A stretch of DNA of 64,000 nucleotides from Centruroides vittatus (lineage: Eukaryota). The stretch lies in the NCBI RefSeq assembly GCF_030686945.1, contig NW_027122668.1, positions 124,099-188,098 of the forward strand, written 5' to 3'. The notes under the pieces were generated by a model. It was not told where the DNA came from and ran no database searches. It saw only the letters and a list, made by a program, of their open reading frames with translations. Positions 1 through 64,000 of the stretch are shown in pieces; positions within the stretch are counted from its first letter, which is position 1, and each line of letters opens with the position of its first letter. Made by a program: the position numbers and the translations under genes.

Positions 1-107
1 GTCACGTGAGAAAATACAACCACGTGGTGTTTTAATGGCGGAAAGTTCGACGCGGTTAACCGAGATAACAAACATCAGAATGAAGAGGAAAGGATAATAA
101 ATTTAAC
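1..107. repeat. About 105-bp repeat unit containing two CACGTG palindromes; a second copy lies at 39143..39250
   Basis: Bases 1..107 (gtcacgtgagaaaatacaaccacgtggtgttttaatggcggaaagttcgacgcggttaaccgagataacaaac...ggataataaattt) recur almost identically at 39143..39250, differing by a 4-bp indel. Sequence past each copy is unrelated. Likely the end of a transposon family. Confidence 0.5.
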
Positions 108-339
108 ACAAATTCTACACAAATAATCATAATATAATTTAATTCAAAGAACAAAACAACCGAAACTTACTCAAAATAGTATTTTTTATCGAGATATTTT
201 AATCGAGGAATAAGCCTATTTTGTACACCAGTTCTTTCTCGATCCAAGAAAATATTTCTAATCCAAAATCTTCGTTCGAATCTTCGACAAAATCTTCTAG
301 CTAAATAGAGCAAGCCGTATGAAACAAAATATGTAAACA

Positions 340-470
340 CGTGGATAGCGGCAGTGTCGGTATCGTTCGCCATCTTGAATACTGAACGCATGCGCCGAAA
401 TGTAAGCGGATTGCCGCTTGTGTGGTCGTGCTGCCGCGCGGCGAAGATGCATGTGTGCATTTTCCTTAAC
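340..470. promoter_or_regulatory. CpG-rich island, possibly a promoter or untranslated first exon
   Basis: Local GC/CpG enrichment (gcggcagtgtcggtatcgttcgccatcttg...gccgcgcggcgaag) within very AT-rich flanks. It contains a GCCATCTTG YY1-like motif and an at|gtaagc donor-like site near 400. No coding potential. The interpretation is speculative. Confidence 0.2.
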
Positions 471-1219
471 AAGTCCGACTCTACTGGGAATGAGATAATC
501 TACCTCTCTCTATCTCCCCACCCCTCGACATTTAATCACCAAAATTTAATAGTGTCAATACCTCAAACACACAAACATTCATGTAAAATTTCAGAAATTT
601 TCTACAAAAAGCACAGGAATTATTAAGATTTTCAAAAGTGGGTGAACAAAATCGTACTCCTCCCACACATATGCACACTAATATCCATAAATACAAAGGA
701 AACCCTCGAAATTTTTGCATTTCTCGACGTTTGAAAGTACCCTGAGTCCAAAAATGTAAAAATCTTGGAAGTCATTTATTTACCGATCGTCATACTTTCT
801 CTATGTTATGTATGTAATAGAGAGGGAGATAGTAAAGAACAGATACACTGTAGAAATTCGCTAATGTGACACTTACCAGATCAGAGTGGTGCCGGATTAA
901 CGAATTTCTATTTTACTAGATACATATGAAGATGCTTTTACTCTATGCCTTGAGCAATATTCTTTGAATTACAAACAAGAAAACGGACACAAAACAAACA
1001 ATGAAAATTTAAAAATAAAAAAAACGCAATGTCAGACAACACAAATAAAAGTACAATTCTCATTCGAAAATATTAATTAAATAAATTAAAAATCGAATTA
1101 AATTCAACATAAAATACAAAATTCGGCGTAAAATGTTATTAATATGTATATCAAAATATGAATAATTAATTAATTAATTAAAGATAAGCAAACTAAATTG
1201 AATAATAAATTAAACTTAC

Positions 1220-1424
1220 CAAATAAATATTCTCTTTCGATAATACTTAAATCAATATATCCAAAAAGCTTATAAATATAGATAAGAAGGCATCTTGTGG
1301 TATCACAATAACTCTTCATCTTCATGTTTAGATCGATATCCTTGCAGTATCTTTCTACATCGGGATTTTCTTGAAGCATATTGCTGAAGGATCTCATCGC
1401 TAACATCTCTTTATTGTTAAACAT
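1220..1424 (-). CDS. Putative first coding exon of an unknown gene (68 codons plus 1 nt); protein family not recognised
   Basis: The reverse-strand ORF starts at a true ATG (1424..1422) that follows an in-frame stop. It encodes MFNNKEMLAMRSFSNMLQENPDVERYCKDIDLNMKMKSYCDTTRCLLIYIYKLFGYIDLSIIEREYLF and then a canonical donor, g|gtaagt, at 1219..1214. Downstream exons were not found and may lie beyond the window start. Confidence 0.3.
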
Positions 1425-3121
1425 ATTAAAAATCTCTGTTTTGAATATCGAAAAGCTAAATTCTTTCGTTAAACTTCAGAGGATCCATCCTAATCTCGTC
1501 CTACCAACAGTCAACGTGTGAATGAATCGAAAATTTGAACTGTTTTTAACCATTTGTTGTTGAATGGTCATTGGTTAAAGATTTATTCTTTTGTCATTGT
1601 TTGACGTTGCCGTTTAGAAACTAACATGACTCATTATCTTAGTTGATGACGAAGTACAAATCCAAATAGAGTAGTCCTGCAACAACAACTCATTTGGCTT
1701 TCATATTTTTATTGAAAGTTATTGATTAAGATCCTTATTAGAATCGCCTACCTAGGCATAATAAATTATGGGTGCCTTTGGGTAAGTGGTTTTATGTAAG
1801 TTATAATTTAGATTGCAAACAATTGAGCCATCCACATAATACGTGTCGATAATGAATCTGAATATCCGTAGGCTCTATTACTTTTCGACTGATACAGGTG
1901 CTAATTATATACGCAATACGAGCATTACCAGGAGGCATCATTTTTTCATTTTAGGATTCCTGGGAAATTATTTGTTTTATTTACGGGATATTGTTTACAA
2001 GGCGTTTACTACTATTTAATTAACTCATATATTTTATAAATTAAACCGCGATTTTAAATATTTCATGTTAACAAACCTGAAATTTGGAGAATTATATGTT
2101 TTTTTTTTTTTTTTTTTTTTAGGAGTAATTACATTCTGTAATTAGATTTTGGAGAGGAACGAGAGTGAAAACGGATCTCACTGCAAAAATATTATTTATA
2201 GAGCCTCACAAAGTTGCTATTAAATTTATTTGTGACTTTCTTTTTAGTGTAATAATCGGGTTATTGGACCAACTATGTCGCTATTTGTCATTTCAGAAAA
2301 ATTTAAATTTTCCCTTTTATTACACATTGTTTTAAACGATACTGTAAAAGGTATTTGTTGCAGTTTTACCGTCCCTTGGGGTAACTATGACATAGCCTGT
2401 TTGTTGTATAGTAAACTCCATTAGTCGCAATGTACCCGGCAGCAATGGCAAGTAGGAAAAGAAAAAGGGAGAGAAACAAAATTCATTTATTAGTTAGTAA
2501 ATAACCCCTCGATTCTATGAAATTTACTTCTGTAGCTTAAACCAGCTAAACCAATTGATGAAAATTACTTGTATTTATAGACAGAGCATAGCTATAAGAG
2601 CACTAGGTAGGGTGCCACATTCAGCATCAGTTAACTAATGTTGCTGTGGCACAAAACATCTACCTAGGAAGCCAAGGTGGTTTTCTGAGATTAAACTATT
2701 CGCAGATTAAAGTATTGCGCTAAATTTATTTAAGTCAGCTTATTTTCTGCTTCATTAACACTTGGTTTCTATTTGACTACTGATAATCTGCGTAAATTTT
2801 GCTTATTCGTTGATATATTTGCATATATTTTGATTGATTTGTACACAGTTTACTAGTATTTTGGCTTATTTGTTGTAGTATTTACATGTACTACGACTGA
2901 TTTACTACTATTTTCTGATGCACTCATTCATTAATAATTGTTTGTGTATTCCACACGCTGATACATATCATTCTAAAACATAATAATAAATTTTCCTGGT
3001 TGATTACGATAAAAATACTTAATTACAATGAACAAATAATACTTAAAGTATAAATTTTAGTGTATAAATCCGAAGAAATCCGGAGAAATAAAATATGTTT
3101 TAGTCTGAGTAGGATTCAAAC

Positions 3122-3288
3122 CAGTGGCGTAGCGAGAGGGGTGCAAGCGGGTCTATCGTGCACCGGACGCCACTCGCAGAGGGGCGCCCAAACGGTCTCC
3201 AGGACAAACTATATGTGTTTCTGGAGGGGGAAGGGGGCGCCAATAAAGTGTCGTGCCCCGGGCGCCAGTTATGTTCGCTACGCCACTG
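3122..3288. mobile_element. hAT-like MITE with TIR cagtggcgtagcga and an 8-bp target-site duplication attcaaac
   Basis: Terminal inverted repeats cagtggcgtagcg...cgctacgccactg flanked by the direct repeat attcaaac on both sides. A second copy at 17415..17585 is in the opposite orientation. The internal ORFs 3060..3308 and 3100..3351 are artefacts of the GC-rich element. Confidence 0.5.
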
Positions 3289-4040
3289 ATTCAAACCACG
3301 TCTTTTAAGCGTAACATAAAATACCAAGCATTTGCTATGCAATAAATGCAAAAATAAATCATTCTCAAGAGTGATGTTTAGTCATTCGATAGATCTCATA
3401 TCTTTCGTATATTTCAGAACATAACTCGCTCCCTAGTCCTTATCGTGTATAAACTTTTATCTATAAAATTCGTACACCTCAATTTAACAAAAGTTCAATG
3501 AGCGTCACTCAAGTAAATTACAACAAGGTTGATTAAAGAGGGATTACTAGACTCGAAGTCTACTCTTTTTTAGGTTACACGGAGCATTACAAAATCGAAA
3601 TTTTTATCCATCTTTATACTGACACGAAACACGAGAATACTAGGGTTAAAAGCAAAACAAGATTTTATGTAAATAAATAATTTTAATCTATATACAATTT
3701 TCTCTTTATAGTTTATTACATATGGTTTCCTCTAATATCAAATAATTTGAATTCACTGAATAACTATTTAACTATTCGCAATTCACTGTACAATATTAAA
3801 GAATATTTAAGTCAACATTTCAAAATAAGAATGTCAAATGTACATAAATAAATCTATAAGATACATCTACTGAGCTCAGTAAATAAATGTAATATCTCTA
3901 CAATAATATTACAGACTTTCATTTGATTCTTAATCTATAGTCTCAGTCTATAGTCTACTTTATAATAACAATTTACTATATTATTTTTTCTGTGTCAATC
4001 GATTATCTTTATAATCTTTGGGTTATACTTTTAAACAGAA

Positions 4041-5060
4041 ATGAGAGCCGGAACTTCGTCTAACATTAGAGACGATGTGAATAAAATTTGGAATAAATCC
4101 GTAAATTTAAAAGAAGAATTATGTTTCCAATGTTTTCTCACTTCAGTTACATCAACAGCAAGGCTCTATGGTTTGACATTTTTCAATCCTTGCTCTTGTA
4201 AGATGAACAATGAAAGTTTTTCGTATAAAATCTATGTATTATTTATCGAATGTATTTATTGGATACACTTCTTCATGATAATACTTACGATAATCCCTTT
4301 GCTAGGCAATAGAAACCCGTGCAATGCGATGTTCTCTCTTGTCCATCGTGATATCTTTGTCAAATTGATCTTCGCTTGTGGGGCTCTCTCGTATGCTCTT
4401 GTATTTAGTATTATGAAAAGAATCGATTTAAATCCAAAATTAAAATTAAGAAAATCGTGTTATTTTTGTCAGGATGAACTCTTTACTGTTATTAATTATA
4501 CGGGAATCATCATCACGATTTCCGCTATAATTATTATAATATGGATTCAAGTATTAACCACTGTCATCGTTTATCCGGCTTTGGAAGAAGGTAAATCTTA
4601 CAAATACGAAGCTCTTTTCTGTTGCGTTGAAATTGGAATCTGGTTGAATTTAATTATTGGAGGATTGTCTTACCTCTTTTACTTCCTTTTCGTGCTCGCA
4701 ATTATATTGATGAAAGCATTTCGGAAAGTTTCTGAAGAATTATATCTGTTAAAGCGAAACAATCCGAATTTACATCTAGAATTGGAAGAGATCATGGTGC
4801 AGCATGATGAAATTTGGAATTACACCAATCAAATGAATGGTTCATTCAATTATATTATTACAATTTTATATTGCACTTTAATAACGGAAACGAGCCTACT
4901 ATACTACACTGCTGCTTTTTCAGAAATAAAATTTGTATTGAGATTGTGTATTTTTTTAATGTGTTTTGCGGCATTATCTGTGTGCTTTCTAGTAGGATTC
5001 TTGTTATCTGCCTTCACATCTACTGTAAATAATTTACCGAAAATGAATAAACTAACATAA
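4041..5060 (+). CDS. 7TM chemoreceptor-like gene (insect gustatory/odorant receptor superfamily-like), one 339-codon exon; the 3' end is uncertain
   Basis: One ORF of 339 aa has a roughly 60-aa hydrophilic N-terminus followed by 6-7 hydrophobic helices (IYVLFIECIYWIHFFMIILTIIPLL, IFVKLIFACGALSYALVFSIM, GIIITISAIIIIIWIQVLTTVIVYP, CVEIGIWLNLIIGGLSYLFYFLFVLAIILM, FNYIITILYCTLITETSLLYY, LCIFLMCFAALSVCFLVGFLLSAF). This topology is typical of insect Gr/Or chemoreceptors. The ATG at 4041 follows an AT-rich upstream region. Possible small 3' exons follow at about 5104..5172 and 5418..5495 (both cag| acceptors, the first with a gtaaga donor), and a donor, tct act|gtaaat, lies at 5026. The canonical TYhhhhhQF motif was not found, so the family assignment is tentative. 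Confidence 0.45.
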   Translation: MRAGTSSNIRDDVNKIWNKSVNLKEELCFQCFLTSVTSTARLYGLTFFNPCSCKMNNESFSYKIYVLFIECIYWIHFFMIILTIIPLLGNRNPCNAMFSLVHRDIFVKLIFACGALSYALVFSIMKRIDLNPKLKLRKSCYFCQDELFTVINYTGIIITISAIIIIIWIQVLTTVIVYPALEEGKSYKYEALFCCVEIGIWLNLIIGGLSYLFYFLFVLAIILMKAFRKVSEELYLLKRNNPNLHLELEEIMVQHDEIWNYTNQMNGSFNYIITILYCTLITETSLLYYTAAFSEIKFVLRLCIFLMCFAALSVCFLVGFLLSAFTSTVNNLPKMNKLT

Positions 5061-5632
5061 TTTTAACTTATACTCGGTAAAATATATTTATTCGTTTCTT
5101 TCAGATGCTAACATCTTTTCAAGAAATTCGGAGATTTGCCGAATGCAAACTGCAACTGGAACAGAAATTGAAAGTAAGACTTTAATAAGACATTTAATTA
5201 AAATTTAAAGTTATATAAATTAAATTAAATTGATGTTTAGATATTGAATTTTATGAAGAGATTTGGAAAAGTTTTCTTGTGTTTATCTGTCAATAATTAT
5301 TTTAACATAACAAAGAAGTTTCCAATTAAAGTAAGTAATTCAATAAACGTTATCGAGTGTTGATGAATATTATATAGAAAGATAAGTTCAATTTGCATTA
5401 TTTCTTTAAATATTTTCAGATGGCCAGTGCTCTTCATTCTGTATTTTCTGGACTTTTGAAGTTAAGATCAACTGCTAGGCCGAAAATTAGCATTTGAATT
5501 TAAAAAATCACACGATTATAAGTGTTAGACATATCAAGAAACATTTTTTTTAAGTTTTTGTTTTATTTGAGTTTTGATTCGCACTTAAATACCAAAAAAA
5601 AAGGCTTGGTTTTGTCAAGCTCTGCAGATCTG

Positions 5633-5867
5633 TTTTTTTTAACTCTTTCCGTCCTATGGGCACTAAGAAGGCCTCTTTTTGCAAGCCCATTATGGATTCG
5701 GCCAGACTCACAATGGGCGGCCGGGTGGTAAGGAATGGGGCCCGACATATTCGGATGGACCACACCCCGAAAACTTCCGGGTCGAAAAATTCCGGGAATT
5801 TTTCGACCCGTCCGGATTCGATCCCGGGTTCCCCAGAGGCTGCCACCTCGACAGCTCGGCCATCCGG
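5633..5867 (-). mobile_element. tRNA-derived SINE, copy A
   Basis: The GC-rich unit ends in a tRNA-like head (ggccgratggccgagcggttaagg...gggttcgaatcc motif, read on the reverse strand here) and starts with a poly-T run at 5633..5640, which is the poly-A tail on the minus strand. The same unit recurs at 6920..7146, 60417..60635, 62492..62716 and 62711..62960. The many overlapping ORFs at 5522..5983 are artefacts. Confidence 0.6.
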
Positions 5868-6625
5868 CTGTCAAAACTCTTAAGATCTGGTGGCGAGGAA
5901 CGGGTCGTCCAATAATTCCTGAGGTTTCTGATCTGACCCCTCACAGCGGTAAGTGCTGTAGAATTGACATTACTTGATGTCATTATTTTAATAAAAATTT
6001 ACTTTACATTTACCTCTCTGCATTTTGTTTTTTCTATTAACTTTTTATAAATTAGAATTTGTTTTGAGACGTATTCAGGAAGATTTTTATGGTGATGCGT
6101 CAGTCTCTTCATACCAAAGCAATCAGTTTTGTTACATTAAAATAATAATAAACATAGTAACGCATATACATTACATATATCATTACGATTAGGTAAGATT
6201 ACGTAACTAAAGTAAATCTAAGGTAATTGAGTAACATTCTACCGAAACAACTAGAATTACGTTCCCTGGTCCCTCCGAATCTGCCTCGAGCAGCACCCAT
6301 ATTCTCAACATCGTGGATAGGCCACTGGATTTTTGGATAACTGTTTTCCTTCTGAAGCCCGGTGCAAAATAGACATTAGAGGAAATTGTTGTAGGCAAGT
6401 AACTGTTTTCCTTGGACGATCTGGCGATGTCGCCCCTTGTGATATCACGCGCGACACAGTTGTAAAGAACCAATGAACTTTTCGTCTATCTCTCTACGAA
6501 CTATTATTCGGTAGTTTGTTTGTAAAATGGCAACGACGATTTGTTGGTGTTATCTTCGGTTGCTTCTATTTTTTGCCTATTTGGCAAAAATTTAATAAAT
6601 AAACGAAACCAGGGTCTCAATAGAG

Positions 6626-6854
6626 AATAGCGAAGTTGATGCCGAAGTTTTAAACGCGAAAACGTGTACGTCGGACGTTCAGCGCCGCTTTCCTGTAAGT
6701 CTAGAAGTTTGACAGTGGCATTTGGAAAGTCAGTGGAATCATGCTCGACATTCCAAACGCCATTGTCAAACTTCTAGGCTTACAGGAAAGCGGCGCTGAA
6801 CTTTCGACGTACACGTTTTCGCGTTGAAAACTTCGGCCTCAACCTCGCTAATAG
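6626..6854. mobile_element. Palindromic 225-bp MITE (family tagcgaggttgaggccgaagttttaaacgcgaaaacgtg...)
   Basis: The two halves are near-perfect reverse complements (about 105-bp arms around the centre tggaatcatgctcga). Other copies lie at 22504..22727, 29844..30062, 47816..48038 and 54352..54570; the last two are the duplicated images of the 22504 and 29844 copies. Confidence 0.6.
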
Positions 6855-6919
6855 ATTCGCCGTCCTGATAGGCTCATAACTTTTATAAATTCAATTAAAC
6901 CGACGGAATTATTTATACT

Positions 6920-7146
6920 TTTTTTTTAACTCTTTCCGCCCTGTGGGCACTAAGAGGGCCTCTTTTTGCAAGCCATTATGGGTTCCGCAAGGCCCATAAT
7001 AGGGCAACCGGGTGGTGAGGGATGGGGCCCAACATAACCGGACGGACCACCCCCGAAAAATTCCTGGGATTTTTCGACTCGTCGGGATTCGAACCCGGGT
7101 CGCCCAGAGCGGTAGGCTGCCACCTTAACCGCTCGGCCATCCGGCC
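6920..7146 (-). mobile_element. tRNA-derived SINE, copy B
   Basis: Same unit as 5633..5867: poly-T at 6920..6927, and the tRNA-like head ...ggtaggctgccaccttaaccgctcggccatccggcc at 7100..7146. Confidence 0.6.
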
Positions 7147-7779
7147 TGAATTATTTATACTGTATTTTACATCTATGAAAATTAATTAACAAACAGCTTC
7201 GTTTCGTAATCCCAGCATAGTCAAGCCATTGTTGAAAGGAGATTGAAATTACAGTACAAACACATCAAGACTTGTTTGTGGCCTACAGTCGCAATATGTT
7301 TGATCCAAGAGTCGTCGAAGGATATAACATAGAGTGACCGCGCGATCGGTAGTCGAACCTACGACGATAGAATGAATTTCATTCGACGTCGCCTTCAACC
7401 AGTTTGCTTCAATATCAACTAGTTTGTGCCAGGCTTAACGCGGCATTCTCTCAAAAAAAAGATTAATACTAAGAGAATGGAGTTGTCCCTAAATTTTTTA
7501 TATTTTTCCCTATTTATACTTTTAAAATTGTTAATTTTAAAAATATAAATAAATTTAATATTCAAATTATTAATTTTATATATTATAAAATTAATTTTAA
7601 TACATTATTTTATAGTTTTAAAGATTTTAGTAAATAAATACTAAAATAATATCTAATGTATATATTTCAGATGGCGCTTTAGTAACAATGCTGCTTGCAG
7701 GTTACACGCTTTCGAAATATTGTATAATGTATATCTTTTAATATAAATAAAACCTTGATTTTGGATTCGAAGTTTCAAG

Positions 7780-9219
7780 ATGGTCTCAATTCAAACAAAG
7801 GTGAGTCAGAAAAATATTTTGATTAATTTTAATAAATTAAAAGTTTAATTAAAACAAATATATTGATTATTTCAGATATGTCTTCATTCTATCACCAAAT
7901 CTGTAGTTTTTATCAGCAAAAGTATTTCAACAACTCCACGAATTGTAGTCACTGGATTAGGTCTTGTTTGCCCGCTAGGTGTTGGTGTCAAATATGCATG
8001 GCCTAGACTTTTAAATGGTGAATGTGGTGTTTTTAATCTACCTCAGGAAAAGTATCAAGGTATACCCTGTCAAGTTGCAGCATTTGTTCCAAAGGGATCA
8101 AATCCAGGGGAGTTTACCTATGAAAATTTTCAAAAGTCTGAAATTAGAAGTATGTCTTTGGCCTCTATGTATGGTTTGACAGCTGCAAAAGAAGCTATTG
8201 AAGATGCTGGTTGGCAACCTACAAGTGAAAATGAAAAAAATTATACAGGAGTAGCAATAGGAACAGGCGTGATTGATTTAGAAGAAGTTACAGATACGGG
8301 TTGTGGCCTCAGAGATAAAGGTTATCGTACAGTCAGCCCTCATTTTGTAACAAAAACTTTAGTTAATATTCCTGCTGGATATATCAGTATGAAATATGAT
8401 TGTAGAGGACCAAATCATGCTGTATCTACTGCATGTACAACTGGAGTCCATGCAATTGGAGATGCTTTTAATTTTCTTAGGAAAGGAGATGCTTCTGTAA
8501 TGATTTGTGGTAGTACAGAAGCTGCAATAGGTCCACTATCTATAGCAGCCTTTTCAAGAATGAGAGCATTATCCACAAACTTTAATTCTAAACCACAAAA
8601 GTCGTCTCGTCCATTTGATAAGAAGCGTGATGGATTTGTTATGGGAGAGGGAGCAGGTGTTATAATTTTAGAAACTTTAGAGCATGCCAAAGAAAGAAAT
8701 GCAAAAATTTATGCAGAAATATTAGGATATGGTTTATCTGGTGATGCTTATCATGTTACTGCACCCAGAGAAGATGGTGGTGGTGCATATCGTTGCATGA
8801 ATGCAGCTATAAATGATACTCAAATCGATAAGGAGTCTATATTTTATATTAATGCTCATGCAACTTCCACTCCTCAGGGAGACAATGCCGAAATCACGGC
8901 AATCAAAAGATTATTCGGCAATCATGCCGAAAAACTTGCTATATCTTCTACCAAAGGTGCCATTGGACATTTATTAGGAGCTGCAGGAAGTGTAGAAGCT
9001 ATTTTCACCATTTTATCTTGCCATACAAGTACTGTTCCTCCAACTGTTAACCTAGAAGAACCAGAAGATCAGTTTAAAAATTTAAATTTTGTGCCAAATA
9101 AATCTCAGTCGTGGCCTCTAATGGAAAATTCTAAATGCAATCAAAGAATTGCTTTAACCAATTCTTTTGGTTTTGGTGGTACTAATGCATCATTGGTAAT
9201 TAGTAATTTTATTCAATAA
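7780..9219 (+). CDS. OXSM: Mitochondrial 3-oxoacyl-[acyl-carrier-protein] synthase (beta-ketoacyl-ACP synthase II, OXSM/FabF family); join(7780..7800,7876..9219)
   Basis: The long exon encodes the full KAS fold: the N-terminal PRIVVTGLGLVCPLG motif, the active-site Cys in AVSTACTTGVHAIGDA, the catalytic His residues in INAHATSTPQGD and TKGAIGHLLGAAG, and the C-terminal NSFGFGGTNASLVI. A short first exon, atggtctcaattcaaacaaag (MVSIQTK, 7780..7800), ends at the donor aag|gtgagt. Its acceptor ttatttcag| at 7875 joins in frame to ICLHSITKSVVFISKSISTTPRIVV..., a plausible mitochondrial presequence. The stop is taa at 9217..9219. The main exon is near-certain; the exon 1 assignment is about 0.6. 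Confidence 0.88.
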
Positions 9220-9264
9220 TGAAAATGTTAATACATTGTATATAGTCTGTAATTATGAATATAA

Positions 9265-9270
9265 AATAAA
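9265..9270 (+). terminator. Candidate polyadenylation signal (aataaa) for the OXSM transcript
   Basis: AATAAA lies 46 bp downstream of the OXSM stop codon in AT-rich 3' UTR-like sequence. Confidence 0.3.
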
Positions 9271-11957
9271 TTATTTTTATTAGAAAATTCCTTTGGTGTA
9301 AAACAATAATCTGTTCATTTAAAATGAAACAAACAGCATTCATTCAAATTAAAACTTTTACAAATTAATTCACAATTAGTAAAAACTAATTTTATATAGA
9401 GATGTTTAAGTACTGTACAGTTAAAAATATAAATCAGTTTTATATTTAATGTAACTGCTCTTTTAAATTGCAAACTTTTTAAAATTTTATCAAGACTTCT
9501 ACTTTTTCATGCAAAAAAATTTATATTAATCGATGTCATTATTGTCTTTCATACTGTACGTACAGTACAGTACAATAATGTCGACTATTTAAACAACTGT
9601 AACTTATTGTCGATGCCATTTTGTAAGCTCTTTAAACAAAGCACCATATCACACGGTACATGAAATTTATTTCTCAATGCGGAAATAAAAATTTACCATA
9701 AAGCTAATTTCACTGACGAAATCACGTGGTTCATCAACACGTGTTAAAAGCGATTCGAGCGCACTCTCGATTGTCGATAAAATTTTCGTTTGACATTTAT
9801 AACTTCTAAAATCGTTTTGATCGATAATTCACGACCTAATTACTTTTACATAATTTATTTAAATATTCTTCATATTAATTACAGAAATATAATTCTATAA
9901 TTATTTTAAACTAATTTATCGAACTGTATTTTACTGTATTGTGACAACCTAACAATGCAACAAAATGAGATTAGAAAAAAATAATAAATCGCGTTACGTC
10001 TTTCCGGTGGGCGGTACTATAAAACGTTGCACGATAGTTAGAAACCGTCCGGCGAGTTGCATAATATATATCGTTAAAGTGAAAGATAAGTGCTTTTACG
10101 ATAAAGTTGTCGCTGTTCCGCGTCTGTCCGAAACATTTCTCTCAGAGTTCCTACACCGGATTAACTTAAGGTATATTAAAAATTAATTTTATTAATTTAC
10201 TTATTAAAATAAACTATTTAAAAATACTTCGAGTGAATTTAATTTATTTTTTAATTATTCAAATTTATTTAAATATAAATTATTCTAAGGGCAGTATAGA
10301 AATGGAGTTTTTAGAAGTTTTAGCGTCAAATAGAAATGATAATTTAAAAAAAAAAAAAAAACTATACTTTTACTTGTACGAAATGTACATTTTTAAAAGT
10401 AATTTATCGTTATAAATTAAGACAATTTTTTTATTTATTTATATTTTTAAACCAATAGGATCGTCCATAAATCACTTAAGGGACCAAGTATGACGTCACT
10501 AGTTTATGAGGGGAAGTAAGGTGTGTCTTTGATGACGTAAAATGCACCAGTTGTTTATTTTTCATCACAAAAATGTCTGAAAATAATTCTTGTATATTTG
10601 TGGATGGTGGTAACTTCTGGCTTGTTGATATAGAAGTAGGGGAATAGACATAAATCACAAAGCAGTTGACTACACGGAGGAAAAAACAAAAACAAAACCG
10701 AAACCAAAAAAACGGGGATATTAATTTTAAAATAACGGGACGAGATCTCGAGCTCTTCTCGCGAGCACTATCGTTGAGTTGTTAAACACGGACGTCTAAC
10801 AATAAAAGGGGGTAAAAAAAATGGGCAAATACTTCAATGGCCCCTAACGCTGTCTTTATACTTACAACTGTCATTCCACTTCTCTGTAAGCTCTGTCATG
10901 CCATCATACATACCTCAAAATTATATAATGTGTATGCTTGGTCTACCCTGTTATTGTAATAAGGAATTGTAAATACATAGATTGGGATTGGGCATTACAT
11001 TATTAATCACATTGATCCGTGACAAACATTACAGTTCATTATGCAACACTTCAGAAACAATCATTCTGTTATCCAAACTTAATCCTTACATACATGGTAT
11101 TTAACAAATAGCCAGGACTGTATTGGGCCTAGGAGTAGACTGAGCCTTTTTTGTCTTTGGGTTTCTTTTTTAGTCATATTTTTTTTCTGTAACAAATGAA
11201 GTACATTAAATGTTTGTTTATTAACAAAAAGCAGGCTTAGATTTTTATCCTCTTATAGCCAAAATAACATTATAATAACAATTAAATAAAATCTTCATTT
11301 CTAAAAGCAGAGTTCAATAACTTTTTATATTTTTTATGGCATAATTAAAGTTTTCTGTTCTTTGTTAGTTTTGTAGTTTCATATAAAGAATGTCTGTTTG
11401 TTTAGTTAAGTTACAGTAATGCAACACTTGGGCAATCTGCCTAGGGGGGATGCCTTCCGTGAGGTCTTTTTAAGGGTAACTGGCCCCTATTTAGGCATTA
11501 GACGTGGAGAAAACCTGGAAAACTCCACATGGCAGCCCATCCCAGAAAGGCACAAACCCACAACCTAACTCCCCAGTGTTCGGTGAACGGAATTGTTTGG
11601 CCACTGGTAGGCCCATATAAAGACTGAATGAATAAAATTCCTTTTTTTTTTCCTTTTAATATCTTTTGATATTAAAAATATAACTGCTTCAAAGAATACT
11701 GTAAATTAAATTTCAATAAATTCTTTATAAATTTTTAATAAAATTTAGAAATACAAAAAGTTGTTCTCAACTTCTTTCTAAATTGAAATCTTTATGTTGA
11801 TTAATGAATCATTAAACAGTTCTATATTTGATCGAAATTAACTTCACTTATTGTATAGGATTCACATTTTAAAATATGTTGTTTACAAAACATGCAAATA
11901 CTTTATTTGAAACCAATTAGATCAAAAGGAATTTGTATTCGATAGGCTCTGATTAAT

Positions 11958-12144
11958 TGAGTATTGAACACAAGACTGTTATTTATTAAACACTTGGCTT
12001 TTTCTGCCTTTATTTAGTTGAATACACTAAAATACTTTTGATTAGTTGAACTTTGACTAGTTGAATACATTTTGTATATTCAACTAAATAAAGGTGGAAA
12101 AAGCCAAATGTTTAATAAATAACAGTCTTGTGTTCAATACTCAA
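11958..12144. mobile_element. Foldback MITE with about 60-bp terminal inverted repeats
   Basis: tgagtattgaacacaagactgttatttattaaacacttggctttttc... is followed by its reverse complement ...gaaaaagccaaatgtttaataaataacagtcttgtgttcaatactca. The direct repeat aggctctgatta flanks the element at about 11943 and 12176. Confidence 0.45.
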
Positions 12145-15100
12145 TACACAGTTAAAACACAGTTTCAGGAACAATTAGGCTCTGATTAAATTGATGCATA
12201 ATGAATCTGATACCTGTTGTGATATATTTTATGAAAAAATATATAAATTAACTTCTTTGACTAATAAAAATATTTTTAAGGTTGGTGTGTATTTCATACT
12301 ACGAACATAAAGTATTCGTTTGCAATATATGTAAATAAGCTAAGCTTGGTTTTTCTATGTTCCTGATCGTCTGAAAGATTGTCTAAACTGAGTGATGAAA
12401 CTGGTAAGCAATAGGTTTGATAGAGCCATTATTTTTAACTAGTTTCTAACTCTGGTTGTCAAAGCTTCATGAGTAATATGTAGATGATGCAATTCAACAA
12501 GTAATTTCATAAATTGATAATAAATTTAATATTTAGTTTGATCTTTGCATAGAATAACCTATTCACATATAAACTAGAAGTTCATATTTATTATATTGAA
12601 TATAAATTTAAATAATTTATATGCTTTTATTAAAAATATCTGTCTTATTTCTAAACAGTCCATTTTACCTAACTTCTACCTTAAATTAAGCAATAAAGGA
12701 AATGCTTTTTATTAGTCAGTTATTAAGACGGAAACTTTCATTTTGCACGATAAAAAGAGACACTGTCTTATAATGTATATTTTTTATTTTAAGAAAATAT
12801 ACATAATAATCCGTACAAATAATATGTAATAATAACACAAGTACTTATGTTCATAATAAGCTATTTATTTTTATGTATAATTATACTATTTATTTAATTT
12901 AAAAGAACAAATGTAATTGAATAGCAATATAATTATCTTTCTGTATATTTTTAATGATACCCAAAAAGATTACTAACATAATCAGGGAGAGGGTTCAAGG
13001 GGTCTGTCTGGGCACCTCCCTGATTATGCCACAATCTAAGTTTATTAGTTGAATAACTTAATTGTGGACTTTTCCTATATTTAGCATTTTTATTAACTTT
13101 TACATCTTCCATTATGAAGGGAGAGGCTCAGAGTGCCTGGTAATAGTCATCTATTAAAAGCAACTAGAATTAGAATGTGTAGTAATTCATTCATATTAAA
13201 TTTTAACTTTTACCTCCCTTTACACTAGATCATGTTAACTACTAAAAAAAGATGACATTTAGTTTAGTTTAAAGCCATAATAGTATTTTCATGGAATGTC
13301 AATCCTCAAATTATAGTTCCTTAACTAGTATATTGATGAAACTATGAATAAGCATAAAATTGTTTGAAAGAACTGGACTAAAATTAATATACAGACTTGG
13401 ATTCTGAGCATAAGCATTTTGGACATGTCCCTCCCTCGTCAGTCCTCTTTTACATGTCCAAAATACAGGCTTTTATTGGTTTCCATGGATATATATATCC
13501 ATATTAATTGTATTCCTGTATGATTCTTCTCTCATGCAATTTTTTATGCTTACTCATAATAATCACTATGAGAACAAAAGGCAATCAAGTACAGTTGAAG
13601 AAACTAGTTTTGATATTTATCATTTTGGAAAATGGATAGATGAAACATTTACATTCAGAAATGAAACAGTTGTAAGTGTATATTTAAAATTTTTAAAAAA
13701 CTTTTTAAGATATTATCATCATGAACTAATAAAGAAGAAAACATGAGTGGAATTGTTATTAACTATAAAGTTCTCATCACTTCATGTAATATATTTAATT
13801 AAGATGTATTTATAACGCATTAATAATAAACATAATATACATGTTGTAGATACTGATACTAAGCTTTGAAAATTTGTATATTATTATTCCATATTTCATC
13901 ATTTTTAGATTTATTCCAATTAAAGATACAGACTTGTTTCAATAAAGATTATCAACATAAATTTAAGTAAGAAGTGAAATCTATGTTCTTTAATCTTTAA
14001 ATATTACGGCTGATATCAAATATCACTGAGTCAACATGATATTGTAATGCATTTAATATATAATCTCTGACAAACAGAAATATTAAGGTCAAAGTTAAAT
14101 TATTTTTGAAAAATGTATTTATTATTTAACATATAATAGAAAAATTTCATAAGATAAAAAGTATAATTATAATCTGTTTTTTTTTTTATTATATTTGTTT
14201 TAAGTTATAAAAATTGAGTCATATTTTGTTATACTTTATTAACATTATAAAAATTAAGGCAAATATCTGTTCTGATTTTAAAATTGTATATATGTGATCT
14301 ATACAAAACTCTCACAATGAAAATTAATTACCATACATCAGGGTTACTCTGTCAAGTATTTGAAAGATGAATTAAATATTTTTCAATAAAGTATTCAAGT
14401 CATTCTTCATTTAAGAGTAATGCTTAACGTTCGTCAATAATGTCGGCAAAAACATTTTTGATAGCATTATTTGAAGAATCCTAAGCTTCACTCTTAAATG
14501 AGATGAGTTGTGAAATATTTGGCAATTCTTTCAGTATACATTTTAATTTTTAGTTATATTCAAAGAATCTTGTGTAGTAGTTAACACGACTACTATATTT
14601 TATATACTGATGATGTTTTTTAAATATTTTCAATAATTCAAAAGATCAGTTTATTTTAACGTATAGAACAAATAGCCAGAAGAAAATAGGAAAGATATCT
14701 TCTCTCTCCCAGCAGTGATAACATACATAACTATATTTATCTACAGTAGAGATACAGAATTTTGCTTTACATTTCTACTCCTGATACTGACAAAACTTTT
14801 CGTAGTGACATGTTCATTATTTACTTAAATTAAGGTTTTACCATATATTAAAAATATTTAACACTTATTTGGGCAAGATGGTTGTCATTAAATCTGAGTC
14901 TTTTATGTAATAAAGTAGAATTTAATAATGTATAATTTCACAGAAAAGTTTTATATATGTATTATTTCTTAAGTAATTATTTTATTTCTGAGACTGTAAT
15001 AAACAAGTATGCAATCTAAATCAAAATAAATACACAAACATTTTTTAGTAAATACATTTTATGAGCAGTAACTCTTGGTTTCGGATTTGGAAAAACCTGT

Positions 15101-15254
15101 TAATTTGCAAATGAATTTTATATGTAATTAGCAGGATGTTCATTTGCATGTGACAGATGAACCAGAAATTTTTGTCCATTTAAATCAAGGTGTTAATGTA
15201 ATACTTTTTTCTTTTGTTTAAAATTGTAAATTGTGGTACTTAGATTTTGGTTAA

Positions 15255-15908
15255 TGTAACCCTTGGTGCCAAAATGGTGGTTCATCTCTGATTTAGTGTT
15301 ACCACCTGTCTGGTTTTCACCCGGACAGTCTGGGAATCGACTCACTGTCTGGGTGAACTATTAATTTTGTCTGGGAATTTCGTGAAATTGTGAAAGTTCT
15401 TGCAAATATTGTTATAAATTTTCACCATTTGAACAACAAAAGACCTCACACTCACTGAAACTCATTTGCCATTCCGCCACGTTACTCTATTTATGCTGAC
15501 ATGTGACGCGCAACCTGCCTCTCAACCTTTTTTTTTTTTTCTTTATTTGCTTGTATGTTACTCCTACACAAGTCCCTAGACCCTAACTGTAACTGATTTA
15601 GAACCAGCATGCACGTTATTCTTTGCATTGTAAAATGACGTTGTCCATGCGTCAGGAACTTCTGTTGGAACAAACCTGACCTGCCGTCCAGGTCAGCGAT
15701 TTTGTAAAGGTGGCAACGCTACTCTGATTACAGCAAGAAAACAGTGGGATGCACGTTCTAACCTAACCTAATTTAACCTATTCTAATAATTTGGTTGTTA
15801 ATGATTATGGTAATTTATTAGAATAGGTTAGGTTAGGTTTGAACGTGCGTCCCACTGTTTCCTTGCTGGAATCAGAGACAGGCCACCATCTTGGCACCAA
15901 GGGTTACA
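15255..15908. mobile_element. piggyBac-superfamily MITE (TTAA target-site duplication, 33-bp TIR tgtaacccttggtgccaaratggtgg)
   Basis: Left end: TTAA|tgtaacccttggtgccaaaatggtgg. Right end: ggccaccatcttggcaccaagggttaca|TTAA. A nested second inverted repeat (cagtgggatgcacgttctaacctaacc / ggttaggttaggtttgaacgtgcgtcccactg) lies inside. The element has no coding capacity. ORF 15491..15673 is spurious. Confidence 0.6.
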
Positions 15909-17414
15909 TTAACCTAGATGTTAATATTATGAAAACTATTTTATTTTAATTTCAAATTAAATTATTTATTATTGTAATATGTATAATATATTAATTTTTA
16001 ATTCTGAACATTTGGAGATAAAAAGAAATTTATATATTATTTTTATTTATTATCATTAGGTTAAATAAAGAAACAATACATTTACCTAAAACCTATTATT
16101 ATTTTTAAATCCAAAAAATTTATATAAACCTCCAAAATAATTTGGAATATAAATCATCTATTGAGTTACAATCAATAATTTATATACTTTTTTTAAATAA
16201 TTCAAATTTATGATGTAATTTAAAATGTATATTTGTTAAATTTCATAATAAGTAATTATTGAGCTTTCTAAATTGAAAATTTTCCACGATAAAAGGAAAT
16301 TATTATGATCATTACAGGGAAAATTCTCAAAATTTATTATTTATAATGAAGTTAATGGCTATTTAAAACATTCTTCAATTTTTAATTTGTATAAATATTT
16401 AACTGCGTCTTCTTAAATCAAATATGGATTTTAAGTATGTCAAAGATTTGGCATCCGTTCAGTAATCACCTTAATAGCGTTATAATAGCTCGACATAGAT
16501 ACTTGTAAGCCGATAAGAATTAAGTTTAAAGTTTTTTAAATATGAAGGTGTAGAAGTTCTGCATAAAAAGTAATTAAAACTTAATTACAGTTGTATCAAT
16601 TTTTTTTAATTAGAATAATTTTTTTTAAAATTCTGATTATTTTTGCGTTAATTTTGCATCGTACGGTGTTTCATTTTGAAAAGAATTGTAACGAAATCAT
16701 TGATTTTTGTCGTTCTCGAATGCTGCCACATTGATCTACTTCCTTAGATATTGGATCATTGCCAGTAAACAATGAATAATATATATCTACGATATATATT
16801 TTCATGTTTACTGCACGGTTGTCATTTTGACATTTTAAGCTTTAATATATAAATTTCAGGTAATATTTTAAAGATCATTGACTGAGCTTATTATTTATAT
16901 AAAATCTATCATTTTAATTGCACATCTTAACAAATATTTTAAATAATTTTTTTAATATATTTTAATAGTAATAAGTCTAATGTTTAAGTAAAAAAAAAAA
17001 TTATTAAGTACGATTTATTCTGTTTACTTTTACGCATGAAATCAAATGTGTTTTTTTTGTCGGGAAATATATTTTGTAATGCTTGTTTTTATATTACTTT
17101 AATGTTGTTAATCATCATAAATTTTTATTATTTAATGTGTTTATCAGGTTTCTTTGAATTACATAAACAAATTTTTAGAATAATTACTAATTTTATTCTA
17201 ATGTTTTAAATGTTTTCAAGTAAATATTAATTTTTTTTAATAGCAATATATATTTTTTTTTTTTTTTAAAAAAGATTTTCTTCTGATTAAATGTAATCTT
17301 AACAGTTTTATTTGATATAAGAATGGAGTGGTTCTGAATTTTAAAATTATGAAAAACATACATTACTGAAGCAATTATTTAACAAATTTTTGTGCTAGAA
17401 AGGTACAAAAGATG

Positions 17415-17585
17415 CAGTGGCGTAGCGAATGTAACTGTTGCTGGGGTATAACTGGCGCTTGACACTTTATTGGTGCCCCCCTCCAGAAACACACATAGTT
17501 TGTCTTGGAGACCATTTGGGCACCCCTCTGTGAGTGGAGCTCGGTGCATGAAACACCCCCTTGCACCCCCCTTGCTACGCCACTG
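17415..17585. mobile_element. hAT-like MITE (cagtggcgtagc family), present in copy 1 only
   Basis: Same family as 3122..3288, in inverted orientation. At the corresponding site in copy 2 (about 41480) the sequence agaaagggatgaaaggttctcctagtg is uninterrupted. Confidence 0.5.
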
Positions 17586-17886
17586 GAAAGGTGCCTCCTA
17601 GTGTTTTCTTGTCCTGAAGAAGTTCCATTCTAGAGAATTAAGAGTTTGAAAGAGGTTAATTTTTAAAAGTACACAAAATTTGACATGTTTAAGAGAAATT
17701 AAAGGAATTTCTCATCTTTCTATAAGAAGTTGAATTCTATAAAACTTTTAGGACAAACTGTACATATATATAATAATTAAAAGACCTTAAAAAGGTAATA
17801 AGGTGAAGTGATTTGAATTATTAATGTTTAGAAAGTTAAAATTGCTTTCAGTCTCATTTCACCTCAAAATTAATTAGAACTATATA

Positions 17887-18191
17887 CAGTAGAGCATCGA
17901 TTATCCGACTTAATTGGGGACTGGGGTTGGTCGGATAACTGAAAAGTCGGATAACCGAAAAGTATGAAAAAATACATTATTAGTATAGTGTATTAGGCCT
18001 GGTTTAAATACTAGCCTCCCTTTCATCATCGAGCCATGCTGCCAGCTAAAACATGCAAAAATTTAAAAAAATAATATTAAAGTAGCCAAGACAACCAAAT
18101 ATTGTAGCGCCACATCACTAGCGGACATTTGAATTTGCCGACTAGAACGCGGTCAGTTAACCGATAAGTCGGATAATCGATGCTCTACTGT
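17887..18191. mobile_element. Tc1/mariner-like MITE (TIR cagtagagcatcgattatccgac, TA duplication), present in copy 1 only
   Basis: ta|cagtagagcatcgattatccgacttaattgg ... ccgataagtcggataatcgatgctctactg|ta. At the matching position copy 2 carries a different, unrelated insertion (41716..41810 and neighbouring sequence). Confidence 0.55.
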
Positions 18192-18455
18192 AATTATATA
18201 ACAAATACATTTGGGTAGATTGTTTAGTATCTTTACTCATATATTTAATTATTTGTATGATTAAAAACTTAGTTGATTATGGAAGTTACTGTGTTAAAGC
18301 TATAGAAGTTTTTAAATATTTTCTGTTGTTGACCAGTGTATTAAAATTATAAATCTGTACAATCCAAATAAAGAAGTTTTTAAATTTAAATCATACAAAA
18401 TTTATAAGAAAATTGAATTCTTTTCTAATGTTTTCTATATTGTTTAGTTGGCGAA

Positions 18456-21400
18456 ATGACTACTCCAAAGCATAATCGTAATGAGGAGAGTATCTACAGG
18501 ATCCCACCATATTATTATTTACATGTTTTGGACCAGACATCAAATGTTACAAGAGTGGAAGTTGGTCCACAGACATATATTCGCAAGGAAAATGAAAGGT
18601 AAGAAAATTAACTTAAATAAAGCTATAATAATCTCATAATACAAGTTATATATGAAATTAAATTGTAGTATTAACTCTGCACCATATTGATTTTAAGCTG
18701 TAATTAACTGATTTATCAAACTGTTTATTCTTAGAATTTTGAGTTATAAAATATTTCTTTTATTGATGGTTGATTTGAAATTTCCTTTTGCCAATATATA
18801 TACTTTTTTTTCCTCTTTACTATTCGATGCATATTTATTCCAATATACAATTATAAATCAAAAACTGTTAATCATTTTAATGTATTAAAAATAATTCTTT
18901 ATTTTTTTAATGTCCTTACTTTTAAAAATATACCATGTAAATAATGAAATACAGTAAAACTTCTGTAACTTGAAGTTTTTTTCCTGCCTCTTTCAAGTTA
19001 GACAATTCAGATTAGAGAACAATACTGATAAATGCCAATTCCAAGTAGATTAGATCTCTTGCATTTTATATAAAGAATCTTTGATAGTTTTTTGTTTTAA
19101 ACAGCTGTTTAATGCCTTTTCATCAACATGTTAATGTAGCTAACAGAATCAGTTTTGCAGGTACAGTACATCTTATCGAGATAAAGCAACAGATCATCTC
19201 ATTTTGGACTGGAATGTTGTCTATAAATAGGTGTTGGACAGTATATACAACTAACTGTCTGAAAACTTCGTGAAAATCAACAATTAGGATCACTTCAGAC
19301 AGAATAAGTATTAAAATTCAAGTCAGGATCAAGTCAAGTATAAATCTAAACTGAACCAAATATTTCACAAGATTCTAAAAAATGTTACAATAGAACACAT
19401 GTAAATGTCACTATAGAATATAGAAATAAGACTGACTTCTGAAAAGAATATTTTATTGCAATAAATTTGCACTTCTACAACAACCTAAATCAACTTTCAC
19501 AAGGTTTTGGCTTAGTCTTCATCGGTTCAACACCATACTTGTGGAGCCATCTAAAAAAGTTTTTCCCTCTTCTAACTCCTGTATATTTCCATCTTATGGG
19601 TAGAAGACAAAACTAGAGTTAAAATGAATTCTAAGCAATGAATTCTGTAAAACTGTAGCTCTTCAATTAATTAACGAGCATTGAATCTACTAATTAAAGT
19701 ACCTTACAATAGAATATTACTTATATATTATATGAGTATAAATAAAACATGATTTTATTATCATAGTGATATTTTGATAATGATAAGTATTAGGTGACAA
19801 AATTGAGTTGCATGGTCTTAACCAAACAGTTAGTTAGTTAGTTAGTTAGTTAGTTATTGAATAAAATACCAAAAAGGTGCATTTCCGGTACCGTAGAATG
19901 ACAGAACTGAGGGAGTGATTGTAAGAGGTGCAGTGCGAAAGGAAGACACAATGCATGGTCCAATTAAACAAATTTAATTTTGTGCTTAAAAATATATATA
20001 CAGTTTCTTTAGTTTTGCTGTTGTACAATTCCGGCTACCTTCTGATGGTTTCAGTGTTGCAGGCAATCCAGGTAGTTGGTCTTATCCCAACTACTAACCG
20101 ACAATGGTTTGTGTCTAATAGTCTCTTGCGCAATTCCTAATCTAACTTAATCTAATAGAAGATGGATAGAAAAAGGGGAAGTAAGAAGAATAATAGGATA
20201 AGGGGTACCCAGTTTATCGGTGAGTAGTCCAAGTATTTCTTTGTCTCGACTTCCAAATCTTGAACGTTTTATTCTCTTGCAGTTCGGCTATCTCAGAGTT
20301 CTCCTCCAGATGTATCAATATACTTCTTTTTTGATCCGTTCTCTATGGTCTCCTTTTTTACAGCGCTCGTCGGATTCCACTTACGAGCCTTGCCACCACA
20401 CGTCCGTTACCTCTCGTGTCCGGCCCAAGAATGTGTCTTGGAATTTCTATTTTCCCCTCCAGCTCCATCGCAGACTATTGTTTTCACCCTACCTCCTGGT
20501 GGGCTAGGGGAGAGTCTGAGTTCTCGGAAGTTCGAAACAAAGGGAATTGGAAGGAAGGATAAATTTATAGAAATAGAATATAAAATTAAATTAAAAACTA
20601 TACAAAATAGAATGGTGTACAGCCACATGATATTTGTGAGGGTGACAAAAATGAGGGATGAGTGTAATCCAGTCTCTATGAAAAATTTGATCACATTATG
20701 AATTTTTTTTATTCTAGAGTTTAGTTTTGATGTTACAGGAATTCCTTGACTTTTGGACAATTCCCTCCACCTCTTTTTTTGTACATTATATTTTGATACC
20801 TCCGAGTTACTTTTCTTAGATAAAATTTGGATTTTTATACATTTTCAGCGACAAAAAAAAAACATTTGAGAGATTGTGCAGTGACTTGCTACTGATCTAG
20901 ATTTTTCTAACATAAAAATCAATTCATTTTGTAAAAAATTACAGTAGAGACCATCATAATACCGTTTTGTTTTATGTAAAATAGAAATAAATACAGTAGA
21001 GCGTCGAAAAGTGGAACCAATTGGGGACTGGAGTCGTTCCAAGTAGTGATTTTTTCCAATTTCCGATTATGTACGAAAAAATATATTAACCTGTCCGATG
21101 TTCAAATTTTTCTTTGTTGCGTATCGCTTCCTGTTGAATTTTTCTCCGTTGCGTGTCGTTTTGTGTTGAATTTTCGTTGATTTTAAGCCTAACGAAAATT
21201 TTTATAATAATAATCGAGGCTATCGTATCGTTAAAAATTATTTCTTTATTTTGTACAAACAAAATAAATATATTGAAGAATATAAAAAACATGAAAATTA
21301 TACTTTAGAAGTAAATTTAGTATCAAAAACGTTCGATTCAGCACGACACAGTCCGACTGAAAATCGTTTCAGTTTCTGGCCATTTCAATTACCCACGTTC

Positions 21401-24400
21401 CACTTTTCGACGCTCTACTGTACTATAATTTTTAAATAAAATTTTATAATTAAATATTTTCAGAGTTATTTTGGGACCCGAAAAAATGATCATTGTTCCT
21501 CCAGGTCATTATTGTGTGATACAAAATCCTGTGATAAGAGACAATGATGGAATTATTCAATATGATCTATATGGTCAAAGTAAACTGCGACATGCTGACT
21601 TAGAAATAAGATTACAGCAAGATCCTTTTCCTTTATATCCTGGAGAAGTTTTGTTTCAGGTTAGAAGATATTAAATATTCGATTTTTCTTAAAAATTATT
21701 TTAAGTGCATATTAATTTATACATCATAATTAATTTTATAACTTTATTGTACATTGATAAAGAAAGTACAGATTCTATTAATATTTGATTTATATAGAAG
21801 ACTAAGATTTTATTGTCGTGCTATCTATATCCTGGCTGATTAAGTATATCTTACCAAATTACATATCATCTATATATTTAACTAGCCAAGTTACAGTTTG
21901 ATAATAAACCCAATTTTATCATTTAAGTAATAAAATCAATTATGTAGTGTATATTTTTGATATTTATTAATTAACGTCAACTAATTTTAAGTGGATGAAT
22001 AAAATAACTTTTTATACTGATATCAATAAACAATTTATTAGATTATATTATCAGAATTCATCTTTGTCTTCATATTACTCAATTTTTCATTTTGAAATAG
22101 TAATATTTGTGTTCTTTAATTTTAATTTTGCAATTTCATCAAATTTAAGTTACATTTGTGCTATTGTATGCTTGTAAAACAAATATTTTTTTCAAGAATA
22201 CACTAACAAAACATATATAAACGTTTTGAAAATATTTGTGTTAGATGTTTAATTTTAATATTATTCTTAATATACATTATAGTCATGACTATAATGTATA
22301 TTAGTATATTAGTGTTCTCCAGAAATTTTTACCAGTGAGATGAAATGTGTGAAGAGGTTCCAAAAACGAGTTTAAATTAAACATTTATTATAGAAACTTA
22401 TTAAAACAAAACTAGAGGAAAAACACCTCCATTGTTAAAACCGATGAAAGATCAGATTCTTTGTGCTAGTCATATGAAACTGGGACAAGAAAAAAAGACT
22501 ATTAGTGAGGTTGAGGCAGAAGTTTTAAACGTGAAAACGTGTATGTTGGACGTTCAGCGCCACTTTCCTGTAAGCGTGGAAATTTGACAATGATGTTTGG
22601 AATATTGAGCATGATTCCACTGACTTTCCAAATGCCATTGTCAAACTTCTAGGCTTATGGAAAGCGGCGCTGAACGTCCAACATACACGTTTTCACATTT
22701 AAAACTTCTGCCTCAACCTCGCTATTAATGTAAAACACAATGCAATAAATGAAAACTAATGTTCTCCAGTAGAGATGGACCTATGACAAGGCACTCGTAT
22801 ATAAGTAAATAGAACATAGAAAAATTTTGGAAAAGGGAACGGTTAATTATGAAAGGAGACATTGTGTCAGGCCATTAAAATTTTAAGACATCATACACTA
22901 GACAACAATGAGTTAAAATATGAGCGCAAGAGTGGGAAGAAGAGATGTGGAACCAGTCAGAATGGACAAAAGGGGGAGAATGGAGATTGATATAATCCCT
23001 GATTGTCAAGGTCAGGGGACACTCAGTTAGTGGAGTCCAAAGTGAAAAGATGCTGTGTGTCAATACATGGAAGATGGAGCTTTCTGTCCTTGTGCCATGC
23101 CACCGATGCCAACTAATGAATCTCCTCATCTGCTGCAGAAAAAACATCCTCGAACCTTCAATTGTTTAAAGCACTTTGTGCATAGAGTAAGTTATTTCCT
23201 GTCAAAATAAACGTGTTATGTGAGATACTTGTCATCATTTGTCTCCTCTGCCACAATCTCACACGAGCATCCCTAGATCATCCTGACGCGGGATTAACGA
23301 TCTCCTCCTAAAAGTTGGCTAACTTACAAATGGAGTAGCTGGAGTGATAAAAAATACTGCCGTTTTTATAAAATTTTTTATTCATAAATTCAATTCATAT
23401 TTCTTCATAAACAATACATCCACATAGACATAAACAAACACACCTATATTGAAAGTCATTTGAAAGAGACTGTGCAGACAGGGCCGGCCTTCTCGATAAA
23501 GGGGCCCGGGTGCAAGAAACTATTTGGGCCCAAATGTTTTTCTAAAATAAAAAAATTTACAAACACGAACATATATTAATGCATGTTTATTTAAAGCGTG
23601 ATTTTGTTCTTGCTAATACATTAATTACTTCAGAAAAATTACTAAAAATACTGCATTCTTGATAATGTTGGGGCCCCCTCAATCGCGGGGCCCCGGTGCG
23701 TAGCATCCGCCGCACCCCCCCGATGGCCGGCCCTGTGTGCAGAAGTTAATTCACCACATGGATTAGCTTCTGCAAATGTCAGTTGGCAATGGGTGATTAT
23801 ATTGTTAGACTAACCCAATTTTATAGTAGTGAAAGTGTCAGAATATTTTAAAAAGTTTATTAAATATCAGTTTTAGTCAATTTTAATAAATATAACAATA
23901 GTATTTTGTATGAGTAAATCACAGTGTACACAATCTAGCAGAAAAATGCCATGGTAAATTATTGTGAAGCAGAAAAATTTTGTTTCTAAGCATGGAAAAA
24001 TTATAGAAAAGATAATTTTTGCTTTTGTAACAATTACTACAGAAAATGAGAATAGAAAAGTTTTTACATGCCAATTCTGTTTAAAATATTATAAAACAAA
24101 TTGGCATAACCTCAACTATTTTCACCTCGGAATGATGATAGAAGTTCAAGATAGATGATGGTATGGTCAGTTGTAAAGCATTCATTGATCATGATCATTC
24201 TCAATTCCTTTATTATCCATTAAGGCAAACACCCAACAAACTAAACACTTGGTAAATGTTAGAAAATTTATTTACACTTGATATAACATGTATAAGTTCA
24301 ATAAAGGATGCCAACTCTAGGCAAGACCCAATCGTTGGTGGAACAATATGACGACATACTGAATCCATACAAAAATCAATGACACTTATTACAAAAATAA

Positions 24401-27400
24401 TTTTTCTAAAACTAACCCTTAATACTAAATGTACTCTAAGAAAGGAAGATTGCTACTTTTTGCCCCTCTTCAAAGGTGGCAGATAGGACAGAACAAAAAG
24501 TATGCGGGTCATACAAACATCTTCCTGTTATTGTGAGGGGCCATGTGGAAACTTCTTACATACAATACATGCTTGTCTTATCCTCAGTTCCTGAGGGTTT
24601 TTACTTGTATCCAAATTGTCGGTCACTCTTTTGAAACTTTCAACTGGTCAAGAATGCCAACTCAAACACTGGGAATTTCAAGGTTTCCACTCAGTTATAA
24701 CTTCACCCATCTACTTGGGCACCGGACACTATAACATCTCTCTTCTTTCATCATCATTTCTCTTCAAACACCAGCTCAAAAGTGACCTTCCTTTGCCTTG
24801 TACGCCCTCAGATAACCTTGTACTCATTATACTGATTATTTCAGGAAGTGGCTCTCACCTCTAAGAAGGAAGAATTAGAGATTAGCAAGTTCTAGAAGGG
24901 AGAAAGAACAGAGTAAGAAGAACAAAGACGAAAAGCGACATACAGTGGACAATCACAATATGAATAAAAATTACAAAATATTTTACATAATCAGTAGTTA
25001 CTAAAATCCACTAAAAAATAGATAACATTATTTTCTAATTTCTCTCTTATTCTGAAATTATAATCTGAAATAAAAGCATTAATTAATGGAACCTAATCTT
25101 GACACTCCTGTAATGTAAGCCTACTGCCCACTCTACCTAAGTCTCAAACTGATACTGACTGTAAGCAATCGACATTACATGCGATTTTGTTACTTCATTT
25201 ATTGAATTCTTTATGCTACTGAGAGAATTTATCTTTTTCTGCATTACTTTATTGTAAGTAGGAATGGAACTTCACAATTCTGCATTCCTGTTCTTACTCA
25301 CTATTTTGTCGGTGCAAAGAACCAGGCAGCAGATCCATAAAAATGGATCTGATTTCAAACTTTGTAATTTGATACACAGTACTCCTGAATGATAAATCAG
25401 AATGTTTTTTTCTTTAAAAATAATTTACAAAATTTAGAAGTCAAATGACATTTTTAAAATAGAGATATCTTTTTGTATTCCACAAAACTTGGCACTGTGG
25501 TCAACTTTTAAATTCTTAAATATCTACTTCTTATGGAAACTAAATATATATATTTTTGGCCCTAAAGTTGTATTGGAAATTAATGGAAACTGAAGACAGC
25601 CTATTTAGGGCCGAAAACATTTAATTTATAAAAAAAAAAGAAAGTCTTGGATTCCATACAAAGTGGTTACTTAAGAATTTTAAAAAATCATTTGCTTTTG
25701 CATTTATATCTTAAAATTTTCTAAAATTTAATTATTTAATAAATTTTTAGGAAGTGAAACAATTACAAGTTGTTCCTGCAAACTGTGCTCTCAGAGTTCG
25801 AGCATTAAGAGATTTTGAAGATGGTAAAATAAAAAGAATTGCAGGAGACGAATGGCTGTTTGAGGGTCCAGGTATTTAGGTTCATATTTACTAGACATAT
25901 AGTTAGACTTCATAAATTACCGTTAATCAATAAAATTATTTGACTTTGTATTGTTTGTCACACTGAATAAACCACAAGAAAAGACAGAAAAACAAAATTA
26001 ATTTAAAACAGATGTAAATTTTTTAAATGTAAGATGTGTTATCATTAAAAATAACTATAAAAACATTGAGACGTTATAGAAATAAGTTTTATTTCCTCAA
26101 TATTTACTTTCTAAGTAAAAACTTAATTTGTGAAAATCATTTTTCAAAGTTAATCACCAGAATTTATTGCTTTATTTTATAGGAACTTATATACCTCGTA
26201 AAGAAGTAGAAGTAGTAGAAAAAGTTAAAGCAACCGTAATCAAACCAAATCAAGCCTTAAAGCTACGAGCAAAGACCGAAATGATCGATCGTGATGGAGT
26301 AAAGCGTGTAATGGGAGAAGAATGGTTGATTAAAAAAGTTGGTGCTTATTTACCAAGAGCACATGAAGAAATTGTTGATATTGTCAATGCATATATTCTA
26401 ACAGAAAAAGTAACTTATTTGGCTTCACAAAATTTATTTGGTTTTCAACTAAAATTTATATATATGTTAACCTTTCTTATGTACTGAAATTTGTATTTTC
26501 TTTAATATTAGGAAGCGGTTCACGTTCGTGCAATTAACACATTTGTTGACGATCTGGGCAACACTCGAAAGAATGGAGAAGAATGGCTAGTGAAAATGAC
26601 AGATGTCGACACCTACATTCCAGGAGTTTACGAGAAGGTTGTAGGAGTAATACCTATTACGGCGCTTTCAAATCGTCAGTACTGTGTTATTCTAGATCCT
26701 GTAGATGAGAGCGGTAAGCCACAGCTAAGCCAGAAATTGTTGGTTAAGGTAAATTATTTTAATTGTAACTTAATTTTGATTTATAGTAATTTACGAAATT
26801 ACAAGTTTGATTTTTGTATAAATTAAGTTATTCAGTTCATTGAGAGTTCAAATTCTTGAAATTTTCTACATTTATTATTTTATAATTATTTTATTACTAA
26901 AGTCTATAAGCATTTTTATTATTATTTAAATCTAAAATTTTATTAGAAATTTATAATCTACTGAAACAAAGTTACTTACAAAAAAATTCTTAATTTTCTC
27001 ATTTTAATATTGTGGGTGCGCCTGGAAGTGGACAGAGTTGCACCTTCCTTTTTGTCGGCTAATAGGTCGGTGATACCTGCCCATGTCAAGATGGCGGTTC
27101 GGATGGATTACGCGTTATGCATTCTTCGCGAGTGGAGGAAGCGGATGGGTCCGACGATAGAGCGGCGCCGATACTCGAATAAATGACATGAACAACGTAT
27201 AGAAACAACAACAATTTATTAAGACTAGAGCTAAAGGTACAATAGGGCGAGCTACAGTCACCTATGGTTTAGATACGCGGAGGGAGAGTTTACACAAATT
27301 TGGGGAGTCATACCTCGTGGTCCGAATCTGTCCTTTCTCTAGGTCAAAGTATCTTCGGCAAGGTATTCCTTTCGTTCGCCGTCGGAACGCGCACACACTG

Positions 27401-30400
27401 TATAATCGACACTCCGTAACCGACCCCCTTTCCCGCTCTCGTCGTCCTTTTATTGTCTCTGGTCACGTTTTGCTTTTTCACCAACCAGCGTTATTTGAGT
27501 GTTGTTCCTCATGATTCATGTTTTCTCCATGGATCCAAACAATAAAACATTTTATGGCGAGTGATTTTGGTTCCGGCAGGTTTGAATTTTCACAATATTT
27601 TATACATATATCATGGCATAAATATAGTTTTCCACAGTAAACTTAATTTAGAATTCCAGTTAAAAATTGATTTTAACCAAATATAGTTTTTAAATTATCA
27701 AAATAACTTTTCAATTTTGAATACAGGTACTCCTCACTTTACGATCGAGTTCCGTTCCGATGACTACATCGTTAAGCGAATTGGTCGATAAGTGGGGAGC
27801 TTGCTCCAGGAGTATAGGATCGTTGTAAAATTATCCAAATTATTCAACAAACTTCAAATTTATTCATAAAAAGACTATTATAGTACGCTATTAGCATATT
27901 ATAGTACTATAAGACTATTATAGTATGCTTAGTGCACATGTCACCATTTGCCACTGAACGACACTCAAGCTGAGAAAGGGGATTCCCTGAATTGCAGGTC
28001 GAAACTCGATTGGTCGTAAGTGAAAGTGGTCGTTAAGCAGATAGGTCATAAAGTGAGGAGTACCTGTAAAGTTAAGAAAATAGTTAGCAAGAATGTATGG
28101 CTCCACTTCATCAAAATATGGAAACTGAATAGCTCAAGCTCAAAATAGCTGCTTTAAAGTGACTTTCTGGGCTGTTCACTATGCTTTCTCAAATTTCTTT
28201 CATCGTCACTTTCGTGCAGATGCTCAGCTTTTCGAGTTTTTCGAGCTTTTCGAGTCAGACTTACCAATGGTCATTTTCCTATTTCTTAAACTGTTTAGAA
28301 AGTAATTTGGTGATTATACAATCTGGTGCTCGTGAAGTTTCGCACTCGTATTTCTGATGTTTTATACCACGTAACAGTATCTTTTCGATGCTGGTTCATA
28401 AGTGTAGAAATAGCCATTTTTGACATGTTACTGTAGTAATAACAATAATAATAATGGGCAGTATGACAGTAAAACATTATTAATTTACAGTTAAAATCTT
28501 TTAAAGTGTATGTAATAACCTTGTTGAAATGTAAAGAATATAGAAATTAACTTTCTACAGTTCATACAGTAAAATTTAAGACAAAATTTATTGGAAATTT
28601 TGCAATTTAACCGAATTAAAATTTTTATTTCCTGAAATACATTTAATTAATAATTGATTTTAAAAAACTTAGTTAAAATGTCACAAAGTTTTTCCTATTG
28701 TGAATTGTCAGATAGAGTTAATATGATACAGAAATAATTAATTTTTAGAAATAAGTTTTTACTTTATATTTTTGAAATCAATATTTTCAAATCAAAATTT
28801 TAAAATTTCTATAACTATAGACGATTTTATTTAAAACAGGGAGATAAATCATTCTTTTTACATCCTGGCGAACATTTGGAAGCTGGTATTCAAGAAATAC
28901 ATGTGTTGAGCGATAACGAAGGGCTTGTTTTACGTGCAAAAGAAGCTTTTGTAGATACCACCGTAACACCTGTAAGAAAGACTTTTTTCCTCGTTTATCA
29001 GTTTAATAATCATATTAACTATAAATGGGTATAATTTTACAACTTTGAAAACTTTTTATTTTAAAGGCAGTTCAGCGTCAGCCAGGAGATAGATGGATGA
29101 TCAGTGGTGCAGCAGAATATATACCTCCAAACGAAGTAGAAATTTTAGCGAAAAGAAATGCTATTCCTCTTGATGAAAATGAAGGAATATACGTTAGAAA
29201 TATTAAAACTGGAAAGGTAAGAGGAAATTTTTAAAAATTTTAGATAAATATGTTTTATCATTATAAGAAAGTTAGTTGGCTAAAAGTTTTATTTCTTTCA
29301 GCTATATTTTAATCTCAATAATAATGATAGAATGTACCTGTACATATTCTATTTAATAATAGATATTATGATAAATATTTTATTAACTGGATAAATAAGA
29401 CTACAATATAATATGAATTAAGAGTTCTGCCTTGGGCATGCGAGGCCATGCAGAGCAGTTTCTCCAGTGTGGTGGAGTCTGTAAACAAAAAGTCCAACTC
29501 CAGGAAATTTGTATGGTGTGACTCCTACCTCAGTTTTTTTTTTTTAAAGTAACACTAAGTAGATTCCTTTTTTAAGAAAGACATCATGTGCAGTGCCTGA
29601 ATATTTTATTTAACATTTCTCTATAAAATGTTTTTACTAAAATTTGATGATGGTAAGAATCAAAAAATGGATATAGCAAATTTACCTCAAAAACCTTTAG
29701 AGTACATAAACACACATCTTAATAGCCAAAAGAATTCCACTTTTATTAGTTAATTATGAAAAGTTGATTTTAAATTTAATTATTTTAAAGAAGAAAAATT
29801 AAATACAATAAATGCAAAAAATAACGATTTGATGACTGACGTAATAGCGAGGTTGAGGCCGAAGTTTTAAATGCGAAAACGTGTAAGAAAACGGACGTTC
29901 GGCACCGCTTTCCTGTAAGCCTAGAAGTTTTACAATGGTGTTTGGTGTCAGTGGAATCACGCTCGACATTCCAAATGCCATTGTCAAACTTCTAGGCTTA
30001 TCGGAAAGTGGCACCGAACGTCAGTCTTACACGTTTTTGCGTTTAAAACTTCTGCCTCAATCTTTTTAATAAATTGGTTCATAAAATAGTTTCTCCTGCT
30101 CTGGCTAGTTGACTAAACTGAAATATACAGTAGAATTTAAAGAAAAATATTTTTTTTTTCCAAATTTTGTCATCTTGGACCAATGGGTGCAGTCATACCC
30201 TGAGAACTTAAACCAGTGAAAAATAAGCTGGAACAATCTTATTAATTAAATTTTGTAGATTTCTCCTTTCTTAGTTTGTTGCAGTTAGATTCTGATCTTT
30301 GTTTTACTTTTTTCATTGATTTTTCTATTGACTGTTTTAAGACCAAATTATGATATCAAAGCTATAATAAATTACTCAAAACCAATAGAAGGGCAGTGAA

Positions 30401-33400
30401 AAAATTAATCAATCAAATTAGTAAAAAAAAAGTTGATATCCAAAGTAAAACATCTAAGATGTAAAAAATTATGGCACCCAAAATGAAAGTCAAATTTTTT
30501 TTTCTTGGGCTTCTCTTTGGTAAAGATGAGCTTAGCTTTTCGAAGCGATACCACATGCATTTACTTTCCAGGCGCAATCCCACGACTAACTACAAGTAAT
30601 CACTTGTAGTTAGTCGTGTTAGATTAATACAGATTAGTGGTGGAAATAGTGATTTTTATCCACTTGTCACTGGTGGGCCGTAGCTTTTACTAATTTATTT
30701 TCTGAAAGTACACACATCATGTATGAAACGACCTTTATGATTAATATCATTTTGATATCTAAATTAATTGAAGAGTCCATTTTCTAAGAAATTTCTTTAG
30801 ATACTAATTAAAAAGTGTATTTTTTTTTTTTTTTTACTTCACATTTTACAAATAGTAAACTTTGAGGTTGGAGTCAAAAGAATTTTACTGACTCCACAAC
30901 ACTTGTTTCTCCTCCTATTTTTGAATGTCCACTTGATATTTATACATGTGTAAATCATCTTATTTCACTACCAAATAAAATCTTTGTAATAATGCTAGTG
31001 ATAACTTTTAAAAAATAAAGCAAAATAATCACTAGTATTATTAAAAATAAAAAATAATTACAGACTTTAATAGCTCACTAGATAATATATTTAAGTATTA
31101 ATGTTTATATTATTTTTAACAAAAAAATGAAAATAGGTTCGTGCAGTCTGTGGAGAAACGTACATGATGAATCAAGATGAAGAACTTTGGGAAAAAGAGC
31201 TGTCGCCAAATGTCGAATCACTTTTGTCGGCTCATTACGATCCGATGGCCGATCGTGGACGGTGGGCAGATAAACAGTCTGCTACTTCTGCTGTTTCCAG
31301 AGATAAAACAAGAGTAATAACTTTTCGTGTGCCACATAATGCAGCGATTCAGATATATGATTACAAAGGGAAAAAAGCACGGTAAGTTGAAAATTTCACA
31401 AAAATACAGTAAGACATTATAATTTTTTTTTTTTTTTTTCCAATTTCTAAATTATTTCATATTTAAATTATGATTTAAATGTATTTCAAATTGTTTAGAA
31501 CAATATACTGAATATTACACAAAAATTGTTTGTAATTTTTAAATTTCATTTTCAAAATAGTGTGGTTTTTGGTCCAGAATTGGTTATGTTGGGACCGGAC
31601 GAACAGTTTACGCAACTAAGTTTATCAGGTCACAAGCCAAAAAAGCCTAATGTGATTCGGTCTTTGTGTCTTCTTCTGGGACCAGATTTTTGTACTGATG
31701 TCATTACTGTTGAAACAGCCGACCATGCTCGCTTACAACTTCAGCTTGCATATAATTGGTAAAAATTTCGGATAATTGTATAAGAAAATCTGAATAGTGT
31801 TTTTGATACTTTGATGATTTAAATTAAGAATATAATTGTTTTTAAATAATTGAAAATAATTTTATGTCGATAATTATTGTTATTTATTATTTAGGCACTT
31901 TGATGTAAGTCAAAAGGATGACGCGACAGCTTCTAAATTATTTGCGGTACCAGATTTTATTGGTGATCTTTGTAAAGCCGTAGCATCTCGCATTAGAGGA
32001 GCCATAGCATCGACTAATTTCGATGACTTTCATAAGGTTAGTAATTATTGTTGATGAAACACCGTTAATAATTTTGAGAATCCGATAACATTTTATGGAA
32101 TTGTTAAACAGAATTCTGCTACAATCATCAGAGCTGCAGTTTTTGGCTATGATTCTGATAGAAAGATCAGAAATAGATTAATCTTTCCACAGAATAATTT
32201 AGTAGTAACTAGTGTAGATATACAAAGTGTAGAACCTGTAGATCAGCGAACTAGAGATTCTCTTCAAAAATCAGTACAACTTGCAATTGAGATAACAACT
32301 CAAAGTCAAGAAGCAGCTGCCAGGTAACAAAGAAATGATGATTAAAATGCTTTATTAAATGTATATATTTTTTGTTTATTAATATTTTACATACTTTATA
32401 GACATGAAGCAGAAAGAAGAGAACAAGAAGCCAGAGGAAAATTGGAAAGACAAAGAATTTCCGACGAAGTAGAATCCGAACGAAGTCGTAAGGATCTTTT
32501 AGAATTACAGGCAGCTAGCATGGCAGTAGAAAGCTGCGGACAGGCAAAGGCAGAAGCAAAAAGCAAAGCCGAAGCCCTGAGAATTGAAGCAGAAACAGCC
32601 GTCGAACAAGCTAAATTGAAAGTTGATGCTATGACAATTGAAGCAGTATGAATCTTTTATGTTCCTTTTAATAGTTTTTCATTTATTGTAATAATCATAA
32701 TAATAGAAAAATAGAAAACTGAAATCATTTTCTAATATATTAATATTAAAGTTTCCTTTTATTTCTATTACATCAGATAGTTTTCAAACATTGCATTTGT
32801 TCAAATTTTTTTTATAGTGAATAATTTTGACTTTAGATATTTTCCTACTATCCTCTATTAGACAGGCTTGAATTAAACTTTATAAATACATTGAAATAAT
32901 TATTTAAGAAATGTTTTTAAATTGCTGCTGTTATATTTAAATAATTTCTTAAAAGGAAGCAGAATTGGAAAGATTGATGAAGGCCAGAGATGCCGAAATC
33001 AGTTATCTTCGCGAACAAGATGAATTGCAGATTAAGAAATCAAAAGAATTGGCAGAAATAGACGTACAGAAATGCAAGGATATAATAAGTGCTCTTGGAC
33101 CCGACACAATTCGTGCCATAGCTCTGGCAGGACCAGAACTACAGGTAAATTGATACGATATAAAATAGTTAATAATTCATAGTAGAGCTTCAGTTTTAAA
33201 ATAGTTTATCATATAAAAACAAATATCAAAATGATATTGCCAAGAAGTTGTTTCTTAATTACTTAATGAAATATTTACAAATATATAATTGACTACAATT
33301 TTGAGTTTACTTTTGAAAGTCTGTCTGTTCAGTCTGAGTTCAAGCTGAAGAAATACACATGTATGAACACCTATGTGTAAACTACATGCATTTCAGCTTT

Positions 33401-33620
33401 TCTAGTTCTTTATAATAAAATGAAAAGTTTATTTGCAAGAAACTCAAACAATATTGTCATAAATTCATTTTATTTTCAGGTAAAGATTCTTCAAGGACTT
33501 GGACTTCATACAACTCTCATCACTGATGGAAATTGCCCCATAAATTTATTTAATACTGCACAAGGATTGATAGGAAATTCCTTATTGGAACCACCCACTA
33601 AAATACAAAAGGTCGAATGA
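18456..33620 (+). CDS. MVP: Major vault protein, copy 1: intact 14-exon gene, 858 aa
   Basis: The translated exons match the MVP family end to end: [33 protein letters not shown]; [15 protein letters not shown]...[22 protein letters not shown]; [23 protein letters not shown]; [14 protein letters not shown]; [16 protein letters not shown]; [19 protein letters not shown]; RVVFGPELV...[32 protein letters not shown]; IRGAIAS..FDDFH; [33 protein letters not shown]; LLELQA.SMAVES.G.AKAEA.S.AEA.RIE; ALGP.TIR..A.AGPE.QVK.LQ.LGL..TLITDG..PINLF. Exons: join(18456..18598, 21464..21659, 25751..25871, 26183..26409, 26512..26748, 28840..28971, 29067..29216, 31137..31381, 31561..31758, 31895..32036, 32112..32323, 32402..32645, 32956..33144, 33480..33620). 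All introns are GT-AG with consistent phase. The total is 2577 nt, or 859 codons including the tga stop at 33618..33620. An acceptor, tgtttag|, immediately before the ATG exon implies an untranslated exon further upstream. Confidence 0.88.
19829..19856. repeat. (TTAG)7 microsatellite, present in copy 1 only
   Basis: The run tagttagttagttagttagttagttag is absent from the matching position in copy 2 (about 44990). Confidence 0.6.
20994..21420. mobile_element. Tc1/mariner-like MITE (TIR cagtagagcgtcgaaaagtggaac, TA duplication), present in copy 1 only, 43 bp upstream of MVP exon 2
   Basis: Filled site: aaataaa ta|cagtagagcgtcg...cgacgctctactg|ta ctataattt. The empty site in copy 2 (about 46735) reads aaataaatactataattt. 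The exon 2 acceptor is at 21463. Confidence 0.6.
22504..22727. mobile_element. Palindromic 225-bp MITE (same family as 6626..6854) in MVP intron 2
   Basis: tagtgaggttgaggcagaagttttaaacgtgaaaacgtg ... its reverse complement. The duplicated image is at 47816..48038. Confidence 0.55.
23479..23735. mobile_element. hAT-like MITE (TIR cagggccggcc, 8-bp duplication tgtgcaga), present in copy 1 only
   Basis: tgtgcaga|cagggccggccttctcg ... gatggccggccctg|tgtgcaga. Copy 2 (about 48910) has the empty site gactgtgtagaagttaattc. Confidence 0.55.
27011..27599. other. Copy-1-specific insertion of about 590 bp (GC-rich, unknown nature) in MVP intron 5
   Basis: Copy 2 (about 52110) reads ttaatatt|ttatacat without interruption. 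Copy 1 has gtgggtgcgcctggaagtgg...ggtttgaattttcacaatatt inserted between the direct repeats aatatt. It has no recognisable TIR, tail or coding signal. ORF 27317..27514 is unsupported. Confidence 0.4.
29844..30062. mobile_element. Palindromic 225-bp MITE (same family) in MVP intron 7
   Basis: tagcgaggttgaggccgaagttttaaatgcgaaaacgtgtaag ... its reverse complement. The duplicated image is at 54352..54570. Confidence 0.55.
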
Positions 33621-35473
33621 TTTTTCAGTACGTAAATATAGTAATTCACCACCTCCTTAACAAGTTACTGAATATTTCTTTGTCTGCAGGAATAAGGAAC
33701 TCGCTAAGGCCAATGTAAAATTGGATGACTGCCATTTTCATTCCTTAAAATAATTACTGTTACTTGCAAGTGTTAATGAAGTTTAAGACTGTGTGCAAAC
33801 TCAGATTTGACATTATTTTGTTGTTGAAATATGAGCATTCTATTTTTAATACTAATGATACAAATTGTTGTTTAAAATCAAATATATTTTTCTGCTTTTG
33901 CAATTTCTGTAAAATTAAACAGCTTTTCAAGTTTGTCTACATACCATGTGAGGGAAATTGATGTGCTTATAACAAATAAAAATGTATGCAGATGTTGATT
34001 ATTTATTTATCTAAATACATCTGCTAGTAGAATATATATATATATATTTATTCTACTAGCAGGCCAGTGTTGCCCAGGTAAAAAGTAATACAAATAAATA
34101 TTAAAATTTAAGCATTGCATAATAATTAATGGGGCTTTATTAGGTTTAATGCATTATTATATAATTTTCACTGCATCAAATTGAAATTATAGGATTCCAG
34201 AGGATTTCATCCATAACAATTACCCCTGCAGACCCAGCAATGTTTGGGACCCACAATTGGAAGAAATTTTAAGTTGGTAAGAAAGTGCAGTGAGATTTTA
34301 CATTGAAAGTTCTGTAAAGAATATTTTGTACATTTCATTACAGTAGCAAATCTTAAGGTGTTTTTTTGTATATGTAAAATTATCTATATCTACCCAAATG
34401 TTGGTTATTTGGAAAACATTATTGTTTGTATTGTTTCCAGGGAAAATAAATTTATTTGTAAATAATGTCATTGCTAACAAACTATTAGTTTAAGATGCTA
34501 AACTAGTTGATAAGTTATCTTTGGGTTCTGTAAAACTGACAAAGACAAGAGGATGCAATGTTATAACCAGTTTTCTTTTAATGAAAACAATGTTATGTGA
34601 AAATATGCCTTCCTTTCGTCTTCACAATAACTAAGTCCCAAGAGACCTATATTCCGCAACTTTTTTCTAAATTCTTTCCACCTTGTAGACATCGTTTTTT
34701 TTCCTCTATACCCATTGTGGGTTTGACCACACCCACAATGGAGACCAACAAGGGGTGAGGGATGGGATCTAACATGAGTTTAACTAAATGGGAAAACTCT
34801 GGGGCATTGCTTGCCCAGATTCAAGCCTGTCCCCAGAATGTTAGGCTTTACTGCCTTGGCCATCCAACCATCTCATGTTTCTTAACTATCTATGGGAAAC
34901 ATGTATATGCCGAAATTGGTTTTAACAGGAACGTAGACAAAGCATTCTCTCTAATAATGGTCAGATGGACGAGGTAGTTAAGGCATCAGCCCACTGCTCT
35001 GGGGATCCAAGATTGAATTCAGGTGGTCAAAAAAGATTTACTCATGGATCAGGTAAAAGATGAGCTCTTCAAAAAATTTGCAAGGTCCCTACTGTTTTCC
35101 ATTAAAGTACTGCAAGTTAGCTTATATTTTCTGCAAGATCCTAGTAACTGAAAAATTTGGTTTGATCAGTCAGATGGCTTAGAAGTGTACAGAGAACATA
35201 CAGGCAACAAATACACTATTTCTTATATGTAATTAAAACATAATTAGCAAATTCTGAATTATAAGTCAATATTGAAGATGATGATAATAATTAATATAAT
35301 GTGTAGCAAATCAACAACAAGAAGATCTTATGGATTTTATACATTATCAATACTACACCTTAAATTCTTGTATAGAGTTAATTTTCTTCTTTTCTGTATT
35401 GTTGGCATGCCATTAACTTCTCATAGATGTGCTAAAAAATTTCATTAGATAATGCTAATAAAATATTTGTATA

Positions 35474-35805
35474 CAGGGTGGGCAGCGAAAACGAAACGGC
35501 AGAGTGTTCGTGTTCGTCCAATCAAATCGCTCGGACAGGTCGATTTTATTCTCGAGGGAACATCTTATGCAATAAAGTTTTTGCAAATCTGAATATTAAC
35601 TAAACAAACATTTTTTTTCCGAAATAAATGTTTGTTTACTTAATACAAAATAAATGAGTTTTTAAATTTTTTTGTTGTCTGTTGTATTCAGAATCGCAAA
35701 AACATTATTGCAAAAGATGTCCCCTCGAGAATAAAATCGACCTGTCCGAGCGCTTTGCTTGGACGAACACGAACACTGCCGTTTCGTTTTCGCTGGCCCA
35801 CCCTG
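35474..35805. mobile_element. Foldback, mariner-like MITE (TIR cagggtgggcagcgaaaacgaaacggcagagtgttcgtgttcgtcc..., about 110-bp arms, TA duplication) lying just inside the 3' edge of duplication copy 1
   Basis: ta|cagggtgggcagcg...cgctggcccaccctg|ta. The arms are about 110-bp inverted repeats around an AT-rich centre. The identical element closes copy 2 at 59996..60329. The two copies share only the 6-bp TATATA after the MITE right TIR (35806..35811 and 60330..60335) and then become unrelated. Confidence 0.6.
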
Positions 35806-35814
35806 TATATAAAC

Positions 35815-37951
35815 TTATATAGAAAAAAGATATATTGCTACTAATGTATTCTATAATAGAGAGTAACTTATAAAAACCTCTACAATTATTTTATTTTCAA
35901 GATAAATTGTTACATAGAAATGATTTTCATTCATTATAACTATAAGTATTTAAAAATTACTAACCAGTAATGACTTTTCCAACAAATCTATTGACTTGAA
36001 AATTCTTCTAGAGATTAATAGTTTTCCCAAATTTTCTCTGGAATCTTCAGATAAAAATTTATTATGGTTTTTATAAATAAATGAAAAAACATATTAAAAT
36101 AATTAATAAATTAAAAGTTTTACTTAAAATGGCTGATAGTATTTTAATTAAAATTATGTATACACTGTATTTTTTAATTGGCCTATCAGTGAACGTTTTA
36201 ACTGTTTTACATAATTCTGCAGAGACGTAGTCTCAATAAAAGGGTGTCTGTGCGAACAAACACTGTTCTGGGTGATTAGACATGGCGGCAAGAAAGACCA
36301 CTTAGTTTTTTCAAATTTTTACCTAATAAGCAGTCGTAGAAAATATCTTGTGGGCAATAACAGACGAATTTATCTGCTAAATCATTCAATCCCGCATCAT
36401 CCAAATCTCGCAGAAGTTCTAAGAGTTCATCGGCGTATAATAGAAACAATGATTTAAAAGCTTCTATAAACCTACGAATTAATATATATTCCTCTTCTGA
36501 TTTCTTTCCTGAAAGATCATCAGATAAATATTAAGATTCGATCATAAAATTTTTGTATTAATTAATTTTTGAATCTTTCTTACCCAATTTCGAAGACTTG
36601 CAATATTTTAGTACTGAAATGTAACTGTTAATTCTGAGTTTCTTGAATTTGTTACAACATGGTATTAAATATTTAATTATTTTAAAGAATTTTACGATGT
36701 CATCGTCTCCTTTCTGGTAGGGGAATAAGGTAAAATGTTCGAATTTGAACTTATTGTCAGCATATTTGAATGCGAAGTCGAGTAATACGAATTTGAAAAA
36801 CTTCACTTCATCCAGAGTTCTCTAAAAATTATTTAACGGGTTAATTTATCAATTGTTTTTAAATTTTACGAGTAAACTTTATACTCACCAAAAATTCGGA
36901 ATTTATATATTCTGTAGAGAATTCATGAACAAAAGATTCAACGTTTTCTATCATACTCATTGTGATAAAACATTTCATTTTATTCTTGTCATTCAGGCGC
37001 AAAAAATAGGAGCTTTCGGACATTGCCTAAAAATGAACCTTACCTACTTAAGATTATTTATTAAATTTTTGCATACTTATTATGTATAAAAATATTACTA
37101 AATTCTAAAATATACTCATGTATAATCACACGATAAGAGAGTATTGAGATATCCGCTTTCGAATTTGGTCCTTTTTTTGAGCGTGTTCGTCATTCGATTC
37201 ACATTCAAGCAAATTAAACCGATTCCTGAGAATAGTACTGAAATCAGCTTGATTTACATGGCTATGATGTTTGGAACATGCAAAGCACTTCCCATTATAA
37301 AAATGAGACAATCCGGATGAAACTCGAATCCGGACTCTAGGAGTAAGCCGATGCCCTGACTACAAGGCCATTTAAACATATTTTAGCATTCGGTAGAGAA
37401 ATTATAAAACAAATTCAGTTACTAGACTTAATTTGCAACTTAATTGCAAAAAACCAAAATGATGTCATTATTACAAATGCTAGCATATCACGTAATTTGC
37501 AAATAATGGAGAAAATGTCTAATGTTGAAGCAGAGATAAAGAATTAATAACATTATTAATATATAACTTAATTTAATTTTAATTAAAATAATAATTTTGT
37601 GCGAAATTTGGGCTATGATAGGTTCGTATACTAATGAAGGAATTAATATTATGGAAGTGCCTCTAGTTGTTACATAAGAAATTTTTTAATTTCAAATTAA
37701 TACGTGTGACATGAATAACTACAGATTATATCTGTCAACTACAATATTAAAATAGGAAAACTTACAAAATATATTTTTCTTCGGAATTTTTTGCATCGAA
37801 GAATTCCAGGAGATCGAATGGATTCCAAATTCGATTTCTTAATAACGTATAAAAGTTTTAAATTTGCTTCTGTATTAACTTCGGATTCATTTTCAGAAAC
37901 ATAATTTTTTTCCTCGGATTCCGTGTCCGAATCGATGCTCTCCTCCTCCAT
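35815..37951 (-). CDS. Unknown-family protein-coding gene, 6 exons, 287 aa, acidic Ser/Glu-rich N-terminus
   Basis: Reverse-strand exons join(37766..37951, 36889..37026, 36584..36821, 36323..36508, 35965..36044, 35815..35850). Every intron is GT-AG (donors gtaagt, gtgagt, gtaaga, gtaaaa, gttagt) with matching phases. The total is 864 nt, or 288 codons including the taa stop at 35815..35817. Protein: MEEESIDSDTESEEKNYVSENESEVNTEANLKLLYVIKKSNLESIRSPGILRCKKFRRKIYF / AMSESSYFLRLNDKNKMKCFITMSMIENVESFVHEFSTEYINSEFL / RTLDEVKFFKFVLLDFAFKYADNKFKFEHFTLFPYQKGDDDIVKFFKIIKYLIPCCNKFKKLRINSYISVLKYCKSSKL / GKKSEEEYILIRRFIEAFKSLFLLYADELLELLRDLDDAGLNDLADKFVCYCPQDIFYDCLL / GDSRENLGKLLISRRIFKSIDLLEKSLL / NTLVAIYLFSI. 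I do not recognise the family. Confidence 0.55.
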
Positions 37952-38759
37952 ATCATCTTTAAAATGAAATCAAATTGATTATAAATACGTATAAAAGATT
38001 AAGCAGAAATACTCGCATTGGCCAAGTTAAAAACAACCAAAATTTGAATTGTAATGTTTGTGTTTATTTCTTTCTTCCCAGTCAACCACTGCTAGTTGCC
38101 TGGAAAGAAATACTGTTTATACTAATGTCACCGTGAAAACTCTCCGTGCTGGTAATCTGCAATCAAACTATACAAAGTTTAAACCTTGTATAGTTTGGCA
38201 GTGAAGGGAAGTGTATTAACACCTAAATAGCGACTCGTGAAAGTTCTCCCGGGAGGCACCCCTCCTTGACAAATTGCCACGTGTTGCCCACCAAACTAAC
38301 AACGTAATTAAATGCCATACGGGTTTTACAAGTGGACAATCGTGTTTTGAGGAATTGAGGAACAAAATTGCTTGTATTGGCCCCCTCTTCCACTCATTTC
38401 ATTTTGTCAGTCTAATTTCATAACACCCTGTAAAATGTAAGAGTTTATAATAAAACATTCCTGAAAAATCTTCATTATTCGCCTTACTCAACTTTAAAAT
38501 TTCGCTATTTTAGTTTTATATTTACGTTTTTAGTAATTCGGTATCTAATTAGTGTTACTTTTTGGCCTTTTAATTTTTTAAATAATAAAATTTTTTTTAA
38601 ATAATAAAAAATTAATGTGTGTTTTGTGTATATAATTATAATTTAAAAAATGTAAATGCTAGTAACAAGTAAAGCCGGATGCACACATGCGGCGCGGCAA
38701 GGAAAAGCGGCAGAATGACGTCACTTTTAATTATTATGCCTTTGTGTCCTTAATTATAG

Positions 38760-39006
38760 CTTAAATTTATCTTTGTATACTAAGTACAGTACATTTATCA
38801 ATTAACAGGACTTATTATACTGGAAAATTATGGATGCAGATATTTAGTCTTACTGATCAGAAATATTATAAAAATAAAAAATATAAAAAAACTAAATAAA
38901 AAATATTATTTCTGATCAGTAAGACTAAATATCTGCATCCATAATTTTCCAGTATAATAAGTCCTGTTAATTGATAAATGTACTTAGTATACAAAGATAA
39001 ATTTAA
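38760..39006. repeat. Near-perfect hairpin: two inverted arms of about 105-110 bp around a 35-bp A-rich loop
   Basis: Left arm: cttaaatttatctttgtatactaagtac(agtac)atttatcaattaacaggacttattatactggaaaattatggatgcagatatttagtcttactgatcagaaatattat. The loop follows, then the exact reverse complement. The only mismatch is a 5-bp agtac bulge. The flanking direct repeat gacgtcactttt lies at 38707 and 39007. ORFs 38866..39123 and 38978..39175 are artefacts of the palindrome. Confidence 0.7.
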
Positions 39007-39142
39007 GACGTCACTTTTTCTCGCCGCAGAAGTCGATTTTGTGCCGCTTTTCTCGTGCTGCAAAAGTTGGTTGAATTCTACTTTTGGCGGCGGTCGCCGC
39101 CAAGAGACGTTTCTATCAGCCAATAACAGTTCGTCTGGTTGT

Positions 39143-39250
39143 CACGTGAGAAAATACAACCACGTGGTGTTTTAATGGCGGAAAGTTCGACGCGGTTAAC
39201 CGAGATAACAAACAGAATGAAGAGGAAAGGATAATAAATTTGGTAACATT
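39143..39250. repeat. Second copy of the 105-bp CACGTG-containing repeat unit found at 1..107
   Basis: gtcacgtgagaaaatacaaccacgtggtgttttaatggcggaaagttcgacgcggttaaccgagataacaaacagaatgaagaggaaaggataataaattt. Confidence 0.5.
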
Positions 39251-40641
39251 CTAGGAGGGGAAGGGGGGGTTAACCCCCCCAAACGATAGACCCCCTGTGC
39301 GATCAAAAAATGTCTAATGAACCACACCCCTACGGGCGACCCCTCACGAGATATAGCCCCCCCAAAATCGGGCCGCGCGAGATCGCGGCGCGCGTCGCTC
39401 AGCGCGCGCGTCTCCCTGCTAAGCGCTCGCGTCGCTCAGCGAACGTGATAGCGATATGAAGCACACGCGACAAAACGTACGTCATTTCCGGTCACGTGAC
39501 TCCGCAAAATGGAAAATATAAAATCGTTTATATATAGTCACTTTTGAAGGTTAGTGTAGAATCTGTTTTCTTCGCCTTTTACATCGGCAGTTAGAATGTA
39601 TAGTTCTTTTCGCTTAGCAGCGCGCCAGTCAATTGACGTGATCTAACTCACGTGTATTGGGTTGATAATCGGTTCAGATAGCCTTTACCCATTTGGGTAA
39701 TCCTATTTCACACTGAGTACGATTATATGTCGGTGGCCGACTCGTAAGGACCAATCGTAACGGGTGTTAGAAATCGTTTTAATATGATCTTATTTCGTTT
39801 ATAAATTCTTACGAAAAGTCTAAATAATACCATCTTTTCTCGTTACGTCGATAATGTTTTTTAATATAAGGAAATGGTTAGTAAGTTTACAAGCGGTTAC
39901 AGTGGCAGTCGCGCGCGATATCCTAGCAAAGCGACGCGAGCCGCGACCTCACGCGCGATACTCTTAGCAGAGCGACGCGCGCCGCAATCTCGCGCGACCC
40001 GATTTTGCGGGTAAATAAAAATGCGTATTATTTTCGTTAAAGTTATTTATTAATAATTATCTACGTTATTGAAATATTAATATAGCCATAAAAATGGTTG
40101 GAATTCGAAACCAACGAATAAATTATTGCTTTAAGTAATCTTTATAACAGAAACTAAAAATAGTATCGATATTTTAATTTATTTTATTATATACTATAAT
40201 TAATATTAATAATCGAAGACTTAGAAATCGTTTAATTCTATTAAATTGTCCTTTCTTTTAAACTGCTCGAATTGCCCTTTCTTTTTCCTTTACTCGGATC
40301 GAGTCGATTAAGCCTAAAGCTGTATTAAAAGCGGTATTAAAGGTGGTCGCTCTCGCTCGTTTACCTCGCTTTCGTTTCGAAGAATAATTGGTAAGGAGGG
40401 GGGACCCCCCAAATTATAGACCCCCCTGTGCGAAAACAAAGGGAAAAACAAAATTTTGGTATATTACGTAGGTGTCACGTGACCGGGATGACGTAGGTAT
40501 AGTCCTCCCGATTCGATGGCGCGGCCCGATTTTGGGGGGGCTATATCTCGTGAGGGGTCGCCCGTAGGGGTGTGGTTCATTAGACATTTTTTGATCGCAC
40601 AGGGGGGGGTCTATCGTTTGGGGGGTTAACCCCCCCAAACG
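39241..40641. mobile_element. Composite non-autonomous TIR/foldback element with about 120-bp G/C-homopolymer-rich terminal inverted repeats and CACGTG palindromes
   Basis: The left terminus 39250..39370 (gggggggttaacccccccaaacgatagaccccctgtgcgatcaaaaaatgtctaatgaaccacacccctacgggcgacccctcacgagatatagcccccccaaaatcgggccgcg) is the reverse complement of 40500..40640. A nested second inverted pair (39370..39440 against 39900..40010, the cgcgagatcgcggcgcgcgtcgctcagcg motif) lies inside. A direct partial copy of the terminus sits at 40380..40440. CACGTG occurs at 39493, 39650, 40478 and 40651. ORF 40414..40638 reads through the TIR and is spurious. Confidence 0.5.
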
Positions 40642-41715
40642 TCTTCACCCACGTGGTATTCGGGAGCTTTCTCGTTCTCGTCTTTCCTCCTTCAGCTCTG
40701 ACTCAAAAGTGACTCTTTGTCTTGGTTCTACCCCTGAGGGCTGCATACAGTCCTATTGTCCATAATGGGGTCACCTATTGTTAAGCCGTTAAGCACCGGT
40801 CAGGGAAGGGTTCCAGGAAGTAAAGATAATATGAATAGGAAAGAGAAGGAAAAATATATTCTAAGTTAAAATAAAATATAACTATATATTACACAAATGG
40901 CATTTAGCCACAATATATCTACTGACCAGGTTGTCATTTTGACATTTTAAGCATTAATATATAAATTTCAGTAATATTTTAAAGATCATTGACTGAGATT
41001 TTATATAAATAATAAGGTATTATTTTAATTGCATGTCTTAACAAATATTTTAATAATTTCTTTAATATATTTCAATAATAATAAATCTAATGTTTATGTA
41101 AAAAAAAAAATTGTTAAGTATGATTTATGCTGTTTACTTTTACGCATGAAATCAAATATGTATTTTTAGTCGGGAAATATATTTTGTAATGCTTGTTTTT
41201 ATATTACTTTAATGTTGTTAATCATCATAAATTTTAATTATTTAATGTGTTTATCAGGTTTCTTTGAATTACATTAGTAATTATTCTAAAAATTTATTTA
41301 ATTTATTCTAATTTTTTAAATGTTTTTCAGTAAATATTAATTTTTTTTAATTTAAAAAAGATTTTCTTCTGATTAAATGTAATCTTAACAGTTTTATTTG
41401 ATATAAGAATAGTGATTCTGGATTTTAAGATTATGAAAAATAATTGCTTCAATAAAGTATGTTTTAACAAATTTTTGTGCTAGAAAGGGATGAAAGGTTC
41501 TCCTAGTGTTGAAGAGAAATTAAAGGAATTTTTCATCTTTTTATTAGAAGTTGAATCCTATAAACTTTTAGGACAAATTATACCTTTGTATAATAATTAA
41601 AAGACCTTAAAAAGATAATAATGTGAAATGATTTGAATTATTAATGTTTAGAAAGTTAAAATTGCTTTCAGTCTTTCATTTTACCTCAAAATTAATTAGA
41701 ACTATATAGGCCTAT

Positions 41716-41810
41716 CGTATTTTACGGACTATAAGACGCACCTTTTTCTTCGAAAAATTGCCTCCAAAATTCAGGTGCATCTTATAGTTCGTAAAATACG
41801 GTAATTGTTA
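41716..41810. mobile_element. Small palindromic MITE (cgtattttacggactataagacgcacc ... ggtgcatcttatagttcgtaaaatacg), copy 2 only
   Basis: A perfect inverted repeat with about 30-bp arms. It sits at the site where copy 1 carries the unrelated Tc1-like MITE 17887..18191. Confidence 0.45.
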
Positions 41811-42287
41811 ACGTATATAATTAACTTTATTATAATATACAAACATAACTTTGTGGTAATACAAACTATTGTGCCTCCAGGTCTAAGGGTCACCACAGCT
41901 AACATACAACTGCCTGGAGACAAAGGAACATGACAAAGGTCAAAGGTGAGGGGTTGCCTAACTAGGTCAAGGGGCAATTCGGTGTGGGTTATCTCCTGGA
42001 GGTTTATATACCTAACAATAATTATATAACAAATACTAAATAATATCTTTGTATATCTTTACTCATATATTTAATTATAATTATTTCTATGAGTAAAGAT
42101 TTAGTTGATTATGGAAGTTACTGTGTTAAAGCTATAGAAGTTTTTAAATATTTTCTGTTATTGACCAGTGTATTAAAATTATAAATCTGTACAATCCAAA
42201 TAAAGAAGTTTTAAAATTAAATCATACAAAATTTTATATGAAAATTGAATTATTTTCTAATGTTTTCTATATTGTTTAGTTGGCGAA

Positions 42288-45200
42288 ATGACCACTCCAA
42301 AGCATAATCGTAATGAGGAGAGTATTTATAGGATCCCACCGTATTATTATTTACATGTTTTGGACCAGACATCAAATGTTACAAGAGTGGAAGTCGGTCC
42401 ACAGACATATATTCGCAAGGAAAATGAAAGGTATGAAAGTTAACTTAAATAAACCTGAACAAAGCTATAATAATCTCATAGTACAAGTTATATATGAAAT
42501 TAAATTGTAGTATTAAGTCTGCACCATATTAATTTTAAGCTGTAATTAATTGATTTATCAAACTGTTTATTTGTGACTGTCGGCCATATTGTATATATAT
42601 ATTTTATTGTATATAGTTGTAATCCTATCTTATTTTTGCAATTTCCTCCTTTTTCCTTTGTCTATTCTTTCTTAAACTTTCCATGACTGTTATCGCCATG
42701 TGGCTGGATTAGACGTTCCGAGAATCGGTAGGGACAATAACAGGTAGTGTGGCCTGGGGAAAAAGTGGCTAAGAGAGGGGTCACTTTTCGACTAGATACG
42801 AAGAGAGACGGACGGCAAGAGCGAGGCTCGATCGTGATTTCCGAGAGAGGAAAGAAGTGCGATAGTCGAGTGAAGAGCCGAAATATAGAGACCGGCATAT
42901 TGGAGAACCCCAATAATTGAGAGAAGAAAGGATAGTGAAGAAAGCCACTATCGTCGGATCCAGGTTCTACACAAAGTATCAATACGTATCCGCCGAAAAA
43001 GAGAAAACCCCGGGTGAATCATCCCTTCATTTCTTCTACCTTTCTGCTGTCCTATCTTTCTTATTTTTCCTTAATATTAAGAGTTTAGATTTAAGTTAGG
43101 TTAGTCAAGTGTTTACGAGGGACCGATTGTTACGCGCTTAAAAATTAACACACCTCGAATTGTAAATCAGTTGGGATTCCTTAACAACAAGAACCTTATT
43201 TGTTCTAAGTGGAATAAAGGAACATTGTTTATTATTGTAGTCGTTGCAGTGTCCTTTTCTGTACGTTTCATTCGCAGGCCATACTGCCACACTCTTATAG
43301 AACACCACATATTCTTAGAATTTTGAGTTATAAAATATTTCTTTTACTAATGATTGATTTTGAAATTTCCTTTTGCCAATATACATGGTATGATCCAAAA
43401 GTTCGGGGAATGCAGTAATCTATGACAACAAAAGCATGTATTTGAAGTTACAGCGTATGAAATGGATTCTACCAACTCACCTCTACGTGTTCAGGTTAAT
43501 TTCACCCATGTCATGTGATTAAATCGTGAGCGCTGCTGGTTTTTCCGGAGATAGTTACCTTTGTCCTGCGACGTAATCAAAGTGGAGTTTCAAGAACAAC
43601 CTCCAACATTTCGACTTCACCGTGACCTTTCACCGTAGAATCACCATACACCTTTCTTAGCAATTTTAAAATCTCCGTAGGTGTTTTCCCTAAACGCTGC
43701 CAAAATTTAATGTTGGAGGTTGTTCTTGAAACTCCACTTTGATTACGTCGCAGGACAAAGGTAACTATCTCTGGAAAAAAACAGCAGCGCTTGCAGTTTA
43801 ATCACATGACATGGGTGAAATTAACCTGAACACGTAGAGCTGGTTTGGTAGAATCCATTTCATACGCTGTAACTTCAAATACATGCTTTTGTTGTCGTAG
43901 ATTACTGCATTCCCCGAACTTTTGGATCGTACCACGTATATACTTTTTTTTCTCTTTACTATTCAATGCATATTTATTCCAATATACAATTGTAAATCAA
44001 AAACTATTTATTTTTAATACATTAAAATTATTATTCTTTACTTTTATTAATGTTCTTACTTTTAAAAATAAACCATGTAAATAATGAAATACAGTAAAAC
44101 TTCTGTAACTTGAAGTTTTTTCCTGCCTCTTTCAAGTTAGACAATTCAAATTAGAGAACAATACTGATAAATGCCAATTCCAAGTAGATTAGATCTCTTG
44201 CATTTTATATAAAGAATCTTTGATAGTTTTTTGTTTTAAACAGCTGTTTAATGCCTTTTCATCATGTTCAATGTAGCTAACAGAATCAGTTTTTTGCAGG
44301 TAGAGTACATCTTATTGAGATAAAGCAACAGATCATCTCATTTTGGACTGGAATGTTGTCTATAAATGGGTGTTGGACAGTATATACAACTAACTGTCTG
44401 AAAACTTCATGAAAATCAACAATTAGGATCACTTCAGACAGAATAAATATTAAAATTCAAGTCAGGATCAAGTCAAATATAAATCTAAATTGAACCAAAT
44501 ATTTCACAAGATTCTAAAAAAAAAGTTACAATAGAACACATGTAAATGTCACTATAGAATATGAAAAATATAAAAATATAGAAATATAAGAAAAAAAAGA
44601 CTTACTTTTGAAAAGAATAAGATTGTTATTGCAATAAATTTGCACTTCCACAACAACCTAAATCAACTTTCACAAGGTTTTGGTTTCTTTTCTTCCCATA
44701 CTTGTGGTGCCATCTACAAAAGTTCTTCCCTCTTTCTTCTCCTGTATATTTCCATTTTATGGGTAGAAGACAGAACTAGAGTTAAAATGGATTCTAAGCA
44801 ATGAATTCTGTAAAACTGTAGCTCCTCAATTAATTAACGAACATTGAATCTACTAATTAAAGTACCTTACAATAGAATATTACTTATATAATATAAGAGT
44901 ATAAATAAAACATAATTTTATTATCATAGTGATATTTTGATAATGATAAGTATTAGGTGACAAAATCGAGTTCTATGGTCTTAACCAAACAGTGACAGAA
45001 CTGAGGGAGCAATTGTAAAAGGTGCAGTGCGAAAGGAAGACATAATGCATGGTCCAATTAAACAAATTTAATTTTGTGCTTAAAAATATATATACAGTTT
45101 CTTTAAGGTTTCCCACTGTTGTACAATTCCGGCTACCTTCTGATGGTTTCAACGTTACAGGCGGTTCAGCTAGTTGATCTTATCCCAACTACTAACCAAC

Positions 45201-48200
45201 AATGGTTCGTGTCTAATAGTCTTTGGCTACTTTGTAACTAAAATTTTTATGTACGGTGCAATTACCGCTAGTTAACACTAGTCAAGTTGGCTACTTTTTA
45301 AATTGTAAATTCCATGTATCTAACATCCAATTTATTCTTTTTATTATGTGTTACCTTTCAAATGTCTACTAGACACTGTGGAATAGCCTTTGCCCTTTTA
45401 ACTGTCTTCATTATCACAGTATGTCGTGCACTACACTCCAGCCATCTCAATACTGTATATCTTAATATTATTGTAAAATGCAACTAGCATTATTTGAATT
45501 AACAACAAAACTGGTTACTGACTACATCGATGTACTTATGTTACTCTATATTCTTATAATATTGTATTGTATTCAAATTGAACCAACCTCTTGTTGGAAA
45601 AGTACTCCCATTTTGTATATACTGTTAATTCTGTACACATTTGTATTCTATTGCATCTTGTTTTAATTGAATAAATGGCGATGCAGATGCCCATGGGGTC
45701 CCTTGGGGGCCTCGTGGTTGCTATTTTCACACTTTCCTATCTTTCTTTGTTTCTTCTTCCACCTAACTTCTCTTTTCTTATTCTCTTCTTTCCGCTTCCA
45801 ATAGGGCTAAGTCTGATGCTAAGTATGGATAGCCCCCTTTTCCTTTAATCCAAAGTCCAAAGTCTCTTGCACGATTCCTAATCTAACTTAATCTAATAGA
45901 AGGTGGATAGAAGAAGGGGAAGTAGGAAGAATAATAGAATAGGGGGTACCCAATTTATCGGCAAGTAGTCAAAGTATTTCTTCGTCTCGACTTCCGAGTC
46001 TTGAATGTTTTATTCTCTTGCAGATCGGCTGTCTCGGAGTTCTCCTCCAGATCTATCAATATACTTCTTTCTTGATCCGTTCTCTATGGTCTCCTTTTTC
46101 ACAGTGCTTGTTGGATTCCACTTACGAACCTTGCCACCACACATCCATTACCTCTTGTGTCCGGCCCAAGAATGTTTCTTGGAATTTCTATTTTCCCCTC
46201 CAGCCTCGTCGCAGACTATTGTTTTCACTCTACCTCCTGGTGGGCTAGGGGTGAGTCTGAGTTCTCAGAAGTTCGAAACAAAGGGAATTGGAAGGAAGGA
46301 TAAATTTATAGAAATAGAATATAAAATTAAATTAAAAACTATACAAAATAGAATGGTGTACAGCCACATGATATTTGTGAGGGTGACAAAAATGAGGGAT
46401 GAGTGTAATCCAGTCTCTATGAAAAATTTGATCACATTATGAATTTTTTTTATTCTAGAGTTTAGTTTTGATGTTACAGGAATTCCTTGACTTTTGGACA
46501 ATTCCCTCCACCTCTTTTTTTGTACATTATATTTTGATACCTCTGAGTTACTTTTCTTAGATAAAATTTGGATTTTTATACATTTTCAGCAACAAAAAAA
46601 AACATTTGAGAGATTGTGCAGTGACTTTCTACTGATCTAGATTTTTCTAACATAAAAATCAATTCATTTTGTAAAAAATTACAGTAGAGGCCATCATAAT
46701 ACCATTTTGTTTTATGTAAAATAGAAATAAATACTATAATTTTTAAATAAAATTTTATAATTAAATATTTTCAGAGTTATTTTGGGACCCGAAAAAATGA
46801 TCATTGTTCCTCCAGGTCATTATTGTGTGATACAAAATCCTGTGATAAGAGACAATGATGGAATTATTCAATATGATCTATATGGTCAAAGTAAACTGCG
46901 ACATGCTGACTTAGAAATAAGATTACAGCAAGATCCTTTTCCTTTATATCCTGGAGAAGTTTTGTTTCAGGTCAGAAGATATTAAATATTCAATTTTTCT
47001 TAAAAATTATTTTAAGTTTAAGCACATATTAATTTATACATCATAATTAATTTTATAACTTTATTGTACATTGATAAAGAAAGTACAGATTCTATCAATA
47101 TTTGATTTATATAGAAGACTAAGATTTTATTGTCGTGCTATCTATATCCTGGCTGATTAAGTATATCTTACCAAATTACATATCATCTATATATTTAACT
47201 AGCCAAGTTACAGTTTGATAATAAACCCAATTTTATCATTTAAGTAATAAAATCAATTATGTAGTGTATATTTTTGATATTTATTAATTAACGTCAACTA
47301 ATTTTAAGTGGATGAATAAAATAACTTTTTATACTGATATCAATAAACAATTTATTAGATTATATTATCAGAATTCATCTTTGTCTTCATATTACTCAAT
47401 TTTTCATTTTGAAATAGTAATATTTGTGTTCTTTAATTTTAATTTTGCAATTTCATCAAATTTAAGTTACATTTGTGCTATTGTATGCTTGTAAAACAAA
47501 TATTTTTTTCAAGAATACACTAACAAAACATATATAAACGTTTTGAAAATATTTGTGTTAGATGTTTAATTTTAATATTATTCTTAATATACATTATAGT
47601 CATTCTTTACTTATTAGTATATTAGTGTTCTCCAGAAATTTTTACCAGTGAGATGAAATGTGTGAAGAGGTTCCAAAAATGGGTTTAAATTAAACATTTA
47701 TTATAGAAACTTATTAAAACAAAACTAGAGGAAAAACACCTCCATTGTTAAAACGGATGAAAGATCGGATTCTTTGTGCTAGTCATATGAAACTGGGCAA
47801 GGAAATAAATACTATTAGTGAGGTTGAGGCAGAAGTTTTAAACGCGAAAACGTGTATGTCGGACGCTCAGCGCCGCTTTCCGTAAGCCTAGAAGTTTGAC
47901 AATGGCATTTGGAAAGTCAGTGGAATCATGCTCAATATTGCAAACATCATTGTCAAACTTCCACGCTTATAGGAAAGTGGTGCTGAACATCCGACGTACA
48001 CGTTTTCTCATTTAAAACTTCGGCCTCAACCTCACTATTAATGTAAAACACAACACAATAAATGTAAACGAATGTTCTCCAGTAGAGATGGACCTATGAC
48101 AAGGCACTCGTATAGAAGTAAATAGAACATAGAAAAATTTTGGAAAGGGGAACGGTTAATTATGAAAGGAGACATTGTGTCAGGCCATTAAAATTCTAAG

Positions 48201-51200
48201 ACATCATACACTAGACAACAATGAGTTAAAATATGAGCGCAAGTTCAAAGTCCCATAAACGCCTTCTATCGAGGATGGTGTCGGGTAGATTCTCCTTTCT
48301 GGTGACCTGAACAGGTCTTGTCTTTCACTTAGGGACAGATGAGGGACCAATCGGGGAGTGGGAAGAAGAGACGTGGAACCAATCAGAATGGACAAAAGGG
48401 GGAGAATGGAGATTGATATAATCCCTGATCGTCAAGGTCAGGGGACACTCAGTTAGTAGAGTCTAAGGTGAAAAGATGCTGTGTGTCAATACATGGAAGA
48501 TGGAGCTTTGTCCTTGTGCCCATACAGAGAGCGATGCTACCGATGCCAACCAATGAATCTCCTCATCTGCTGCAGAAAAAATATCCTCGAACCTTCAATT
48601 GTTTAAAGCACTTTGTGCATAGAGTAAGTTATTTCCTGTCAAAATAAACGGGTTATGTGAGATACTTGTTATCATTTGTCTCCTCTGCCACAATCTCACG
48701 CGAGCATCCCTAGATCATCCTGACGCTGGATTAACAATCCATTTGTAAGTTGGCTAACTTACAAATGGAGTAGCTGGAGTGATAAAAAATACTGCAGTTT
48801 TTATAAAATTTTTTATTCATAAATTCAATTCATATTTCTTCATAAACAAGTACATCCACATAGACATAAACAAACACATCTATATTGAAAGTCATTTGAA
48901 AGAGACTGTGTAGAAGTTAATTCACCACATGGATTAGCTTCTGCAAATGTCAGTTGGCAATGGGTGATTATGTTGTTAGACTAAGCCAATTTTATAGTAG
49001 TGAAAGTGTCATTTAATAAACTTTTTAAAATGTTCTATCAGTTTTAGTCAATTTTAATAAATATAACAATAGTATTTTGTATGAGTAAATCACAGTGTAC
49101 ACAATCTAGCAGAAAAATGCCATGGTAAATTATTGTGAAGCAGAAAAATTTTGTTTCTAAGCATGGAAAAATTATAGAAAAGATAATTTTTGCTTTTGTA
49201 ACAATTACTACAGAAAATGAGAATAGAAAAGTTTTTACATGCCAATTCTGTTTAAAATATTATAAAACAAATTGGCATAACCTCAACTATTTTCACCTCT
49301 GAATGATGATAGAATTTCAAGATAGATGATGGTATGGTCAGTTGTAAAGCATTCATTGATCATGATCATTCTCAATTCCTTTATTGTCCACTAAGGCAAA
49401 CACTCAACAAACTAAACACATAGTAAATGTTAGAAAATTTATTTACACTTGATATAACATGTACAGGTTCAATAAAGGATGCCAACTCTAGGCAAGACCC
49501 AATCGTTGGTGGAACGATGACGACATACTGAATCCATACAAAAATCAATGACACTTATTACAAAAATAGTTTTTCTAAAACTAACCCTTAATACTAAATG
49601 TACCCTAAGAAAGGAAGATTGCTACTTTTTGCCCCTCTTCAAAGGTGGCAGATAGGACAGAACAAAAAGTATGCGGGTCATACAAACATCTTCCTGTTAT
49701 TGTGAAGGGCCATGTGGAAACTTCTTACATACAATACATGCTTGTCTTATCCTCAGTTCCTGAGGGTTTTTACTTGTATCCAAATTGTCGGTCACTCTTT
49801 TGAAACTTTCAACTGGTCAAGAATGCCAACTCAAACACTGGGAATTTCAAGGTTTCCACTCAAAGTTATAACTTCACCATCTACTTGGGCACCGGACACT
49901 GTAACATCTCTTCTTTCATCATCATTTCTCTTCAAACACCAGCTCAAAAGTGACCTTCCTTTGCCTTGTATGCCCTCAGATAACCTTGTACTCATTATAC
50001 TGATTATTTCAGGAAGTGGCCCTCACCTCCAAGAAGGAAGAATTAAAGAGATTAGCAAGTTCTAGAAGGGAGAAAGAACAGAGAGTATGAAGAACAAAGA
50101 CAAAAAGAGACATACAGTGGACAATCACAATATGAATAAAAATTACAAAATATTTTTACATAATCAGTAGTTACTAAAATCCACTAAAAAATAGATAACA
50201 CATTATTTTCTAATTTCTCTCTTATTCTGAAAATATAATCTGAAATAAAAGCATTAATTAATGGAACCTAATCTTGGCACTCCTGTAGTGTAAGCCTACT
50301 GCCCACTCTACCTAAGTCTCAAACTGATACTGACTGTAAACAATTGACATTACATGCGATTTTGTTACTTCATTTCTTGAATTCTTTATGCTACTGAGAG
50401 AATTTATCTTTTTCTGCATTACTTTATTGTAAGTAGGAATGGAACTTCACAATTCTGCATTCCTGTTCTTACTCACTATTTTGTCGGTGCAAAGAATCAG
50501 GCAGCAGATCCATAAAAATGGATCTGATTTCAAACTTGGTAATTTGATACACAGTACTCCTGAATGATAAGTCAGAATTTTTTTTCCTTCTTTAAAAATA
50601 ATTTACAAAATTTAGAAGTCAAATGACATTTTTAGAATAGAGATATCTTTTGTATTCCACAAAACTTGGTACTGTGGTTAACTTTTAAATTCTTAAATAT
50701 CTACTTCTTATGGAAACTAAATATATATATTTTTGGCCCTAAAGTTGTATTAGAAATTAATGGAAACTGAAGACAGCCTATTTAGGGCCGAAAACATTTA
50801 ATTTATAAAAAAAAAAGAAAGTCTTGGATTCCATACAAAGTGGTTACTTAAGAATTTTAAAAAATCATTTGCTTTTGCATTTATATCTTAAAATTTTCTA
50901 AAATTTAATTATTTAATAAATTTTTAGGAAGTGAAACAATTACAAGTTGTTCCTGCAAACTGTGCTCTCAGAGTTCGAGCATTAAGAGATTTTGAAGATG
51001 ACAAAATAAAAAGAATTGCAGGAGATGAATGGCTGTTTGAGGGTCCAGGTATTTAGGTTCATATTTACTAGACATATAGTTAGATTTCATAAATTACCAT
51101 TAATCAATAAAATTATTTGACTTTGTATTGTTTGTCACACTGAATAAACCACAAGAAAAGACAGAAAAACAAAATTAATTTAAAACAGATGTAAATTTTT

Positions 51201-54200
51201 TAAATGTAATATGTGTTATCATTAAAAATAACTATAAAAACATTCAGACATTATAGAAATAAGTTTTATTTCCTCAATATTTACTTTCTAAGTAAAAACT
51301 TAATTCTTGAAAATCATTTTTCAAAGTTAATCACCAGAATTTATTGCTTTATTTTATAGGAACTTATATACCTCGTAAAGAAGTAGAAGTAGTAGAAAAA
51401 GTTAAAGCAACCGTAATCAAACCAAATCAAGCCTTAAAGCTACGAGCAAAGACCGAAATGATCGATCGTGATGGAGTAAAGCGCGTAATGGGAGAAGAAT
51501 GGTTGATTAAAAAAGTTGGTGCTTATTTACCAAGAGCACATGAAGAAATTGTTGATATTGTCAATGCATATATTCTAACAGAAAAAGTAAACTTCATTTG
51601 GTTTTCAACTAAAATTTATATATATGTTAACCTTTCTTATGTACTGAAATTTGTATTTTCTTTAATATTAGGAAGCGGTTCACGTTCGTGCAATTAACAC
51701 ATTTGTTGACGATCTGGGCAACACTCGAAAGAATGGAGAAGAATGGCTAGTGAAAATGACAGATGTTGACACCTACATTCCAGGAGTTTACGAGAAGGTT
51801 GTAGGAGTAATACCTATTACGGCGCTTTCAAATCGTCAGTACTGTGTTATTCTAGATCCTGTAGATGAGAGCGGTAAGCCACAGCTAAGCCAGAAATTGT
51901 TGGTTAAGGTAAATTATTTTAATTGTAACTTAATTTTGATTTATAGTAATTTACGAAATTACAAGTTTGATTTTTGTATAAATTAAGTTATTCAGTTTAT
52001 TTATTATTTTATTACTAAAGTCTATAAGCATTTTTATTATTATTTAAATCTAAAATTTTATTAGAAATTTATCATCTACTAAAAGTTACTTAAGAAAAAA
52101 TTCTTAATTTTCTCATTTTAATATTTTATACATATATCATGGCATAAATATAGTTTTCCACAGTAAACTTAATGTAGAATTCCAGTTAAAAATTGATTTT
52201 AACCAAATATAGTTTTTAAATTACCAAAATAACTTCTCAATTTTGAATACAGGTACTCCTCACTTTACGACTGAGTTCCGTTCTGACAACTACGTTGTTA
52301 AGCGAATTGGTCGATAAGTGGGGAGCTTGCTCCAGGAGTATAGGATTGTTGTAAAATTATCCAAATTATTCAACAAACTTCAAATTTATTCATAAAAAGA
52401 CTATTATAGTATGCTATTAGCATATTATAGTACTATAAGACTATTATAGTACGCTTAGTGCGCATGTCACCATTTGCCACTGAACGACACTCAAGCTGAG
52501 AAAGGGGATTCCCTGAATTGCAGGTTGAAACTCAATTGGTCGTAAGTGCGAGTGGTCGTTAAGCAGATAGGTCGTAAAGTGAGGAGTACCTGTAAAGTTA
52601 AGAAAATAGTTAGCAAGAATGTATGGCTCTACTTCCATCAAAATATGGAAACTGATTAGCTCAAGCTCAAAATAGCTGCTTTAAAGTGACTTCCTGGGCT
52701 GTTCACTATGCTTTCTCAAATTTCTTTCATTGTCACTTTCATGCAGTACCTCAGCTTTTCGAGTTTTATACTTACCAATGGTCATTTCCTATTTCTCAAA
52801 CTGTTAGAAAGTAATTTGGTGATTATACAATCTGGTGCTCGTGAAGTTTCGCACTCATATTTCTGATGTTTTATACCATGTAACAATATCCTTTTGATGC
52901 TGGTTTATAAGTTTAGAAATAGCCATTTTCGACATGTTACTATAGTAACAACAATAATAATAAGCAGTATGCCAATAAAACATTATTAATTTACAGTTAA
53001 AATCTTTTAAAGTGTATGTAATAACCTCGTTGAAATGTAAAGAATATAGAAATTAACTTTCTACAGTTCATACAGTAAAATTTTAAAAAAAAATTTATTG
53101 GAAATTTTGCAATTTAACTGAATTAAAATTTTTATTTTTTGAAATACATTTAATTAATAATTGATTTTAAAAAACTTAGTTAAAATGTCACAAAGTTTTT
53201 CCTATTGTGAATTGTCAGATAGAGTTAATATGATACAGAAATAATTAATTTTTAGAAATAAGTTTTTACTTTATATTTCTGAAATCAATATTTTCAAATC
53301 AAAATTTTAAAATTTCTATAACTATAGACGATTTTATTTAAAACAGGGAGATAAATCATTCTTTTTACATCCTGGCGAACATTTGGAAGCTGGTATTCAA
53401 GAAATACATGTGTTGAGCGATAACGAAGGGCTTGTTTTACGTGCAAAAGAAGCTTTTGTAGATACCACCGTAACACCTGTAAGAAAGACTTTTTTCCTCG
53501 TTTATCAGTTTAATAATCATATTAACTATAAATGGGTATAATTTTACAACTTTGAAAACTTTTTATTTTAAAGGCAGTTCAGCGTCAGCCAGGAGATAGA
53601 TGGATGATCAGTGGTGCAGCAGAATATATACCTCCAAACGAAGTAGAAATTTTAGCGAAAAGAAATGCTATTCCTCTTGATGAAAATGAAGGAATATACG
53701 TTAGAAATATTAAAACTGGAAAGGTAAGAGGAAATTTTTAAAAATTTTAGATAAATATGTTTTATCATTATAAGAAAGTTAGTTGGCTAAAAGTTTTATT
53801 TCTTTCAGCTATATTTTAATCTCAATAATAATGATAGAATGTACCTGTACATATTCTATTTAATAATAGATATTATGATAAATATTTTATTAACTGGATA
53901 AATAAGACTACAATATAATATGAATTAAGAGTTCTGCCTTGGGCATGCGAGGCCATGCAGAGCAGTTTCTCCAGTGTGGTGGAGTCTGTAAACAAAAAGT
54001 CCAACTCCAGGAAATTTGTATGGTGTGACTCCTACCTCAGTTTTTTTTTTTTAAAGTAACACTAAGTAGATTCCTTTTTTAAGAAAGACATCATGTGCAG
54101 TGCCTGAATATTTTATTTAACATTTCTCTATAAAATGTTTTTACTAAAATTTGATGATGGTAAGAATCAAAAAATGGATATAACAAATTTACCTCAAAAA

Positions 54201-57200
54201 ACTTTAGAGTACATAAACACACATCTTAATAGCCAAAAGAATTCCACTTTTATTAGTTAATTATGAAAAATTGATTTTAAATTTAATTATTTTAAAGAAG
54301 AAAAATTAAATACAATAAATGCAAAAAATAACGATTTGATGACTGACGTAATAGCGAGGTTGAGGCCGAAGTTTTAAATGCGAAAACGTGTAAGAAAACG
54401 GACGTTCGGCACCGCTTTCCTGTAAGCCTAGAAGTTTTACAATGGTGTTTGGTGTCAGTGGAATCACGCTCGACATTCCAAATGCCATTGTCAAACTTCT
54501 AGGCTTATCGGAAAGTGGCACCGAACGTCAGTCTTACATGTTTTTGCGTTTAAAACTTCTGCCTCAATCTTTTTAATAAATTGGTTCATAAAATAGTTTC
54601 TCCTGCTCTGGCTAGTTGACTAAACTGAAATATACAGTAGAATTTAAAGAAAAATATTTTTTTTTTCCAAATTTTGTCATCTTGGACCAATGGGTGCAGT
54701 CATACCCTGAGAACTTAAACCAGTGAAAAATAAGCTGGAACAATCTTATTAATTAAATTTTGTAGATTTCTCCTTTCTTAGTTTGTTGCAGTTAGATTCT
54801 GATCTTTGTTTTACTTTTTTCATTGATTTTTCTATTGACTGTTTTAAGACCAAATTATGATATCAAAGCTATAATAAATTACTCAAAACCAATAGAAGGG
54901 CAGTGAAAAAATTAATCAATCAAATTAGTAAAAAAAAAAAGTTGATATCCAAAGTAAAACATCTAAGATGTAAAAAATTATGGCACCCAAAATGAAAGTC
55001 AAATTTTTTTTTCTTGGGCTTCTCTTTGGTAAAGATGAGCTTGGCTTTTCGAAGCGATACCACATGCATTTACTTTCCAGGCGCAATCCCACGACTAACT
55101 ACAAGTAATCACTTGTAGTTAGTCGTGTTAGATTAATACAGATTAGTGGTGAAAATAGTGATTTTTATCCACTTGTCACTGGTGGGCCGTAGCTTTTACT
55201 AATTTATTTTCTGAAAGTACACACATCATGTATGAAACGACCTTTATGATTAATATCATTTTGATATCTAAATTAATTGAAGAGTCCATTTTCTAAGAAA
55301 TTTCTTTAGATACTAATTAAAAAGTGTATTTTTTTTTTTTTTTTACTTCACATTTTACAAATAGTAAACTTTGAGGTTGGAGTCAAAAGAATTTTACTGA
55401 CTCCACAACACTTGTTTCTCCTCCTCCTTTTTGAATGTCCAGCCACTTCCACTTGATACTTTATACATGTGTAAATCATCTTATTTCACTACCAAATAAA
55501 ATCTTTGTAATAATGCTAGTGATAACTTTTAAAAAATAAAGCAAAATAATCACTAGTATTATTAAAAATAAAAAATAATTACAGACTTTAATAGCTCACT
55601 AGAAAATATATTTAAGTATTAATGTTTATATTATTTTTAACAAAAAAATGAAAATAGGTTCGTGCAGTCTGTGGAGAAACGTACATGATGAATCAAGATG
55701 AAGAACTTTGGGAAAAAGAGCTGTCGCCAAATGTCGAATCACTTTTGTCGGCTCATTACGATCCGATGGCCGATCGTGGACGGTGGGCAGATAAACAGTC
55801 TGCTGCTTCTGCTCGTTTCCAGAGATAAAACAAGAGTAATAACTTTTCGTGTGCCACATAATGCAGCGATTCAGATATATGATTACAAAGGGAAAAAAGC
55901 ACGGTAAGTTGAAAATTTCACAAAAATACAGTAAGACATTATAATTTTTTTTTTTTTTTTTCCAATTTCTAAATTATTTCATATTTAAATTATGATTTAA
56001 ATGTATTTCAAATTGTTTAGAACAATATACTGAATATTACACAAAAATTGTTTGTAATTTTTAAATTTCATTTTCAAAATAGTGTGGTTTTTGGTCCAGA
56101 ATTGGTTATGTTGGGACCGGACGAACAGTTTACGCAACTAAGTTTATCAGGTCACAAGCCAAAAAAGCCTAATGTGATTCGGTCTTTGTGTCTTCTTCTG
56201 GGACCAGATTTTTGTACTGATGTCATTACTGTTGAAACAGCCGACCATGCTCGCTTACAACTTCAGCTTGCATATAATTGGTAAAAATTTCGGATAATTG
56301 TATAAGAAAATCTGAATAGTGTTTTTGATACTTTGATGATTTAAATTAAGAATATAATTGTTTTTAAATAATTGAAAATAATTTTATGTCGATAATTATT
56401 GTTATTTATTATTTAGGCACTTTGATGTAAGTCAAAAGGATGACGCGACAGCTTCTAAATTATTTGCGGTACCAGATTTTATTGGTGATCTTTGTAAAGC
56501 CGTAGCATCTCGCATTAGAGGAGCCATAGCATCGACTAATTTCGATGACTTTCATAAGGTTAGTAATTATTGTTGATGAAACACCGTTAATAATTTTGAG
56601 AATCCGATAACATTTTATGGAATTGTTAAACAGAATTCTGCTACAATCATCAGAGCTGCAGTTTTTGGCTATGATTCTGATAGAAAGATCAGAAATAGAT
56701 TAATCTTTCCACAGAATAATTTAGTAGTAACTAGTGTAGATATACAAAGTGTAGAACCTGTAGATCAGCGAACTAGAGATTCTCTTCAAAAATCAGTACA
56801 ACTTGCAATTGAGATAACAACTCAAAGTCAAGAAGCAGCTGCCAGGTAACAAAGAAATGATGATTAAAATGCTTTATTAAATGTATATATTTTTTGTTTA
56901 TTAATATTTTACATACTTTATAGACATGAAGCAGAAAGAAGAGAACAAGAAGCCAGAGGAAAATTGGAAAGACAAAGAATTTCCGACGAAGTAGAATCCG
57001 AACGAAGTCGTAAGGATCTTTTAGAATTACAGGCAGCTAGCATGGCAGTAGAAAGCTGCGGACAGGCAAAGGCAGAAGCAAAAAGCAAAGCCGAAGCCCT
57101 GAGAATTGAAGCAGAAACAGCCGTCGAACAAGCTAAATTGAAAGTTGATGCTATGACAATTGAAGCAGTATGAATCTTTTATGTTCCTTTTAATAGTTTT

Positions 57201-58142
57201 TCATTTATTGTAATAATCATAATAATAGAAAAATAGAAAACTGAAATCATTTTCTAATATATTAATATTAAAGTTTCCTTTTATTTCTATTACATCAGAT
57301 AGTTTTCAAACATTGCATTTGTTCAAATTTTTTTTATAGTGAATAATTTTGACTTTAGATATTTTCCTACTATCCTCTATTAGACAGGCTTGAATTAAAC
57401 TTTATAAATACATTGAAATAATTATTTAAGAAATGTTTTTAAATTGCTGCTGTTATATTTAAATAATTTCTTAAAAGGAAGCAGAATTGGAAAGATTGAT
57501 GAAGGCCAGAGATGCCGAAATCAGTTATCTTCGCGAACAAGATGAATTGCAGATTAAGAAATCAAAAGAATTGGCAGAAATAGACGTACAGAAATGCAAG
57601 GATATAATAAGTGCTCTTGGACCCGACACAATTCGTGCCATAGCTCTGGCAGGACCAGAACTACAGGTAAATTGATACGATATAAAATAGTTAATAATTC
57701 ATAGTAGAGCTTCAGTTTTAAAATAGTTTATCATATAAAAACAAATATCAAAATGATATTGCCAAGAAGTTGTTTCTTAATTACTTAATGAAATATTTAC
57801 AAATATATAATTGACTACAATTTTGAGTTTACTTTTGAAAGTCTGTCTGTTCAGTCTGAGTTCAAGCTGAAGAAATACACATGTATGAACACCTATGTGT
57901 AAACTACATGCATTTCAGCTTTTCTAGTTCTTTATAATAAAATGAAAAGTTTATTTGCAAGAAACTCAAACAATATTGTCATAAATTCATTTTATTTTCA
58001 GGTAAAGATTCTTCAAGGACTTGGACTTCATACAACTCTCATCACTGATGGAAATTGCCCCATAAATTTATTTAATACTGCACAAGGATTGATAGGAAAT
58101 TCCTTATTGGAACCACCCACTAAAATACAAAAGGTCGAATGA
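42288..58142 (+). CDS. MVP: Major vault protein, copy 2: same 14-exon structure, but a 1-bp insertion in exon 8 shifts the frame (possible pseudogene or sequencing error)
   Basis: Exons: join(42288..42430, 46775..46970, 50928..51048, 51360..51586, 51672..51908, 53347..53478, 53574..53723, 55658..55903, 56083..56280, 56417..56558, 56634..56845, 56924..57167, 57478..57666, 58002..58142). All splice sites are conserved GT-AG. Exon 8 is 246 nt, against 245 in copy 1. The extra c at 55814 (tctgctgcttctgctCgtttccagagataa, against tctgctacttctgctgtttccagagat in copy 1) puts a taa stop in frame. Other coding differences from copy 1 are mostly synonymous, apart from Gly to Asp in exon 3 (ggt to gac at about 51000) and Thr to Ala in exon 8. 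Confidence 0.75.
45219..45866. other. Copy-2-specific insertion of about 650 bp upstream of MVP exon 2
   Basis: Copy 1 reads ...tctaatagtctcttgcgcaattcc with no interruption at 20128. Copy 2 has ttggctactttgtaactaaaa...aatccaaagtccaaag inserted. ORF 45478..45666 is unsupported. Confidence 0.4.
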
Positions 58143-60416
58143 TTTTTCAGTACGTAAATATAGTAATTCACCACCTCCTTAACAAGTTACTGAATATTTC
58201 TTTGTCTGCAGGAATAAGGAACTCGCTAAGGCCAATGTAAAATTGGATGACTGCCATTTTCATTCCTTAAAATAATTACTGTTACTTGCAAGTGTTAATG
58301 AAGTTTAAGACTGTGTGCAAACTCAGATTTGACATTATTTTGTTGTTGAAATATGAGCATTCTATTTTTAATACTAATGATACAAATTGTTGTTTAAAAT
58401 CAAATATATTTTTCTGCTTTTGCAATTTCTGTAAAATTAAACAGCTTTTCAAGTTTGTCTACATACCATGTGAGGGAAATTGATGTGCTTATAACAAATA
58501 AAAATGTATGCAGATGTTGATTATTTATTTATCTAAATACATCTGCTAGTAGAATATATATATATATATTTATTCTACTAGCAGGCCAGTGTTGCCCAGG
58601 TAAAAAGTAATACAAATAAATATTAAAATTTAAGCATTGCATAATAATTAATGGGGCTTTATTAGGTTTAATGCATTATTATATAATTTTCACTGCATCA
58701 AATTGAAATTATAGGATTCCAGAGGATTTCATCCATAACAATTACCCCTGCAGACCCAGCAATGTTTGGGACCCACAATTGGAAGAAATTTTAAGTTGGT
58801 AAGAAAGTGCAGTGAGATTTTACATTGAAAGTTCTGTAAAGAATATTTTGTACATTTCATTACAGTAGCAAATCTTAAGGTGTTTTTTTGTATATGTAAA
58901 ATTATCTATATCTACCCAAATGTTGGTTATTTGGAAAACATTATTGTTTGTATTGTTTCCAGGGAAAATAAATTTATTTGTAAATAATGTCATTGCTAAC
59001 AAACTATTAGTTTAAGATGCTAAACTAGTTGATAAGTTATCTTTGGGTTCTGTAAAATTGACAAAGACAAGAGGATGCAATGTTATAACCAGTTTTCTTT
59101 TAATGAAAACAATGTTATGTGAAAATATGCCTTCCTTTCGTCTTCACAATAACTAAGTCCCAAGAGACCTATATTCCGCAACTTTTTTCTAAATTCTTTC
59201 CACCTTGTAGACATCGTTTTTTTTCCTCTATACCCATTGTGGGTTTGACCACACCCACAATGGAGACCAACAAGGGGTGAGGGATGGGATCTAACATGAG
59301 TTTAACTAAATGGGAAAACTCTGGGGCATTGCTTGCCCAGATTCAAGCCTGTCCCCAGAATGTTAGGCTTTACTGCCTTGGCCATCCAACCATCTCATGT
59401 TTCTTAACTATCTATGGGAAACATGTATATGCCGAAATTGGTTTTAACAGGAACGTAGACAAAGCATTCTCTCTAATAATGGTCAGATGGACGAGGTAGT
59501 TAAGGCATCAGCCCACTGCTCTGGGGATCCAAGATTGAATTCAGGTGGTCAAAAAAGATTTACTCATGGATCAGGTAAAAGATGAGCTCTTCAAAAAATT
59601 TGCAAGGTCCCTACTGTTTTCCATTAGAGCACTGCAAGTTAGCTTATATTTTCTGCAAGATCCTAGTAACTGAAAAATTTGGTTTGATCAGTCAGATGGC
59701 TTAGAAGTGTACAGAGAACATACAGGCAACAAATACACTATTTCTTATATGTAATTAAAACATAATTAGCAAATTCTGAATTATAAGTCAATATTGAAGA
59801 TGATGATAATAATTAATATAATGTGTAGCAAATCAACAACAAGAAGATCTTATGGATTTTATACATTATCAATACTACACCTTAAATTCTTGTATAGAGT
59901 TAATTTTCTTCTTTTCTGTATTGTTGGCATGCCATTAACTTCTCATAGATGTGCTAAAAAATTTCATTAGATAATGCTAATAAAATATTTGTATACAGGG
60001 TGGGCAGCGAAAACGAAACGGCAGAGTGTTCGTGTTCGTCCAATCAAATCGCTCGGACAGGTCGATTTTATTCTCGAGGGAACATCTTATGCAATAAAGT
60101 TTTTGCAAATCTGAATATTAACTAAACAAACATTTTTTTTCCGAAATAAATGTTTGTTTAGTTAATACAAAATAAATGAGTTTTTAAATTTTTTTGTTGT
60201 CTGTTGTATTCAGAATCGCAAAAACATTATTGCAAAAGATGTCCCATCGAGAATAAAATCGACCTGTCCGAGCGATTTGCTTGGACGAACACGAACACTC
60301 TGCCGTTTCGTTTTCGCTGGCCCACCCTGTATATAGTTTAGCAGATATGAAATCATGTTTCATTTATGTGTATAAGACCATCAATGGAATAATAGCTCAT
60401 TGGTGCAAAAATTAGT

Positions 60417-60635
60417 GGTCGAATGGCCGAGCGGTCAAGGTTGGCATCCTGCTGCCCTGGGGACCCGGGATCAAATCTGGACGAGCCAAAATATCCCCAG
60501 GAATTTTTCGGGGGGTGGTGCATCCTGATATGTCGGTCCCCGTCTCTCACCACCCGGCCGCCCCATAATGGGCTTGCTATAAGAGGCCCTCTTAGTGCTC
60601 ACAGGGCAAAAAGAGTTACAAAAAAAATAAAAAAA
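60417..60635 (+). mobile_element. tRNA-derived SINE, copy C, with an A-rich tail
   Basis: Starts with ggtcgaatggccgagcggtcaagg and ends agagttacaaaaaaaataaaaaaacc. ORFs 60353..60553 and 60423..60725 are artefacts. Confidence 0.6.
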
Positions 60636-60980
60636 CCACCGAAAATTGGAAGTTTGCCTATGGATCAGATGATACTATGTGGAATAAAATATAAATTTCA
60701 CTTTACATTCCTTGAAGGAGAATGAATAAGAAAACGATATTTGGTTCTACTCAGAAAGGTTTGATTGCTCACAAAATTATTTACTAGATGAGGTTCTTGG
60801 AGTATTGCACCATTTCAAATAATGGTAATTTTTTTCTACTGTGTTTTTACATACAAGAATCTTTGATGCAATTCTTGCTCACTGATGTCCCACTTGCTCA
60901 GATATCATATTTTAGCTTTGTCGTCTTAGGAAATTATGAAATTGAACAATATTAAATATGTTATGTTGAATATCTGTTAA

Positions 60981-61530
60981 GCCTGGACTCCACATTACCT
61001 GAAAACAGAAACTCAGAAACAGAATTCAAACATAGAGAGTTTTCGTTTCAGTTTTGTTTTCGTTTTAACTTGGCTCCACTAGCACGTTACGTGGAACTGC
61101 GCCATCTGTTGATCAGTTTTGTAATTGTCGTAGAGTCAAACATGGACGACGCTACGGATTTTGCCTTGCTTTCTCTATATTTATTAACAATTTCATTGTT
61201 AATAATCTTTGAATTATTTACATTTTTTGTCGTATTTTCTAACTTCTTCAATGAATAATTCCAAATCTATTTGTTTCCTCATCCTTTTCTGCCTTTACGA
61301 CAATCAAACTACATGTGATGAATGCACGTGACTACGCGTCACAAATCCTCGCGTTTTTATTGGTTGCAGTACGACAGAAGCGCGGAACGAAAACGGAAAA
61401 GTTAAATAATTTTTAACTTTGCTTTCAGTCTTGTTTCTGCCCAACTGAACCTTCCAAAACTGAAAGTTTCGTCAGTTTGGCTTTCAGTTTTACGGTTACG
61501 TCGCGGATTCCGGTAATGTGGAGTCCAGGC
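60981..61530. mobile_element. MITE with TIR gcctggactccacattacc, a possible TTA duplication (PIF/Harbinger-like)
   Basis: gcctggactccacattacctgaaaacag ... cggtaatgtggagtccaggc, flanked by tta / tta. Confidence 0.4.
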
Positions 61531-61914
61531 TTTAGAGACATTGATAAACAAGCAAGTAGAGAAGCATTGGAAGCGGCCATCTTTTCTTACAAGAATCGGC
61601 AAAGGTCTGCGTTTTTTTTATTACTCGCGCGTACGTGAAATTTGCTTACAAATTCCTGCAGAACGCGGTGGGGAAACAACATGGCGTCCTTATTGATTCA
61701 GATAATTTCGTTTCAGTACCCGTTACGCGGTAGATTTTAAAATTATAGATTCCGCTGTCACGATACTATCGATAGGTACTTTTCATTAGTACCATATTTT
61801 TCTTTCATCGTCGTCCCCAAATGCGTACAAACAGCAACTTCCAGCCCGTGGCGAAGGAGGTGCGGAGCAATCGCTATTAACGAACGCACCCAAGAATTGA
61901 AGAAGGGATTCCTA

Positions 61915-62228
61915 AACATACGGGACATTCCAATTTTCAACACGAGTGTTGAAACCAACAATTTGACGTCATCAACGACGTTCCAACTGGAGTACGAAGT
62001 GCTTAGTTCCCATAATTCCATTCTCAGCAAGATGGATTCCATTCAAATGTCGCACCAATTACCCACAATTCATTGGAAAGTAGCGGTTAACATATCTGTT
62101 GAGTGCTGAGTGTGTTGAGTCAGCGCTGACAACAGCGCCACTTCAACGTTGAAAAAAGGAACGATTTTTAACGAACGTTGACATTAGCGCTGAGTCAGCG
62201 TTGAAAATTGGAATGTCCCGATACGTTG
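61915..62228. mobile_element. Short inverted-repeat element (acatacgggacattccaattttcaacacg / cgttgaaaattggaatgtcccgatacgttg)
   Basis: A 30-bp inverted pair about 280 bp apart. Internal TGACGTCA (CRE-like) palindromes occur nearby. ORFs 61758..62042 and 61897..62109 are unsupported. Confidence 0.3.
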
Positions 62229-62491
62229 TAAATTCTCCGAGCACGCCGAGCGCGCTAGGAATGCTAGCAATGACGTCATGGGTGCGAAAAGTATACGCTG
62301 TGCTCACTGGTAGCTAACAAAAAGTATACAGGCTGAGCGCGCTAGGGGCGAGATCGGAGCTAAAAGTAAACGCACCCATAGAAACTAATCAGAAGAAGTG
62401 ACGTGAATTCGTGCTGACGTCATGTCCTATCAGATTGATTTTACGACGGGGTCGTTCAGATATCTGATTTTTCGAACACAGGGATCTGGGG

Positions 62492-62960
62492 TTTTTTTTT
62501 CTTTTTTTGTAACTCTTTCCGCCCAGTGGGCACTAAGAGGGCCTCTTACAGCAAGCCCATTATGGGTTCGGCCAGGCCCACAATGGGGCGGCCGGGTGGT
62601 GAGGGACGGGGACCGACTACCCCCCGAAAAATTCCTGGGGATTTTCGACCCGTCCGGATTCGATCCCGGGTCCCCAGGGCGGCAGGCTGCTAACCTTTGA
62701 CCGCTAAGACGGCCGGATGGCCGAGCGGTAATGGTGGCAGCCTACCGCTCTGGGGGACCCGGGATCGAATCCGAACGGGTCGAATAATCCCCAGGAATTT
62801 TTCGGGGGGTGGTCCGTTCGGATATGTCGGGCCCCGTCCCTCACCACCCGGTCGCCCCATTGTGGGCCTGGCCGAACCCATAATGGGCCTACTAAAAGAG
62901 GCCCTCTTAGTGCCCACAGGGCGGAAAGAGTTAAAAAAAAAAAAAAAACCTTGACCGCTC
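62492..62960. mobile_element. Head-to-head inverted pair of tRNA-derived SINEs (copy D on the minus strand, 62492..62716; copy E on the plus strand, 62711..62960) flanked by a 12-bp direct repeat
   Basis: Poly-T at 62492..62508 and poly-A at 62936..62955. The two tRNA-like heads abut at the palindromic ggccgg (62711..62716). An extra reversed head fragment lies at 62958..62983. The direct repeat cagggatctggg occurs at 62479 and 62987. ORFs 62422..63037 are artefacts. Confidence 0.55.
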
Positions 62961-63360
62961 GGCCATCCGGCCGCATCAGGGATCTGGGTTCGTATGACAC
63001 ACGAAAATTCGTGTTTTTCAAGCCAAGTTCGAATCATTTTTATTGTTTACATATAATGATCCATTGTCGTCCAGAACTGAGTCAGTTTCGTGCTAATAAA
63101 TGAAATTATTGGAAATATTTTATTAAAATTAAATTTTTACGTTTAGTTTCCTCCACTAGAGGGATACATTTTATAGCAGACGAAATCATAACCGTTTAAA
63201 TATTTGATTTGATTGTTGTAAATATTTTATTTCGGTACAGATATATTTAAAATATCATTCAAAATAATTTTTAAATTATGAAAAATTATTATTGGTACTG
63301 AAAAAAATAAAAAAAATTATGTAAATTAATTTATATCCCAATCGGAAATATTTACGAAAG

Positions 63361-63932
63361 ATGTCGCTACTGGAAACAACCGCGTGTTTATTGAAGTGTT
63401 CCTCATGGACGTCGTTGGGTTGTGTTGACATGGAAGAGAAGAGGAAGGGTTTTCCTTGCGCTTTATGTAACAAGAGATTTTCTAGGAAAGATAATTTAAG
63501 CAGACATTATTGTCAAGTTCATAAAATTATCCCAGATATCAGGAGAACTATTTATTGTGCTGAAGTTAACTGTGGATTTAATACAACATATAATTACAAA
63601 TTAAGAGAACATTTAAGAGACGAACACGAACTTACTTCGTACGAATCAAGAAAAATTATATTCGAATCTTTAGAAAGTACGTACAGAAATTTGAATATAT
63701 TCCTCTAATTTTTTTTTAAATAAAGTTTAATTATTAAATATCATTATCTTGTTTCTGTTTTGCATTAGAATTTTGGGAATGGAAACATCAAGTCGAAAAA
63801 GCAAGTTGTTCGAAATTTTTCCAGACTAGTAAGAAGAAATTAGGTTCTGGTTATAGTAAATATTATTTTTCTTGTAACAGAACTGGAATTTATAAGCCAA
63901 AAGGAAATAACAAGAGAGCTTTGAAGTTTCAG
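63361..63932 (+). CDS. C2H2 zinc-finger protein, 5' part (exon 1 63361..63676, exon 2 63769..63932); the gene continues beyond the window
   Basis: The ATG at 63361 starts an exon with two C2H2 fingers (FPCALCNKRFSRKDNLSRHYCQVH and IYCAEVNCGFNTTYNYKLREHLRDEH). The donor is gaa a|gtacgt at 63677. The acceptor ttgcattag| at 63768 joins in frame to KFWEWKHQVEKASCSKFFQTSKKKLGSGYSKYYFSCNRTGIYKPKGNNKRALKFQ, followed by the donor cag|gtgatt at 63933. Frame consistency across the intron supports the splice. Confidence 0.5.
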
Positions 63933-64000
63933 GTGATTTTACTAATATTGTGGAACACAAAGTCCTTATGTATGTTGATTAGTGTTTCTGATATCCTTAT

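Follow-up and report, generated by a model that had tools for sequence, protein, structure and literature searches.

The window, meaning the whole 64,000-nucleotide stretch of Centruroides vittatus DNA that was analysed, contains two long, similar units, each carrying a major vault protein (MVP) gene. Comparison of the window with itself by blastn produced collinear matches on the same strand between 16817-35811 and 40929-60335, confirming the tandem duplication of about 19 kb reported in a preliminary description of this sequence. Three-way alignment and a motif search refined the edges to 16781-35811 and 40913-60335; the left edges were within 10 bp of those first proposed, while the right edges matched exactly. 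Each unit began approximately 1.4-1.7 kb before the ATG and ran approximately 2.2 kb past the stop codon, and so the upstream region and 3' part were duplicated with the gene, as had been described. The units and their gene structures were as follows.

16781-35811, 19,031 bp, forward strand: duplicated unit, copy 1 (self-blastn, edge alignments)
40913-60335, 19,423 bp, forward strand: duplicated unit, copy 2 (self-blastn, edge alignments, right-flank match to C. sculpturatus)
35812-40912, 5.1 kb, no strand: spacer between the units, non-coding as far as detectable
18456-33620, forward strand: MVP copy 1 CDS, 14 exons, intact 858-aa ORF
18456-18598, 21464-21659, 25751-25871, 26183-26409, 26512-26748, 28840-28971, 29067-29216, forward strand: MVP copy 1, exons 1-7
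31137-31381, 31561-31758, 31895-32036, 32112-32323, 32402-32645, 32956-33144, 33480-33620, forward strand: MVP copy 1, exons 8-14
42288-58142, forward strand: MVP copy 2, 14 exons as in copy 1, every intron GT-AG, frame broken in exon 8
42288-42430, 46775-46970, 50928-51048, 51360-51586, 51672-51908, 53347-53478, 53574-53723, forward strand: MVP copy 2, exons 1-7
55658-55903, 56083-56280, 56417-56558, 56634-56845, 56924-57167, 57478-57666, 58002-58142, forward strand: MVP copy 2, exons 8-14
55814 and 55826-55828, forward strand: inserted C and premature TAA (codon 459 of 858) in copy-2 exon 8

The duplicated gene is MVP, as originally identified. The copy-1 protein contained five Pfam domains (Vault, Vault_2, Vault_3, Vault_4 and MVP_shoulder, the last at residues 524-641), and the four vault repeat families scored well over their gathering scores. 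Residues 9-851 aligned with the rat and human MVP chains in PDB (E = 0), showing the protein to be collinear over its full length with solved vault shells. At 66-74% identity to the MVPs of many animals, the copy-1 product is predicted to assemble into vault particles. The 858-aa sequence was identical to XP_067140071.1 of C. vittatus; the genome, at first taken to be insect-like, is that of a scorpion, the striped bark scorpion. All 13 introns were bounded by GT-AG in each copy, in keeping with the 14 exons originally reported for both.

The description of two complete genes did not hold for copy 2 as assembled. Here, the inserted C introduced a stop codon and the predicted product is 458 aa long, without Vault_3, the shoulder or the cap-helix region; the exons encoding the shoulder and cap-helix were present and identical to those of copy 1, but out of frame. 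The +1 frameshift would therefore cut the protein short before the regions needed for vault assembly. The insertion was situated outside any homopolymer, with a true difference between the paralogues 9 bp away, and was absent from both copy 1 and C. sculpturatus. Rescue through skipping of exon 8 was ruled out, since this does not restore the frame, and an origin as a processed (retro)pseudogene was ruled out by the retention of all 13 introns and the upstream region. Besides the insertion, the coding sequences differed by 11 substitutions, 9 synonymous and 2 nonsynonymous, and the frame-corrected copy-2 protein differed from copy 1 at G138D and T452A. Copy-2-specific variants were identified in exon 1 (42293C, 42326T, 42329T, 42341G and 42395C). 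The public protein collection contained the copy-1 product but the copy-2 protein in neither its truncated nor its frame-corrected form, and a short-query protein search with exon 8 matched no Centruroides fragments (best match 77% identical). Either copy 2 became a pseudogene or null allele very recently, or it is a casualty of PacBio CLR consensus error.

Both copies were under constraint for a long time, because synonymous coding changes outnumbered nonsynonymous ones by 9 to 2 (omega = 0.06; neutrality rejected, p = 4e-5). On the copy-2 branch there were 3 synonymous changes and 1 nonsynonymous change (p = 0.036). Judged from these substitutions, both copies appear to have been under purifying selection for most of the time since duplication.

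The flanks of the units were delimited through comparison with C. sculpturatus, where one full MVP lies between the same flanking genes; the ancestral order was a ketoacyl-synthase gene, one MVP and a C2H2 zinc-finger gene. The left flank of unit 1 was ancestral upstream sequence that continued unbroken into C. sculpturatus, with 8679-9458 of that locus aligning to window positions 16598-17415 straight over the left edge of the unit. The right flank of unit 2 was ancestral downstream sequence; window positions 60330-60407 aligned to 35777-35857 of the C. sculpturatus locus, directly after a terminal MITE. The order in C. vittatus is therefore upstream flank, unit 1, spacer, unit 2 and downstream flank, with one ancestral flank to each unit. 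There were no N bases in the window and both junctions were continuous sequence, with no gap or contig boundary. Same orientation, collinearity, retained introns and a single ancestral flank for each unit together describe a tandem segmental duplication. The synteny comparison, which had been suggested as a check, yielded one full MVP and the same neighbours, but the short-read C. sculpturatus scaffold also contained an extra block from intron 7 to exon 12, bounded by gaps and with a unique left flank of 856 bp. This block was 99.7-99.9% identical to the first, was set between adjacent positions of the 3' region, and looks like a misplaced contig, although C. sculpturatus may have a second copy.

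Mobile elements were found at the end of both units, within the spacer, and as insertions specific to one copy.

35474-35805, 332 bp, no strand: terminal MITE-like foldback of copy 1, TIRs starting CAGGGTGGGC, TA-flanked
59996-60329, 334 bp, no strand: terminal MITE of copy 2, the same element as in copy 1, followed by ancestral downstream sequence
17887-18190, no strand: copy-1-specific MITE, TA TSD, TIR CAGTAGAGC
20995-21420, no strand: copy-1-specific insertion, TA TSD
23479-23735, no strand: copy-1-specific insertion, 8-bp TSD TGTGCAGA
27012-27593, no strand: copy-1-specific insertion
43384-43936, no strand: copy-2-specific mariner-like MITE, TA TSD, TIR CATGGTATGATCC
41709-42018, 42572-43309, 45226-45854, 48244-48355, no strand: further copy-2-specific insertions
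38760-39007, no strand: foldback element in the spacer
39263-40636, 1.37 kb, no strand: element in the spacer with TIRs of approximately 116 bp

At least eight TE-sized indels had been counted between the copies at the outset, and at least nine were found here. All nine copy-specific insertions, of which several had TIRs and TSDs, were absent from C. sculpturatus; the four in copy 1 were missing at those sites in both copy 2 and C. sculpturatus. The terminal MITE of copy 1 was 82% self-complementary over its full length. Each unit ended 6 bp (TA plus TATA) past the outer TIR end of this element, and to the right of its MITE copy 1 shared just these 6 bp with copy 2. Both duplication breakpoints fell within TATATA microhomology. 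The right breakpoint lies no more than 6 bp from the MITE end, the position expected of transposon-end-mediated duplication, with the 5.1-kb spacer between the element and unit 2. Non-allelic recombination between flanking repeats (NAHR) was ruled out, as neither the terminal MITE nor any other repeat was present at the left edge of unit 1.

The spacer sequence was not present at the C. sculpturatus locus and matched neither flank. Ten ORFs from the spacer and the copy-specific inserts had no match in Pfam except a weak Mos1 HTH among the copy-2-specific insertions, no protein homologues were found for a degenerate spacer ORF of 181 aa, and no transposase was detected in the window. Similarly, no Rfam family or tRNA was detected anywhere in the window. 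The spacer ends may carry an ATATA repeat through which a direct join would be restored, but this may be a chance feature of AT-rich DNA.

Distances between the two copies and C. sculpturatus were calculated strictly from BLAST-aligned columns; forced extension with MAFFT was dropped after it inflated the distances to C. sculpturatus. Rather than the scattered substitutions initially described, this identified three zones of sharply different divergence, two of which are delimited here.

16781-18455, copy-2 partner 40913-42287, forward strand: zone 1, the upstream region, paralogue divergence of 7%, about the between-species level
28773-35104, copy-2 partner 53280-59626, forward strand: zone 3, a near-identical tract with exons 6-14 and the 3' region

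Noncoding divergence between paralogues was 6.95%, 2.37% and 0.20% in zones 1, 2 and 3 respectively (chi2 = 201, p = 3e-44), while divergence between species in the same zones was 7.2%, 8.8% and 9.3%, which was homogeneous (p = 0.11). A smooth 5'-to-3' gradient of identity, the impression given by the raw BLAST output, was rejected in favour of these discrete zones. In zone 1, 68 of 979 sites differed between the copies, and 70 between copy 1 and C. sculpturatus. Unique sites here numbered 20 for copy 1, 47 for copy 2 and 49 for C. sculpturatus, making the copy-2 branch longer than that of copy 1, and no rooting of these values fitted a strict clock. Zone 1 is most readily seen, from its divergence, as the oldest stratum. 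In zones 2 and 3, both copies clustered together, well away from C. sculpturatus. A block at 27594-28772 showed 4.1% divergence, of which half was due to CpG transitions and the remainder was in line with zone 2; a sharp step followed at about 28772. Within zone 3 there were no differences at all over 31293-34535, and those observed elsewhere were mostly substitutions; by our own count, exons were not significantly depleted in indels relative to introns. Towards the end of the unit, divergence climbed once more over the final 175-700 bp: the last 175 bp contained 4 differences, compared with 1 in the 3.8 kb before them. Sharp-edged blocks of paralogue similarity, uniform orthologue divergence, and homology that continues past the near-identical tract are the pattern expected of gene conversion. 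Relative to the one outgroup used, the contrast between stepped paralogue divergence and flat species divergence suggests later interlocus gene conversion.

These observations are probably explained by a genuine tandem duplication that took in the entire MVP locus, in the lineage of C. vittatus after its split from C. sculpturatus, consistent with the moderate age put forward previously. Its timing rests on the terminal MITE, which ends both units while the corresponding site in C. sculpturatus is apparently clean and empty; this points to duplication after the species split. Later conversion could not have added the MITE to copy 1, because only 6 bp are shared to its right. If the duplication were instead older and shared by the two species, the short-read C. 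sculpturatus assembly would have collapsed it, leaving the stray block containing exons 8-12 as a trace. The near-equality of the two zone 1 distances would suit such a history, as would the unique left flank of the gap-bounded block. However, it is very unlikely given the empty MITE site, the near-identity of the extra block to the first, and the grouping of both C. vittatus copies in zones 2 and 3. The haplotype alternative raised in the preliminary description was the right rival to consider: alleles of a single-copy MVP from two pooled individuals may have been linearised in tandem, the spacer being a chimeric repeat join. The C. vittatus assembly was made with Flye from PacBio CLR reads pooled from one male and one female, with no haplotig purging described and 5.2% of BUSCOs duplicated (PMC11304958). 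The 3' 7 kb differs by 0.2%, a level expected of alleles, and a single C. vittatus MVP occurs in the protein collection. Yet only this 3' part is allele-like; noncoding divergence at aligned sites is 2.4-7% in the 5' 11 kb, or 27-81% of between-species divergence, and this part contains the nine copy-specific insertions. Neither junction has an N gap and the spacer is unlike either flank; for the join to be false, matching repeats would have to occur in two haplotypes at two particular positions. An assembly artefact is accordingly considered highly improbable.

Accepting the duplication as real, both genes may yet be intact and functional, with increased dosage and similarity maintained by conversion, if the C at 55814 were an error of consensus or polishing. 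The consensus was derived from CLR reads with limited polishing, and the insertion lies close to a true paralogous difference in a near-identical tract, where mis-assigned reads can corrupt the consensus. The substitutions on the copy-2 lineage, the integrity of every splice site and the frequency of zone 3 indels in exons also favour this explanation. Against it, the inserted C is not in a homopolymer, no frameshift occurs in approximately 6.5 kb of coding sequence elsewhere in the window, zone 3 differences are mainly substitutions, and the frame-corrected protein is missing from a collection that holds the copy-1 product. On balance, it is possible but doubtful that both genes are intact. 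We regard as improbable the fuller proposition that consensus error accounts for the frameshift and both genes are intact, that recurrent conversion has kept them near-identical, and that the duplication stems from breakage, or from aberrant transposition, at the terminus of a Tc1/mariner-type MITE.

Under the preferred reading, a lineage-specific tandem duplication, a TA-flanked MITE would have inserted downstream of MVP, and the segment up to 6 bp past it would then have been duplicated head to tail. The join may have arisen through microhomology-mediated repair or replication slippage, or from a transposase-made break at the MITE end. The 5.1 kb of TE-bearing non-coding sequence would have arrived at the junction subsequently, after which the copies would have diverged, each gaining its own MITE insertions. 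Interlocus gene conversion may then have re-homogenised the gene body first and, very recently, the 3' 6-7 kb (exons 6-14).

Several known systems resemble this arrangement in part. In maize, alternative transposition of Ac/Ds yields tandem direct duplications whose boundary, as in C. vittatus, is at a DNA-transposon terminus; one copy of the element marks the junction and a second lies at the far end. The C. vittatus element is a TA-flanked, Tc1/mariner-like MITE rather than a hAT element, the spacer parts it from unit 2, and plain TATATA microhomology explains the junction equally well. The human HBG1/HBG2 genes are a tandem pair in which one part is near-identical and the rest more diverged, with a sharp boundary, read as interlocus conversion after an older duplication. 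The MVP pair shares this sharp-edged partial identity, but HBG1/HBG2 belong to another gene family and span 5 kb, whereas the C. vittatus units span 19 kb with three strata, and the direction and mechanism of conversion are deduced only from divergence against one outgroup. Heterotype false duplications in long-read assemblies also place similar copies of a normally single-copy gene side by side, and resemble this locus in the adjacency of the copies and in coming from assemblies made without haplotig purging; they differ in the features of the junctions, 5' half and spacer that argue against an artefact here.

The premise of an insect-like genome devoid of vaults is corrected by these results. 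A protein homologue search recovered MVP from scorpions, spiders, horseshoe crabs, sea spiders and myriapods. Among ecdysozoans most lineages have it, the exceptions being Pterygota, Acari and Malacostraca (PMC11219742); chelicerates normally keep the gene. The MVP of another scorpion was found in many SRA runs and is therefore expressed there, an observation that is uninformative on duplication. Nor is MVP duplication as unusual as was thought. At least two MVPs occur in Limulus; the two proteins each show 72-74% identity to that of the scorpion and are encoded on different contigs, unlike the tandem, near-identical pair of C. vittatus. Three paralogues are present in the salmon louse, of which two arose recently (PMC11219742), and several genes occur in kinetoplastids and Paramecium (PMC3762200). 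Horseshoe crabs, Dictyostelium, kinetoplastids and Paramecium share with C. vittatus the possession of more than one MVP gene per genome, but their paralogues are older and more diverged. The closest parallel is LsMvp2/LsMvp3 of the salmon louse, likewise a recent, lineage-specific, full-length duplication in an arthropod, with highly similar copies on the same chromosome (PMC11219742). However, the salmon louse genes have 3 exons against 14 in C. vittatus, and every one of its paralogues is intact, with demonstrated expression (PMC11219742), while C. vittatus copy 2 is a predicted gene that is frameshifted as assembled.

The MVP duplication is thus probably an ordinary lineage-specific gene duplication; its biological value is modest and it raises no new question on vault function. 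For the C. vittatus reference, the copy number at the MVP locus and the status of copy 2 need read-level validation before they enter gene-family counts. The locus provides a clean, small case of stratified divergence between tandem duplicates, likely through gene conversion, with a duplication breakpoint that adjoins a MITE end, and it extends the short list of known MVP duplications by one from a chelicerate. Were the pair intact and its origin at the MITE end true, this would be a documented MITE-end-associated gene duplication, followed by the concerted evolution of an arachnid vault gene.

Comparison of the window with itself using BLAST returned two collinear copies on the same strand, with initial blocks at 16817-35811 and 40929-60335. 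Once the edges had been aligned together with the Centruroides sculpturatus orthologue as a third sequence, the arrangement around the major vault protein (MVP) genes was as follows:

16781-35811, unit 1 (copy 1), 19,031 bp
35812-40912, spacer separating units 1 and 2, 5,101 bp
38760-39007, foldback element within the spacer
39263-40636, 1.37-kb element within the spacer, with terminal inverted repeats (TIRs) of approximately 116 bp
40913-60335, unit 2 (copy 2), 19,423 bp

The unit coordinates in the preliminary description were accurate to within 10 bp of these edges, and there were no N bases in the whole 64 kb. The spacer produced no Pfam matches in a profile search and no protein homologues, and had no counterpart at the C. 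sculpturatus MVP locus. A segment of the spacer (39141-39241) was 97% identical over 100 bp to positions 1-104 of the window; this is a further dispersed repeat.

The MVP locus of C. sculpturatus (scaffold KZ494992.1, hereafter L001) comprised a ketoacyl-synthase gene, one full MVP gene of 14 exons and a gene matching the C2H2 zinc-finger gene of the window, in that order. Its upstream sequence was continuous into unit 1, while its downstream sequence picked up from the end of unit 2; therefore, each unit adjoins one ancestral flank, as tandem duplication predicts. L001 also contained an extra copy of MVP from intron 7 to exon 12 (27746-34053), 99.7–99.9% identical to the first and given its own NCBI annotation as a protein of 339 aa, 'major vault protein-like' (XP_023240240.1). 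This block had 856 bp of unique sequence before the MVP part, was bounded by an N and a 2.2-kb gap, and lay within the 3' region, separating two positions that otherwise adjoin. A misplaced contig or scaffolding artefact is the probable explanation, but the block may be the trace of a second MVP copy in C. sculpturatus. Within the C. sculpturatus MVP gene, a single N (24035) stands between the two halves of an exact 160-bp duplication (L001 23875-24195), an artefact typical of gap closure.

Other features of the window were as follows:

3054-3381 and 17378-17629, members of one repeat family
4035-5057, forward strand, hydrophobic-looking open frame of 341 aa, with no Pfam match at E <= 0.001
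approximately 5500-5990, 6912-7185, 60356-60722 and 62407-63100, a GC-richer dispersed repeat family, in both orientations and flanking the MVP units on both sides
7867-9216, forward strand, long open exon that encodes a beta-ketoacyl synthase, with both the N- and the C-terminal Pfam ketoacyl-synt domain; C. sculpturatus has the syntenic gene upstream of its MVP
63017-63684, region with 94.6% identity to the gene downstream of C. sculpturatus MVP
63325-63705, forward strand, C2H2 zinc-finger ORF

The ketoacyl-synthase ORF had no start codon and so there must be at least one upstream exon. The frame at 4035-5057 may belong, as an exon, to a membrane protein gene that lacks annotation, or may have arisen by chance. 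The GC-richer family was seen as recurrent pseudo-ORFs (e.g., 'GRPGGEGRGPTY...PEKFLGIF').

Both units ended in a TA-flanked foldback element, or terminal MITE, of 332–334 bp (35474-35805 in copy 1, 59996-60329 in copy 2), which was 82% self-complementary across its whole length and had TIRs beginning CAGGGTGGGC. The matching site in C. sculpturatus was empty (GTATA/TATAT). Homology between the units ended 6 bp (TATATA) past the outer TIR and the left edge of the units began ATATATCTAC; both breakpoints therefore lay in TATATA-type microhomology. Since only 6 bp were shared to the right of the copy 1 MITE, later conversion could not have put the element there, and it must have belonged to the duplicated segment. 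Together with the empty C. sculpturatus site, this would place the species split first, then MITE insertion and then duplication, assuming that the empty site is ancestral. A breakpoint so near to a transposon end suggests that a transposase-induced break, or aberrant transposition, at the MITE end may have created the duplication; simple microhomology-mediated joining would account for the junction equally well. Unequal crossing-over between flanking repeats was excluded because the left edge of unit 1 had no repeat.

Divergence was calculated from noncoding sites only, where these were BLAST-aligned in copy 1, copy 2 and C. sculpturatus.

Noncoding p-distances by zone (copy 1 coordinates)
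Zone 1, 16800-18455, upstream of the ATG: paralogues 6.95%; copy 1 and C. sculpturatus 7.2%
Zone 2, 18599-26900, introns 1–5: paralogues 2.37%; copy 1 and C. sculpturatus 8.8%
Zone 3, 28773-35480, exon 6 to 3' region: paralogues 0.20%; copy 1 and C. sculpturatus 9.3%

Paralogue divergence was strongly heterogeneous among zones (chi2 = 201, p = 3e-44), while the distance between species was homogeneous (p = 0.11). Zone 3 began with a sharp step at approximately 28772, included a region without any difference between copies (31293-34535), and gave way to climbing divergence over the final 175 bp of the unit. Such discrete strata among paralogues, on a flat orthologue background, suggest interlocus gene conversion following an older duplication, with the least-converted edge suggesting an age of approximately 0.6–0.9 of the species split. 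The block preceding the step (27594-28772 in copy 1, 52120-53279 in copy 2) showed 4.1% divergence between paralogues, with 22 of 48 substitutions being transitions in CpG context; divergence was 2.2% when these were removed, in line with zone 2. This pattern suggests a methylated, TE-derived segment decaying through CpG deamination. In zone 1, private substitutions were more numerous in copy 2 (47, over 40930-42287) than in copy 1 (20, over 16800-18455; p = 0.0013), which could reflect relaxed constraint on the region upstream of copy 2, or regulatory divergence of that copy. The zone 2 branches were symmetric (37 vs 43 unique sites).

Private insertions numbered four or five in copy 1 and five in copy 2; all were in zones 1 and 2, and none was present at the corresponding C. 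sculpturatus sites. Those of copy 2 included inserts at 45226-45854 and 48244-48355. Several had clear TIRs and target-site duplications, which were TA for mariner-like elements, and an 8-bp duplication, TGTGCAGA, for one hAT-like element. A TA-flanked MITE with the TIR CAGTAGAGC occupied 17887-18190 in copy 1, while an unrelated element of 310 bp (41709-42018) occupied exactly the homologous TA site in copy 2; this site was empty in C. sculpturatus. These were either two independent insertions at a single site, or a replacement.

The published assembly combined PacBio CLR reads pooled from one male and one female, short-read correction from another female, and Flye; haplotig purging was not described and duplicated BUSCOs stood at 5.2% (PMC11304958). 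With such a procedure, false duplications and leftover indel errors are more likely a priori. However, a false duplication is an improbable explanation for the tandem units, given that the 5' 11 kb diverged by 2.4–7% (27–81% of the distance to another species), that there were nine private TE-sized insertions, that neither junction had a gap, and that a unique 5.1-kb spacer is not expected from a simple haplotype join.

Exons were modelled with a tblastn probe, after which splice sites were defined manually. Each copy had 14 MVP exons and all introns were GT-AG. Copy 1 encoded an uninterrupted protein of 858 aa with Pfam Vault, Vault_2, Vault_3, Vault_4 and MVP_shoulder domains, of which residues 9–851 aligned with solved vault chains of rat and human. 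Copy 2 had the same exons, except that exon 8 contained an additional C at 55814; thereafter the frame read CGT TTC CAG AGA TAA, with the stop (55826-55828) at codon 459. The predicted product would be without Vault_3, the shoulder and the C-terminal helical region, and skipping exon 8 did not restore the frame. Two complete MVP genes had been described; copy 1 is indeed complete, but copy 2 is disrupted, and the locus as assembled therefore consists of one complete and one disrupted gene.

With the inserted base removed, the coding sequences differed by nine synonymous and two nonsynonymous changes (dS 0.016, dN 0.001, omega 0.06; p = 4e-5 against neutrality). In exons 1–5, dS was 0.046 between paralogues, against 0.094 between species. 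Polarised with C. sculpturatus, the changes comprised three synonymous, G138D and the frameshift on the copy 2 branch, and six synonymous and A452T on the copy 1 branch. Exonic variants distinguishing copy 1 from copy 2 included 18461T/42293C, 18494C/42326T, 18497C/42329T, 18509A/42341G, 18563T/42395C, 25824-25825 GT/51001-51002 AC and 31284A/55805G. The distribution of changes indicates that both copies spent most of their history under constraint, and that the frameshift, if real, would be very recent.

The frameshift is about as likely to be real as to be a consensus error. The site was not within a homopolymer, differences inside the near-identical tract were mostly substitutions, and the reading frame was intact through approximately 6.5 kb of coding sequence elsewhere in the window, all of which argue against error. 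In favour of error, only 9 bp separated the frameshift from a true paralogous substitution (31284-31292 / 55805-55814), and the 3.2-kb stretch of zero difference had its 5' limit exactly there; the pair could be where the latest conversion tract ended. At such a site, mis-assigned reads in polishing would yield a false frameshift, while error-prone repair synthesis at a conversion-tract end would yield a real one. Protein searches for independent sequence covering the site found none; the public protein collection contained the copy 1 product, and neither a truncated nor a frame-corrected version of copy 2.

The copy 1 protein matched XP_067140071.1 of Centruroides vittatus at every residue, and its nearest match from another species was the C. 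sculpturatus MVP-like protein (97% identity). The window therefore belongs to the striped bark scorpion, and not to the insect-like genome that had been supposed. MVP matches from protein searches came from spiders, a sea spider, myriapods and many other invertebrates, as well as from horseshoe crabs, which have at least two genes. According to a 2024 survey, most ecdysozoan lineages have MVP, Pterygota, Acari and Malacostraca have lost it, and the salmon louse has three paralogues, of which two are recent (PMC11219742); the older claim that arthropods are without MVP (PMC3762200) is outdated. Hence, the main ground for surprise at a duplicated MVP fails. In this scorpion, a conserved gene has most probably undergone tandem duplication of an ordinary, lineage-specific kind. 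Its secondary features are stratified divergence, which suggests gene conversion, and a breakpoint adjacent to the end of a MITE.

Follow-up and report, generated by a model that had tools for sequence, protein, structure and literature searches.

[quoted passage not shown] The OXSM gene beside MVP shares 99% identity with its C. sculpturatus counterpart. As in that species, OXSM lies on the flank that copy 1 continues into, while copy 2 borders the downstream side; C. sculpturatus likewise shows a partial second MVP copy. Copy 1 is the intact MVP gene: its exon model has GT-AG borders at every intron and yields an 858-aa open reading frame whose product is identical to C. vittatus RefSeq protein XP_067140071.1 and matches the PDB major vault protein (E=2e-57). 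Mapping the MVP exons onto C. sculpturatus exactly reproduced that species' protein P0241, which validates the model. Variants specific to exon 1 of copy 1 are 18494C, 18497C, 18509A, and 18563T. We compared the two duplicated units by self-BLAST and MAFFT alignment, which gave the same breakpoints as a first-pass annotation, and used the C. sculpturatus MVP ortholog as the outgroup for polarity (Table 1).

Table 1. Features of the duplicated MVP locus, in window coordinates
Feature	Position	Strand	Description
Duplicated unit, copy 1	16817..35811	+	Self-BLAST; intact MVP, CDS 18456-33620, 14 coding exons
hAT-like MITE, copy 1 only	17415..17585	.	171 bp, upstream of start codon; perfect 12-bp TIR CAGTGGCGTAGC
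Tc1-like MITE, copy 1 only	17887..18190	.	304 bp; perfect 26-bp TIR; 265 bp 5' of ATG
Copy 1 coding exon 1	18456..18598	+	Donor GT at 18599; exon mapping reproduces P0241
TTAG-repeat insertion, copy 1 only	19830..19898	.	69 bp, intron 1
Tc1-like MITE, copy 1 only	20994..21420	.	427 bp, intron 1; perfect 24-bp TIR
MITE-to-exon-2 interval	21421..21463	+	43 nt, invariant across both copies and C. sculpturatus
Copy 1 coding exon 2	21464..21659	+	Acceptor AG at 21462-21463
hAT-like MITE, copy 1 only	23479..23735	.	257 bp, intron 2; 11-bp TIR; perfect 8-bp duplication TGTGCAGA
Element with TGTG...CACA ends, copy 1 only	27011..27594	.	584 bp, intron 5; 4-bp duplication ATAT
Duplicated unit, copy 2	40929..60335	+	MVP copy, CDS 42288-58142; all splice sites retained
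Unclassified insertion, copy 2 only	41709..42018	.	310 bp; missing from copy 1 and C. sculpturatus
Element with TGTG...CACA ends, copy 2 only	42572..43309	.	738 bp, intron 1; 4-bp duplication TATT
Foldback element, copy 2 only	43384..43936	.	553 bp, intron 1; TA-flanked; inverted arms ~230 bp, 94% identity
Unclassified insertion, copy 2 only	45223..45860	.	638 bp, intron 1; 5-bp duplication AGTCT
Copy-2-only segment	48243..48355	.	113 bp, intron 2; C. sculpturatus does not align there
1-bp insertion (C), copy-2 exon 8	55814..55814	+	Frameshift; stop five codons later

Every copy-specific insertion listed in a first-pass annotation of this DNA was recovered to within a few bp, and in the pairwise alignment none of these elements occupied the corresponding site of the other copy. 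Some boundaries required adjustment: the Tc1-like MITE given as 17887..18191 is real and ends one base earlier, since the flanking TA starts at 18191; the 590-bp GC-rich insertion given as 27011..27599 is also real (47% GC vs. approximately 31% background), with an end that had included the duplication; and the copy-1-only (TTAG)7 microsatellite consists of approximately 6.5 TTAG units plus 42 bp. On the copy-2 side, the insertion at 41709 (previously placed at 41716) and those at 45223-45860 and 48243-48355 were confirmed, and the elements at 42572-43309 and 43384-43936 had been missed. All copy-specific insertions are confined to the region upstream of the gene and to introns 1, 2, and 5, and no exon or splice consensus is hit by any of them.

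Pairs of filled and empty sites define the boundaries of these elements, as previously proposed. Target duplications of TA flank both Tc1-like MITEs, at 17885-17886 and 18191-18192 for the upstream element, whose C. sculpturatus empty site is ACTATATAATTATA, and at 20992-20993 and 21421-21422 for the intron 1 element, whose empty site is the copy-2 TA at 46732-46733 and which is absent from C. sculpturatus too. The intron 2 hAT-like MITE corresponds to an empty site TGTGTAGA in copy 2 (48907-48914) and is also missing from C. sculpturatus, while the hAT-like MITE at 17415-17585, missing from both as well, has a decayed 8-bp duplication (AAAAGATG vs. GAAAGGTG, 5/8 matches). For the TTAG-repeat insertion, the C. 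sculpturatus alignment continues through the copy-2 empty site. The 584-bp element has its copy-2 empty site at 52121-52124; no more than 1-2 bp from the same position, C. sculpturatus has an insert of approximately 630 bp that is unrelated to it. Among the copy-2 insertions, the one at 41709-42018 shares its target TA, to within 0-2 bp, with the copy-1 MITE at 17887 and contains a hairpin with a 31-nt stem at 41713-41803, although its TA "duplication" sits in a TA run and could instead have arisen by slippage. Both the 738-bp element (copy-1 empty site 18726-18729) and the foldback element face empty sites in copy 1 and C. sculpturatus; the 638-bp insertion has a copy-1 empty site at 20120-20124 in a stretch to which C. 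sculpturatus does not align. The 113-bp segment at 48243-48355 showed neither a TIR nor a duplication, and could be an insertion or a deletion.

The outgroup is empty at seven of these sites (17415, 17887/41709, 42572, 43384, 19830, 20994, and 23479), each of them clean, free of any footprint, and with the target in single copy, and the differences there are therefore insertions rather than deletions. Loss does occur at the locus: two segments that appear to be copy-1 extras, 17602-17685 and 26841-26882, are nonetheless present in C. sculpturatus and are therefore copy-2 deletions, and the 113-bp segment lacks insertion hallmarks. It is nevertheless extremely improbable that the presence/absence differences reflect excision or deletion in the other copy, given the footprint-free outgroup sites and the intact TIRs and duplications that the elements retain. 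Chance cannot explain perfect 24-26-bp inverted ends located exactly at indel boundaries. The earlier proposal of separate transposon insertions in each paralog is thus borne out by the termini and duplications at these boundaries together with the seven empty outgroup sites.

The family labels assigned earlier, Tc1-like for TA duplications with CAGT... ends and hAT-like for 8-bp duplications with CAG... ends, also hold. The inverted ends of Tc1, Tc3, and Sleeping Beauty begin with CAGT, and the two Tc1-like elements resemble Tc1/mariner (Stowaway-type) MITEs in their TA duplications, perfect 24-26-bp ends starting with CAGT, size (304-427 bp), lack of a transposase ORF, and related copies in two Centruroides species. 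Family copies in C. sculpturatus lie at L002 25246-25698, L002 31612-31817, and L001 4579-4935; the 17887-18190 MITE has relatives in both L001 and L002, and the 20994-21420 MITE is related to the L001 copy. They differ from such MITEs in that no autonomous partner was seen, so a link to a specific Tc1 lineage is putative. The 553-bp copy-2 element shares the TA duplication but has CATGG/CGTGG ends and long arms, making it more foldback-like. Similarity to hAT MITEs (Ac/hobo/Charlie-type) extends to 11-12-bp ends starting with CAG, a size of 171-257 bp, and 8-bp duplications, both in the intron 2 element and in a sister of the 17415-17585 MITE at 3122-3288, whose perfect duplication GTTTGAAT fits the nTnnnnAn preference and supports the hAT label; the two elements come from unrelated families, with no transposase source identified. 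The 584- and 738-bp elements are probably solo LTRs, a label drawn from their termini and duplications. Like solo LTRs of Ty3/gypsy or BEL/Pao elements, they combine TGTG...CACA termini and 4-bp AT-rich duplications with a comparable length, a GC content above their surroundings, and internal AATAAA motifs, although they are mutually dissimilar.

Divergence between the copies varies greatly along the unit. Across the upstream 1.1 kb the copies differ by 9.6%, compared with 8.5% and 11.3% to C. sculpturatus, a paralog divergence as deep as the split between the two species, whereas across 31436-35435 they differ by 0.1% vs. 7.4% to C. sculpturatus, with no mismatches in 31436-34435 and one in 34436-34935; divergence stays at approximately 0.1% over the 3' 6.5 kb. 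Copy-specific insertions number seven in 16817-20128, four in 20129-27600, and zero in 27600-35811. This 5'-to-3' fall in divergence points to gene conversion, and recent homogenisation of the 3' 6.5-8 kb would explain why no copy-specific insertion is found there. The pattern resembles other tandem duplicates under partial gene conversion, with 3' paralog divergence approximately 70-fold below ortholog divergence, paralog and ortholog divergence equal at the 5' edge, and insertions only in the unconverted part. Conversion is proposed here from the divergence pattern, and correcting near-identical repeats with short reads could inflate their identity: the assembly combines PacBio CLR reads from a pooled male and female with Illumina correction (PMC11304958), and the perfect 3' identity could partly be an artefact of that polishing.

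The same pooling, the nearly identical 3' halves, and the presence of only one C. vittatus MVP in the 90% protein cluster would fit two haplotypes, or the two pooled individuals, that the assembler placed one after the other, with the insertions as allelic polymorphisms. We consider this very unlikely, as the spacer has its own sequence, the flanks match the OXSM and downstream sides of the outgroup, the window has no Ns, C. sculpturatus has its own partial second copy, and an upstream divergence equal to a between-species distance is far too high for alleles. The two units are better read as paralogs.

The coding sequences of these paralogs differ by 11 nt, 2 amino acids, and one 1-bp insertion, with a dN/dS of 0.06. 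Neither copy 1 nor either of the two C. sculpturatus copies of exon 8 has the copy-2 insertion in that exon, indicating that the frameshift is derived, although it could partly be a polishing artefact of the same kind as above. Because of this frameshift and a faster-evolving upstream region, copy 2 is probably decaying, or else carries an assembly indel error.

Taken together, we consider it highly probable that an MVP segment of approximately 19 kb was duplicated in tandem; that the copies would have been long separate upstream and in introns 1, 2, and 5, each gathering its own Tc1/mariner-type MITEs (TA), members of two hAT-type families (8-bp), two probable solo LTRs (4-bp), and unclassified pieces; that the 3' part would have been homogenised by conversion; that copy 2 is probably decaying or misassembled by an indel; and that the MITE near exon 2 is likely splicing-neutral. 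The first-pass statement that these families were active "after the duplication" needs qualifying: "after" here means after the last homogenisation of each segment, with divergence ranging from approximately 9.6% to 0.1%. Copy-specific mobile-element insertions in non-coding DNA are ordinary genome evolution.

The 427-bp MITE does lie 43 bp from the exon 2 acceptor, as first described, ending exactly 43 nt before the exon. Earlier placed at the expected position of the branch point and polypyrimidine tract, it actually sits upstream of both, leaving the adjacent 43 nt untouched, and the final 50 nt of intron 1 show 100% identity across the two MVP copies and C. sculpturatus. These 43 nt contain a T-rich tract and TTTAT, the sole yUnAy match, whose A lies at -18, and no arthropod-type CTAAT/YTRAY motif. 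A scan of the MITE for splice signals found no GTRAG donor and only one pyrimidine-preceded AG.

It was further suggested that the MITE could affect splicing of copy 1, which would mean weakened branch-point or 3' splice-site use and poor joining of exons 1 and 2. The short remaining distance, the missing CTAAT/YTRAY motif, and the separation of a conserved block of approximately 290 nt (approximately 94% identity to C. sculpturatus) from the acceptor all lean this way. There is also a human precedent: Wallace et al. (1991; cited in PMC3219598) reportedly described exon skipping in NF1 caused by a de novo Alu that had inserted 44 bp before the exon, so that distance alone is no guarantee of normal splicing. 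Against this, the invariant acceptor region retains its yUnAy match, the MITE offers no good donor, other MVP introns are as short as 75-136 nt, and copy 1, under purifying selection, is the sole intact MVP ORF and equals the RefSeq protein, the obvious defect being in copy 2; we therefore regard the suggestion as unsupported and a splicing defect as unlikely. With its 3' splice signals intact within the invariant 43-50 nt, copy 1 is most likely spliced normally and the MITE neutral, and its insertion would merely lengthen intron 1.

In human NF1, disease-causing retroelements are known to have inserted into introns close to acceptors, and some integration sites recur; these are L1-endonuclease-driven Alu and L1 events with documented aberrant transcripts (PMC3219598). 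Unlike those elements, the scorpion insertions are DNA transposons or LTRs, but in both systems an element lies a few tens of nt 5' of an acceptor and some sites have been hit in two independent events. In the scorpions these sites are the TA at 17886/41708 and the position shared by the copy-1 LTR and the C. sculpturatus insert.

To characterise the copy-specific insertions that distinguish the two tandem MVP duplicates, we delimited the copies by self-BLAST and global alignment, which place both in direct orientation on the + strand (copy 1 at 16817-35811 and copy 2 at 40929-60335), and aligned them pairwise. The alignment confirmed the copy-specific presence or absence of every element that the first-pass annotation had listed, with coordinates right to a few bp, and added two copy-2 insertions in intron 1, starting at 42572 and 43384, that it had missed.

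Positions of the copy-specific insertions, neighbouring features and related elements in Centruroides sculpturatus (L001 and L002 are the C. sculpturatus MVP loci in GCA_000671375.2; all other positions refer to the window)
Feature	Position	Description
OXSM gene (mitochondrial 3-oxoacyl-ACP synthase)	7555-9219	355-aa ORF at 8152-9219, 99% identical to C. sculpturatus
Copy-1-only insertion	17415-17585	171 bp; perfect 12-bp ends CAGTGGCGTAGC
Copy-1-only insertion	17887-18190	304 bp; perfect 26-bp ends; TA duplication
Copy-1-only insertion	19830-19898	TTAG repeat plus 42 bp
Copy-1-only insertion	20994-21420	427 bp; perfect 24-bp ends; TA duplication
Copy-1-only insertion	23479-23735	257 bp; 8-bp duplication TGTGCAGA
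Copy-1-only insertion	27011-27594	584 bp; 47% GC
Spacer between copies	35812-40928	5.1 kb; without a long ORF; several inverted-repeat elements
Copy-2-only insertion	41709-42018	310 bp; unclassified
Copy-2-only insertion, intron 1	42572-43309	738 bp
Copy-2-only foldback element, intron 1	43384-43936	553 bp; TA-flanked
Copy-2-only insertion	45223-45860	5-bp duplication AGTCT; unclassified
Copy-2-only insertion	48243-48355	unclassified
Tc1-like MITE relative	L001 4579-4935	
Tc1-like MITE relative	L002 25246-25698	
Tc1-like MITE relative	L002 31612-31817	

The window has ~31% GC and 0 Ns; the published C. vittatus assembly, which combines PacBio CLR reads from two individuals with Illumina correction, has 30.85% GC (PMC11304958). 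The flanks 5' of copy 1 and 3' of copy 2 correspond to those of the single annotated C. sculpturatus MVP. Our copy-1 gene model (858 aa, 14 coding exons, every intron GT-AG) matches residue for residue RefSeq XP_067140071.1, "major vault protein-like [Centruroides vittatus]", and its exon structure mapped onto C. sculpturatus yields the exact RefSeq protein of that species. PDB matches (E=2e-57) independently back the MVP identity; a 140-aa MVP fragment used as a protein query returned short fragments at ≤84% identity. Elsewhere in the window, a 339-aa ORF at 4041-5060 is multi-pass membrane-like, and a C2H2 zinc-finger-like ORF at 63361-63708, 3' of copy 2, lies in a region that aligns to C. 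sculpturatus downstream of MVP. The spacer holds a ~1.37-kb element with ~115-bp inverted ends (39264-40636), a hairpin (38760-39007), GC-rich stretches and a segment (39141-39241) that matches positions 1-104 of the window at 97%. At its 3' edge, the duplicated unit contains a palindromic element (35480-35798).

Presence in one copy and absence from the other could reflect loss from the empty copy rather than gain by the filled one, and we used the C. sculpturatus ortholog (82-94% identity in non-coding DNA) as outgroup to polarise these differences. The outgroup has clean empty sites with a single copy of the target at 17415, 17887/41709, 42572, 43384, 19830, 20994 and 23479, which rules out loss at these seven sites and identifies the insertions there as gains. 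Two smaller copy-1 "extras", at 17602-17685 and 26841-26882, are also present in the outgroup and are thus deletions in copy 2. For the element at 27011, copy 2 provides the sole empty site, and the sites at 45223 and 48243 fall where the outgroup gave no alignment.

The structure of the insertions allowed most of them to be assigned to known transposon types. TA flanks bound the elements at 17887-18190, 20994-21420 and 43384-43936, with empty sites in both the paralog and C. sculpturatus. The ends of the first two start CAGTAGAGC, as in Tc1-type elements (5'-CAGT...), whereas the foldback element at 43384 does not start with CAGT. Both are overlapped by chance ORFs of ≤68 aa only, and they share ~45 bp of terminal sequence with each other and with three C. 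sculpturatus copies; of these three, the copy at L002 25246-25698 was inserted into MVP intron 12 in C. sculpturatus alone and is lacking in both C. vittatus copies. The two elements belong to a multi-copy family of Tc1/mariner-type MITEs, mobile in both species; no transposase-bearing copy of the family was found in the window or either outgroup locus.

For the elements at 17415 and 23479, short TIRs with a hAT-like (C/T)AG start (CAGTGGCGTAGC, 12 bp; CAGGGCCGGCC, 11 bp) are accompanied by perfect 8-bp target-site duplications at 23479 and at 3122-3288 (GTTTGAAT), the latter a sister copy of the 17415 element, whose own duplication matches at only 5/8 positions. These two perfect duplications support a hAT-type label for the 17415 and 23479 elements alike, as MITEs of two unrelated families; the sequences analysed contain no autonomous hAT transposon. 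TGTG...CACA ends and a 4-bp AT-rich duplication (ATAT at 27011-27594, TATT at 42572-43309) characterise two further elements, which from this structure are probable solo LTRs, with no further copies of either in the window, L001 or L002. Since neither TIRs nor relatives were found in the window or the outgroup loci for the insertions at 41709, 45223 and 48243, these are left unclassified. Rfam gave no match anywhere in the window, so none of the insertions shows a tRNA- or SINE-like RNA signal. A full-text literature search with the TIR sequences returned only unrelated primer matches, and the families are apparently undescribed members of well-known kinds. We also observed a ~225-bp foldback element common to both copies (22503-22727 and 47813-48037), with further family members at 6626-6854, 29842-30060 and 54349-54567; its ~44-nt central loop is inverted between the paralogs (flip-flop), producing a local identity dip to 88%.

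The first-pass annotation had placed the 427-bp MITE in copy-1 intron 1 43 bp from the exon 2 acceptor, and this figure is exact, as the acceptor AG lies at 21462-21463. Its further proposal, that the MITE occupies the position of the branch point and polypyrimidine tract and could affect splicing of copy 1, is disfavoured by our analysis. The MITE stops short of the 3' splice signals, on their upstream side, and leaves the 43 nt before the AG unchanged, such that polypyrimidine tract, branch point and AG are neither removed nor displaced. Copy 1, copy 2 and C. sculpturatus do not differ at all over the last 50 nt of intron 1, and the preceding 240 nt show ~94% identity, compared with ~85% for typical intron sequence. 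Within the 43 nt, the sole yUnAy match (TTTAT, branch A at -18) is retained in copy 1. Other MVP introns are as short as 75-136 nt, indicating that the splice signals can be compact. The MITE sense strand lacks a GTRAG donor, and just one of its AGs is preceded by a pyrimidine. With unchanged 3' signals, no such donor, and copy 1 being the intact copy, whose model equals XP_067140071.1 (an indirect sign of normal transcripts), a real effect of the MITE on copy-1 splicing seems quite improbable on sequence grounds. We still allow it a small chance because the MITE splits a conserved intronic block and because exon skipping reportedly resulted from an Alu located 44 bp 5' of an NF1 exon (Wallace 1991, cited in PMC3219598).

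Comparing divergence along the duplicated unit revealed a mosaic. In the upstream 1.1 kb the two copies differ by 9.6%, compared with 8.5% (copy 1) and 11.3% (copy 2) to the outgroup; across introns 1-5 (20129-27005) they differ by 0.7-1.9%, compared with 1.7-8.6% to the outgroup; and over 28936-35435 by only 0.1-0.3%, compared with 7.4-8.9%. This last segment shows ~12 differences in 6.5 kb from its counterpart at 53443-59957, and within it 31436-35435 has a paralog distance of 0.001 vs. 0.074 to the outgroup, with 0 mismatches over 31436-34435 and 1 in 34436-34935. The mosaic indicates that the 5' edge of the duplication is as old as the species split while the 3' part was homogenised recently, with a tract of paralog similarity far above that between orthologs beside a tract lacking this excess, as in tandem duplicates with gene conversion. 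The near-identity of the 3' tract suggests that gene conversion acted recently, or that near-identical repeats were over-polished. Stacking of two haplotypes in the assembly, which would make the duplication itself an artefact, is unlikely given the unique spacer, the asymmetric flanks and the interspecific-level divergence upstream. The copy-specific insertions are distributed in line with the mosaic and number 7 in 16817-20128, 4 in 20129-27600 and 0 in 27600-35811. The earlier statement that the transposon families were active after the duplication is correct, although, given the divergence mosaic, it strictly means after each segment's last escape from homogenisation.

The copy-1 LTR-like element was considered as the edge of the converted tract and rejected, as divergence is still 2-5% up to ~28935. 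In the C. sculpturatus locus L002, MVP exons 8-12 are repeated (22075-25466 vs. 28602-31835) at 99.7-99.9% identity beside a 2.2-kb N gap, the repeat being annotated as a 339-aa MVP-like protein; this partial second copy reflects a mis-assembly or else indicates that the duplication is older than the species split.

The coding sequences of the two copies differ by 11 substitutions, which cause two amino-acid changes (G138D and T452A), with a dN/dS of 0.06. Exon 8 of copy 2 carries an extra C at 55814 (copy-1 counterpart 31292), which shifts the frame and leads to a stop five codons later. The extra C lies outside any homopolymer and is derived, since neither copy 1 nor the two C. sculpturatus exon copies have it; a CLR or assembly indel error is its remaining alternative explanation. 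The 90%-identity protein cluster contains one C. vittatus MVP only. We regard copy 2 as a probable young pseudogene. Its upstream region (40929-42287, against 16817-18455 in copy 1) has accumulated 61 unique changes vs. 33 (p=0.005), as well as an 84-bp deletion.

All of these features fall in known categories, namely Tc1/mariner and hAT MITEs, solo LTRs, partly converted tandem duplicates and intronic insertions of uncertain effect, and they leave knowledge of transposons, vault proteins and splicing unchanged. Their value lies mainly in annotation and methods: boundary-exact, outgroup-polarised examples of (recently) active scorpion MITE families, one Tc1-like and two hAT-like; a C. vittatus MVP pair recognised as combining old sequence with recently converted stretches; a flag on copy 2 as a probable pseudogene; and insertion sites that would be handy presence/absence markers in work on Centruroides populations or species.

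One point is mildly unusual, namely the repeat use of the same integration sites. The TA at 17885-17886 (41707-41708 in copy 2), ~265-270 bp before the start codon and represented in C. sculpturatus by the empty site ACTATATAATTATA, independently received the 304-bp Tc1-like MITE in copy 1 and the unclassified 310-bp insert in copy 2, within 0-2 bp of each other. That these are diverged copies of one element was rejected, as they share no similarity and the outgroup site is empty. Similarly, in intron 5 an unrelated ~630-bp C. sculpturatus insert (L002 19906-20544) lies 1-2 bp from the copy-1 LTR-like site (27007-27010); an ancestral origin of both as one element was likewise rejected for lack of similarity. 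Under uniform targeting, the chance of each coincidence is roughly 1% or less. We tentatively raise the possibility, which we consider rather doubtful, that the MVP locus contains real integration hot spots and that copy 2 is decaying under transposon load. If so, the pair would, with the faster upstream evolution and frameshift of copy 2, represent a natural case of transposon-loaded decay in which gene conversion meanwhile holds the 3' half of the decaying copy identical to the working one. Recurrent use of integration sites has a precedent at NF1 (PMC3219598).

Follow-up and report, generated by a model that had tools for sequence, protein, structure and literature searches.

Repeats occur at breakpoints of rearrangements through ectopic recombination, as with Alu elements at the junctions of human segmental duplications and Galileo foldback elements at inversion breakpoints in Drosophila. 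Such cases need homologous copies at both breakpoints. The scorpion locus described here is similar in that a repeat of the foldback type lies at a rearrangement breakpoint, but the element is present at one of the two breakpoints only. A second comparison is offered by the Stowaway-like/Tc1-mariner MITEs. Like these, the scorpion element is small (332 bp) and non-coding, has terminal inverted repeats (TIRs), forms a near-complete foldback and is flanked by a TA duplication within a (TA)n tract. Unlike them, it represents one insertion that became two copies via duplication, with no other copy in the 64 kb studied and 48 kb of sister-species DNA.

In Plasmodium falciparum, tandem amplification has been described at 'trigger sites', where a stable hairpin is the lesion and an A/T tract provides the microhomology (Huckaby et al. 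2019, PMC6393310). The scorpion locus shares with these sites the AT-rich genome, a stable hairpin beside a breakpoint, tracts of only A and T at both breakpoints and a signature of error-prone repair at one of them. However, its hairpin is a transposon, its tracts are short (TA)3 stretches and not long monomeric A/T runs, its junction contains a 5.1-kb insertion, and it records one evolutionary event where the Plasmodium work had replicated laboratory selections. The MMBIR/FoSTeS framework covers non-recurrent duplications whose junctions contain inserted sequence (Hastings et al. 2009, PMC2621351). Here too the duplication is tandem, the breakpoints are non-recurrent, the tracts at the ends are of microhomology size and foreign sequence lies at the junction, but the insert is large and TE-rich, without a template in the window or the C. 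sculpturatus loci. Finally, alternative (reversed-ends) transposition of Ac/Ds and dhAT elements in maize leads to tandem direct duplications (Zhang, Zuo & Peterson 2013, PMC3744419), whose signature is a loss of the match in the junction copy's flank directly at the TIR/TSD (PMC3744419). As in maize, the scorpion TE is at the same end of each unit, one copy having both original flanks and the other the inner flank only. In contrast to maize, the match at the junction runs 4 bp beyond the TIR/TSD, the element is single with no reversed partner end, and the junction spacer is unrelated.

Duplicate units and their breakpoints

The window, i.e. the whole 64-kb stretch of DNA that was analysed, was compared with itself by BLAST and with 48 kb of orthologous scaffold DNA from C. 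sculpturatus, a close relative of the Centruroides bark scorpion that the window derives from. Together with the orthology of the flanks, this gave a tandem duplication of approx. 19 kb with the order U-D1-S-D2-F. Unit D1 (16781..35811, plus strand) is joined to the ancestral upstream flank on the side of the OXSM/KAS gene and unit D2 (40913..60335, plus strand) to the ancestral downstream flank F (60336 onward), with the junction spacer S between them. The duplicated segment comprises the whole major vault protein (MVP) gene and the foldback element. All MVP exons are present on the plus strand in both copies, with the coding region of copy 1 (aa 1-858) at 18456..33620 and that of copy 2 at 42288..58142; an additional C at approx. 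55814 shifts the reading frame of copy 2 in the exon for aa 403-484. With a hand-assembled 861-aa MVP query the C. sculpturatus MVP protein was reached, while a single 73-aa MVP exon used as protein query matched only short metagenomic fragments. The C. sculpturatus assembly contains one full MVP gene.

This single gene, and the 100% identity of the two copies over approx. 2.9 kb (31594-34535) of the 3' part, would fit an assembly artefact in which two haplotypes or a mis-join were set in tandem. The 5' parts of D1 and D2, however, are 11% different and carry different TE insertions, the window has no Ns, the junctions are clean, and D1 and D2 continue into different ancestral flanks. We consider an artefact very unlikely.

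At the distal end the self-BLAST homology stopped at 35811/60335, i.e. after the right TIR and TATATA, and the next bases were unrelated. The hexamer (35806..35811, and 60330-60335 in copy 2) consists of the TA duplication and the leftover (TA)2 of an ancestral (TA)4. The first-pass annotation had placed the right TIR 6 bp inside the copy edge with unrelated sequence beyond, and the boundary alignment agreed with this: past the element only the 6 bp of TATATA matched, and no homology between the two flanks continued further. The proximal breakpoint was found in an (AT)3 tract, ATATATCTAC, which forms the first bases of D2 (40913..40922; 16781-16790 in D1) approx. 1.7 kb upstream of the MVP start codon. 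Both breakpoints are therefore in short TA tracts, the distal one directly after TATATA and the proximal one directly before ATATATCTAC. Earlier described as free of the element at about 16800 and 40915, the 5' breakpoint could be refined to 16781/40913, and neither an element copy nor a TIR was detected there. The proximal boundary is uninterrupted ancestral sequence, colinear with C. sculpturatus and without an excision footprint, and in its ancestral state the site has no significant hairpin (z = -1.4).

An insertion of 21 bp (16791..16811), found in D1 only, begins 10 bp downstream of the proximal-breakpoint position. It is an inverted copy (21/23 positions) of the 23 bp at 16765-16787, from which it is separated by a loop of 3 nt, TAC (16788-16790). 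The resulting hairpin has z = -4.3, and 2 of 1676 control positions scored as well or better. We concluded that the insertion is a scar of snap-back templated repair.

The foldback element and its empty site

Both duplicate copies end with the same foldback MITE, as had been annotated before. The junction copy (35474..35805) is 332 bp long with the termini CAGGGTGGGC and GCCCACCCTG, and has TA at 35472-35473 and at 35806-35807. The distal copy (59996..60329) is 334 bp long and lies in the ancestral context, with TA on both sides and a downstream flank orthologous to C. sculpturatus. Identity between the two element copies is 98.5%, and they are 3 substitutions and one 2-bp indel apart. Each carries terminal inverted repeats, starting with CAGGGTGGGCAGC and ending with GCTGGCCCACCCTG, and in both copies the arms are 92-93% complementary over 93-116 nt. 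The hairpin predicted for the element DNA has a dG of -141.5 kcal/mol (z = -28.6 against shuffles). No coding capacity was detected, the longest stop-free stretch being 54 codons in 332-334 bp. From these features the element is a putative non-autonomous, TA-targeting foldback MITE (Tc1/mariner-type, Stowaway-like). Its TIRs may bear some resemblance to Tc3-like TIRs.

The first-pass annotation had proposed a search for additional copies. None was present in the 64-kb window or in the 48 kb of C. sculpturatus DNA, and no other TIR match was found in the window when up to 2 mismatches were allowed. The TIR 20-mer had no match in JGI metagenome and IMG/VR contigs, nor did the TIR string in the collection of papers searched. 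In scans of the whole window no Rfam family reached the threshold and no tRNA was called. A SINE at 60417 has a tRNA-like head, which the scan did not call as tRNA.

In C. sculpturatus an empty site, TTTG(TA)4TTTT, was found at approx. 35770-35785 of the orthologous locus, exactly at the position of the element. The filled site in the window reads TTTGTA-TA(element)TA-TATA. Homology to C. sculpturatus ends at 35473/59995 and picks up again past the element in copy 2. Because of this empty site and the TA duplication, the comparison shows the element to be a genuine lineage-specific insertion with a TA target-site duplication, which entered the (TA)4 tract after the lineage of the window split from C. 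sculpturatus. In copy 1 it is positioned approx. 1.85 kb downstream of the MVP stop codon.

Possible causes of the element at the duplication edge

The 44.6 kb of non-redundant sequence contains 8 foldbacks and 65 occurrences of TATATA. A random breakpoint would fall within 6 bp outside a foldback end in approx. 0.25% of cases, so coincidence is unlikely; for breakpoints restricted to TATATA the chance of lying next to a foldback end is approx. 1.5%. We concluded that a link between element and breakpoint is more likely than chance. To this extent the earlier suggestion of a TE-associated breakpoint stood, but neither of the two routes then offered, recombination between MITE copies and transposition-coupled duplication, was borne out by the results given below.

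Our leading interpretation, to which we assign a probability of roughly 45% for this one case, is that the hairpin together with the TA tract served as a breakage and template-switch site for the duplication. With respect to transposition the element would have been a passenger, contributing through its DNA structure. The 332-bp hairpin or cruciform beside the TA tract would have stalled or broken a replication fork, and the free end would have been healed through an MMBIR/FoSTeS-like process, either microhomology-mediated template switching or end joining. This repair would first have taken up foreign sequence, the core of S, and then re-entered the region at the upstream TA tract, whereby the gene and the element were copied a second time. 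In the parental sequence the very stable hairpin lay 6 bp from the distal breakpoint, and in D1 the scar of error-prone repair lies 10 bp from the proximal-breakpoint position; both favour this interpretation. The location of both breakpoints in TA tracts capable of complementary pairing would fit template switching through putative microhomologies at the junctions. Against this interpretation speak the length of the TA tracts, which is only 6 bp, and the frequency of TATATA given above. The timing is tight as well, since the 5' divergence between the copies is about that between the species, yet C. sculpturatus is without the element.

TA tracts attract Tc1/mariner insertions and may themselves be fragile, and a common cause could thus have acted with no part for the hairpin. 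The same TA tract would then have been the target of the insertion and, independently, the site of a break or of microhomology. The ancestral site was indeed a (TA)4, and a TA tract likewise forms the other breakpoint, which has no foldback and, ancestrally, no significant hairpin. The scar in D1 shows in addition that TA tracts here break and get repaired without a MITE nearby. Nevertheless, of the approx. 65 TATATA sites that the non-redundant window contains, just one abuts the element, and a breakpoint at that very site would be the 1.5% event calculated above even if breakage in a TA tract is granted. We regard such a common cause or coincidence as rather unlikely.

The identity of D1 and D2 climbs from approx. 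89% at the 5' end (88.7%) to 100% at the 3' side, with its peak at 31.6-34.5 kb, and either copy is 87.6-89.4% identical to C. sculpturatus. Because of this rise from 89% to 100% toward the 3' side, the alignment indicates that later gene conversion homogenised the 3' part of both copies. From 34.5 kb to the edge the differences mount again, from 0 to 3 in 938 bp and then 4 in 332 bp. Set against 3 events over the 3880 bp next to it, the 4 in the 332-bp element are an excess (Fisher p = 0.001). Hypermutation of the palindrome was considered as the cause of this excess, but it is accounted for just as well if the latest conversion tract ended before reaching the element. The further idea that a conversion hotspot was centred on the element is weak, as identity peaks away from it.

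The gradient bears on another explanation, in which the edge at TATATA is the end of a later tract of repair synthesis or gene conversion. The element would have inserted into the distal copy after the duplication and then been copied into D1: with D2 as the template for mending a break in D1, synthesis would have run through the element and halted just past it, leaving an end that joined S at TATATA. The gradient demonstrates recent conversion at the 3' side, and the timing problem raised by C. sculpturatus and the 5' divergence disappears. The element copies, however, differ more than the adjacent sequence, with the Fisher value given above, and the element therefore lies outside the latest conversion tract. 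The path is also more elaborate, as it needs conversion on one side and end joining as the last step, and its stop point must still coincide with the end of the element. We find this explanation distinctly unlikely.

Aberrant transposition mediated by a transposase (one-ended, between sister chromatids or with reversed ends) would have cut at the right TIR and inserted this end into a new TA. The layout agrees with the maize events (PMC3744419), with one TE having both original flanks and the other only its inner flank, and the TA beside the TIR is compatible with it. But the flank at the junction matches the ancestral flank for 4 bp past the TA, which disfavours the transposition-coupled duplication of the first-pass annotation. 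TATA follows 1.5% of the TA sites in the window, and a match of 6 bp requires that the target already read TATATA, i.e. ...TA/TATAAACTT. A second compatible element end is also missing, with no other TIR in the window at up to 2 mismatches, and the spacer is not built of sequence that flanks the element. The sister-chromatid version, as derived here, predicts no element after the distal copy, where one is present. We judge aberrant transposition improbable.

Ectopic recombination (NAHR) between two MITE copies could account for the element at the junction and at the distal end. It would, however, have left three copies, one at each outer end and one at the junction, and the proximal one is missing from a boundary that is colinear with C. 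sculpturatus and lacks a footprint. It would also have left abutting units, where here 5.1 kb of unrelated DNA lies between them, and the homology runs 6 bp past the element and not just to its end. This route, too, had been suggested earlier and now has next to no probability in our estimate.

As an instance of a transposon beside a duplication breakpoint, the locus is clean but ordinary. It is a well-resolved natural example, with an empty site in the outgroup and breakpoints at base level, of a hairpin-forming transposon at the edge of a whole-gene tandem duplication, with neither ectopic recombination nor a clear transposase junction. As a single case its value is chiefly in the annotation of the locus: two MVP copies, one of them frameshifted, a lineage-specific MITE, a gradient of gene conversion and the removal of a spurious gene call. 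If the pattern recurred genome-wide, the copy-number model of hairpin plus A/T tract would extend from Plasmodium to animal genomes, and MITEs would gain a structural role in gene duplication. A more far-reaching proposal is that foldback MITEs in TA tracts are recurrent trigger sites in scorpion genomes, which fix the ends of tandem duplications and afterwards initiate or delimit gene conversion. Where a single TE family is distributed would in that case help to decide which genes duplicate and for how long the copies stay identical, but we see little chance of this.

The junction spacer and the supposed 287-aa gene

Spacer S (35812..40912) is 5.1 kb long, TE-rich and non-coding. Its left half is AT-rich and without a supported gene. 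Its right half consists of nested TEs, namely a foldback (38760-39007), a repeat that has its end at 39241 and a TIR element (39263-40641). A minus-strand gene of 287 aa had been placed in the spacer, with its stop codon next to the MITE. The TAA at 35815..35817 is present on the minus strand, but a gene ending there is not supported: only 11 open codons lie upstream of the TAA, and no ORF of at least 60 aa ends at it. The longest ORF in the inventory of the spacer is at most 91 aa. Six ORF pieces from 35.8-38.0 kb gave nothing significant in Pfam, where the best match (E = 0.17) was below the gathering cut-off. A 277-aa concatenate of five minus-strand pieces had 0 phmmer matches at E<=0.001 among 1.84 billion representative proteins. 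We concluded from these searches that a protein-coding gene of 287 aa is not supported in the spacer, and the claim that its 3' UTR runs into the MITE falls with it.

The 48 kb of orthologous C. sculpturatus DNA contained no counterpart of S, and in the window and the loci of the sister species only TE-type matches were obtained as a source. The ends of S showed no Helitron or LTR termini, and internal direct repeats were absent. Because the unrelated spacer sits exactly at the junction, its capture during the duplication event is a better fit than a chance hit on the junction by a later insertion. Given the long time elapsed, much of S may consist of later TE insertions.

Layout and age of the duplication

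The ORF at 8152-9219 was 99% identical to the mitochondrial 3-oxoacyl-ACP synthase of C. sculpturatus, and the major vault protein (MVP) gene in the duplicated unit was complete, with 97% identity to the C. sculpturatus protein. The C. sculpturatus scaffold regions around both genes were taken as L001 and L002. Their non-coding DNA was only 80-88% identical to that of the window, thus the window comes from a related species and the two scaffold pieces could be used as an outgroup. Self-BLAST of the window gave colinear duplicated blocks from approx. 16.8 kb to 35811 and from 40.9 kb to 60335, the final block stopping exactly at 35811/60335. In the outgroup MVP lies between an upstream flank (U) and a downstream flank (F); copy 1 of the window runs on from U and copy 2 runs on into F. 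F was recognised by BLAST (L002 36063-37283 against window 61536-63684), and the first ~90 bp beyond the copy-2 element aligned to L002 by eye. The spacer between the copies, S (35812-40912), had no counterpart in the outgroup, of which 48 kb were covered. By this comparison the event was a tandem duplication with the arrangement U-D1-S-D2-F, where D1 (16781-35811) and D2 (40913-60335) are the duplicate units and S, lying exactly at the junction, is foreign.

Identities were computed on alignment columns that the outgroup has in common with D1 and D2. The block nearest the 5' end was star-like (D1-D2 88.7%, D1-outgroup 89.4%, D2-outgroup 87.6%), and from 31.5 to 34.0 kb D1 and D2 were 100% identical, each being 5-10% different from the outgroup. 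Taken together, these two blocks indicate that the duplication dates from about the time of the species split and that the 3' part of the copies was homogenised later. D1-D2 identity, ~89% at the 5' end, climbed gradually and monotonically until it reached 100% at 31.6-34.5 kb, and then dipped slightly towards the element; this is a gradient of gene conversion between the tandem paralogues. TE insertions, too, set the older 5' parts apart, e.g. 42571-43937 in D2. No D1-D2 difference was found in 31594-34535, three were found in the following 938 bp and four events within the 332-bp element, an excess in the element over the preceding 3880 bp (Fisher p = 0.001). On the simplest reading the latest conversion tract ended short of the element, and both copies would then have had the element already before that tract arose.

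The foldback element and the two breakpoints

The same foldback element was read in both regions, at 35474-35805 and 59996-60329, bounded in both copies as TA/CAGGGTGGGC...GCCCACCCTG/TA and followed by TATA. An inverted-repeat scan gave arms of 93-116 nt that were 92-93% complementary, plus a 24-nt inner palindrome. As single-stranded DNA the element was predicted to form one long hairpin with a free energy of -141.5 kcal/mol (z = -28.6; mean of shuffles -35.5 kcal/mol). Homology of L002 to both copies ended at 35473/59995, the last base before the element, and picked up directly after the element in copy 2. The outgroup sequence TTTG(TA)4TTTT, against TTTGTA-TA[element]TA-TATA in the window, is an empty site in C. 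sculpturatus, and it shows a true insertion in the lineage of the window, which hit a (TA)4 tract and duplicated its TA target site. By its structure the element would be classed as a TA-type (Stowaway-like) MITE. At least four further foldback/TIR element families were seen in the window (6628-6850; 22501-22729; 29842-30060, with 47813-48037 and 54349-54567; 11956-12145; 15722-15877), one of them with ~5 copies, some within MVP introns. Foldbacks made up ~4.6% of the non-redundant sequence of the window.

In base-by-base alignment the copies were identical through TATATA and unrelated thereafter, which places the distal breakpoint where the TA tract ends on its outer side, ...CCCTG-TATATA. 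The first-pass annotation had placed the element at the end of both copies with its edge TATATA past the right TIR; reading, self-BLAST and alignment agreed with this to the base, and no homology continued beyond 35811/60335. Three-way alignment placed the proximal breakpoint directly 5' of ATATATCTAC, at 40913 in D2 and 16781 in D1, within the ancestral sequence GAATAATATATATCTAC. Both ends of the duplication thus lie in short TA tracts. Neither a copy of the element nor its TIR was found at the proximal end, as had been noted before.

D1 alone carried a 21-bp insertion at 16791-16811, missing from copy 2 and the outgroup and beginning 10 bp downstream of the D1 position homologous to the left breakpoint of D2. 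Its sequence repeats the 23 bp at 16765-16787 in inverted orientation (21/23 positions), with the 3-nt loop TAC (16788-16790) between the two. This inverted-copy score was equalled or bettered at only 2 of 1676 control positions, and the hairpin created by the insertion had z = -4.3. Such a structure is characteristic of snap-back templated repair, and the scar may stem from the duplication itself or from an independent breakage in the TA tract.

Origin of the junction

A TE-associated mechanism had been proposed earlier, either ectopic recombination between MITE copies or transposition-coupled duplication. The breakpoint is likely to be linked to the TE, but neither of the two mechanisms fits. 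Recombination between MITE copies would require that the units abut directly and that the proximal end hold a third copy. The sequence shows neither, and this route is excluded. In the published signature of a transposase-made junction the flank match of the junction copy is lost right at the terminus (PMC3744419), whereas here it goes on for TATA past the TA, a continuation that follows merely 1.5% of TA sites. Moreover, no partner element end was found in the window, and a transposase-made junction is disfavoured.

With 8 foldbacks in 44.6 kb, the adjacency of breakpoint and foldback has a chance of ~0.25% for a random breakpoint and ~1.5% for breakpoints limited to TATATA sites; chance adjacency is unlikely. 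The best-supported reading, which we infer from the hairpin of very high stability next to a TA tract, the TA tracts at both ends, the foreign DNA that sits exactly at the junction and the scar of error-prone repair at the other breakpoint, is that breakage or fork stalling occurred at the hairpin/TA site. This would have been followed by microhomology-mediated template switching (the MMBIR model; PMC2621351) or by end joining. Trigger sites of hairpin plus A/T-tract have been described for amplifications in Plasmodium (PMC6393310). The main rivals of the best-supported reading are that the TA tract alone was the common cause, or that repair synthesis carried the element over from D2 to D1 at a later time and the edge is where its tract ended. 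The latter would ease a problem of timing: the outgroup lacks the element, yet D1 and D2 differ in their 5' part as much as the two species do. Neither transposons at duplication breakpoints nor hairpins at copy-number breakpoints are new; what is added here is a well-resolved example from a scorpion and not a new kind of system.

Spacer, MVP copies and flanks

A minus-strand 287-aa gene had been proposed to end at 35815-35817, with its 3' UTR running into the element. No ORF of at least 60 aa terminates there and just 11 codons are open upstream of the TAA. The minus-strand pieces at 35.9-38.0 kb that most resemble ORFs had no significant match in Pfam, and a 277-aa join of five of them found none at E<=0.001 in a search of 1.84 billion representative proteins. 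The gene was not upheld, nor was a 3' UTR of it that runs into the element. The nearest real transcript is MVP, with its stop codon ~1.85 kb upstream of the element. No stretch of S stayed open beyond 91 codons, and the right half of S consisted of nested repeats. A repeat end was common to the window start (1-104) and S (39141-39241), 97% identical, which suggests a young, uncharacterised TE family; its copy in S was interrupted by a 248-bp foldback (38760-39007), and just after it lay a 1.38-kb element whose TIRs measured 116 bp (39263-40641).

All exons were kept in both MVP copies. Compared with copy 1 and C. sculpturatus, copy 2 had an extra C at ~55814, outside any homopolymer, which shifted the frame in the exon for aa 403-484. 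Copy 2 may be a pseudogene despite its near-identity to copy 1, or the extra C may be a sequencing error. In C. sculpturatus scaffold KZ494992.1 a local repeat of MVP 3' exons (L002 22075-25466 against 28602-31835, 99.7-99.9% identical) adjoined a 2218-N gap and had been given its own annotation, an MVP-like gene of 339 aa. The repeat has the appearance of a scaffolding or haplotype artefact; alternatively, it may be what is left of a collapsed duplication in C. sculpturatus as well.

Approx. 80 bp past the edge of copy 2 a SINE-like insertion (60417-60635), with a tRNA-like GC-rich head and an A-rich tail, was flanked by a ~9-bp imperfect direct repeat (AAAATTAG/AAAATTGG) and was missing at the orthologous C. 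sculpturatus site; ARAGORN and Rfam made no call on it. Relatives were seen at 5633-5872 and 6919-7146; the 456-bp 'foldback' at 62493-62948 is made up of an inverted pair. Further into the ancestral downstream flank, a C2H2 zinc-finger-like ORF (63361-63708, plus strand) overlapped the region orthologous to a C. sculpturatus 232-aa gene model starting at L002 36960. Upstream of the OXSM gene a 339-aa ORF (4041-5060, plus strand) had, by eye, the look of a multi-pass membrane protein.

Follow-up and report, generated by a model that had tools for sequence, protein, structure and literature searches.

A candidate unannotated paralogue of a Centruroides-restricted gene in the spacer between two major vault protein copies of Centruroides vittatus

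[quoted passage not shown] Isoform X1 holds about 2.5 tandem copies of a module, roughly 190-230 aa each, and the two isoforms split at T130|E131, immediately before the sequence ELYENSHFL. The gene lies on the same 575,258-bp contig as the window (the whole stretch of 64,000 nucleotides that was analysed), and its accessions (067-069) are two to five numbers apart from those of the nearby genes for the major vault protein (MVP, 071) and OXSM (072). Judging from the accession order and the shared contig, it is probably located just past the window's right end. The locus considered in this work, on the minus strand at 35815-37951, resembles this family in its module (31% identity over about 190 aa), in the motifs FFKxVLLDFA and CY(D/C)P..F..C, in the intron position at the module start, in contig and neighbourhood, and in having neither a Pfam domain nor a signal peptide. 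However, it contains a single module where the relative has about 2.5, its acidic N-terminal exon is unique and its C-terminal tail differs, no protein of its locus is present in the protein collection, and it is about 70% diverged. A second class that invites comparison is that of orphan genes, with which the locus shares a short product, low structure-prediction confidence, a codon usage unlike that of housekeeping genes and the outcome that searches of 1.84e9 representative proteins and 5.8e9 clustered ones gave no homologue from beyond the genus, although, in contrast to singleton orphans, it has a paralogue. Finally, it is reminiscent of unprocessed pseudogenes, being an unannotated, intron-retaining paralogue beside a decaying duplicate (MVP copy 2), but it shows no disabling mutation in its frame, splice sites or start codon.

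An earlier note, made from the letters of the sequence, had described at this position a minus-strand gene with six exons and five GT-AG introns, and the model was reproduced exactly: the spliced frame was recovered base for base, comprising 864 nt and encoding a product of 287 aa (Table 1). Introns 1 to 5 measure 739, 67, 75, 278 and 114 nt, respectively, their donors read GTAAGT, GTGAGT, GTAAGA, GTAAAA and GTTAGT, all acceptors are AG, and the TAA stop codon occupies positions 35817-35815. The exon-1 ATG has an in-frame TGA 18 nt upstream and a G at both -3 and +4, and an alternative in-frame ATG is found within exon 2, at 37023. The location between the two MVP copies was likewise corroborated, as the gene model falls within a unique 5.1-kb spacer (35812-40928) and fills the 2.1 kb of it that are proximal to copy 1. 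Only 2 bp separate its stop codon from a palindromic element resembling a miniature transposable element (MITE-like), into which any 3' UTR would extend, and the duplication boundary (35811) is 4 bp away from that codon.

Table 1. Coordinates of the gene model and of the adjoining element (positions within the window)
Feature	Position	Strand	Remarks
Exon 1 (predicted)	37766..37951	-	62 codons; phase-0 GTAAGT donor, perfect match
Intron 1	37027..37765	-	739 nt, GT...AG
Exon 2	36889..37026	-	46 codons; conserved module begins here
Exon 3	36584..36821	-	238 nt; motif FFKFVLLDFAFKY
Exon 4	36323..36508	-	186 nt; LLELLRDLD...CYCPQDIFYDC
Exon 5 (predicted)	35965..36044	-	80 nt; frame and GT-AG sites consistent
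Exon 6 (predicted)	35815..35850	-	11 codons plus TAA; predicted from frame consistency alone
Palindromic MITE-like element	35466..35813	.	348 bp; self reverse-complement 81% over 353 nt

The consistent phases of the five introns had been taken as strong intrinsic evidence for a real gene, a notion that failed against a null model. The longest ORF from ATG to stop was sought by dynamic programming in 72 other 2.3-kb segments of the window, on both strands, with a ceiling of five GT-AG introns (50-800 nt each) and a minimum exon length of 30 nt. ORFs of at least 864 nt were obtained in 36 of the 72 control segments (mean best ORF, 882 nt), and 18 of the 72 still reached 864 nt when donors were restricted to those matching at least 4/6 GTAAGT positions; this null is slightly inflated, in that a few of the top-scoring segments overlap real exons (MVP and the 339-aa ORF at 4041-5060). 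At the target locus itself, the same search produced a spliced ORF of 933 nt on the antisense strand. A codon-usage log-likelihood trained on MVP and OXSM did not set the target apart from stop-free non-coding stretches: the target scored -0.16 bits/codon, versus -0.26 +/- 0.17 for the non-coding ORF null, and 26% of the null ORFs scored as well. Because half of the control segments yield equally long GT-AG spliced ORFs, the exon-intron structure by itself does not exceed chance expectation. In a 31%-GC genome, consistent GT-AG phases are no evidence for a gene, and the homology search alone separated signal from noise. The published C. vittatus assembly has a GC content of 30.85% (PMC11304958), in line with the window.

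What lifts the locus above chance, as judged by protein similarity, is an independent homologue. An exhaustive phmmer search of 1.84 billion (1.84e9) representative proteins returned exactly one match, isoform X2 (XP_067140069.1), with E = 3.3e-13, and the idea that the product has no homologue was not borne out, since the annotated XP_067140067/68/69 paralogue lies on the same contig. The BLASTP comparison that the earlier note had proposed matched this one paralogue over target residues 59-247 at 31% identity and 53% positives (E = 5e-21), with isoform X1 it aligned target residues 56-247 to residues 124-310 at 31% identity and 52% positives, and a Smith-Waterman shuffle test of the whole target protein against the paralogue gave z = 24.7. 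The signal could be resolved by exon by means of 1000 shuffles each against isoform X1. Exon 2 (versus residues 134-165) reached z = 14.6, its observed score being attained by 0 of the 1000 shuffles, exon 3 (versus 183-245) z = 12.0 and exon 4 (versus 278-310) z = 6.2; therefore, each of the three is significant alone, and their order is colinear with that in isoform X1. In tblastn, isoform X1 matched exon 2 at 50% identity over 34 aa and exon 3 at 36% over 67 aa. Exon 1 (z = -1.3) and exons 5 and 6 taken together (z = 0.8) showed no homology signal against isoform X1, and a by-eye alignment of the basic half of exon 1 with the paralogue was rejected (shuffle z = -0.8). Thus, a real gene-derived structure is present, and the model as one gene stands in part: exons 2-4 (residues 63-249) are backed by homology with the annotated protein, while exons 1, 5 and 6 are not, and the acidic exon 1, which had been singled out beforehand, gains nothing from this comparison.

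The module boundaries and motifs support the same relationship. The target junction F62|A63, at intron 1, aligns exactly with T130|E131 of isoform X1, and an intron position at the module start appears to be common to both genes, the paralogue's boundary being deduced from its isoforms. When the target is aligned with both paralogue modules, nine residues (F88, K89, V91, L92, D94, F95, A96, C208 and Y209, target numbering) do not vary, nor does the exon-3 motif FFKFVLLDFAFKY, and the motifs FFKxVLLDFA and CY..P/I..F/H..C/S follow each other in the same order in target and paralogue. The target has no second module, given that tblastn of isoform X1 on the whole window matches exons 2 and 3 only. 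A profile built from the three modules retrieved isoform X2 alone, and a word-indexed search with the single target protein among 5.8e9 clustered proteins gave no match; the detectable family would hence consist of two loci, the target and the XP_067140067 gene.

Considering these alignments, we favour as probable the reading that the locus is an unannotated, intron-containing and highly diverged paralogue of a Centruroides-restricted gene, and that it is functional. The frame has remained open over 187 homologous codons despite about 70% amino-acid divergence, while at about 31% GC some 8% of random codons would be stops (an estimate from base composition), which together point to long-term coding constraint. 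In addition, the ATG and all five GT-AG pairs are intact, and the 287 codons are free of stops and frameshifts. Given the extent of the divergence, the duplication that gave rise to the pair is old. The target would correspond to a single module, encoded by exons 2-4, versus the roughly 2.5 tandem modules of its paralogue; it would be transcribed and translated, exons 1, 5 and 6 would belong to it, and its translation would begin in the acidic exon 1 or else at the exon-2 ATG. More tentatively, the two genes may represent a fast-evolving family of two members, restricted to Centruroides, whose building block is a helical module not described before; the target would be a functional single-module member of it, missed by annotation and maybe absent from the syntenic C. 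sculpturatus site. On the favoured reading, this is a probable and rather ordinary annotation gap, whose closure would give the C. vittatus annotation one more probable gene and would provide orphan-gene studies with a linked pair of very divergent paralogues; the biological stakes of the locus are small.

Among the alternatives, the one that survives best is a real gene with other ends, which we regard as quite possible though short of probable. In this case, translation would start at the exon-2 ATG (37023), like isoform X2, which begins only 6 residues ahead of the aligned exon-2 start, and the coding region might end by read-through at the exon-4 or exon-5 donor. The lack of homology signal in exons 1, 5 and 6 and the weak exon-5 acceptor (ctgaag) agree with such an arrangement, and so do the short read-through extensions: past the exon-4 donor, a stop is met after 15 further codons, and past the exon-5 donor, only VSNF* (4 extra codons) is added. 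However, the GTAAGT donor of exon 1 is perfect and in the right phase, this exon is the sole ATG-initiated phase-0 segment with a donor matching at least 5/6 GTAAGT positions in the 3.9 kb upstream of exon 2 (37027-40900), a long stretch of coding sequence precedes the corresponding junction in isoform X1, and a weak alignment with the paralogue (E = 0.81) crosses the exon 4/5 junction.

A less likely alternative, although one to be taken seriously, is that the locus is an unprocessed pseudogene: an old duplicate of the XP_067140067 gene would persist as a silent relic, having lost its activity recently through a regulatory change, before any stop or frameshift arose. The first argument in its favour comes from annotation. 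A collection of 15 billion sequences contains no protein of the target locus, the exact 287-aa sequence included, while the RefSeq proteins of both flanking genes are present, which indicates that the NCBI pipeline apparently made no call; thus, the locus is probably not annotated as protein-coding. The missing call is consistent with little or no RNA-seq support for the target. Transcriptome-derived matching proteins are absent from the collection for the target and equally for its annotated paralogue. The setting points the same way, as the spacer is rich in transposable elements and adjoins an MVP copy that is decaying through a 1-bp insertion, and so do the single module, versus about 2.5 in the paralogue, and the codon statistics, which are no better than those of non-coding ORFs.

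A further argument for a relic was derived from C. sculpturatus, in which 41.6 kb of the syntenic scaffold KZ494992.1 (103997-145566) were compared and showed no trace of the spacer or of a target homologue. The order on this scaffold is OXSM, a full MVP, a partial MVP (intron 7 to exon 12), a gap of 2,218 N, the equivalent of window positions 34036-35473 and then that of 61536 onwards, the alignment ending at 35473, the inner edge of the MITE-like element. The missing spacer could reflect a true absence, loss by recombination between copies or a collapse in an older short-read assembly. Against the notion of a relic, the 287 codons carry no stop or frameshift, the splice dinucleotides and the start codon are intact, and most of the divergence behind the 31% identity must have accrued under coding constraint. 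As for the scaffold itself, its partial second MVP copy (27745-34072 within the compared 41.6 kb), next to the 2,218-N gap, is annotated as the 339-aa protein XP_023240240.1, and it may have arisen by a genuine partial duplication or by a collapse of the two copies through mis-assembly.

It is very unlikely that a transposable element, inserted between the MVP copies, brought the gene along as cargo or encodes it as one of its own parts. The spacer does carry a foldback element (38788-38984) and a further element flanked by terminal inverted repeats (39264-40636), and the MITE-like element abuts the stop codon. Nevertheless, the gene is present as a single copy within the window and has one homologue in 1.84e9 representatives, whereas a mobile family would be multi-copy; Pfam detects neither a transposase nor any other domain in it, the gene itself lacks bracketing inverted repeats and, with its only relative at 31% identity, a recent capture is excluded. 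A frame assembled by chance from ORFs of AT-rich non-coding DNA, in spite of the equally long spliced ORFs in half of the controls and on the antisense strand, retains almost no probability as an account of the locus, being effectively refuted for exons 2-4 by the library-wide match to an annotated protein and by three independently significant exons colinear with the paralogue, and it is possible for exons 5-6.

The statement that the product belongs to no recognisable family was upheld by every search directed at it. Neither the target nor isoform X1 gave any Pfam match at E<=10, and the best hit of a PDB sequence profile search had E = 0.84. The structure-prediction search that had been recommended earlier was also carried out: AlphaFold2 yielded low-confidence models (pLDDT of 43 from the single sequence and 36 from a 3-row alignment), and Foldseek with the better of them versus PDB returned only noise (best E = 0.3, TM below 0.25). 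In composition, residues 1-29 are acidic and Ser/Glu-rich (12 D+E, pI 4.05), with several Ser/Thr that have an acidic residue at +3, residues 30-62 are basic (10 K+R, pI 10.75) and include the cluster KKFRRK, and helices are predicted for the core (residues 63-249). The protein has no transmembrane-grade hydrophobic stretch (maximum 19-residue Kyte-Doolittle value, 1.19) and no signal-peptide-like N-terminus, this end being acidic. From these predictions, the product would most likely be a soluble, non-secreted, mainly alpha-helical intracellular protein. A nuclear protein-binding role, suggested by the acidic tail and the KKFRRK cluster, would be a low-confidence speculation. Two other assignments were considered and rejected. 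A secreted scorpion venom peptide or protein would have a signal peptide and a cysteine-rich mature chain, whereas the target has an acidic N-terminus (12 D+E in 29 residues) and a low hydropathy maximum. Kinship with the major vault protein is contradicted by the lack of a Pfam match and by the MVP guide, which matches the two MVP copies only and not the 35.8-38 kb region; nothing ties the target gene functionally to the surrounding vault proteins.

The spacer is bounded by a tandem segmental duplication of about 19 kb, defined by comparison of the window with itself (copy 1, 16817-35811; copy 2, 40929-60335). Going from 5' to 3', the copies become more alike, with 86-91% identity at first, then about 95% and finally 98.8%, and the 5' part of the single C. 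sculpturatus copy is 88.9% identical to copy 2 versus 81.4% to copy 1; this pattern suggests an old duplication with 3' gene conversion. MVP exons were located with a human MVP sequence, used only as a guide. Copy 1 has 14 exons, with its CDS starting at 18456 and its last exon at 33480, and its product of 858 aa matches exactly XP_067140071.1, 'major vault protein-like [Centruroides vittatus]'. In copy 2, exon 8 (55658-55903) differs from its copy-1 counterpart (31137-31381) by a 1-bp insertion (TCTGCTCGTTTCC versus TCTGCTGTTTCC in copy 1), which leads to a premature stop after 458 aa. Once the insertion is removed, the two MVP copies differ at only 2 amino acids; the copy-2 product, either truncated or corrected, was not found in the protein collection. 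Copy 2 looks like a young pseudogene, unless the insertion is an assembly error.

Each duplication copy is terminated by one copy of the MITE-like element, the second of which lies at 59988-60335; its arms are 93 nt long, with 92% complementarity. In its half that lies upstream of the gene, the spacer has a higher G+C content (39%) and contains the two other elements mentioned above, namely the foldback element, with 82-nt arms of 99% complementarity, and the one of about 1.37 kb, whose inverted 88-nt arms are perfect and whose termini read GGGGGGTTAACCCCCCC. Neither Rfam nor tRNA scans gave any hit in the 33.5-42.5 kb region. Elsewhere in the window, SINE-like, G+C-rich dispersed repeats were observed at 5550-5983, 60423-60725, 62422-63037, 6626-6854, 22499-22726 and 47816-48037, and these repeats yield spurious ORFs of 90-115 aa on both strands.

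Other genes were noticed in the window. The product of an intronless ORF (8152-9219) shows 100% identity with C. vittatus OXSM (XP_067140072.1, mitochondrial 3-oxoacyl-ACP synthase) and 99% with the C. sculpturatus protein. The intronless 339-aa ORF at 4041-5060, on the plus strand, has many hydrophobic stretches, is similar to the target in codon usage and finds no match in Pfam at E<=0.1, and it may be another lineage-specific gene. At the opposite end, the plus-strand segment 63361-63708, which runs past the window end, represents exon 1 of a C2H2 zinc-finger gene (zf-C2H2, E = 5e-6), whose C. sculpturatus counterpart is a 3-exon model of 232 aa; this gene probably stands between the window and the XP_067140067 paralogue.

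Follow-up and report, generated by a model that had tools for sequence, protein, structure and literature searches.

A near-perfect 248-bp palindrome between two MVP gene copies of Centruroides vittatus is probably a young foldback/MITE-type insertion

The DNA analyzed here (the window) is a 64,000-nt stretch of the genome of the scorpion Centruroides vittatus (NCBI RefSeq assembly GCF_030686945.1, contig NW_027122668.1, positions 124,099–188,098 of the forward strand). It has a GC content of 31% and few long open reading frames (orfs); the GC content of the published C. vittatus assembly, built with Flye from PacBio CLR reads, is 30.85% (PMC11304958). A tRNA and Rfam scan of the window yielded no matches. 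The exon of OXSM (mitochondrial 3-oxoacyl-ACP synthase), at 7873–9219, is 99.8% identical to C. vittatus XP_067140072.1 and 97% identical to the C. sculpturatus protein. Self-comparison of the window revealed a tandem segmental duplication, in which 16817–35811 matches 40929–60335. There are two copies of the major vault protein (MVP) gene (CDS 18456–33620 and 42288–58142), the exons of which match C. vittatus XP_067140071.1, mostly at 100% identity; the MVP orthologue was recovered by using a 599-aa gene model. The palindrome described below, a predicted hairpin, sits in the 5.1-kb segment that separates the two MVP copies (35.8–40.9 kb), approximately 3.3 kb upstream of the ATG of copy 2.

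We then compared the window with two loci of C. sculpturatus KZ494992.1, one carrying OXSM (L001, which begins in a 2,995-N gap) and the other carrying MVP (L002). C. sculpturatus has one MVP gene, and immediately after it comes the zinc-finger region that lies behind copy 2 in the window. Neither locus contains a counterpart of 35.8–40.9 kb, and the second MVP copy is also absent from both. As the segment that hosts the hairpin has no match in these C. sculpturatus loci, it is lineage-specific, and there is no orthologous site there. The substitution divergence between the two MVP copies is 7.1% at the 5′ end and falls steadily to 0.7% over the last 8.2 kb, a gradient that suggests gene conversion or a composite history. 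In addition, MVP copy 2 has a frameshifting 1-nt insertion in exon 8 (around 55794), and it is either a pseudogene or carries a consensus error of the PacBio CLR assembly.

Within the 5.1-kb segment, a gene fragment lies to the left of the hairpin:

36279–37951, minus strand: multi-exon gene fragment with its ATG at 37951, canonical GT donors, and an acidic N-terminus

This fragment has no Pfam or PDB match, and its sole relative among 1.84 billion protein representatives is an uncharacterized C. vittatus protein (XP_067140067-69), to which it is 36–50% identical in two exons and whose gene is at another place of this contig. The fragment is a diverged paralogue of this orphan protein, and the gene family is lineage-restricted. 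Its ATG lies 809 bp from the hairpin, in agreement with the original prediction, which had placed the hairpin about 0.8 kb upstream of the start of the gene in the spacer. The same prediction had described the hairpin as lying next to CACGTG-rich DNA, and this was borne out by counting: 6 of the 13 CACGTG sites in the window cluster just to the right, within 39143–40655 (39143, 39161, 39493, 39649, 40476, and 40650). The description of the surroundings as otherwise unique spacer DNA is correct for the flanks as compared with the rest of the window, except for 39141–39241, which is 97% identical to window positions 1–104. This duplicated segment of approximately 101–104 bp contains two CACGTG E-boxes, and the homology stops at the same base in both copies; it may be a promoter module or the end of a repeat. 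Its start is just 134 bp beyond the right end of the hairpin, and the position homologous to the hairpin next to the 1–104 copy, a potential paralogous empty site, lies just beyond the left edge of the window. Farther to the right, a CpG-rich 1.4-kb segment (39242–40660) adjoins the hairpin region; inverted repeats of 116 nt that are 96.6% identical (39263–39378 and 40519–40636) and contain G7TTAAC7 palindromes form its borders, and there is an inner inverted repeat (39359–39403 and 39967–40011). This segment may be a separate transposon with long terminal inverted repeats (TIRs).

The hairpin itself consists of three parts:

38760–38869, plus strand: left arm, 110 nt, containing the GTACA tandem duplication and the mismatched T at 38866
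38870–38902, plus strand: loop, 33 nt, A-rich, a degenerate (AAAAATA)n tract
38903–39007, plus strand: right arm, 105 nt, the reverse complement of the left arm; its final G (39007) is common to the right copy of a 12-nt direct repeat described below

The whole inverted repeat is thus a near-perfect palindrome of 248 bp (38760–39007). The two arms differ in two ways: a 5-nt bulge caused by the GTACA tandem duplication in the left arm (GTACAGTACA, 38784–38793), and a single T·T mismatch (38866/38906) four pairs from the loop. With approximately 99% complementarity between the arms (105 vs. 110 nt), terminal inverted repeats are present. Tandem Repeats Finder (TRF) and a repeat finder found no internal subrepeats in the arms, the tandem structure being confined to the A-rich loop. 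The arms had originally been described as exact reverse complements apart from a 5-bp bulge; the positions (within 1 nt) and the bulge hold, but the T·T mismatch had been overlooked. Likewise, the loop measures 33 nt rather than the 35 bp given before, and its A-richness was confirmed. Fold prediction, which had been proposed as a check of the hairpin, gave a strong result. The predicted minimum free energy of the RNA is −152.9 kcal/mol, compared to −40.2 ± 4.7 kcal/mol for dinucleotide shuffles (z = −24.1), and that of the DNA is −103 kcal/mol (z = −24.3); none of the 200 shuffles folded equally well. In the predicted fold, the region forms an extended perfect duplex of more than 100 bp.

We next examined the borders of the palindrome, where a 50-nt GC/CpG profile and a search for direct repeats delineated the following features:

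38650–38728, unstranded: left CpG-containing context, ~45–50% GC (50-nt GC/CpG profile)
38717–38728, plus strand: left copy of the 12-nt direct repeat GACGTCACTTTT, a putative target-site duplication
38729–38759, plus strand: AT-rich 31-nt piece AATTATTATGCCTTTGTGTCCTTAATTATAG, in the inserted block and outside the inverted repeat
39007–39018, plus strand: right GACGTCACTTTT copy (12 nt), immediately next to the right arm
39007–39241, unstranded: right CpG-containing context, ~45–50% GC, with a CCAAT-like site and two CACGTG boxes

The 31-nt piece and the hairpin together form a block of 278 bp (38729–39006) with approximately 21% GC and no CpG, whereas the CpG-containing DNA on either side (~45–50% GC) stops at 38728 and resumes at 39007, from where it runs to about 39500. 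However, GC content is patchy in this neighborhood, 38550–38650 being AT-rich as well, so the compositional break alone is not decisive. The 12-mer GACGTCACTTTT occurs just twice in the 64-kb window, even with one mismatch allowed. We estimated the chance of such an arrangement by resampling the flanks from a first-order Markov model, which approximately preserves dinucleotide content, and scoring trials in which a direct repeat had one copy flush with an end of the hairpin and the other no more than 150 nt from its far end. Repeats of 12 nt or longer in this position arose in 11 of 200,000 trials (P = 5.5e-5), and the value for 11 nt or longer was P = 3e-4. A perfect CRE-like palindrome, TGACGTCA, at 38716–38723 overlaps the left 12-mer, and in silico deletion of the block together with one repeat copy produces a continuous CpG-rich sequence, ...GGCAGAATGACGTCACTTTTTCTCGCCGCAG..., in which TGACGTCA is intact. 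Taken together, the block, the compositional break, and the 12-nt direct repeat are, as read from the nucleotide sequence, the classical signature of an insertion with a putative target-site duplication.

The flanking is asymmetric, as the right 12-mer abuts the inverted repeat and the left 12-mer stands 31 nt away from it; in a classical TIR element, a duplication with a length specific to the superfamily would adjoin both inverted repeats. The intervening 31-nt piece is unpaired in both the RNA and the DNA folds, and no other source of it was found in the window, L001, or L002. We also considered whether it is a diverged copy of the arm terminus and rejected this, as the alignment score is 22 and the 95th percentile of the null is 25. 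The arms themselves end in C-TTAA-ATTTATC...GATAAAT-TTAA-G, and a TA or TTAA duplication is thus also possible; being palindromic, TA and TTAA are indistinguishable from the inverted repeat itself.

Searches with 29-mers and 33-mers of the arms, with up to three mismatches allowed, recovered only the two arms in the 64-kb window (0 matches expected by chance). Multiple dispersed copies are the property that defines a mobile element. The other 63.7 kb of the window contain no further copy of the arms or termini, which rules out only families above approximately 36,000 copies (95%), and neither do about 48 kb of C. sculpturatus DNA. The arm sequence had no matches in metagenome and viral collections, where scorpion DNA is not expected. 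BLAST of the arms against the window gave no match to a coding sequence. Only two orfs overlap the hairpin, both at the right arm and its flank:

38866–39123, minus strand: orf from the right arm into the flank, no Pfam match
38978–39175, plus strand: orf from the right arm into the flank, no Pfam match

The element is short (248 bp, or 278 bp with the 31-nt piece, compared to an upper limit of ~500–800 bp for MITEs), and no coding capacity was found in it. At curated (gathering) thresholds, Rfam returned no match, and identity as a microRNA (miRNA), a ribozyme, or a SINE was rejected on this ground; a miRNA precursor was also rejected because the structure is not a typical imperfect hairpin of 60–90 nt. 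A permissive Rfam search returned only plant long-stem MIR families at 50–55 bits (gathering thresholds 83–195), which are generic matches to a long hairpin.

The hairpin is surrounded by other palindromes. Approximately ten other fully self-complementary elements of 150–560 bp are present in the window, with arms that are 79–88% complementary and GC contents of 26–59%; judged by their arms, these MITE-like elements appear to be older than the hairpin. One palindromic family of approximately 225 bp occupies five places (6628–6850, 22500–22727, 29850–30063, 47813–48040, and 54357–54570), which represent three independent sites and two copies made by the segmental duplication; extrapolated, it would have tens of thousands of copies in the genome. 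Further self-complementary MITE-like elements lie at 11956–12145, 43379–43941, and 62495–62948. A Tc1/mariner-like palindromic MITE of approximately 345 bp, with ends of TA plus CAGGGTGGGC and arms of approximately 82% complementarity, is found at 35466–35813 and 59992–60333. This MITE terminates exactly at the 3′ boundary of each duplicated unit and may have been involved in the duplication breakpoint. Membership of the hairpin in any of the other palindromic families of the window was rejected, as it has no sequence or terminal similarity to them. On the genome scale, interspersed repeats make up 41% of C. vittatus DNA; they include 931,189 unclassified pieces (28% of the genome, mean ~230 bp), 131,005 DNA-transposon pieces, half of which are Tc1-IS630-Pogo (69,372 copies), as well as 59,660 LINEs and 28,475 Penelope copies (PMC11304958 supplement). 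In such a repeat-rich genome, the prior is high that a 250-bp AT-rich palindrome is repeat-derived, and among the palindromes of the window the hairpin is the only young and very AT-rich example of a structural type that is common here.

The arms of the hairpin give an estimate of its age. They differ by 1 substitution in 105 aligned positions, or approximately 1% (95% CI 0.02–5.2%), and by a single indel due to slippage. The C. vittatus and C. sculpturatus sequences differ by 7.3% substitutions over approximately 44 kb of aligned blocks, which include conserved exons, so that neutral divergence is probably above this value. The MVP duplicates differ by 0.7–7.1%, depending on the block. Given the gap between ~1% for the arms and 7.3% for the species, we infer that the palindrome formed after the C. 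vittatus/C. sculpturatus split, unless the arms are being homogenized.

The explanation that we favor, and consider probable, is that a young non-autonomous foldback/MITE-type element of approximately 278 bp (38729–39006) inserted here with a 12-nt target duplication. It builds on four features that the sequence itself shows: the palindrome, the abrupt change in composition, the direct repeat of 12 nt on either side, and arms that have hardly diverged. The landing site would have been CpG-containing, promoter-like intergenic DNA, on the CRE-like GACGTCAC, and the uninterrupted sequence before the insertion would have read ...GAATGACGTCACTTTTTCTCGCC.... The block would have arrived in one piece, through staggered cleavage 12 nt apart followed by fill-in, and would have been mobilized in trans by an enzyme encoded elsewhere. 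The insertion would date from after the C. vittatus/C. sculpturatus split. No host function is expected for the inserted block. The original prediction had offered a very recent foldback transposon insertion as one reading of the hairpin; in its general form this is supported by the CpG-free block, the 12-nt repeat, the arm divergence of ~1%, and the many palindromic MITE-like repeats of the genome, but the duplication does not abut the left arm.

How such a block would be mobilized depends on which known system it resembles. MITEs are short (<500 bp), non-coding TIR elements that generate target-site duplications and are mobilized in trans (PMC5443660). Like the palindromic MITEs of insects that derive from Tc1/mariner or Bari elements (PMC5443660), the hairpin is short, AT-rich, non-coding, and nearly all inverted repeat, it lies near a gene start, its ends would allow a TA or TTAA duplication, and Tc1-IS630-Pogo elements and short unclassified repeats predominate in the genome of its host. 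Unlike them, it is single-copy in the DNA searched, and the duplication that is supported is 12 nt long and offset by 31 nt on one side. It also differs from the Tc1/mariner-like MITEs of the window, which have TA+CAGGGTG ends and 26–59% GC, in that its termini read AATTTATC... and its GC content is 21%. A TIR transposase producing TA ends (Tc1/mariner, the dominant DNA-transposon group of this genome) or TTAA ends would be possible. To our knowledge, however, 12 nt exceeds the duplications of the DNA-transposon superfamilies (TA, TTAA, or 2–11 nt), and an insertion of the endonuclease/retrotransposon type would fit better. Insertions of LINEs and Penelope-like elements, which use an endonuclease and a reverse transcriptase, have target duplications of variable length, and 12 nt is in their range.

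The 12-nt duplication would point rather to such a staggered-nick, LINE- or Penelope-like route, along which two unequal head-to-head copies would produce a perfect stem with an unpaired loop. Twin-primed LINE copies and inverted, 5′-truncated Penelope-like copies would share with the hairpin a flanking duplication of the variable-length type, here ~12 nt; the 12-mer on the minus strand starts with AAAA (AAAAGTGACGTC), as at T-rich nick sites, and both LINEs and Penelope elements are abundant in C. vittatus. Copies of this kind derive from the 3′ end of an element encoding a reverse transcriptase, and Penelope repeats carry a hammerhead ribozyme, whereas the hairpin has no Rfam match to one; moreover, there is no poly(A) tail beside the duplication, and the A-rich tract is central. 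Drosophila Foldback (FB) elements resemble the hairpin in that long inverted repeats constitute most of the element, which snaps back into a hairpin. FB elements have arms made of tandem subrepeats and 9-bp target duplications. An FB element of the Drosophila type was rejected, as the arms here are free of subrepeats and the flanking repeat is 12 nt rather than 9 bp. An unusual reading is that the hairpin represents a class of palindromic elements that inserts with ~12-nt duplications by a nick-and-copy route and not by a TIR transposase.

Three other explanations were weighed against an insertion. The palindrome could have been made locally, from a resident arm and loop whose other arm was added by fold-back priming or by a replication template switch during break repair, an event that could tie in with the rearrangement that produced the MVP duplication and the 5-kb segment. 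Consistent with this, the palindrome is single-copy in all the DNA searched and lies within a rearranged, lineage-specific segment with no counterpart in the C. sculpturatus loci; near-identical arms are what a recent copy made in place is expected to have, and the asymmetric 31-nt piece and the loop could be plain local sequence. However, local formation leaves the exact 12-nt direct repeat around the AT-rich block unexplained, and the whole block, including the arm that would have to be resident, differs sharply in composition from both flanks. We consider this explanation unlikely. Still less probable, at well under the weight of a local origin, is an artefact of the PacBio CLR/Flye assembly, the palindrome or its near-perfection arising from long-read chimeras or consensus polishing of two pooled individuals; we regard it as highly improbable. 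The assembly is indeed based on CLR reads, was corrected with short reads, and pools a male and a female (PMC11304958), and the nearby MVP copy 2 has a 1-nt frameshift that is possibly a consensus error. Yet the palindrome is only 248 bp long, lies in the middle of a contig, and has an A-rich genomic loop; mechanical copying does not make a slippage-type 5-nt duplication and a substitution between the arms, and the 12-nt duplication that brackets the block is a biological signature. Chimeric CLR reads with a missed adapter form palindromes of read length (kb-scale) that are centered on adapter sequence. A SMRTbell-adapter palindrome was rejected from the sequence, on its scale, the loop sequence, and the arm differences.

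The third explanation takes up the other reading of the original prediction, a source of hairpin-derived endo-siRNAs. It is a dedicated hairpin RNA (hpRNA) gene, the transcript of which would be processed by Dicer into 21–22-nt siRNAs from the 105-bp duplex, and these would silence a complementary gene or transposon elsewhere in the genome. The arms of such a gene could still have come from a transposon. What identifies an hpRNA locus is the Dicer-2-dependent production of 21-nt siRNAs from a primary transcript that is capped and polyadenylated, usually together with clear antisense complementarity to the target that gave rise to it (PMC10317233). In favor of such a gene, the predicted fold, with its small loop and a perfect duplex exceeding 100 bp, would be an ideal substrate for a Dicer-2-type enzyme, and a gene start is 0.8 kb away from the hairpin, which is embedded in CpG-containing, promoter-like DNA. 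Like the Drosophila loci hp-CG4068, hpRNA1, Nmy/Tmy, and the de novo hpRNAs of D. simulans, it is a young, lineage-specific long inverted repeat, and one of the young Drosophila hpRNAs has arms of transposon sequence (PMC10317233). Unlike those loci, it lacks an antisense target within the window, L001, and L002: a search allowing up to two mismatches found no further occurrence of any 21-mer from the arms, and only the low-complexity loop has matches there. This includes MVP, OXSM, the orphan gene, the zinc-finger gene, and the rest of the ~110 kb. Also against an hpRNA gene, the arms have no similarity to any coding sequence of the window, the Rfam matches are far under threshold and fall into unrelated plant MIR families, and a genome with about one million repeat pieces sets a low prior for any young palindrome being a functional gene. 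An hpRNA gene at this site would thus be very unlikely, as far as the sequence allows it to be judged. That none of the explanations named here is the right one is a modest possibility, to which we give somewhat less credence than to local formation and more than to an hpRNA gene. The palindrome looks like the product of an ordinary event in a repeat-rich genome and not, on present evidence, like a dedicated small-RNA gene.

If the hairpin is a mobile element, it would add another young repeat to a genome 28% of which consists of unclassified short repeats, and it would help to define one such family by its boundaries, duplication length, and current activity. The insertion would place 290 bp between the CRE-like site and the rest of the CpG-rich, E-box-rich segment upstream of the orphan gene, and splitting off the CRE-like site in this manner could alter the regulation of that gene. 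Long perfect palindromes may, in addition, be fragile sites. Transcription of the region, if it occurs, would supply the siRNA pathway with the 105-bp duplex as a by-product. A newly arisen hpRNA gene, single-copy, specific to C. vittatus, and transcribed from the CpG-rich segment, is an improbable reading that would give scorpions their first described endogenous RNAi locus of the hpRNA type; relevance for endogenous RNAi in chelicerates would follow only if small RNAs and a target were demonstrated, and otherwise the value of the hairpin is mainly for annotation.

Two further observations concern the compared loci. In C. sculpturatus L002 (22018–27745 versus 28602–31817), a near-duplicate of the 3′ exons of MVP lies beside a 2.2-kb N gap and is annotated as a separate 339-aa "MVP-like" protein; it probably reflects a duplication in the assembly and not another gene. 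In the window, 4041–5060 (plus strand) is a single-exon orf of 339 aa with no Pfam match, the product of which, by eye, resembles a hydrophobic multi-pass membrane protein. In C. sculpturatus, where no gene is called at this place, the region is conserved with 90% DNA identity (L001 7544–9412).

What the first reader, a model, noticed from the sequence alone, without database searches (positions are those of the whole stretch)
55658..55903. The copy-2 MVP gene carries a 1-bp insertion in exon 8, causing a frameshift and premature stop
Exon 8 is 245 nt in copy 1 and 246 nt in copy 2. The extra C at 55814 changes ...[13 protein letters not shown]... into ...SAASARFQR-stop. Every other exon and splice site of copy 2 is intact. 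Most coding differences are synonymous, which argues that purifying selection acted until recently. Copy 2 is thus either a very young pseudogene or carries a base-call error.
Basis: seen in the sequence. Interest (0 to 1): 0.6.

Follow-up and report, generated by a model that had tools for sequence, protein, structure and literature searches.

The report
Frameshifted tandem copy of vault gene

Summary
The window holds two head-to-tail copies of a 14-exon major vault protein (MVP) gene, in repeat units 16817-35811 and 40929-60335. Copy 1 encodes an intact 858-aa MVP. Copy 2 keeps its start, stop and all 26 splice dinucleotides. An extra C at 55814 (codon 455) shifts the frame to RFQR-stop (TAA 55826-55828), giving 458 aa without repeat 9, shoulder or cap-helix. 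All synonymous differences lie in exons 1-5, where synonymous divergence (4.4%) matches intron divergence and dN/dS is 0.03, so both copies were long kept functional. Exons 6-14 lie in a 7-kb tract (28773-35811) that is 99.8% identical, introns included. This is a recent gene-conversion tract and says nothing about selection. The insertion and an A>G change 9 nt upstream are the only differences in 3,453 bp. The insertion is not in a homopolymer, and differences in the tract are mostly substitutions, which mildly favours a real, very recent mutation (about 0.6) over an assembly error (about 0.3). Splicing or recoding rescue found no support. Interest is low.

The parts
16817..35811 (+). Repeat unit 1 (18,995 nt), which contains MVP copy 1
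   Evidence: Self-BLAST against 40929-60335, with identity rising from 86% to 98.75% along the unit; MAFFT alignment
18456..33620 (+). MVP copy 1, from ATG to TGA. It has 14 exons: 18456-18598, 21464-21659, 25751-25871, 26183-26409, 26512-26748, 28840-28971, 29067-29216, 31137-31381, 31561-31758, 31895-32036, 32112-32323, 32402-32645, 32956-33144, 33480-33620. The CDS is 2,577 nt and encodes an intact 858-aa protein
   Evidence: Exon model built from splice sites and reading-frame phase; E=0 to MVP in the PDB; five MVP Pfam domains
40929..60335 (+). Repeat unit 2 (19,407 nt), which contains MVP copy 2. A 5,117-nt spacer separates it from unit 1
42288..58142 (+). MVP copy 2. Its 14 exons are 42288-42430, 46775-46970, 50928-51048, 51360-51586, 51672-51908, 53347-53478, 53574-53723, 55658-55903, 56083-56280, 56417-56558, 56634-56845, 56924-57167, 57478-57666, 58002-58142. 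All splice sites, the ATG and the TGA are intact. The CDS is 2,578 nt, so it is out of frame
   Evidence: Projection of the copy-1 model through the alignment
55658..55903 (+). Exon 8 of copy 2 (246 nt), which carries the lesion
55814..55814 (+). The inserted C, at codon 455 of 858. It is not in a homopolymer. It lies just past the C-terminal edge of the variable, disordered loop of repeat 8, and two codons before the nearly invariant RDKTRV motif
   Evidence: loop residues 429-448 of rat MVP (PMC3595041), mapped through the alignment
55805..55805 (+). A>G substitution (Thr452Ala), 9 nt upstream of the insertion. It is the only other difference in 3,453 bp
55826..55828 (+). Premature TAA stop in the shifted frame. 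It lies 75 nt upstream of the exon-8 donor, with six exon junctions downstream
28773..35811 (+). Copy-1 side of the recently homogenised (gene-conversion) tract, covering exons 6-14 and the 3' flank. Divergence is 0.21%, against 4.15% immediately upstream. The copy-2 side is 53280-60335
55426..55459 (+). Copy-2-specific complex variant in intron 7 (+C, A>C, +10 nt TCCAGCCACT, +C). It is the nearest robust anchor for assigning reads or amplicons to a copy, about 370 nt upstream of the insertion

Best explanation
Copy 2 is a non-processed, intron-containing tandem duplicate of MVP that was kept functional for most of its history. Its 3' 7 kb was recently overwritten by gene conversion with copy 1. 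After that, a real 1-bp insertion arose in exon 8, probably together with the A>G change 9 nt upstream as one complex mutational event. The allele may be fixed or still segregating. It ends translation at residue 458, so the product lacks repeat 9, the shoulder and the cap-helix that vault assembly needs. The stop lies mid-gene with six exon junctions after it, so the mRNA should also be a target for nonsense-mediated decay. Copy 1 remains intact and supplies MVP, so the loss is tolerated. Shown here: the gene structure, the lesion, past selection on exons 1-5, the conversion tract and the domain loss. Inferred: that the base is real, that decay occurs and that the loss is tolerated.
For: Copy 1 is intact and copy 2 has a single lesion. 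Both copies were under purifying selection in the older part: exons 1-5 have 9 synonymous changes and 1 non-synonymous, pS 4.4% is close to intron divergence of 2-6%, dN/dS is 0.03, and P=5e-4 even if copy 2 had been neutral throughout. There is a sharp step from 4.15% to 0.21% divergence at about 28772, with introns as identical as exons downstream of it. The insertion is not in a homopolymer. The two exon-8 differences are 9 nt apart within 3,453 otherwise identical bp, P about 0.005 if independent, and similar clusters occur in non-coding DNA of the same tract, one with a 10-nt insertion that is not a typical base-call error. Differences in the tract are mostly substitutions (15 against 6 indels; 9 transitions, 6 transversions), not indel-dominated as consensus errors tend to be. 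The neutral indel density in the tract (5 to 6 events in about 5.4 kb of non-coding DNA) predicts about 1.5 indels in the 1,653 nt of exons 6-14 if they are unconstrained. No other frameshift occurs in about 6 kb of other coding sequence in the window. The truncated product loses Vault_3 and MVP_shoulder. The cap-helix, residues 647-802, is essential for self-assembly (PMC3595041, citing van Zon 2002).
Against: No reads are available, so the base itself is unverified. A gene held under strong purifying selection for a long time is unlikely, a priori, to be caught within the last few percent of that time just after dying. It carries exactly one lesion and no secondary decay: there are 0 substitutions in the roughly 1,400 coding nt downstream. 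An intact gene with one consensus or polishing error would look exactly the same. Near-identical paralogous tracts are also where read mis-assignment during polishing is most likely.
Confidence: 0.6

Rival explanations
1. The extra C, and perhaps the neighbouring A>G, is an assembly, consensus or polishing error. Copy 2 is then an intact second MVP gene encoding an 858-aa protein that differs from copy 1 at one or two residues.
For: Removing the C restores a full ORF with only G138D and T452A. All splice sites, the start and the stop are intact. Both copies show long-term purifying selection. There is no secondary decay downstream. The lesion lies in a 3.45-kb stretch otherwise identical between the copies, where reads are hard to assign.
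Against: The site is not a homopolymer or a low-complexity run. The other differences in the tract look like real mutations: mostly substitutions, more transitions than transversions, and one 10-nt insertion. No other frameshift occurs in about 6 kb of coding sequence in the window. Mis-assigned reads from copy 1 would erase differences rather than create a new allele, unless a third paralogue exists outside the window.
Confidence: 0.32
2. The frameshift is real but copy 2 still makes a useful product. Three routes are possible: cryptic splicing inside exon 8 that removes the shifted segment, a +1 ribosomal frameshift at CAG-AGA-TAA-A, or a functional 458-aa repeat-only MVP fragment.
For: The lesion sits at the edge of a variable, disordered loop (PMC3595041). 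Skipping one base at the new stop would give a full-length protein with only four altered loop residues (read directly from the sequence). A 40-nt GT..AG segment, 55783-55822, would restore the frame. Short MVP forms exist in some protists (PMC12547018).
Against: All in-frame cryptic donors are weak (gtgggc, gtcggc, gtggac and similar) next to the gene's own gtaa/gtat donors. The least damaging candidates are 25-52 nt long, whereas the shortest real intron is 75 nt, and the longer ones delete conserved repeat sequence. AGA-TAA-A matches no known +1 shift site that I know of. There is no downstream RNA structure (z=0.18). A fragment lacking the cap-helix cannot join a vault (PMC3595041).
Confidence: 0.04
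3. The two 'copies' are the two haplotypes of one locus, wrongly assembled in tandem. The frameshift would then be a heterozygous null allele of a single-copy MVP gene.
For: False tandem duplications do occur in assemblies of heterozygous genomes (general knowledge). The 3' 7 kb is 99.8% identical.
Against: The window has no N gaps. A 5.1-kb unique spacer separates the units. Divergence reaches 9-14% at the 5' end, with about ten copy-specific insertions of 40-1,400 nt. A stepped divergence profile is typical of paralogues undergoing gene conversion, not of alleles.
Confidence: 0.03

Closest known systems
Vertebrate major vault protein (human and rat MVP; PDB 4V60, 2ZUO and related entries)
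   Same: Copy 1 aligns over residues 9-845 with E=0. It has the same architecture: Vault repeats, shoulder, cap-helix and cap-ring. The variable loop that holds the lesion corresponds to the disordered loop 429-448 of rat repeat 8 (PMC3595041).
   Different: [quoted passage not shown] Here there are two tandem copies, and one of them is frameshifted.
Non-processed (duplicated) pseudogenes arising from young tandem duplicates
   Same: Copy 2 keeps its introns and splice sites, lies next to an intact parent gene, and carries a disabling frameshift with a premature stop.
   Different: It has only one lesion and no measurable relaxation of constraint. The older exons show dN/dS of 0.03, so it is at most a nascent pseudogene or a segregating null allele.
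Multi-copy MVP families in other eukaryotes: three paralogues in Trypanosoma brucei, two in Dictyostelium, and expansions in the tapeworm Hymenolepis microstoma
   Same: More than one MVP gene per genome (PMC12547018; PMC3595041; PMC7653826).
   Different: Those paralogues are divergent, with 52-58% similarity in trypanosomes, and they co-assemble. The two copies here differ at 2 of 858 residues and are being homogenised by gene conversion, which is more consistent with a dosage or redundant duplicate.
Interlocus gene conversion between tandem paralogues
   Same: Divergence steps abruptly from 4.15% to 0.21% inside intron 5, and the tract runs to the end of the repeat unit with introns and exons equally identical.
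   Different: The direction of conversion and the number of events cannot be determined without an outgroup. The older strata (86-91%, about 95%, 96%) suggest several events.

Membership tests
Major vault protein (MVP) family | N-terminal Vault repeat domains (Pfam Vault, Vault_2, Vault_3, Vault_4) | tested here: met
   Copy 1 matches all four repeat families above their cut-offs. The copy-2 product as assembled keeps Vault, Vault_2 and Vault_4 but loses Vault_3.
Major vault protein (MVP) family | Shoulder domain followed by the long cap-helix and cap-ring, which are needed for self-assembly | tested here: met
   Copy 1 has MVP_shoulder at 524-641 and aligns through the cap-helix and cap-ring to residue 845. 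The 458-aa product of copy 2 lacks all of these.
Major vault protein (MVP) family | Assembles into vault particles | not testable with these tools
   This needs expression and electron microscopy or fractionation.
Non-processed (duplicated) pseudogene | A disabling mutation in an otherwise recognisable gene copy | tested here: met
   A +1 frameshift at 55814 leads to TAA at 55826-55828. This holds only if the base is real.
Non-processed (duplicated) pseudogene | Keeps the intron-exon structure and lies close to the parent gene | tested here: met
   14 exons, all with GT..AG, head-to-tail 8.7 kb downstream of the copy-1 stop.
Non-processed (duplicated) pseudogene | Relaxed selective constraint, with dN/dS approaching 1 and further lesions accumulating | tested here: not met
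   dN/dS is 0.06 overall and 0.03 in exons 1-5, and there is no second lesion. Within the recent tract the test has no power (P=0.07-0.37).
Non-processed (duplicated) pseudogene | No functional transcript or protein | not testable with these tools
   No RNA-seq or proteomic data are available. The species was not found in the exact-match protein index or in the metagenome scan.
Programmed +1 ribosomal frameshift site | A recognised shift-prone motif at the shift site | tested here: not met
   The site is CAG-AGA-TAA-A. It does not match antizyme UCC-UGA-U, Ty1 CUU-AGG-C or Euplotes AAA-UAA. These motifs come from my own knowledge, not from a tool.
Programmed +1 ribosomal frameshift site | A stimulatory RNA structure downstream | tested here: not met
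   The 75 nt after the stop fold at -7.9 kcal/mol, z=0.18 against shuffles.
Interlocus gene-conversion tract | An abrupt change in paralogue divergence that ignores exon and intron boundaries | tested here: met
   4.15% at 27594-28772 against 0.21% at 28773-35811; there are 0 differences in 1,113 intronic nt between exon 8 and the stop.

The most novel reading that the evidence does not exclude
Copy 2 is still expressed and useful despite a real frameshift. It could be read through by a +1 shift at AGA-TAA-A, which would give a full-length MVP with four altered residues in the disordered repeat-8 loop. Alternatively it could act as a stable repeat-only half-MVP that modulates vault assembly or binds vault partners.
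Probability: 0.03. Interest if true: 0.6.

Novelty: new member of a known kind. Interest (0 to 1): 0.15.

Why it matters
The finding matters mostly for annotation. Copy 2 should be flagged as a frameshifted, low-quality or pseudogene model, not silently corrected, until reads confirm the base. Anyone computing dN/dS on this pair should know that exons 6-14 sit in a recent gene-conversion tract and carry no information about selection. If the insertion is real, the locus is a clean example of a long-maintained tandem duplicate caught at the very start of pseudogenisation, or of a segregating null allele in a redundant gene. It would also show that an animal kept two near-identical MVP genes under selection for a long time, which hints at a dosage requirement for vaults. 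None of this changes what is known about vault biology.

Tried and rejected
1. **Cryptic-splice rescue.** I enumerated every GT..AG pair inside exon 8 of copy 2 that restores the frame without a stop. All the donors are weak, and the segments are either much shorter than the gene's shortest intron (75 nt) or delete conserved repeat sequence. Rejected.

2. **Programmed +1 frameshifting at the new stop.** There is no known shift motif and no downstream structure, z=0.18. Rejected.

3. **Template-switch origin of the clustered A>G and +C.** No inverted or direct repeat donor lies within 120 nt, and exon 8 matches only two places in the window. No support.

4. **Error signature among the small indels.** The 27 single-base indels between the units were tabulated. 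Copy 2 has six extra Cs, four of them outside homopolymers, but these are spread over old and young strata, and some probably reflect alignment choices. Inconclusive.

5. **Independent sequence from the same species.** The best exon-8 homologue in the 5.8-billion-protein set is only 72% identical. An exact-match lookup of the neighbouring ketoacyl-synthase ORF found nothing. A metagenome scan with a pattern accepting either allele found nothing. The base could therefore not be cross-checked and the organism was not identified.

6. **Rfam scan of the whole window.** No hits.

7. **Constraint inside the conversion tract.** Exons have 1 substitution against 4.3 expected if both copies are neutral, or 2.15 if only one is. 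Neither is significant.

8. **Polarising the two amino-acid changes with outgroups.** Both fall in variable positions, and the nearest homologues are too distant.

Full report
**1. Observation**

A self-comparison of the window finds one other match to this segment, at 31137-31381, which is 245 nt against 246 nt. The base-level alignment shows exactly two differences. One is A>G at 31284/55805. The other is an extra C at 55814, which turns GCT-GTT into GCTCGTT. In the exon's reading frame, copy 1 reads ...[39 protein letters not shown] and copy 2 reads ...[14 protein letters not shown]-stop. The conserved downstream sequence is still fully encoded in copy 2, but in the +1 frame. The inserted C is flanked by T and G, so it is not in a homopolymer.

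**2. What the gene is**

The exon-8 peptide matches Pfam Vault_4 and Vault_3, and its database relatives are MVP fragments at up to 72% identity. I built the gene model from stop-free segments, GT..AG sites and reading-frame phase.

- **Copy 1.** It has 14 exons (18456-33620, + strand) and a 2,577-nt CDS encoding 858 aa. It aligns over residues 9-845 with human and rat MVP structures at E=0. It carries Vault, Vault_2, Vault_4, Vault_3 and MVP_shoulder domains.
- **Copy 2.** Projecting the model through a full alignment of the repeat units gives the 14 exons of copy 2 (42288-58142). Every exon has the same length as in copy 1 except exon 8. All 26 splice dinucleotides, the ATG and the TGA are conserved.
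- **The lesion.** Deleting the C at 55814 restores an 858-aa ORF that differs from copy 1 only by G138D and T452A. As assembled, copy 2 encodes 458 aa and loses Vault_3 (repeat 9), the shoulder, the cap-helix and the cap-ring.

**3. Wider anatomy**

The two genes sit in head-to-tail repeat units, 16817-35811 (18,995 nt) and 40929-60335 (19,407 nt), separated by a 5,117-nt spacer. The window contains no N gaps. The units differ by about ten copy-specific insertions of 40-1,400 nt, which look like transposable-element insertions.

Divergence between the units is stepped:

| Region (copy-1 coordinates) | Identity or divergence |
|---|---|
| 5' flank and first part of intron 1 | 86-91% identity |
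| 20120-27011 | about 95% identity |
| 27594-28772 | 4.15% divergence |
| 28773-35811 | 0.21% divergence |

The last step is abrupt and lies inside intron 5, about 70 nt upstream of exon 6. Downstream of it, introns are as identical as exons: there are no differences in 1,113 intronic nt between exon 8 and the stop codon. This is the signature of a recent interlocus gene-conversion or homogenisation tract that covers exons 6-14 and the 3' flank. The older steps suggest earlier events of the same kind.

**4. Selection**

Of the 11 coding substitutions, 9 are synonymous and 2 are not. That gives dN/dS of 0.06, Fisher P=4e-5. All the synonymous changes, however, are in exons 1-5. There, pS is 4.4%, which matches local intron divergence of 2-6%, and pN is 0.14%, so dN/dS is 0.03. 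This pattern is improbable even if copy 2 alone had been neutral since the duplication (P=5e-4). Both copies were therefore maintained by purifying selection for the long period recorded in the 5' half.

In the converted tract the test has no power. Exons 6-14 have 1 substitution, against 4.3 expected if both copies were neutral (P=0.07) or 2.15 if only one were (P=0.37). But the identity of exons 6-14 reflects homogenisation, not selection.

**5. The lesion in context**

The A>G and the +C are the only differences in 3,453 bp (31083-34536), and they lie 9 nt apart, which has P of about 0.005 if they were independent. This points to one complex event. Comparable clusters occur in non-coding DNA of the same tract. 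One is in intron 7 (+C, A>C, +10 nt, +C within 34 nt of copy 2), and another is at 35105/35108.

Alignment with 20 homologous fragments shows that the insertion lies in a variable-length loop between the conserved LADRG and RDKTRV motifs. Using the alignment, T452 corresponds to rat residue 447 and codon 455 to residue 450. Daly et al. report that rat residues 429-448 are a disordered loop on repeat 8 (PMC3595041). The substitution is therefore harmless, and only the frameshift matters.

**6. Consequence if the base is real**

The 458-aa product lacks the cap-helix (rat residues 647-802). [quoted passage not shown] The stop lies 75 nt before the exon-8 donor, with six junctions downstream. From general knowledge of nonsense-mediated decay, the transcript should be degraded. 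Copy 1 is intact and can supply MVP.

**7. Real mutation or error?**

This cannot be settled without reads.

In favour of a real mutation:
- The site is not a homopolymer.
- A substitution is linked to the insertion 9 nt away.
- The other differences in the tract look like real mutations: 15 substitutions against 6 indels, 9 transitions against 6 transversions, and a 10-nt insertion.
- There is no other frameshift in about 6 kb of coding sequence in the window.
- The neutral indel density in the tract predicts about 1.5 indels in 1,653 exon nt if the exons are unconstrained.

In favour of an error:
- There is one lesion only and no secondary decay.
- The gene has a long record of constraint, which makes it unlikely, a priori, to be observed so soon after dying.
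- The site lies in a near-identical paralogous stretch where polishing is least reliable.

I put a real mutation (fixed or segregating) at about 0.6, an error at about 0.3, and the remaining rivals together below 0.1.

**8. Rescue routes tested**

In-frame cryptic splicing inside exon 8 is combinatorially possible, but every donor is weak. The least damaging segments are 25-52 nt, against a shortest real intron of 75 nt, and the longer ones remove conserved repeat sequence. A +1 ribosomal shift at AGA-TAA-A would restore a full-length protein with four altered loop residues. However, the site matches no shift motif known to me, and the downstream 75 nt have no structure beyond chance, z=0.18. 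No repeat that could have templated the complex change was found.

A false haplotypic duplication is unlikely, given the unique spacer, the absence of gaps, 9-14% divergence at the 5' end and the stepped profile.

**9. Comparison with what is known**

Copy 1 is a standard animal MVP. Several MVP genes per genome are known in trypanosomes (three divergent paralogues that co-assemble; PMC12547018), in Dictyostelium (two; PMC3595041) and in a tapeworm (expanded families; PMC7653826). Animal vaults are otherwise described as homo-oligomeric (PMC3595041).

A near-identical tandem pair undergoing gene conversion, with one member carrying a single fresh frameshift, is a routine pattern of duplicate-gene evolution: a nascent non-processed pseudogene or null allele. 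I could not identify the organism. The species is absent from the protein index, the exact-match index and the metagenome scan.

**10. Verdict**

The finding is a new member of a known kind and of low general interest (0.15).

Noticed in passing
window 16817-35811 vs 40929-60335: Divergence between the two repeat units is stepped: 86-91%, about 95%, 96% and 99.8% identity from 5' to 3', with a sharp boundary at about 28772/53279 in intron 5. This suggests repeated gene conversion between the paralogues, always running to the 3' end of the unit.
   Followed up: yes
window 35466-35813 and 59988-60333: A self-complementary foldback element of about 348 nt (81% arm identity) sits exactly at the 3' boundary of each repeat unit. 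It may have played a part in the original duplication or in the later conversion events.
   Followed up: no
window 30916-30938 vs 55426-55459 (intron 7): A complex cluster of differences in copy 2 (+C, A>C, +10 nt TCCAGCCACT, +C) inside the otherwise 99.8%-identical tract. It shows that clustered multi-site changes occur here, and it gives a copy-2-specific anchor for PCR or read phasing about 370 nt upstream of the frameshift.
   Followed up: partly
window 17414-17593, 20992-21420, 23471-23735, 27006-27593 (copy 1 only); 42568-43943, 45218-45860 (copy 2 only): Copy-specific insertions in the 5' flank and in introns 1, 2 and 5, probably transposable elements gained after the duplication. The copy-2 intron-1 insertion contains a 563-nt palindrome (43379-43941).
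   Followed up: no
window 6626-6854, 22500-22727, 29842-30071, 47813-48040, 54349-54578: A family of palindromic MITE-like elements of about 228 nt (80-92% identity, each matching itself in reverse complement). Members lie in MVP introns 2 and 7 of both copies.
   Followed up: no
window 5633-5872, 6919-7146, 60417-60637, 62492-62948: A GC-rich (50-57%) SINE-like repeat family of about 230 nt. At 62495-62948 two copies form an inverted pair.
   Followed up: no
window 7867-9219 (+): One long open segment (450 codons; ATG ORF 8152-9219) encodes a beta-ketoacyl synthase, with Pfam ketoacyl-synt N- and C-terminal domains at E=2e-45 and 3e-38. It is probably the mitochondrial fatty-acid synthase type. 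Its exact sequence is not in the public exact-match index.
   Followed up: partly
window 4041-5060 (+): An intronless 339-aa ORF that appears from its sequence to have several hydrophobic, membrane-spanning-like stretches. It has no Pfam match.
   Followed up: partly
window 39263-39378 / 40519-40636, and 1-104 vs 39141-39241: The spacer between the two MVP units holds an element bounded by 116-nt terminal inverted repeats (96.6% identical). Next to it is a 100-nt segment 97% identical to the very start of the window.
   Followed up: no
window 63325-63705 (+): An open segment with a C2H2 zinc-finger-like motif (CALCNKRFSRKDNLSRHYCQVH) near the 3' end of the window.
   Followed up: no
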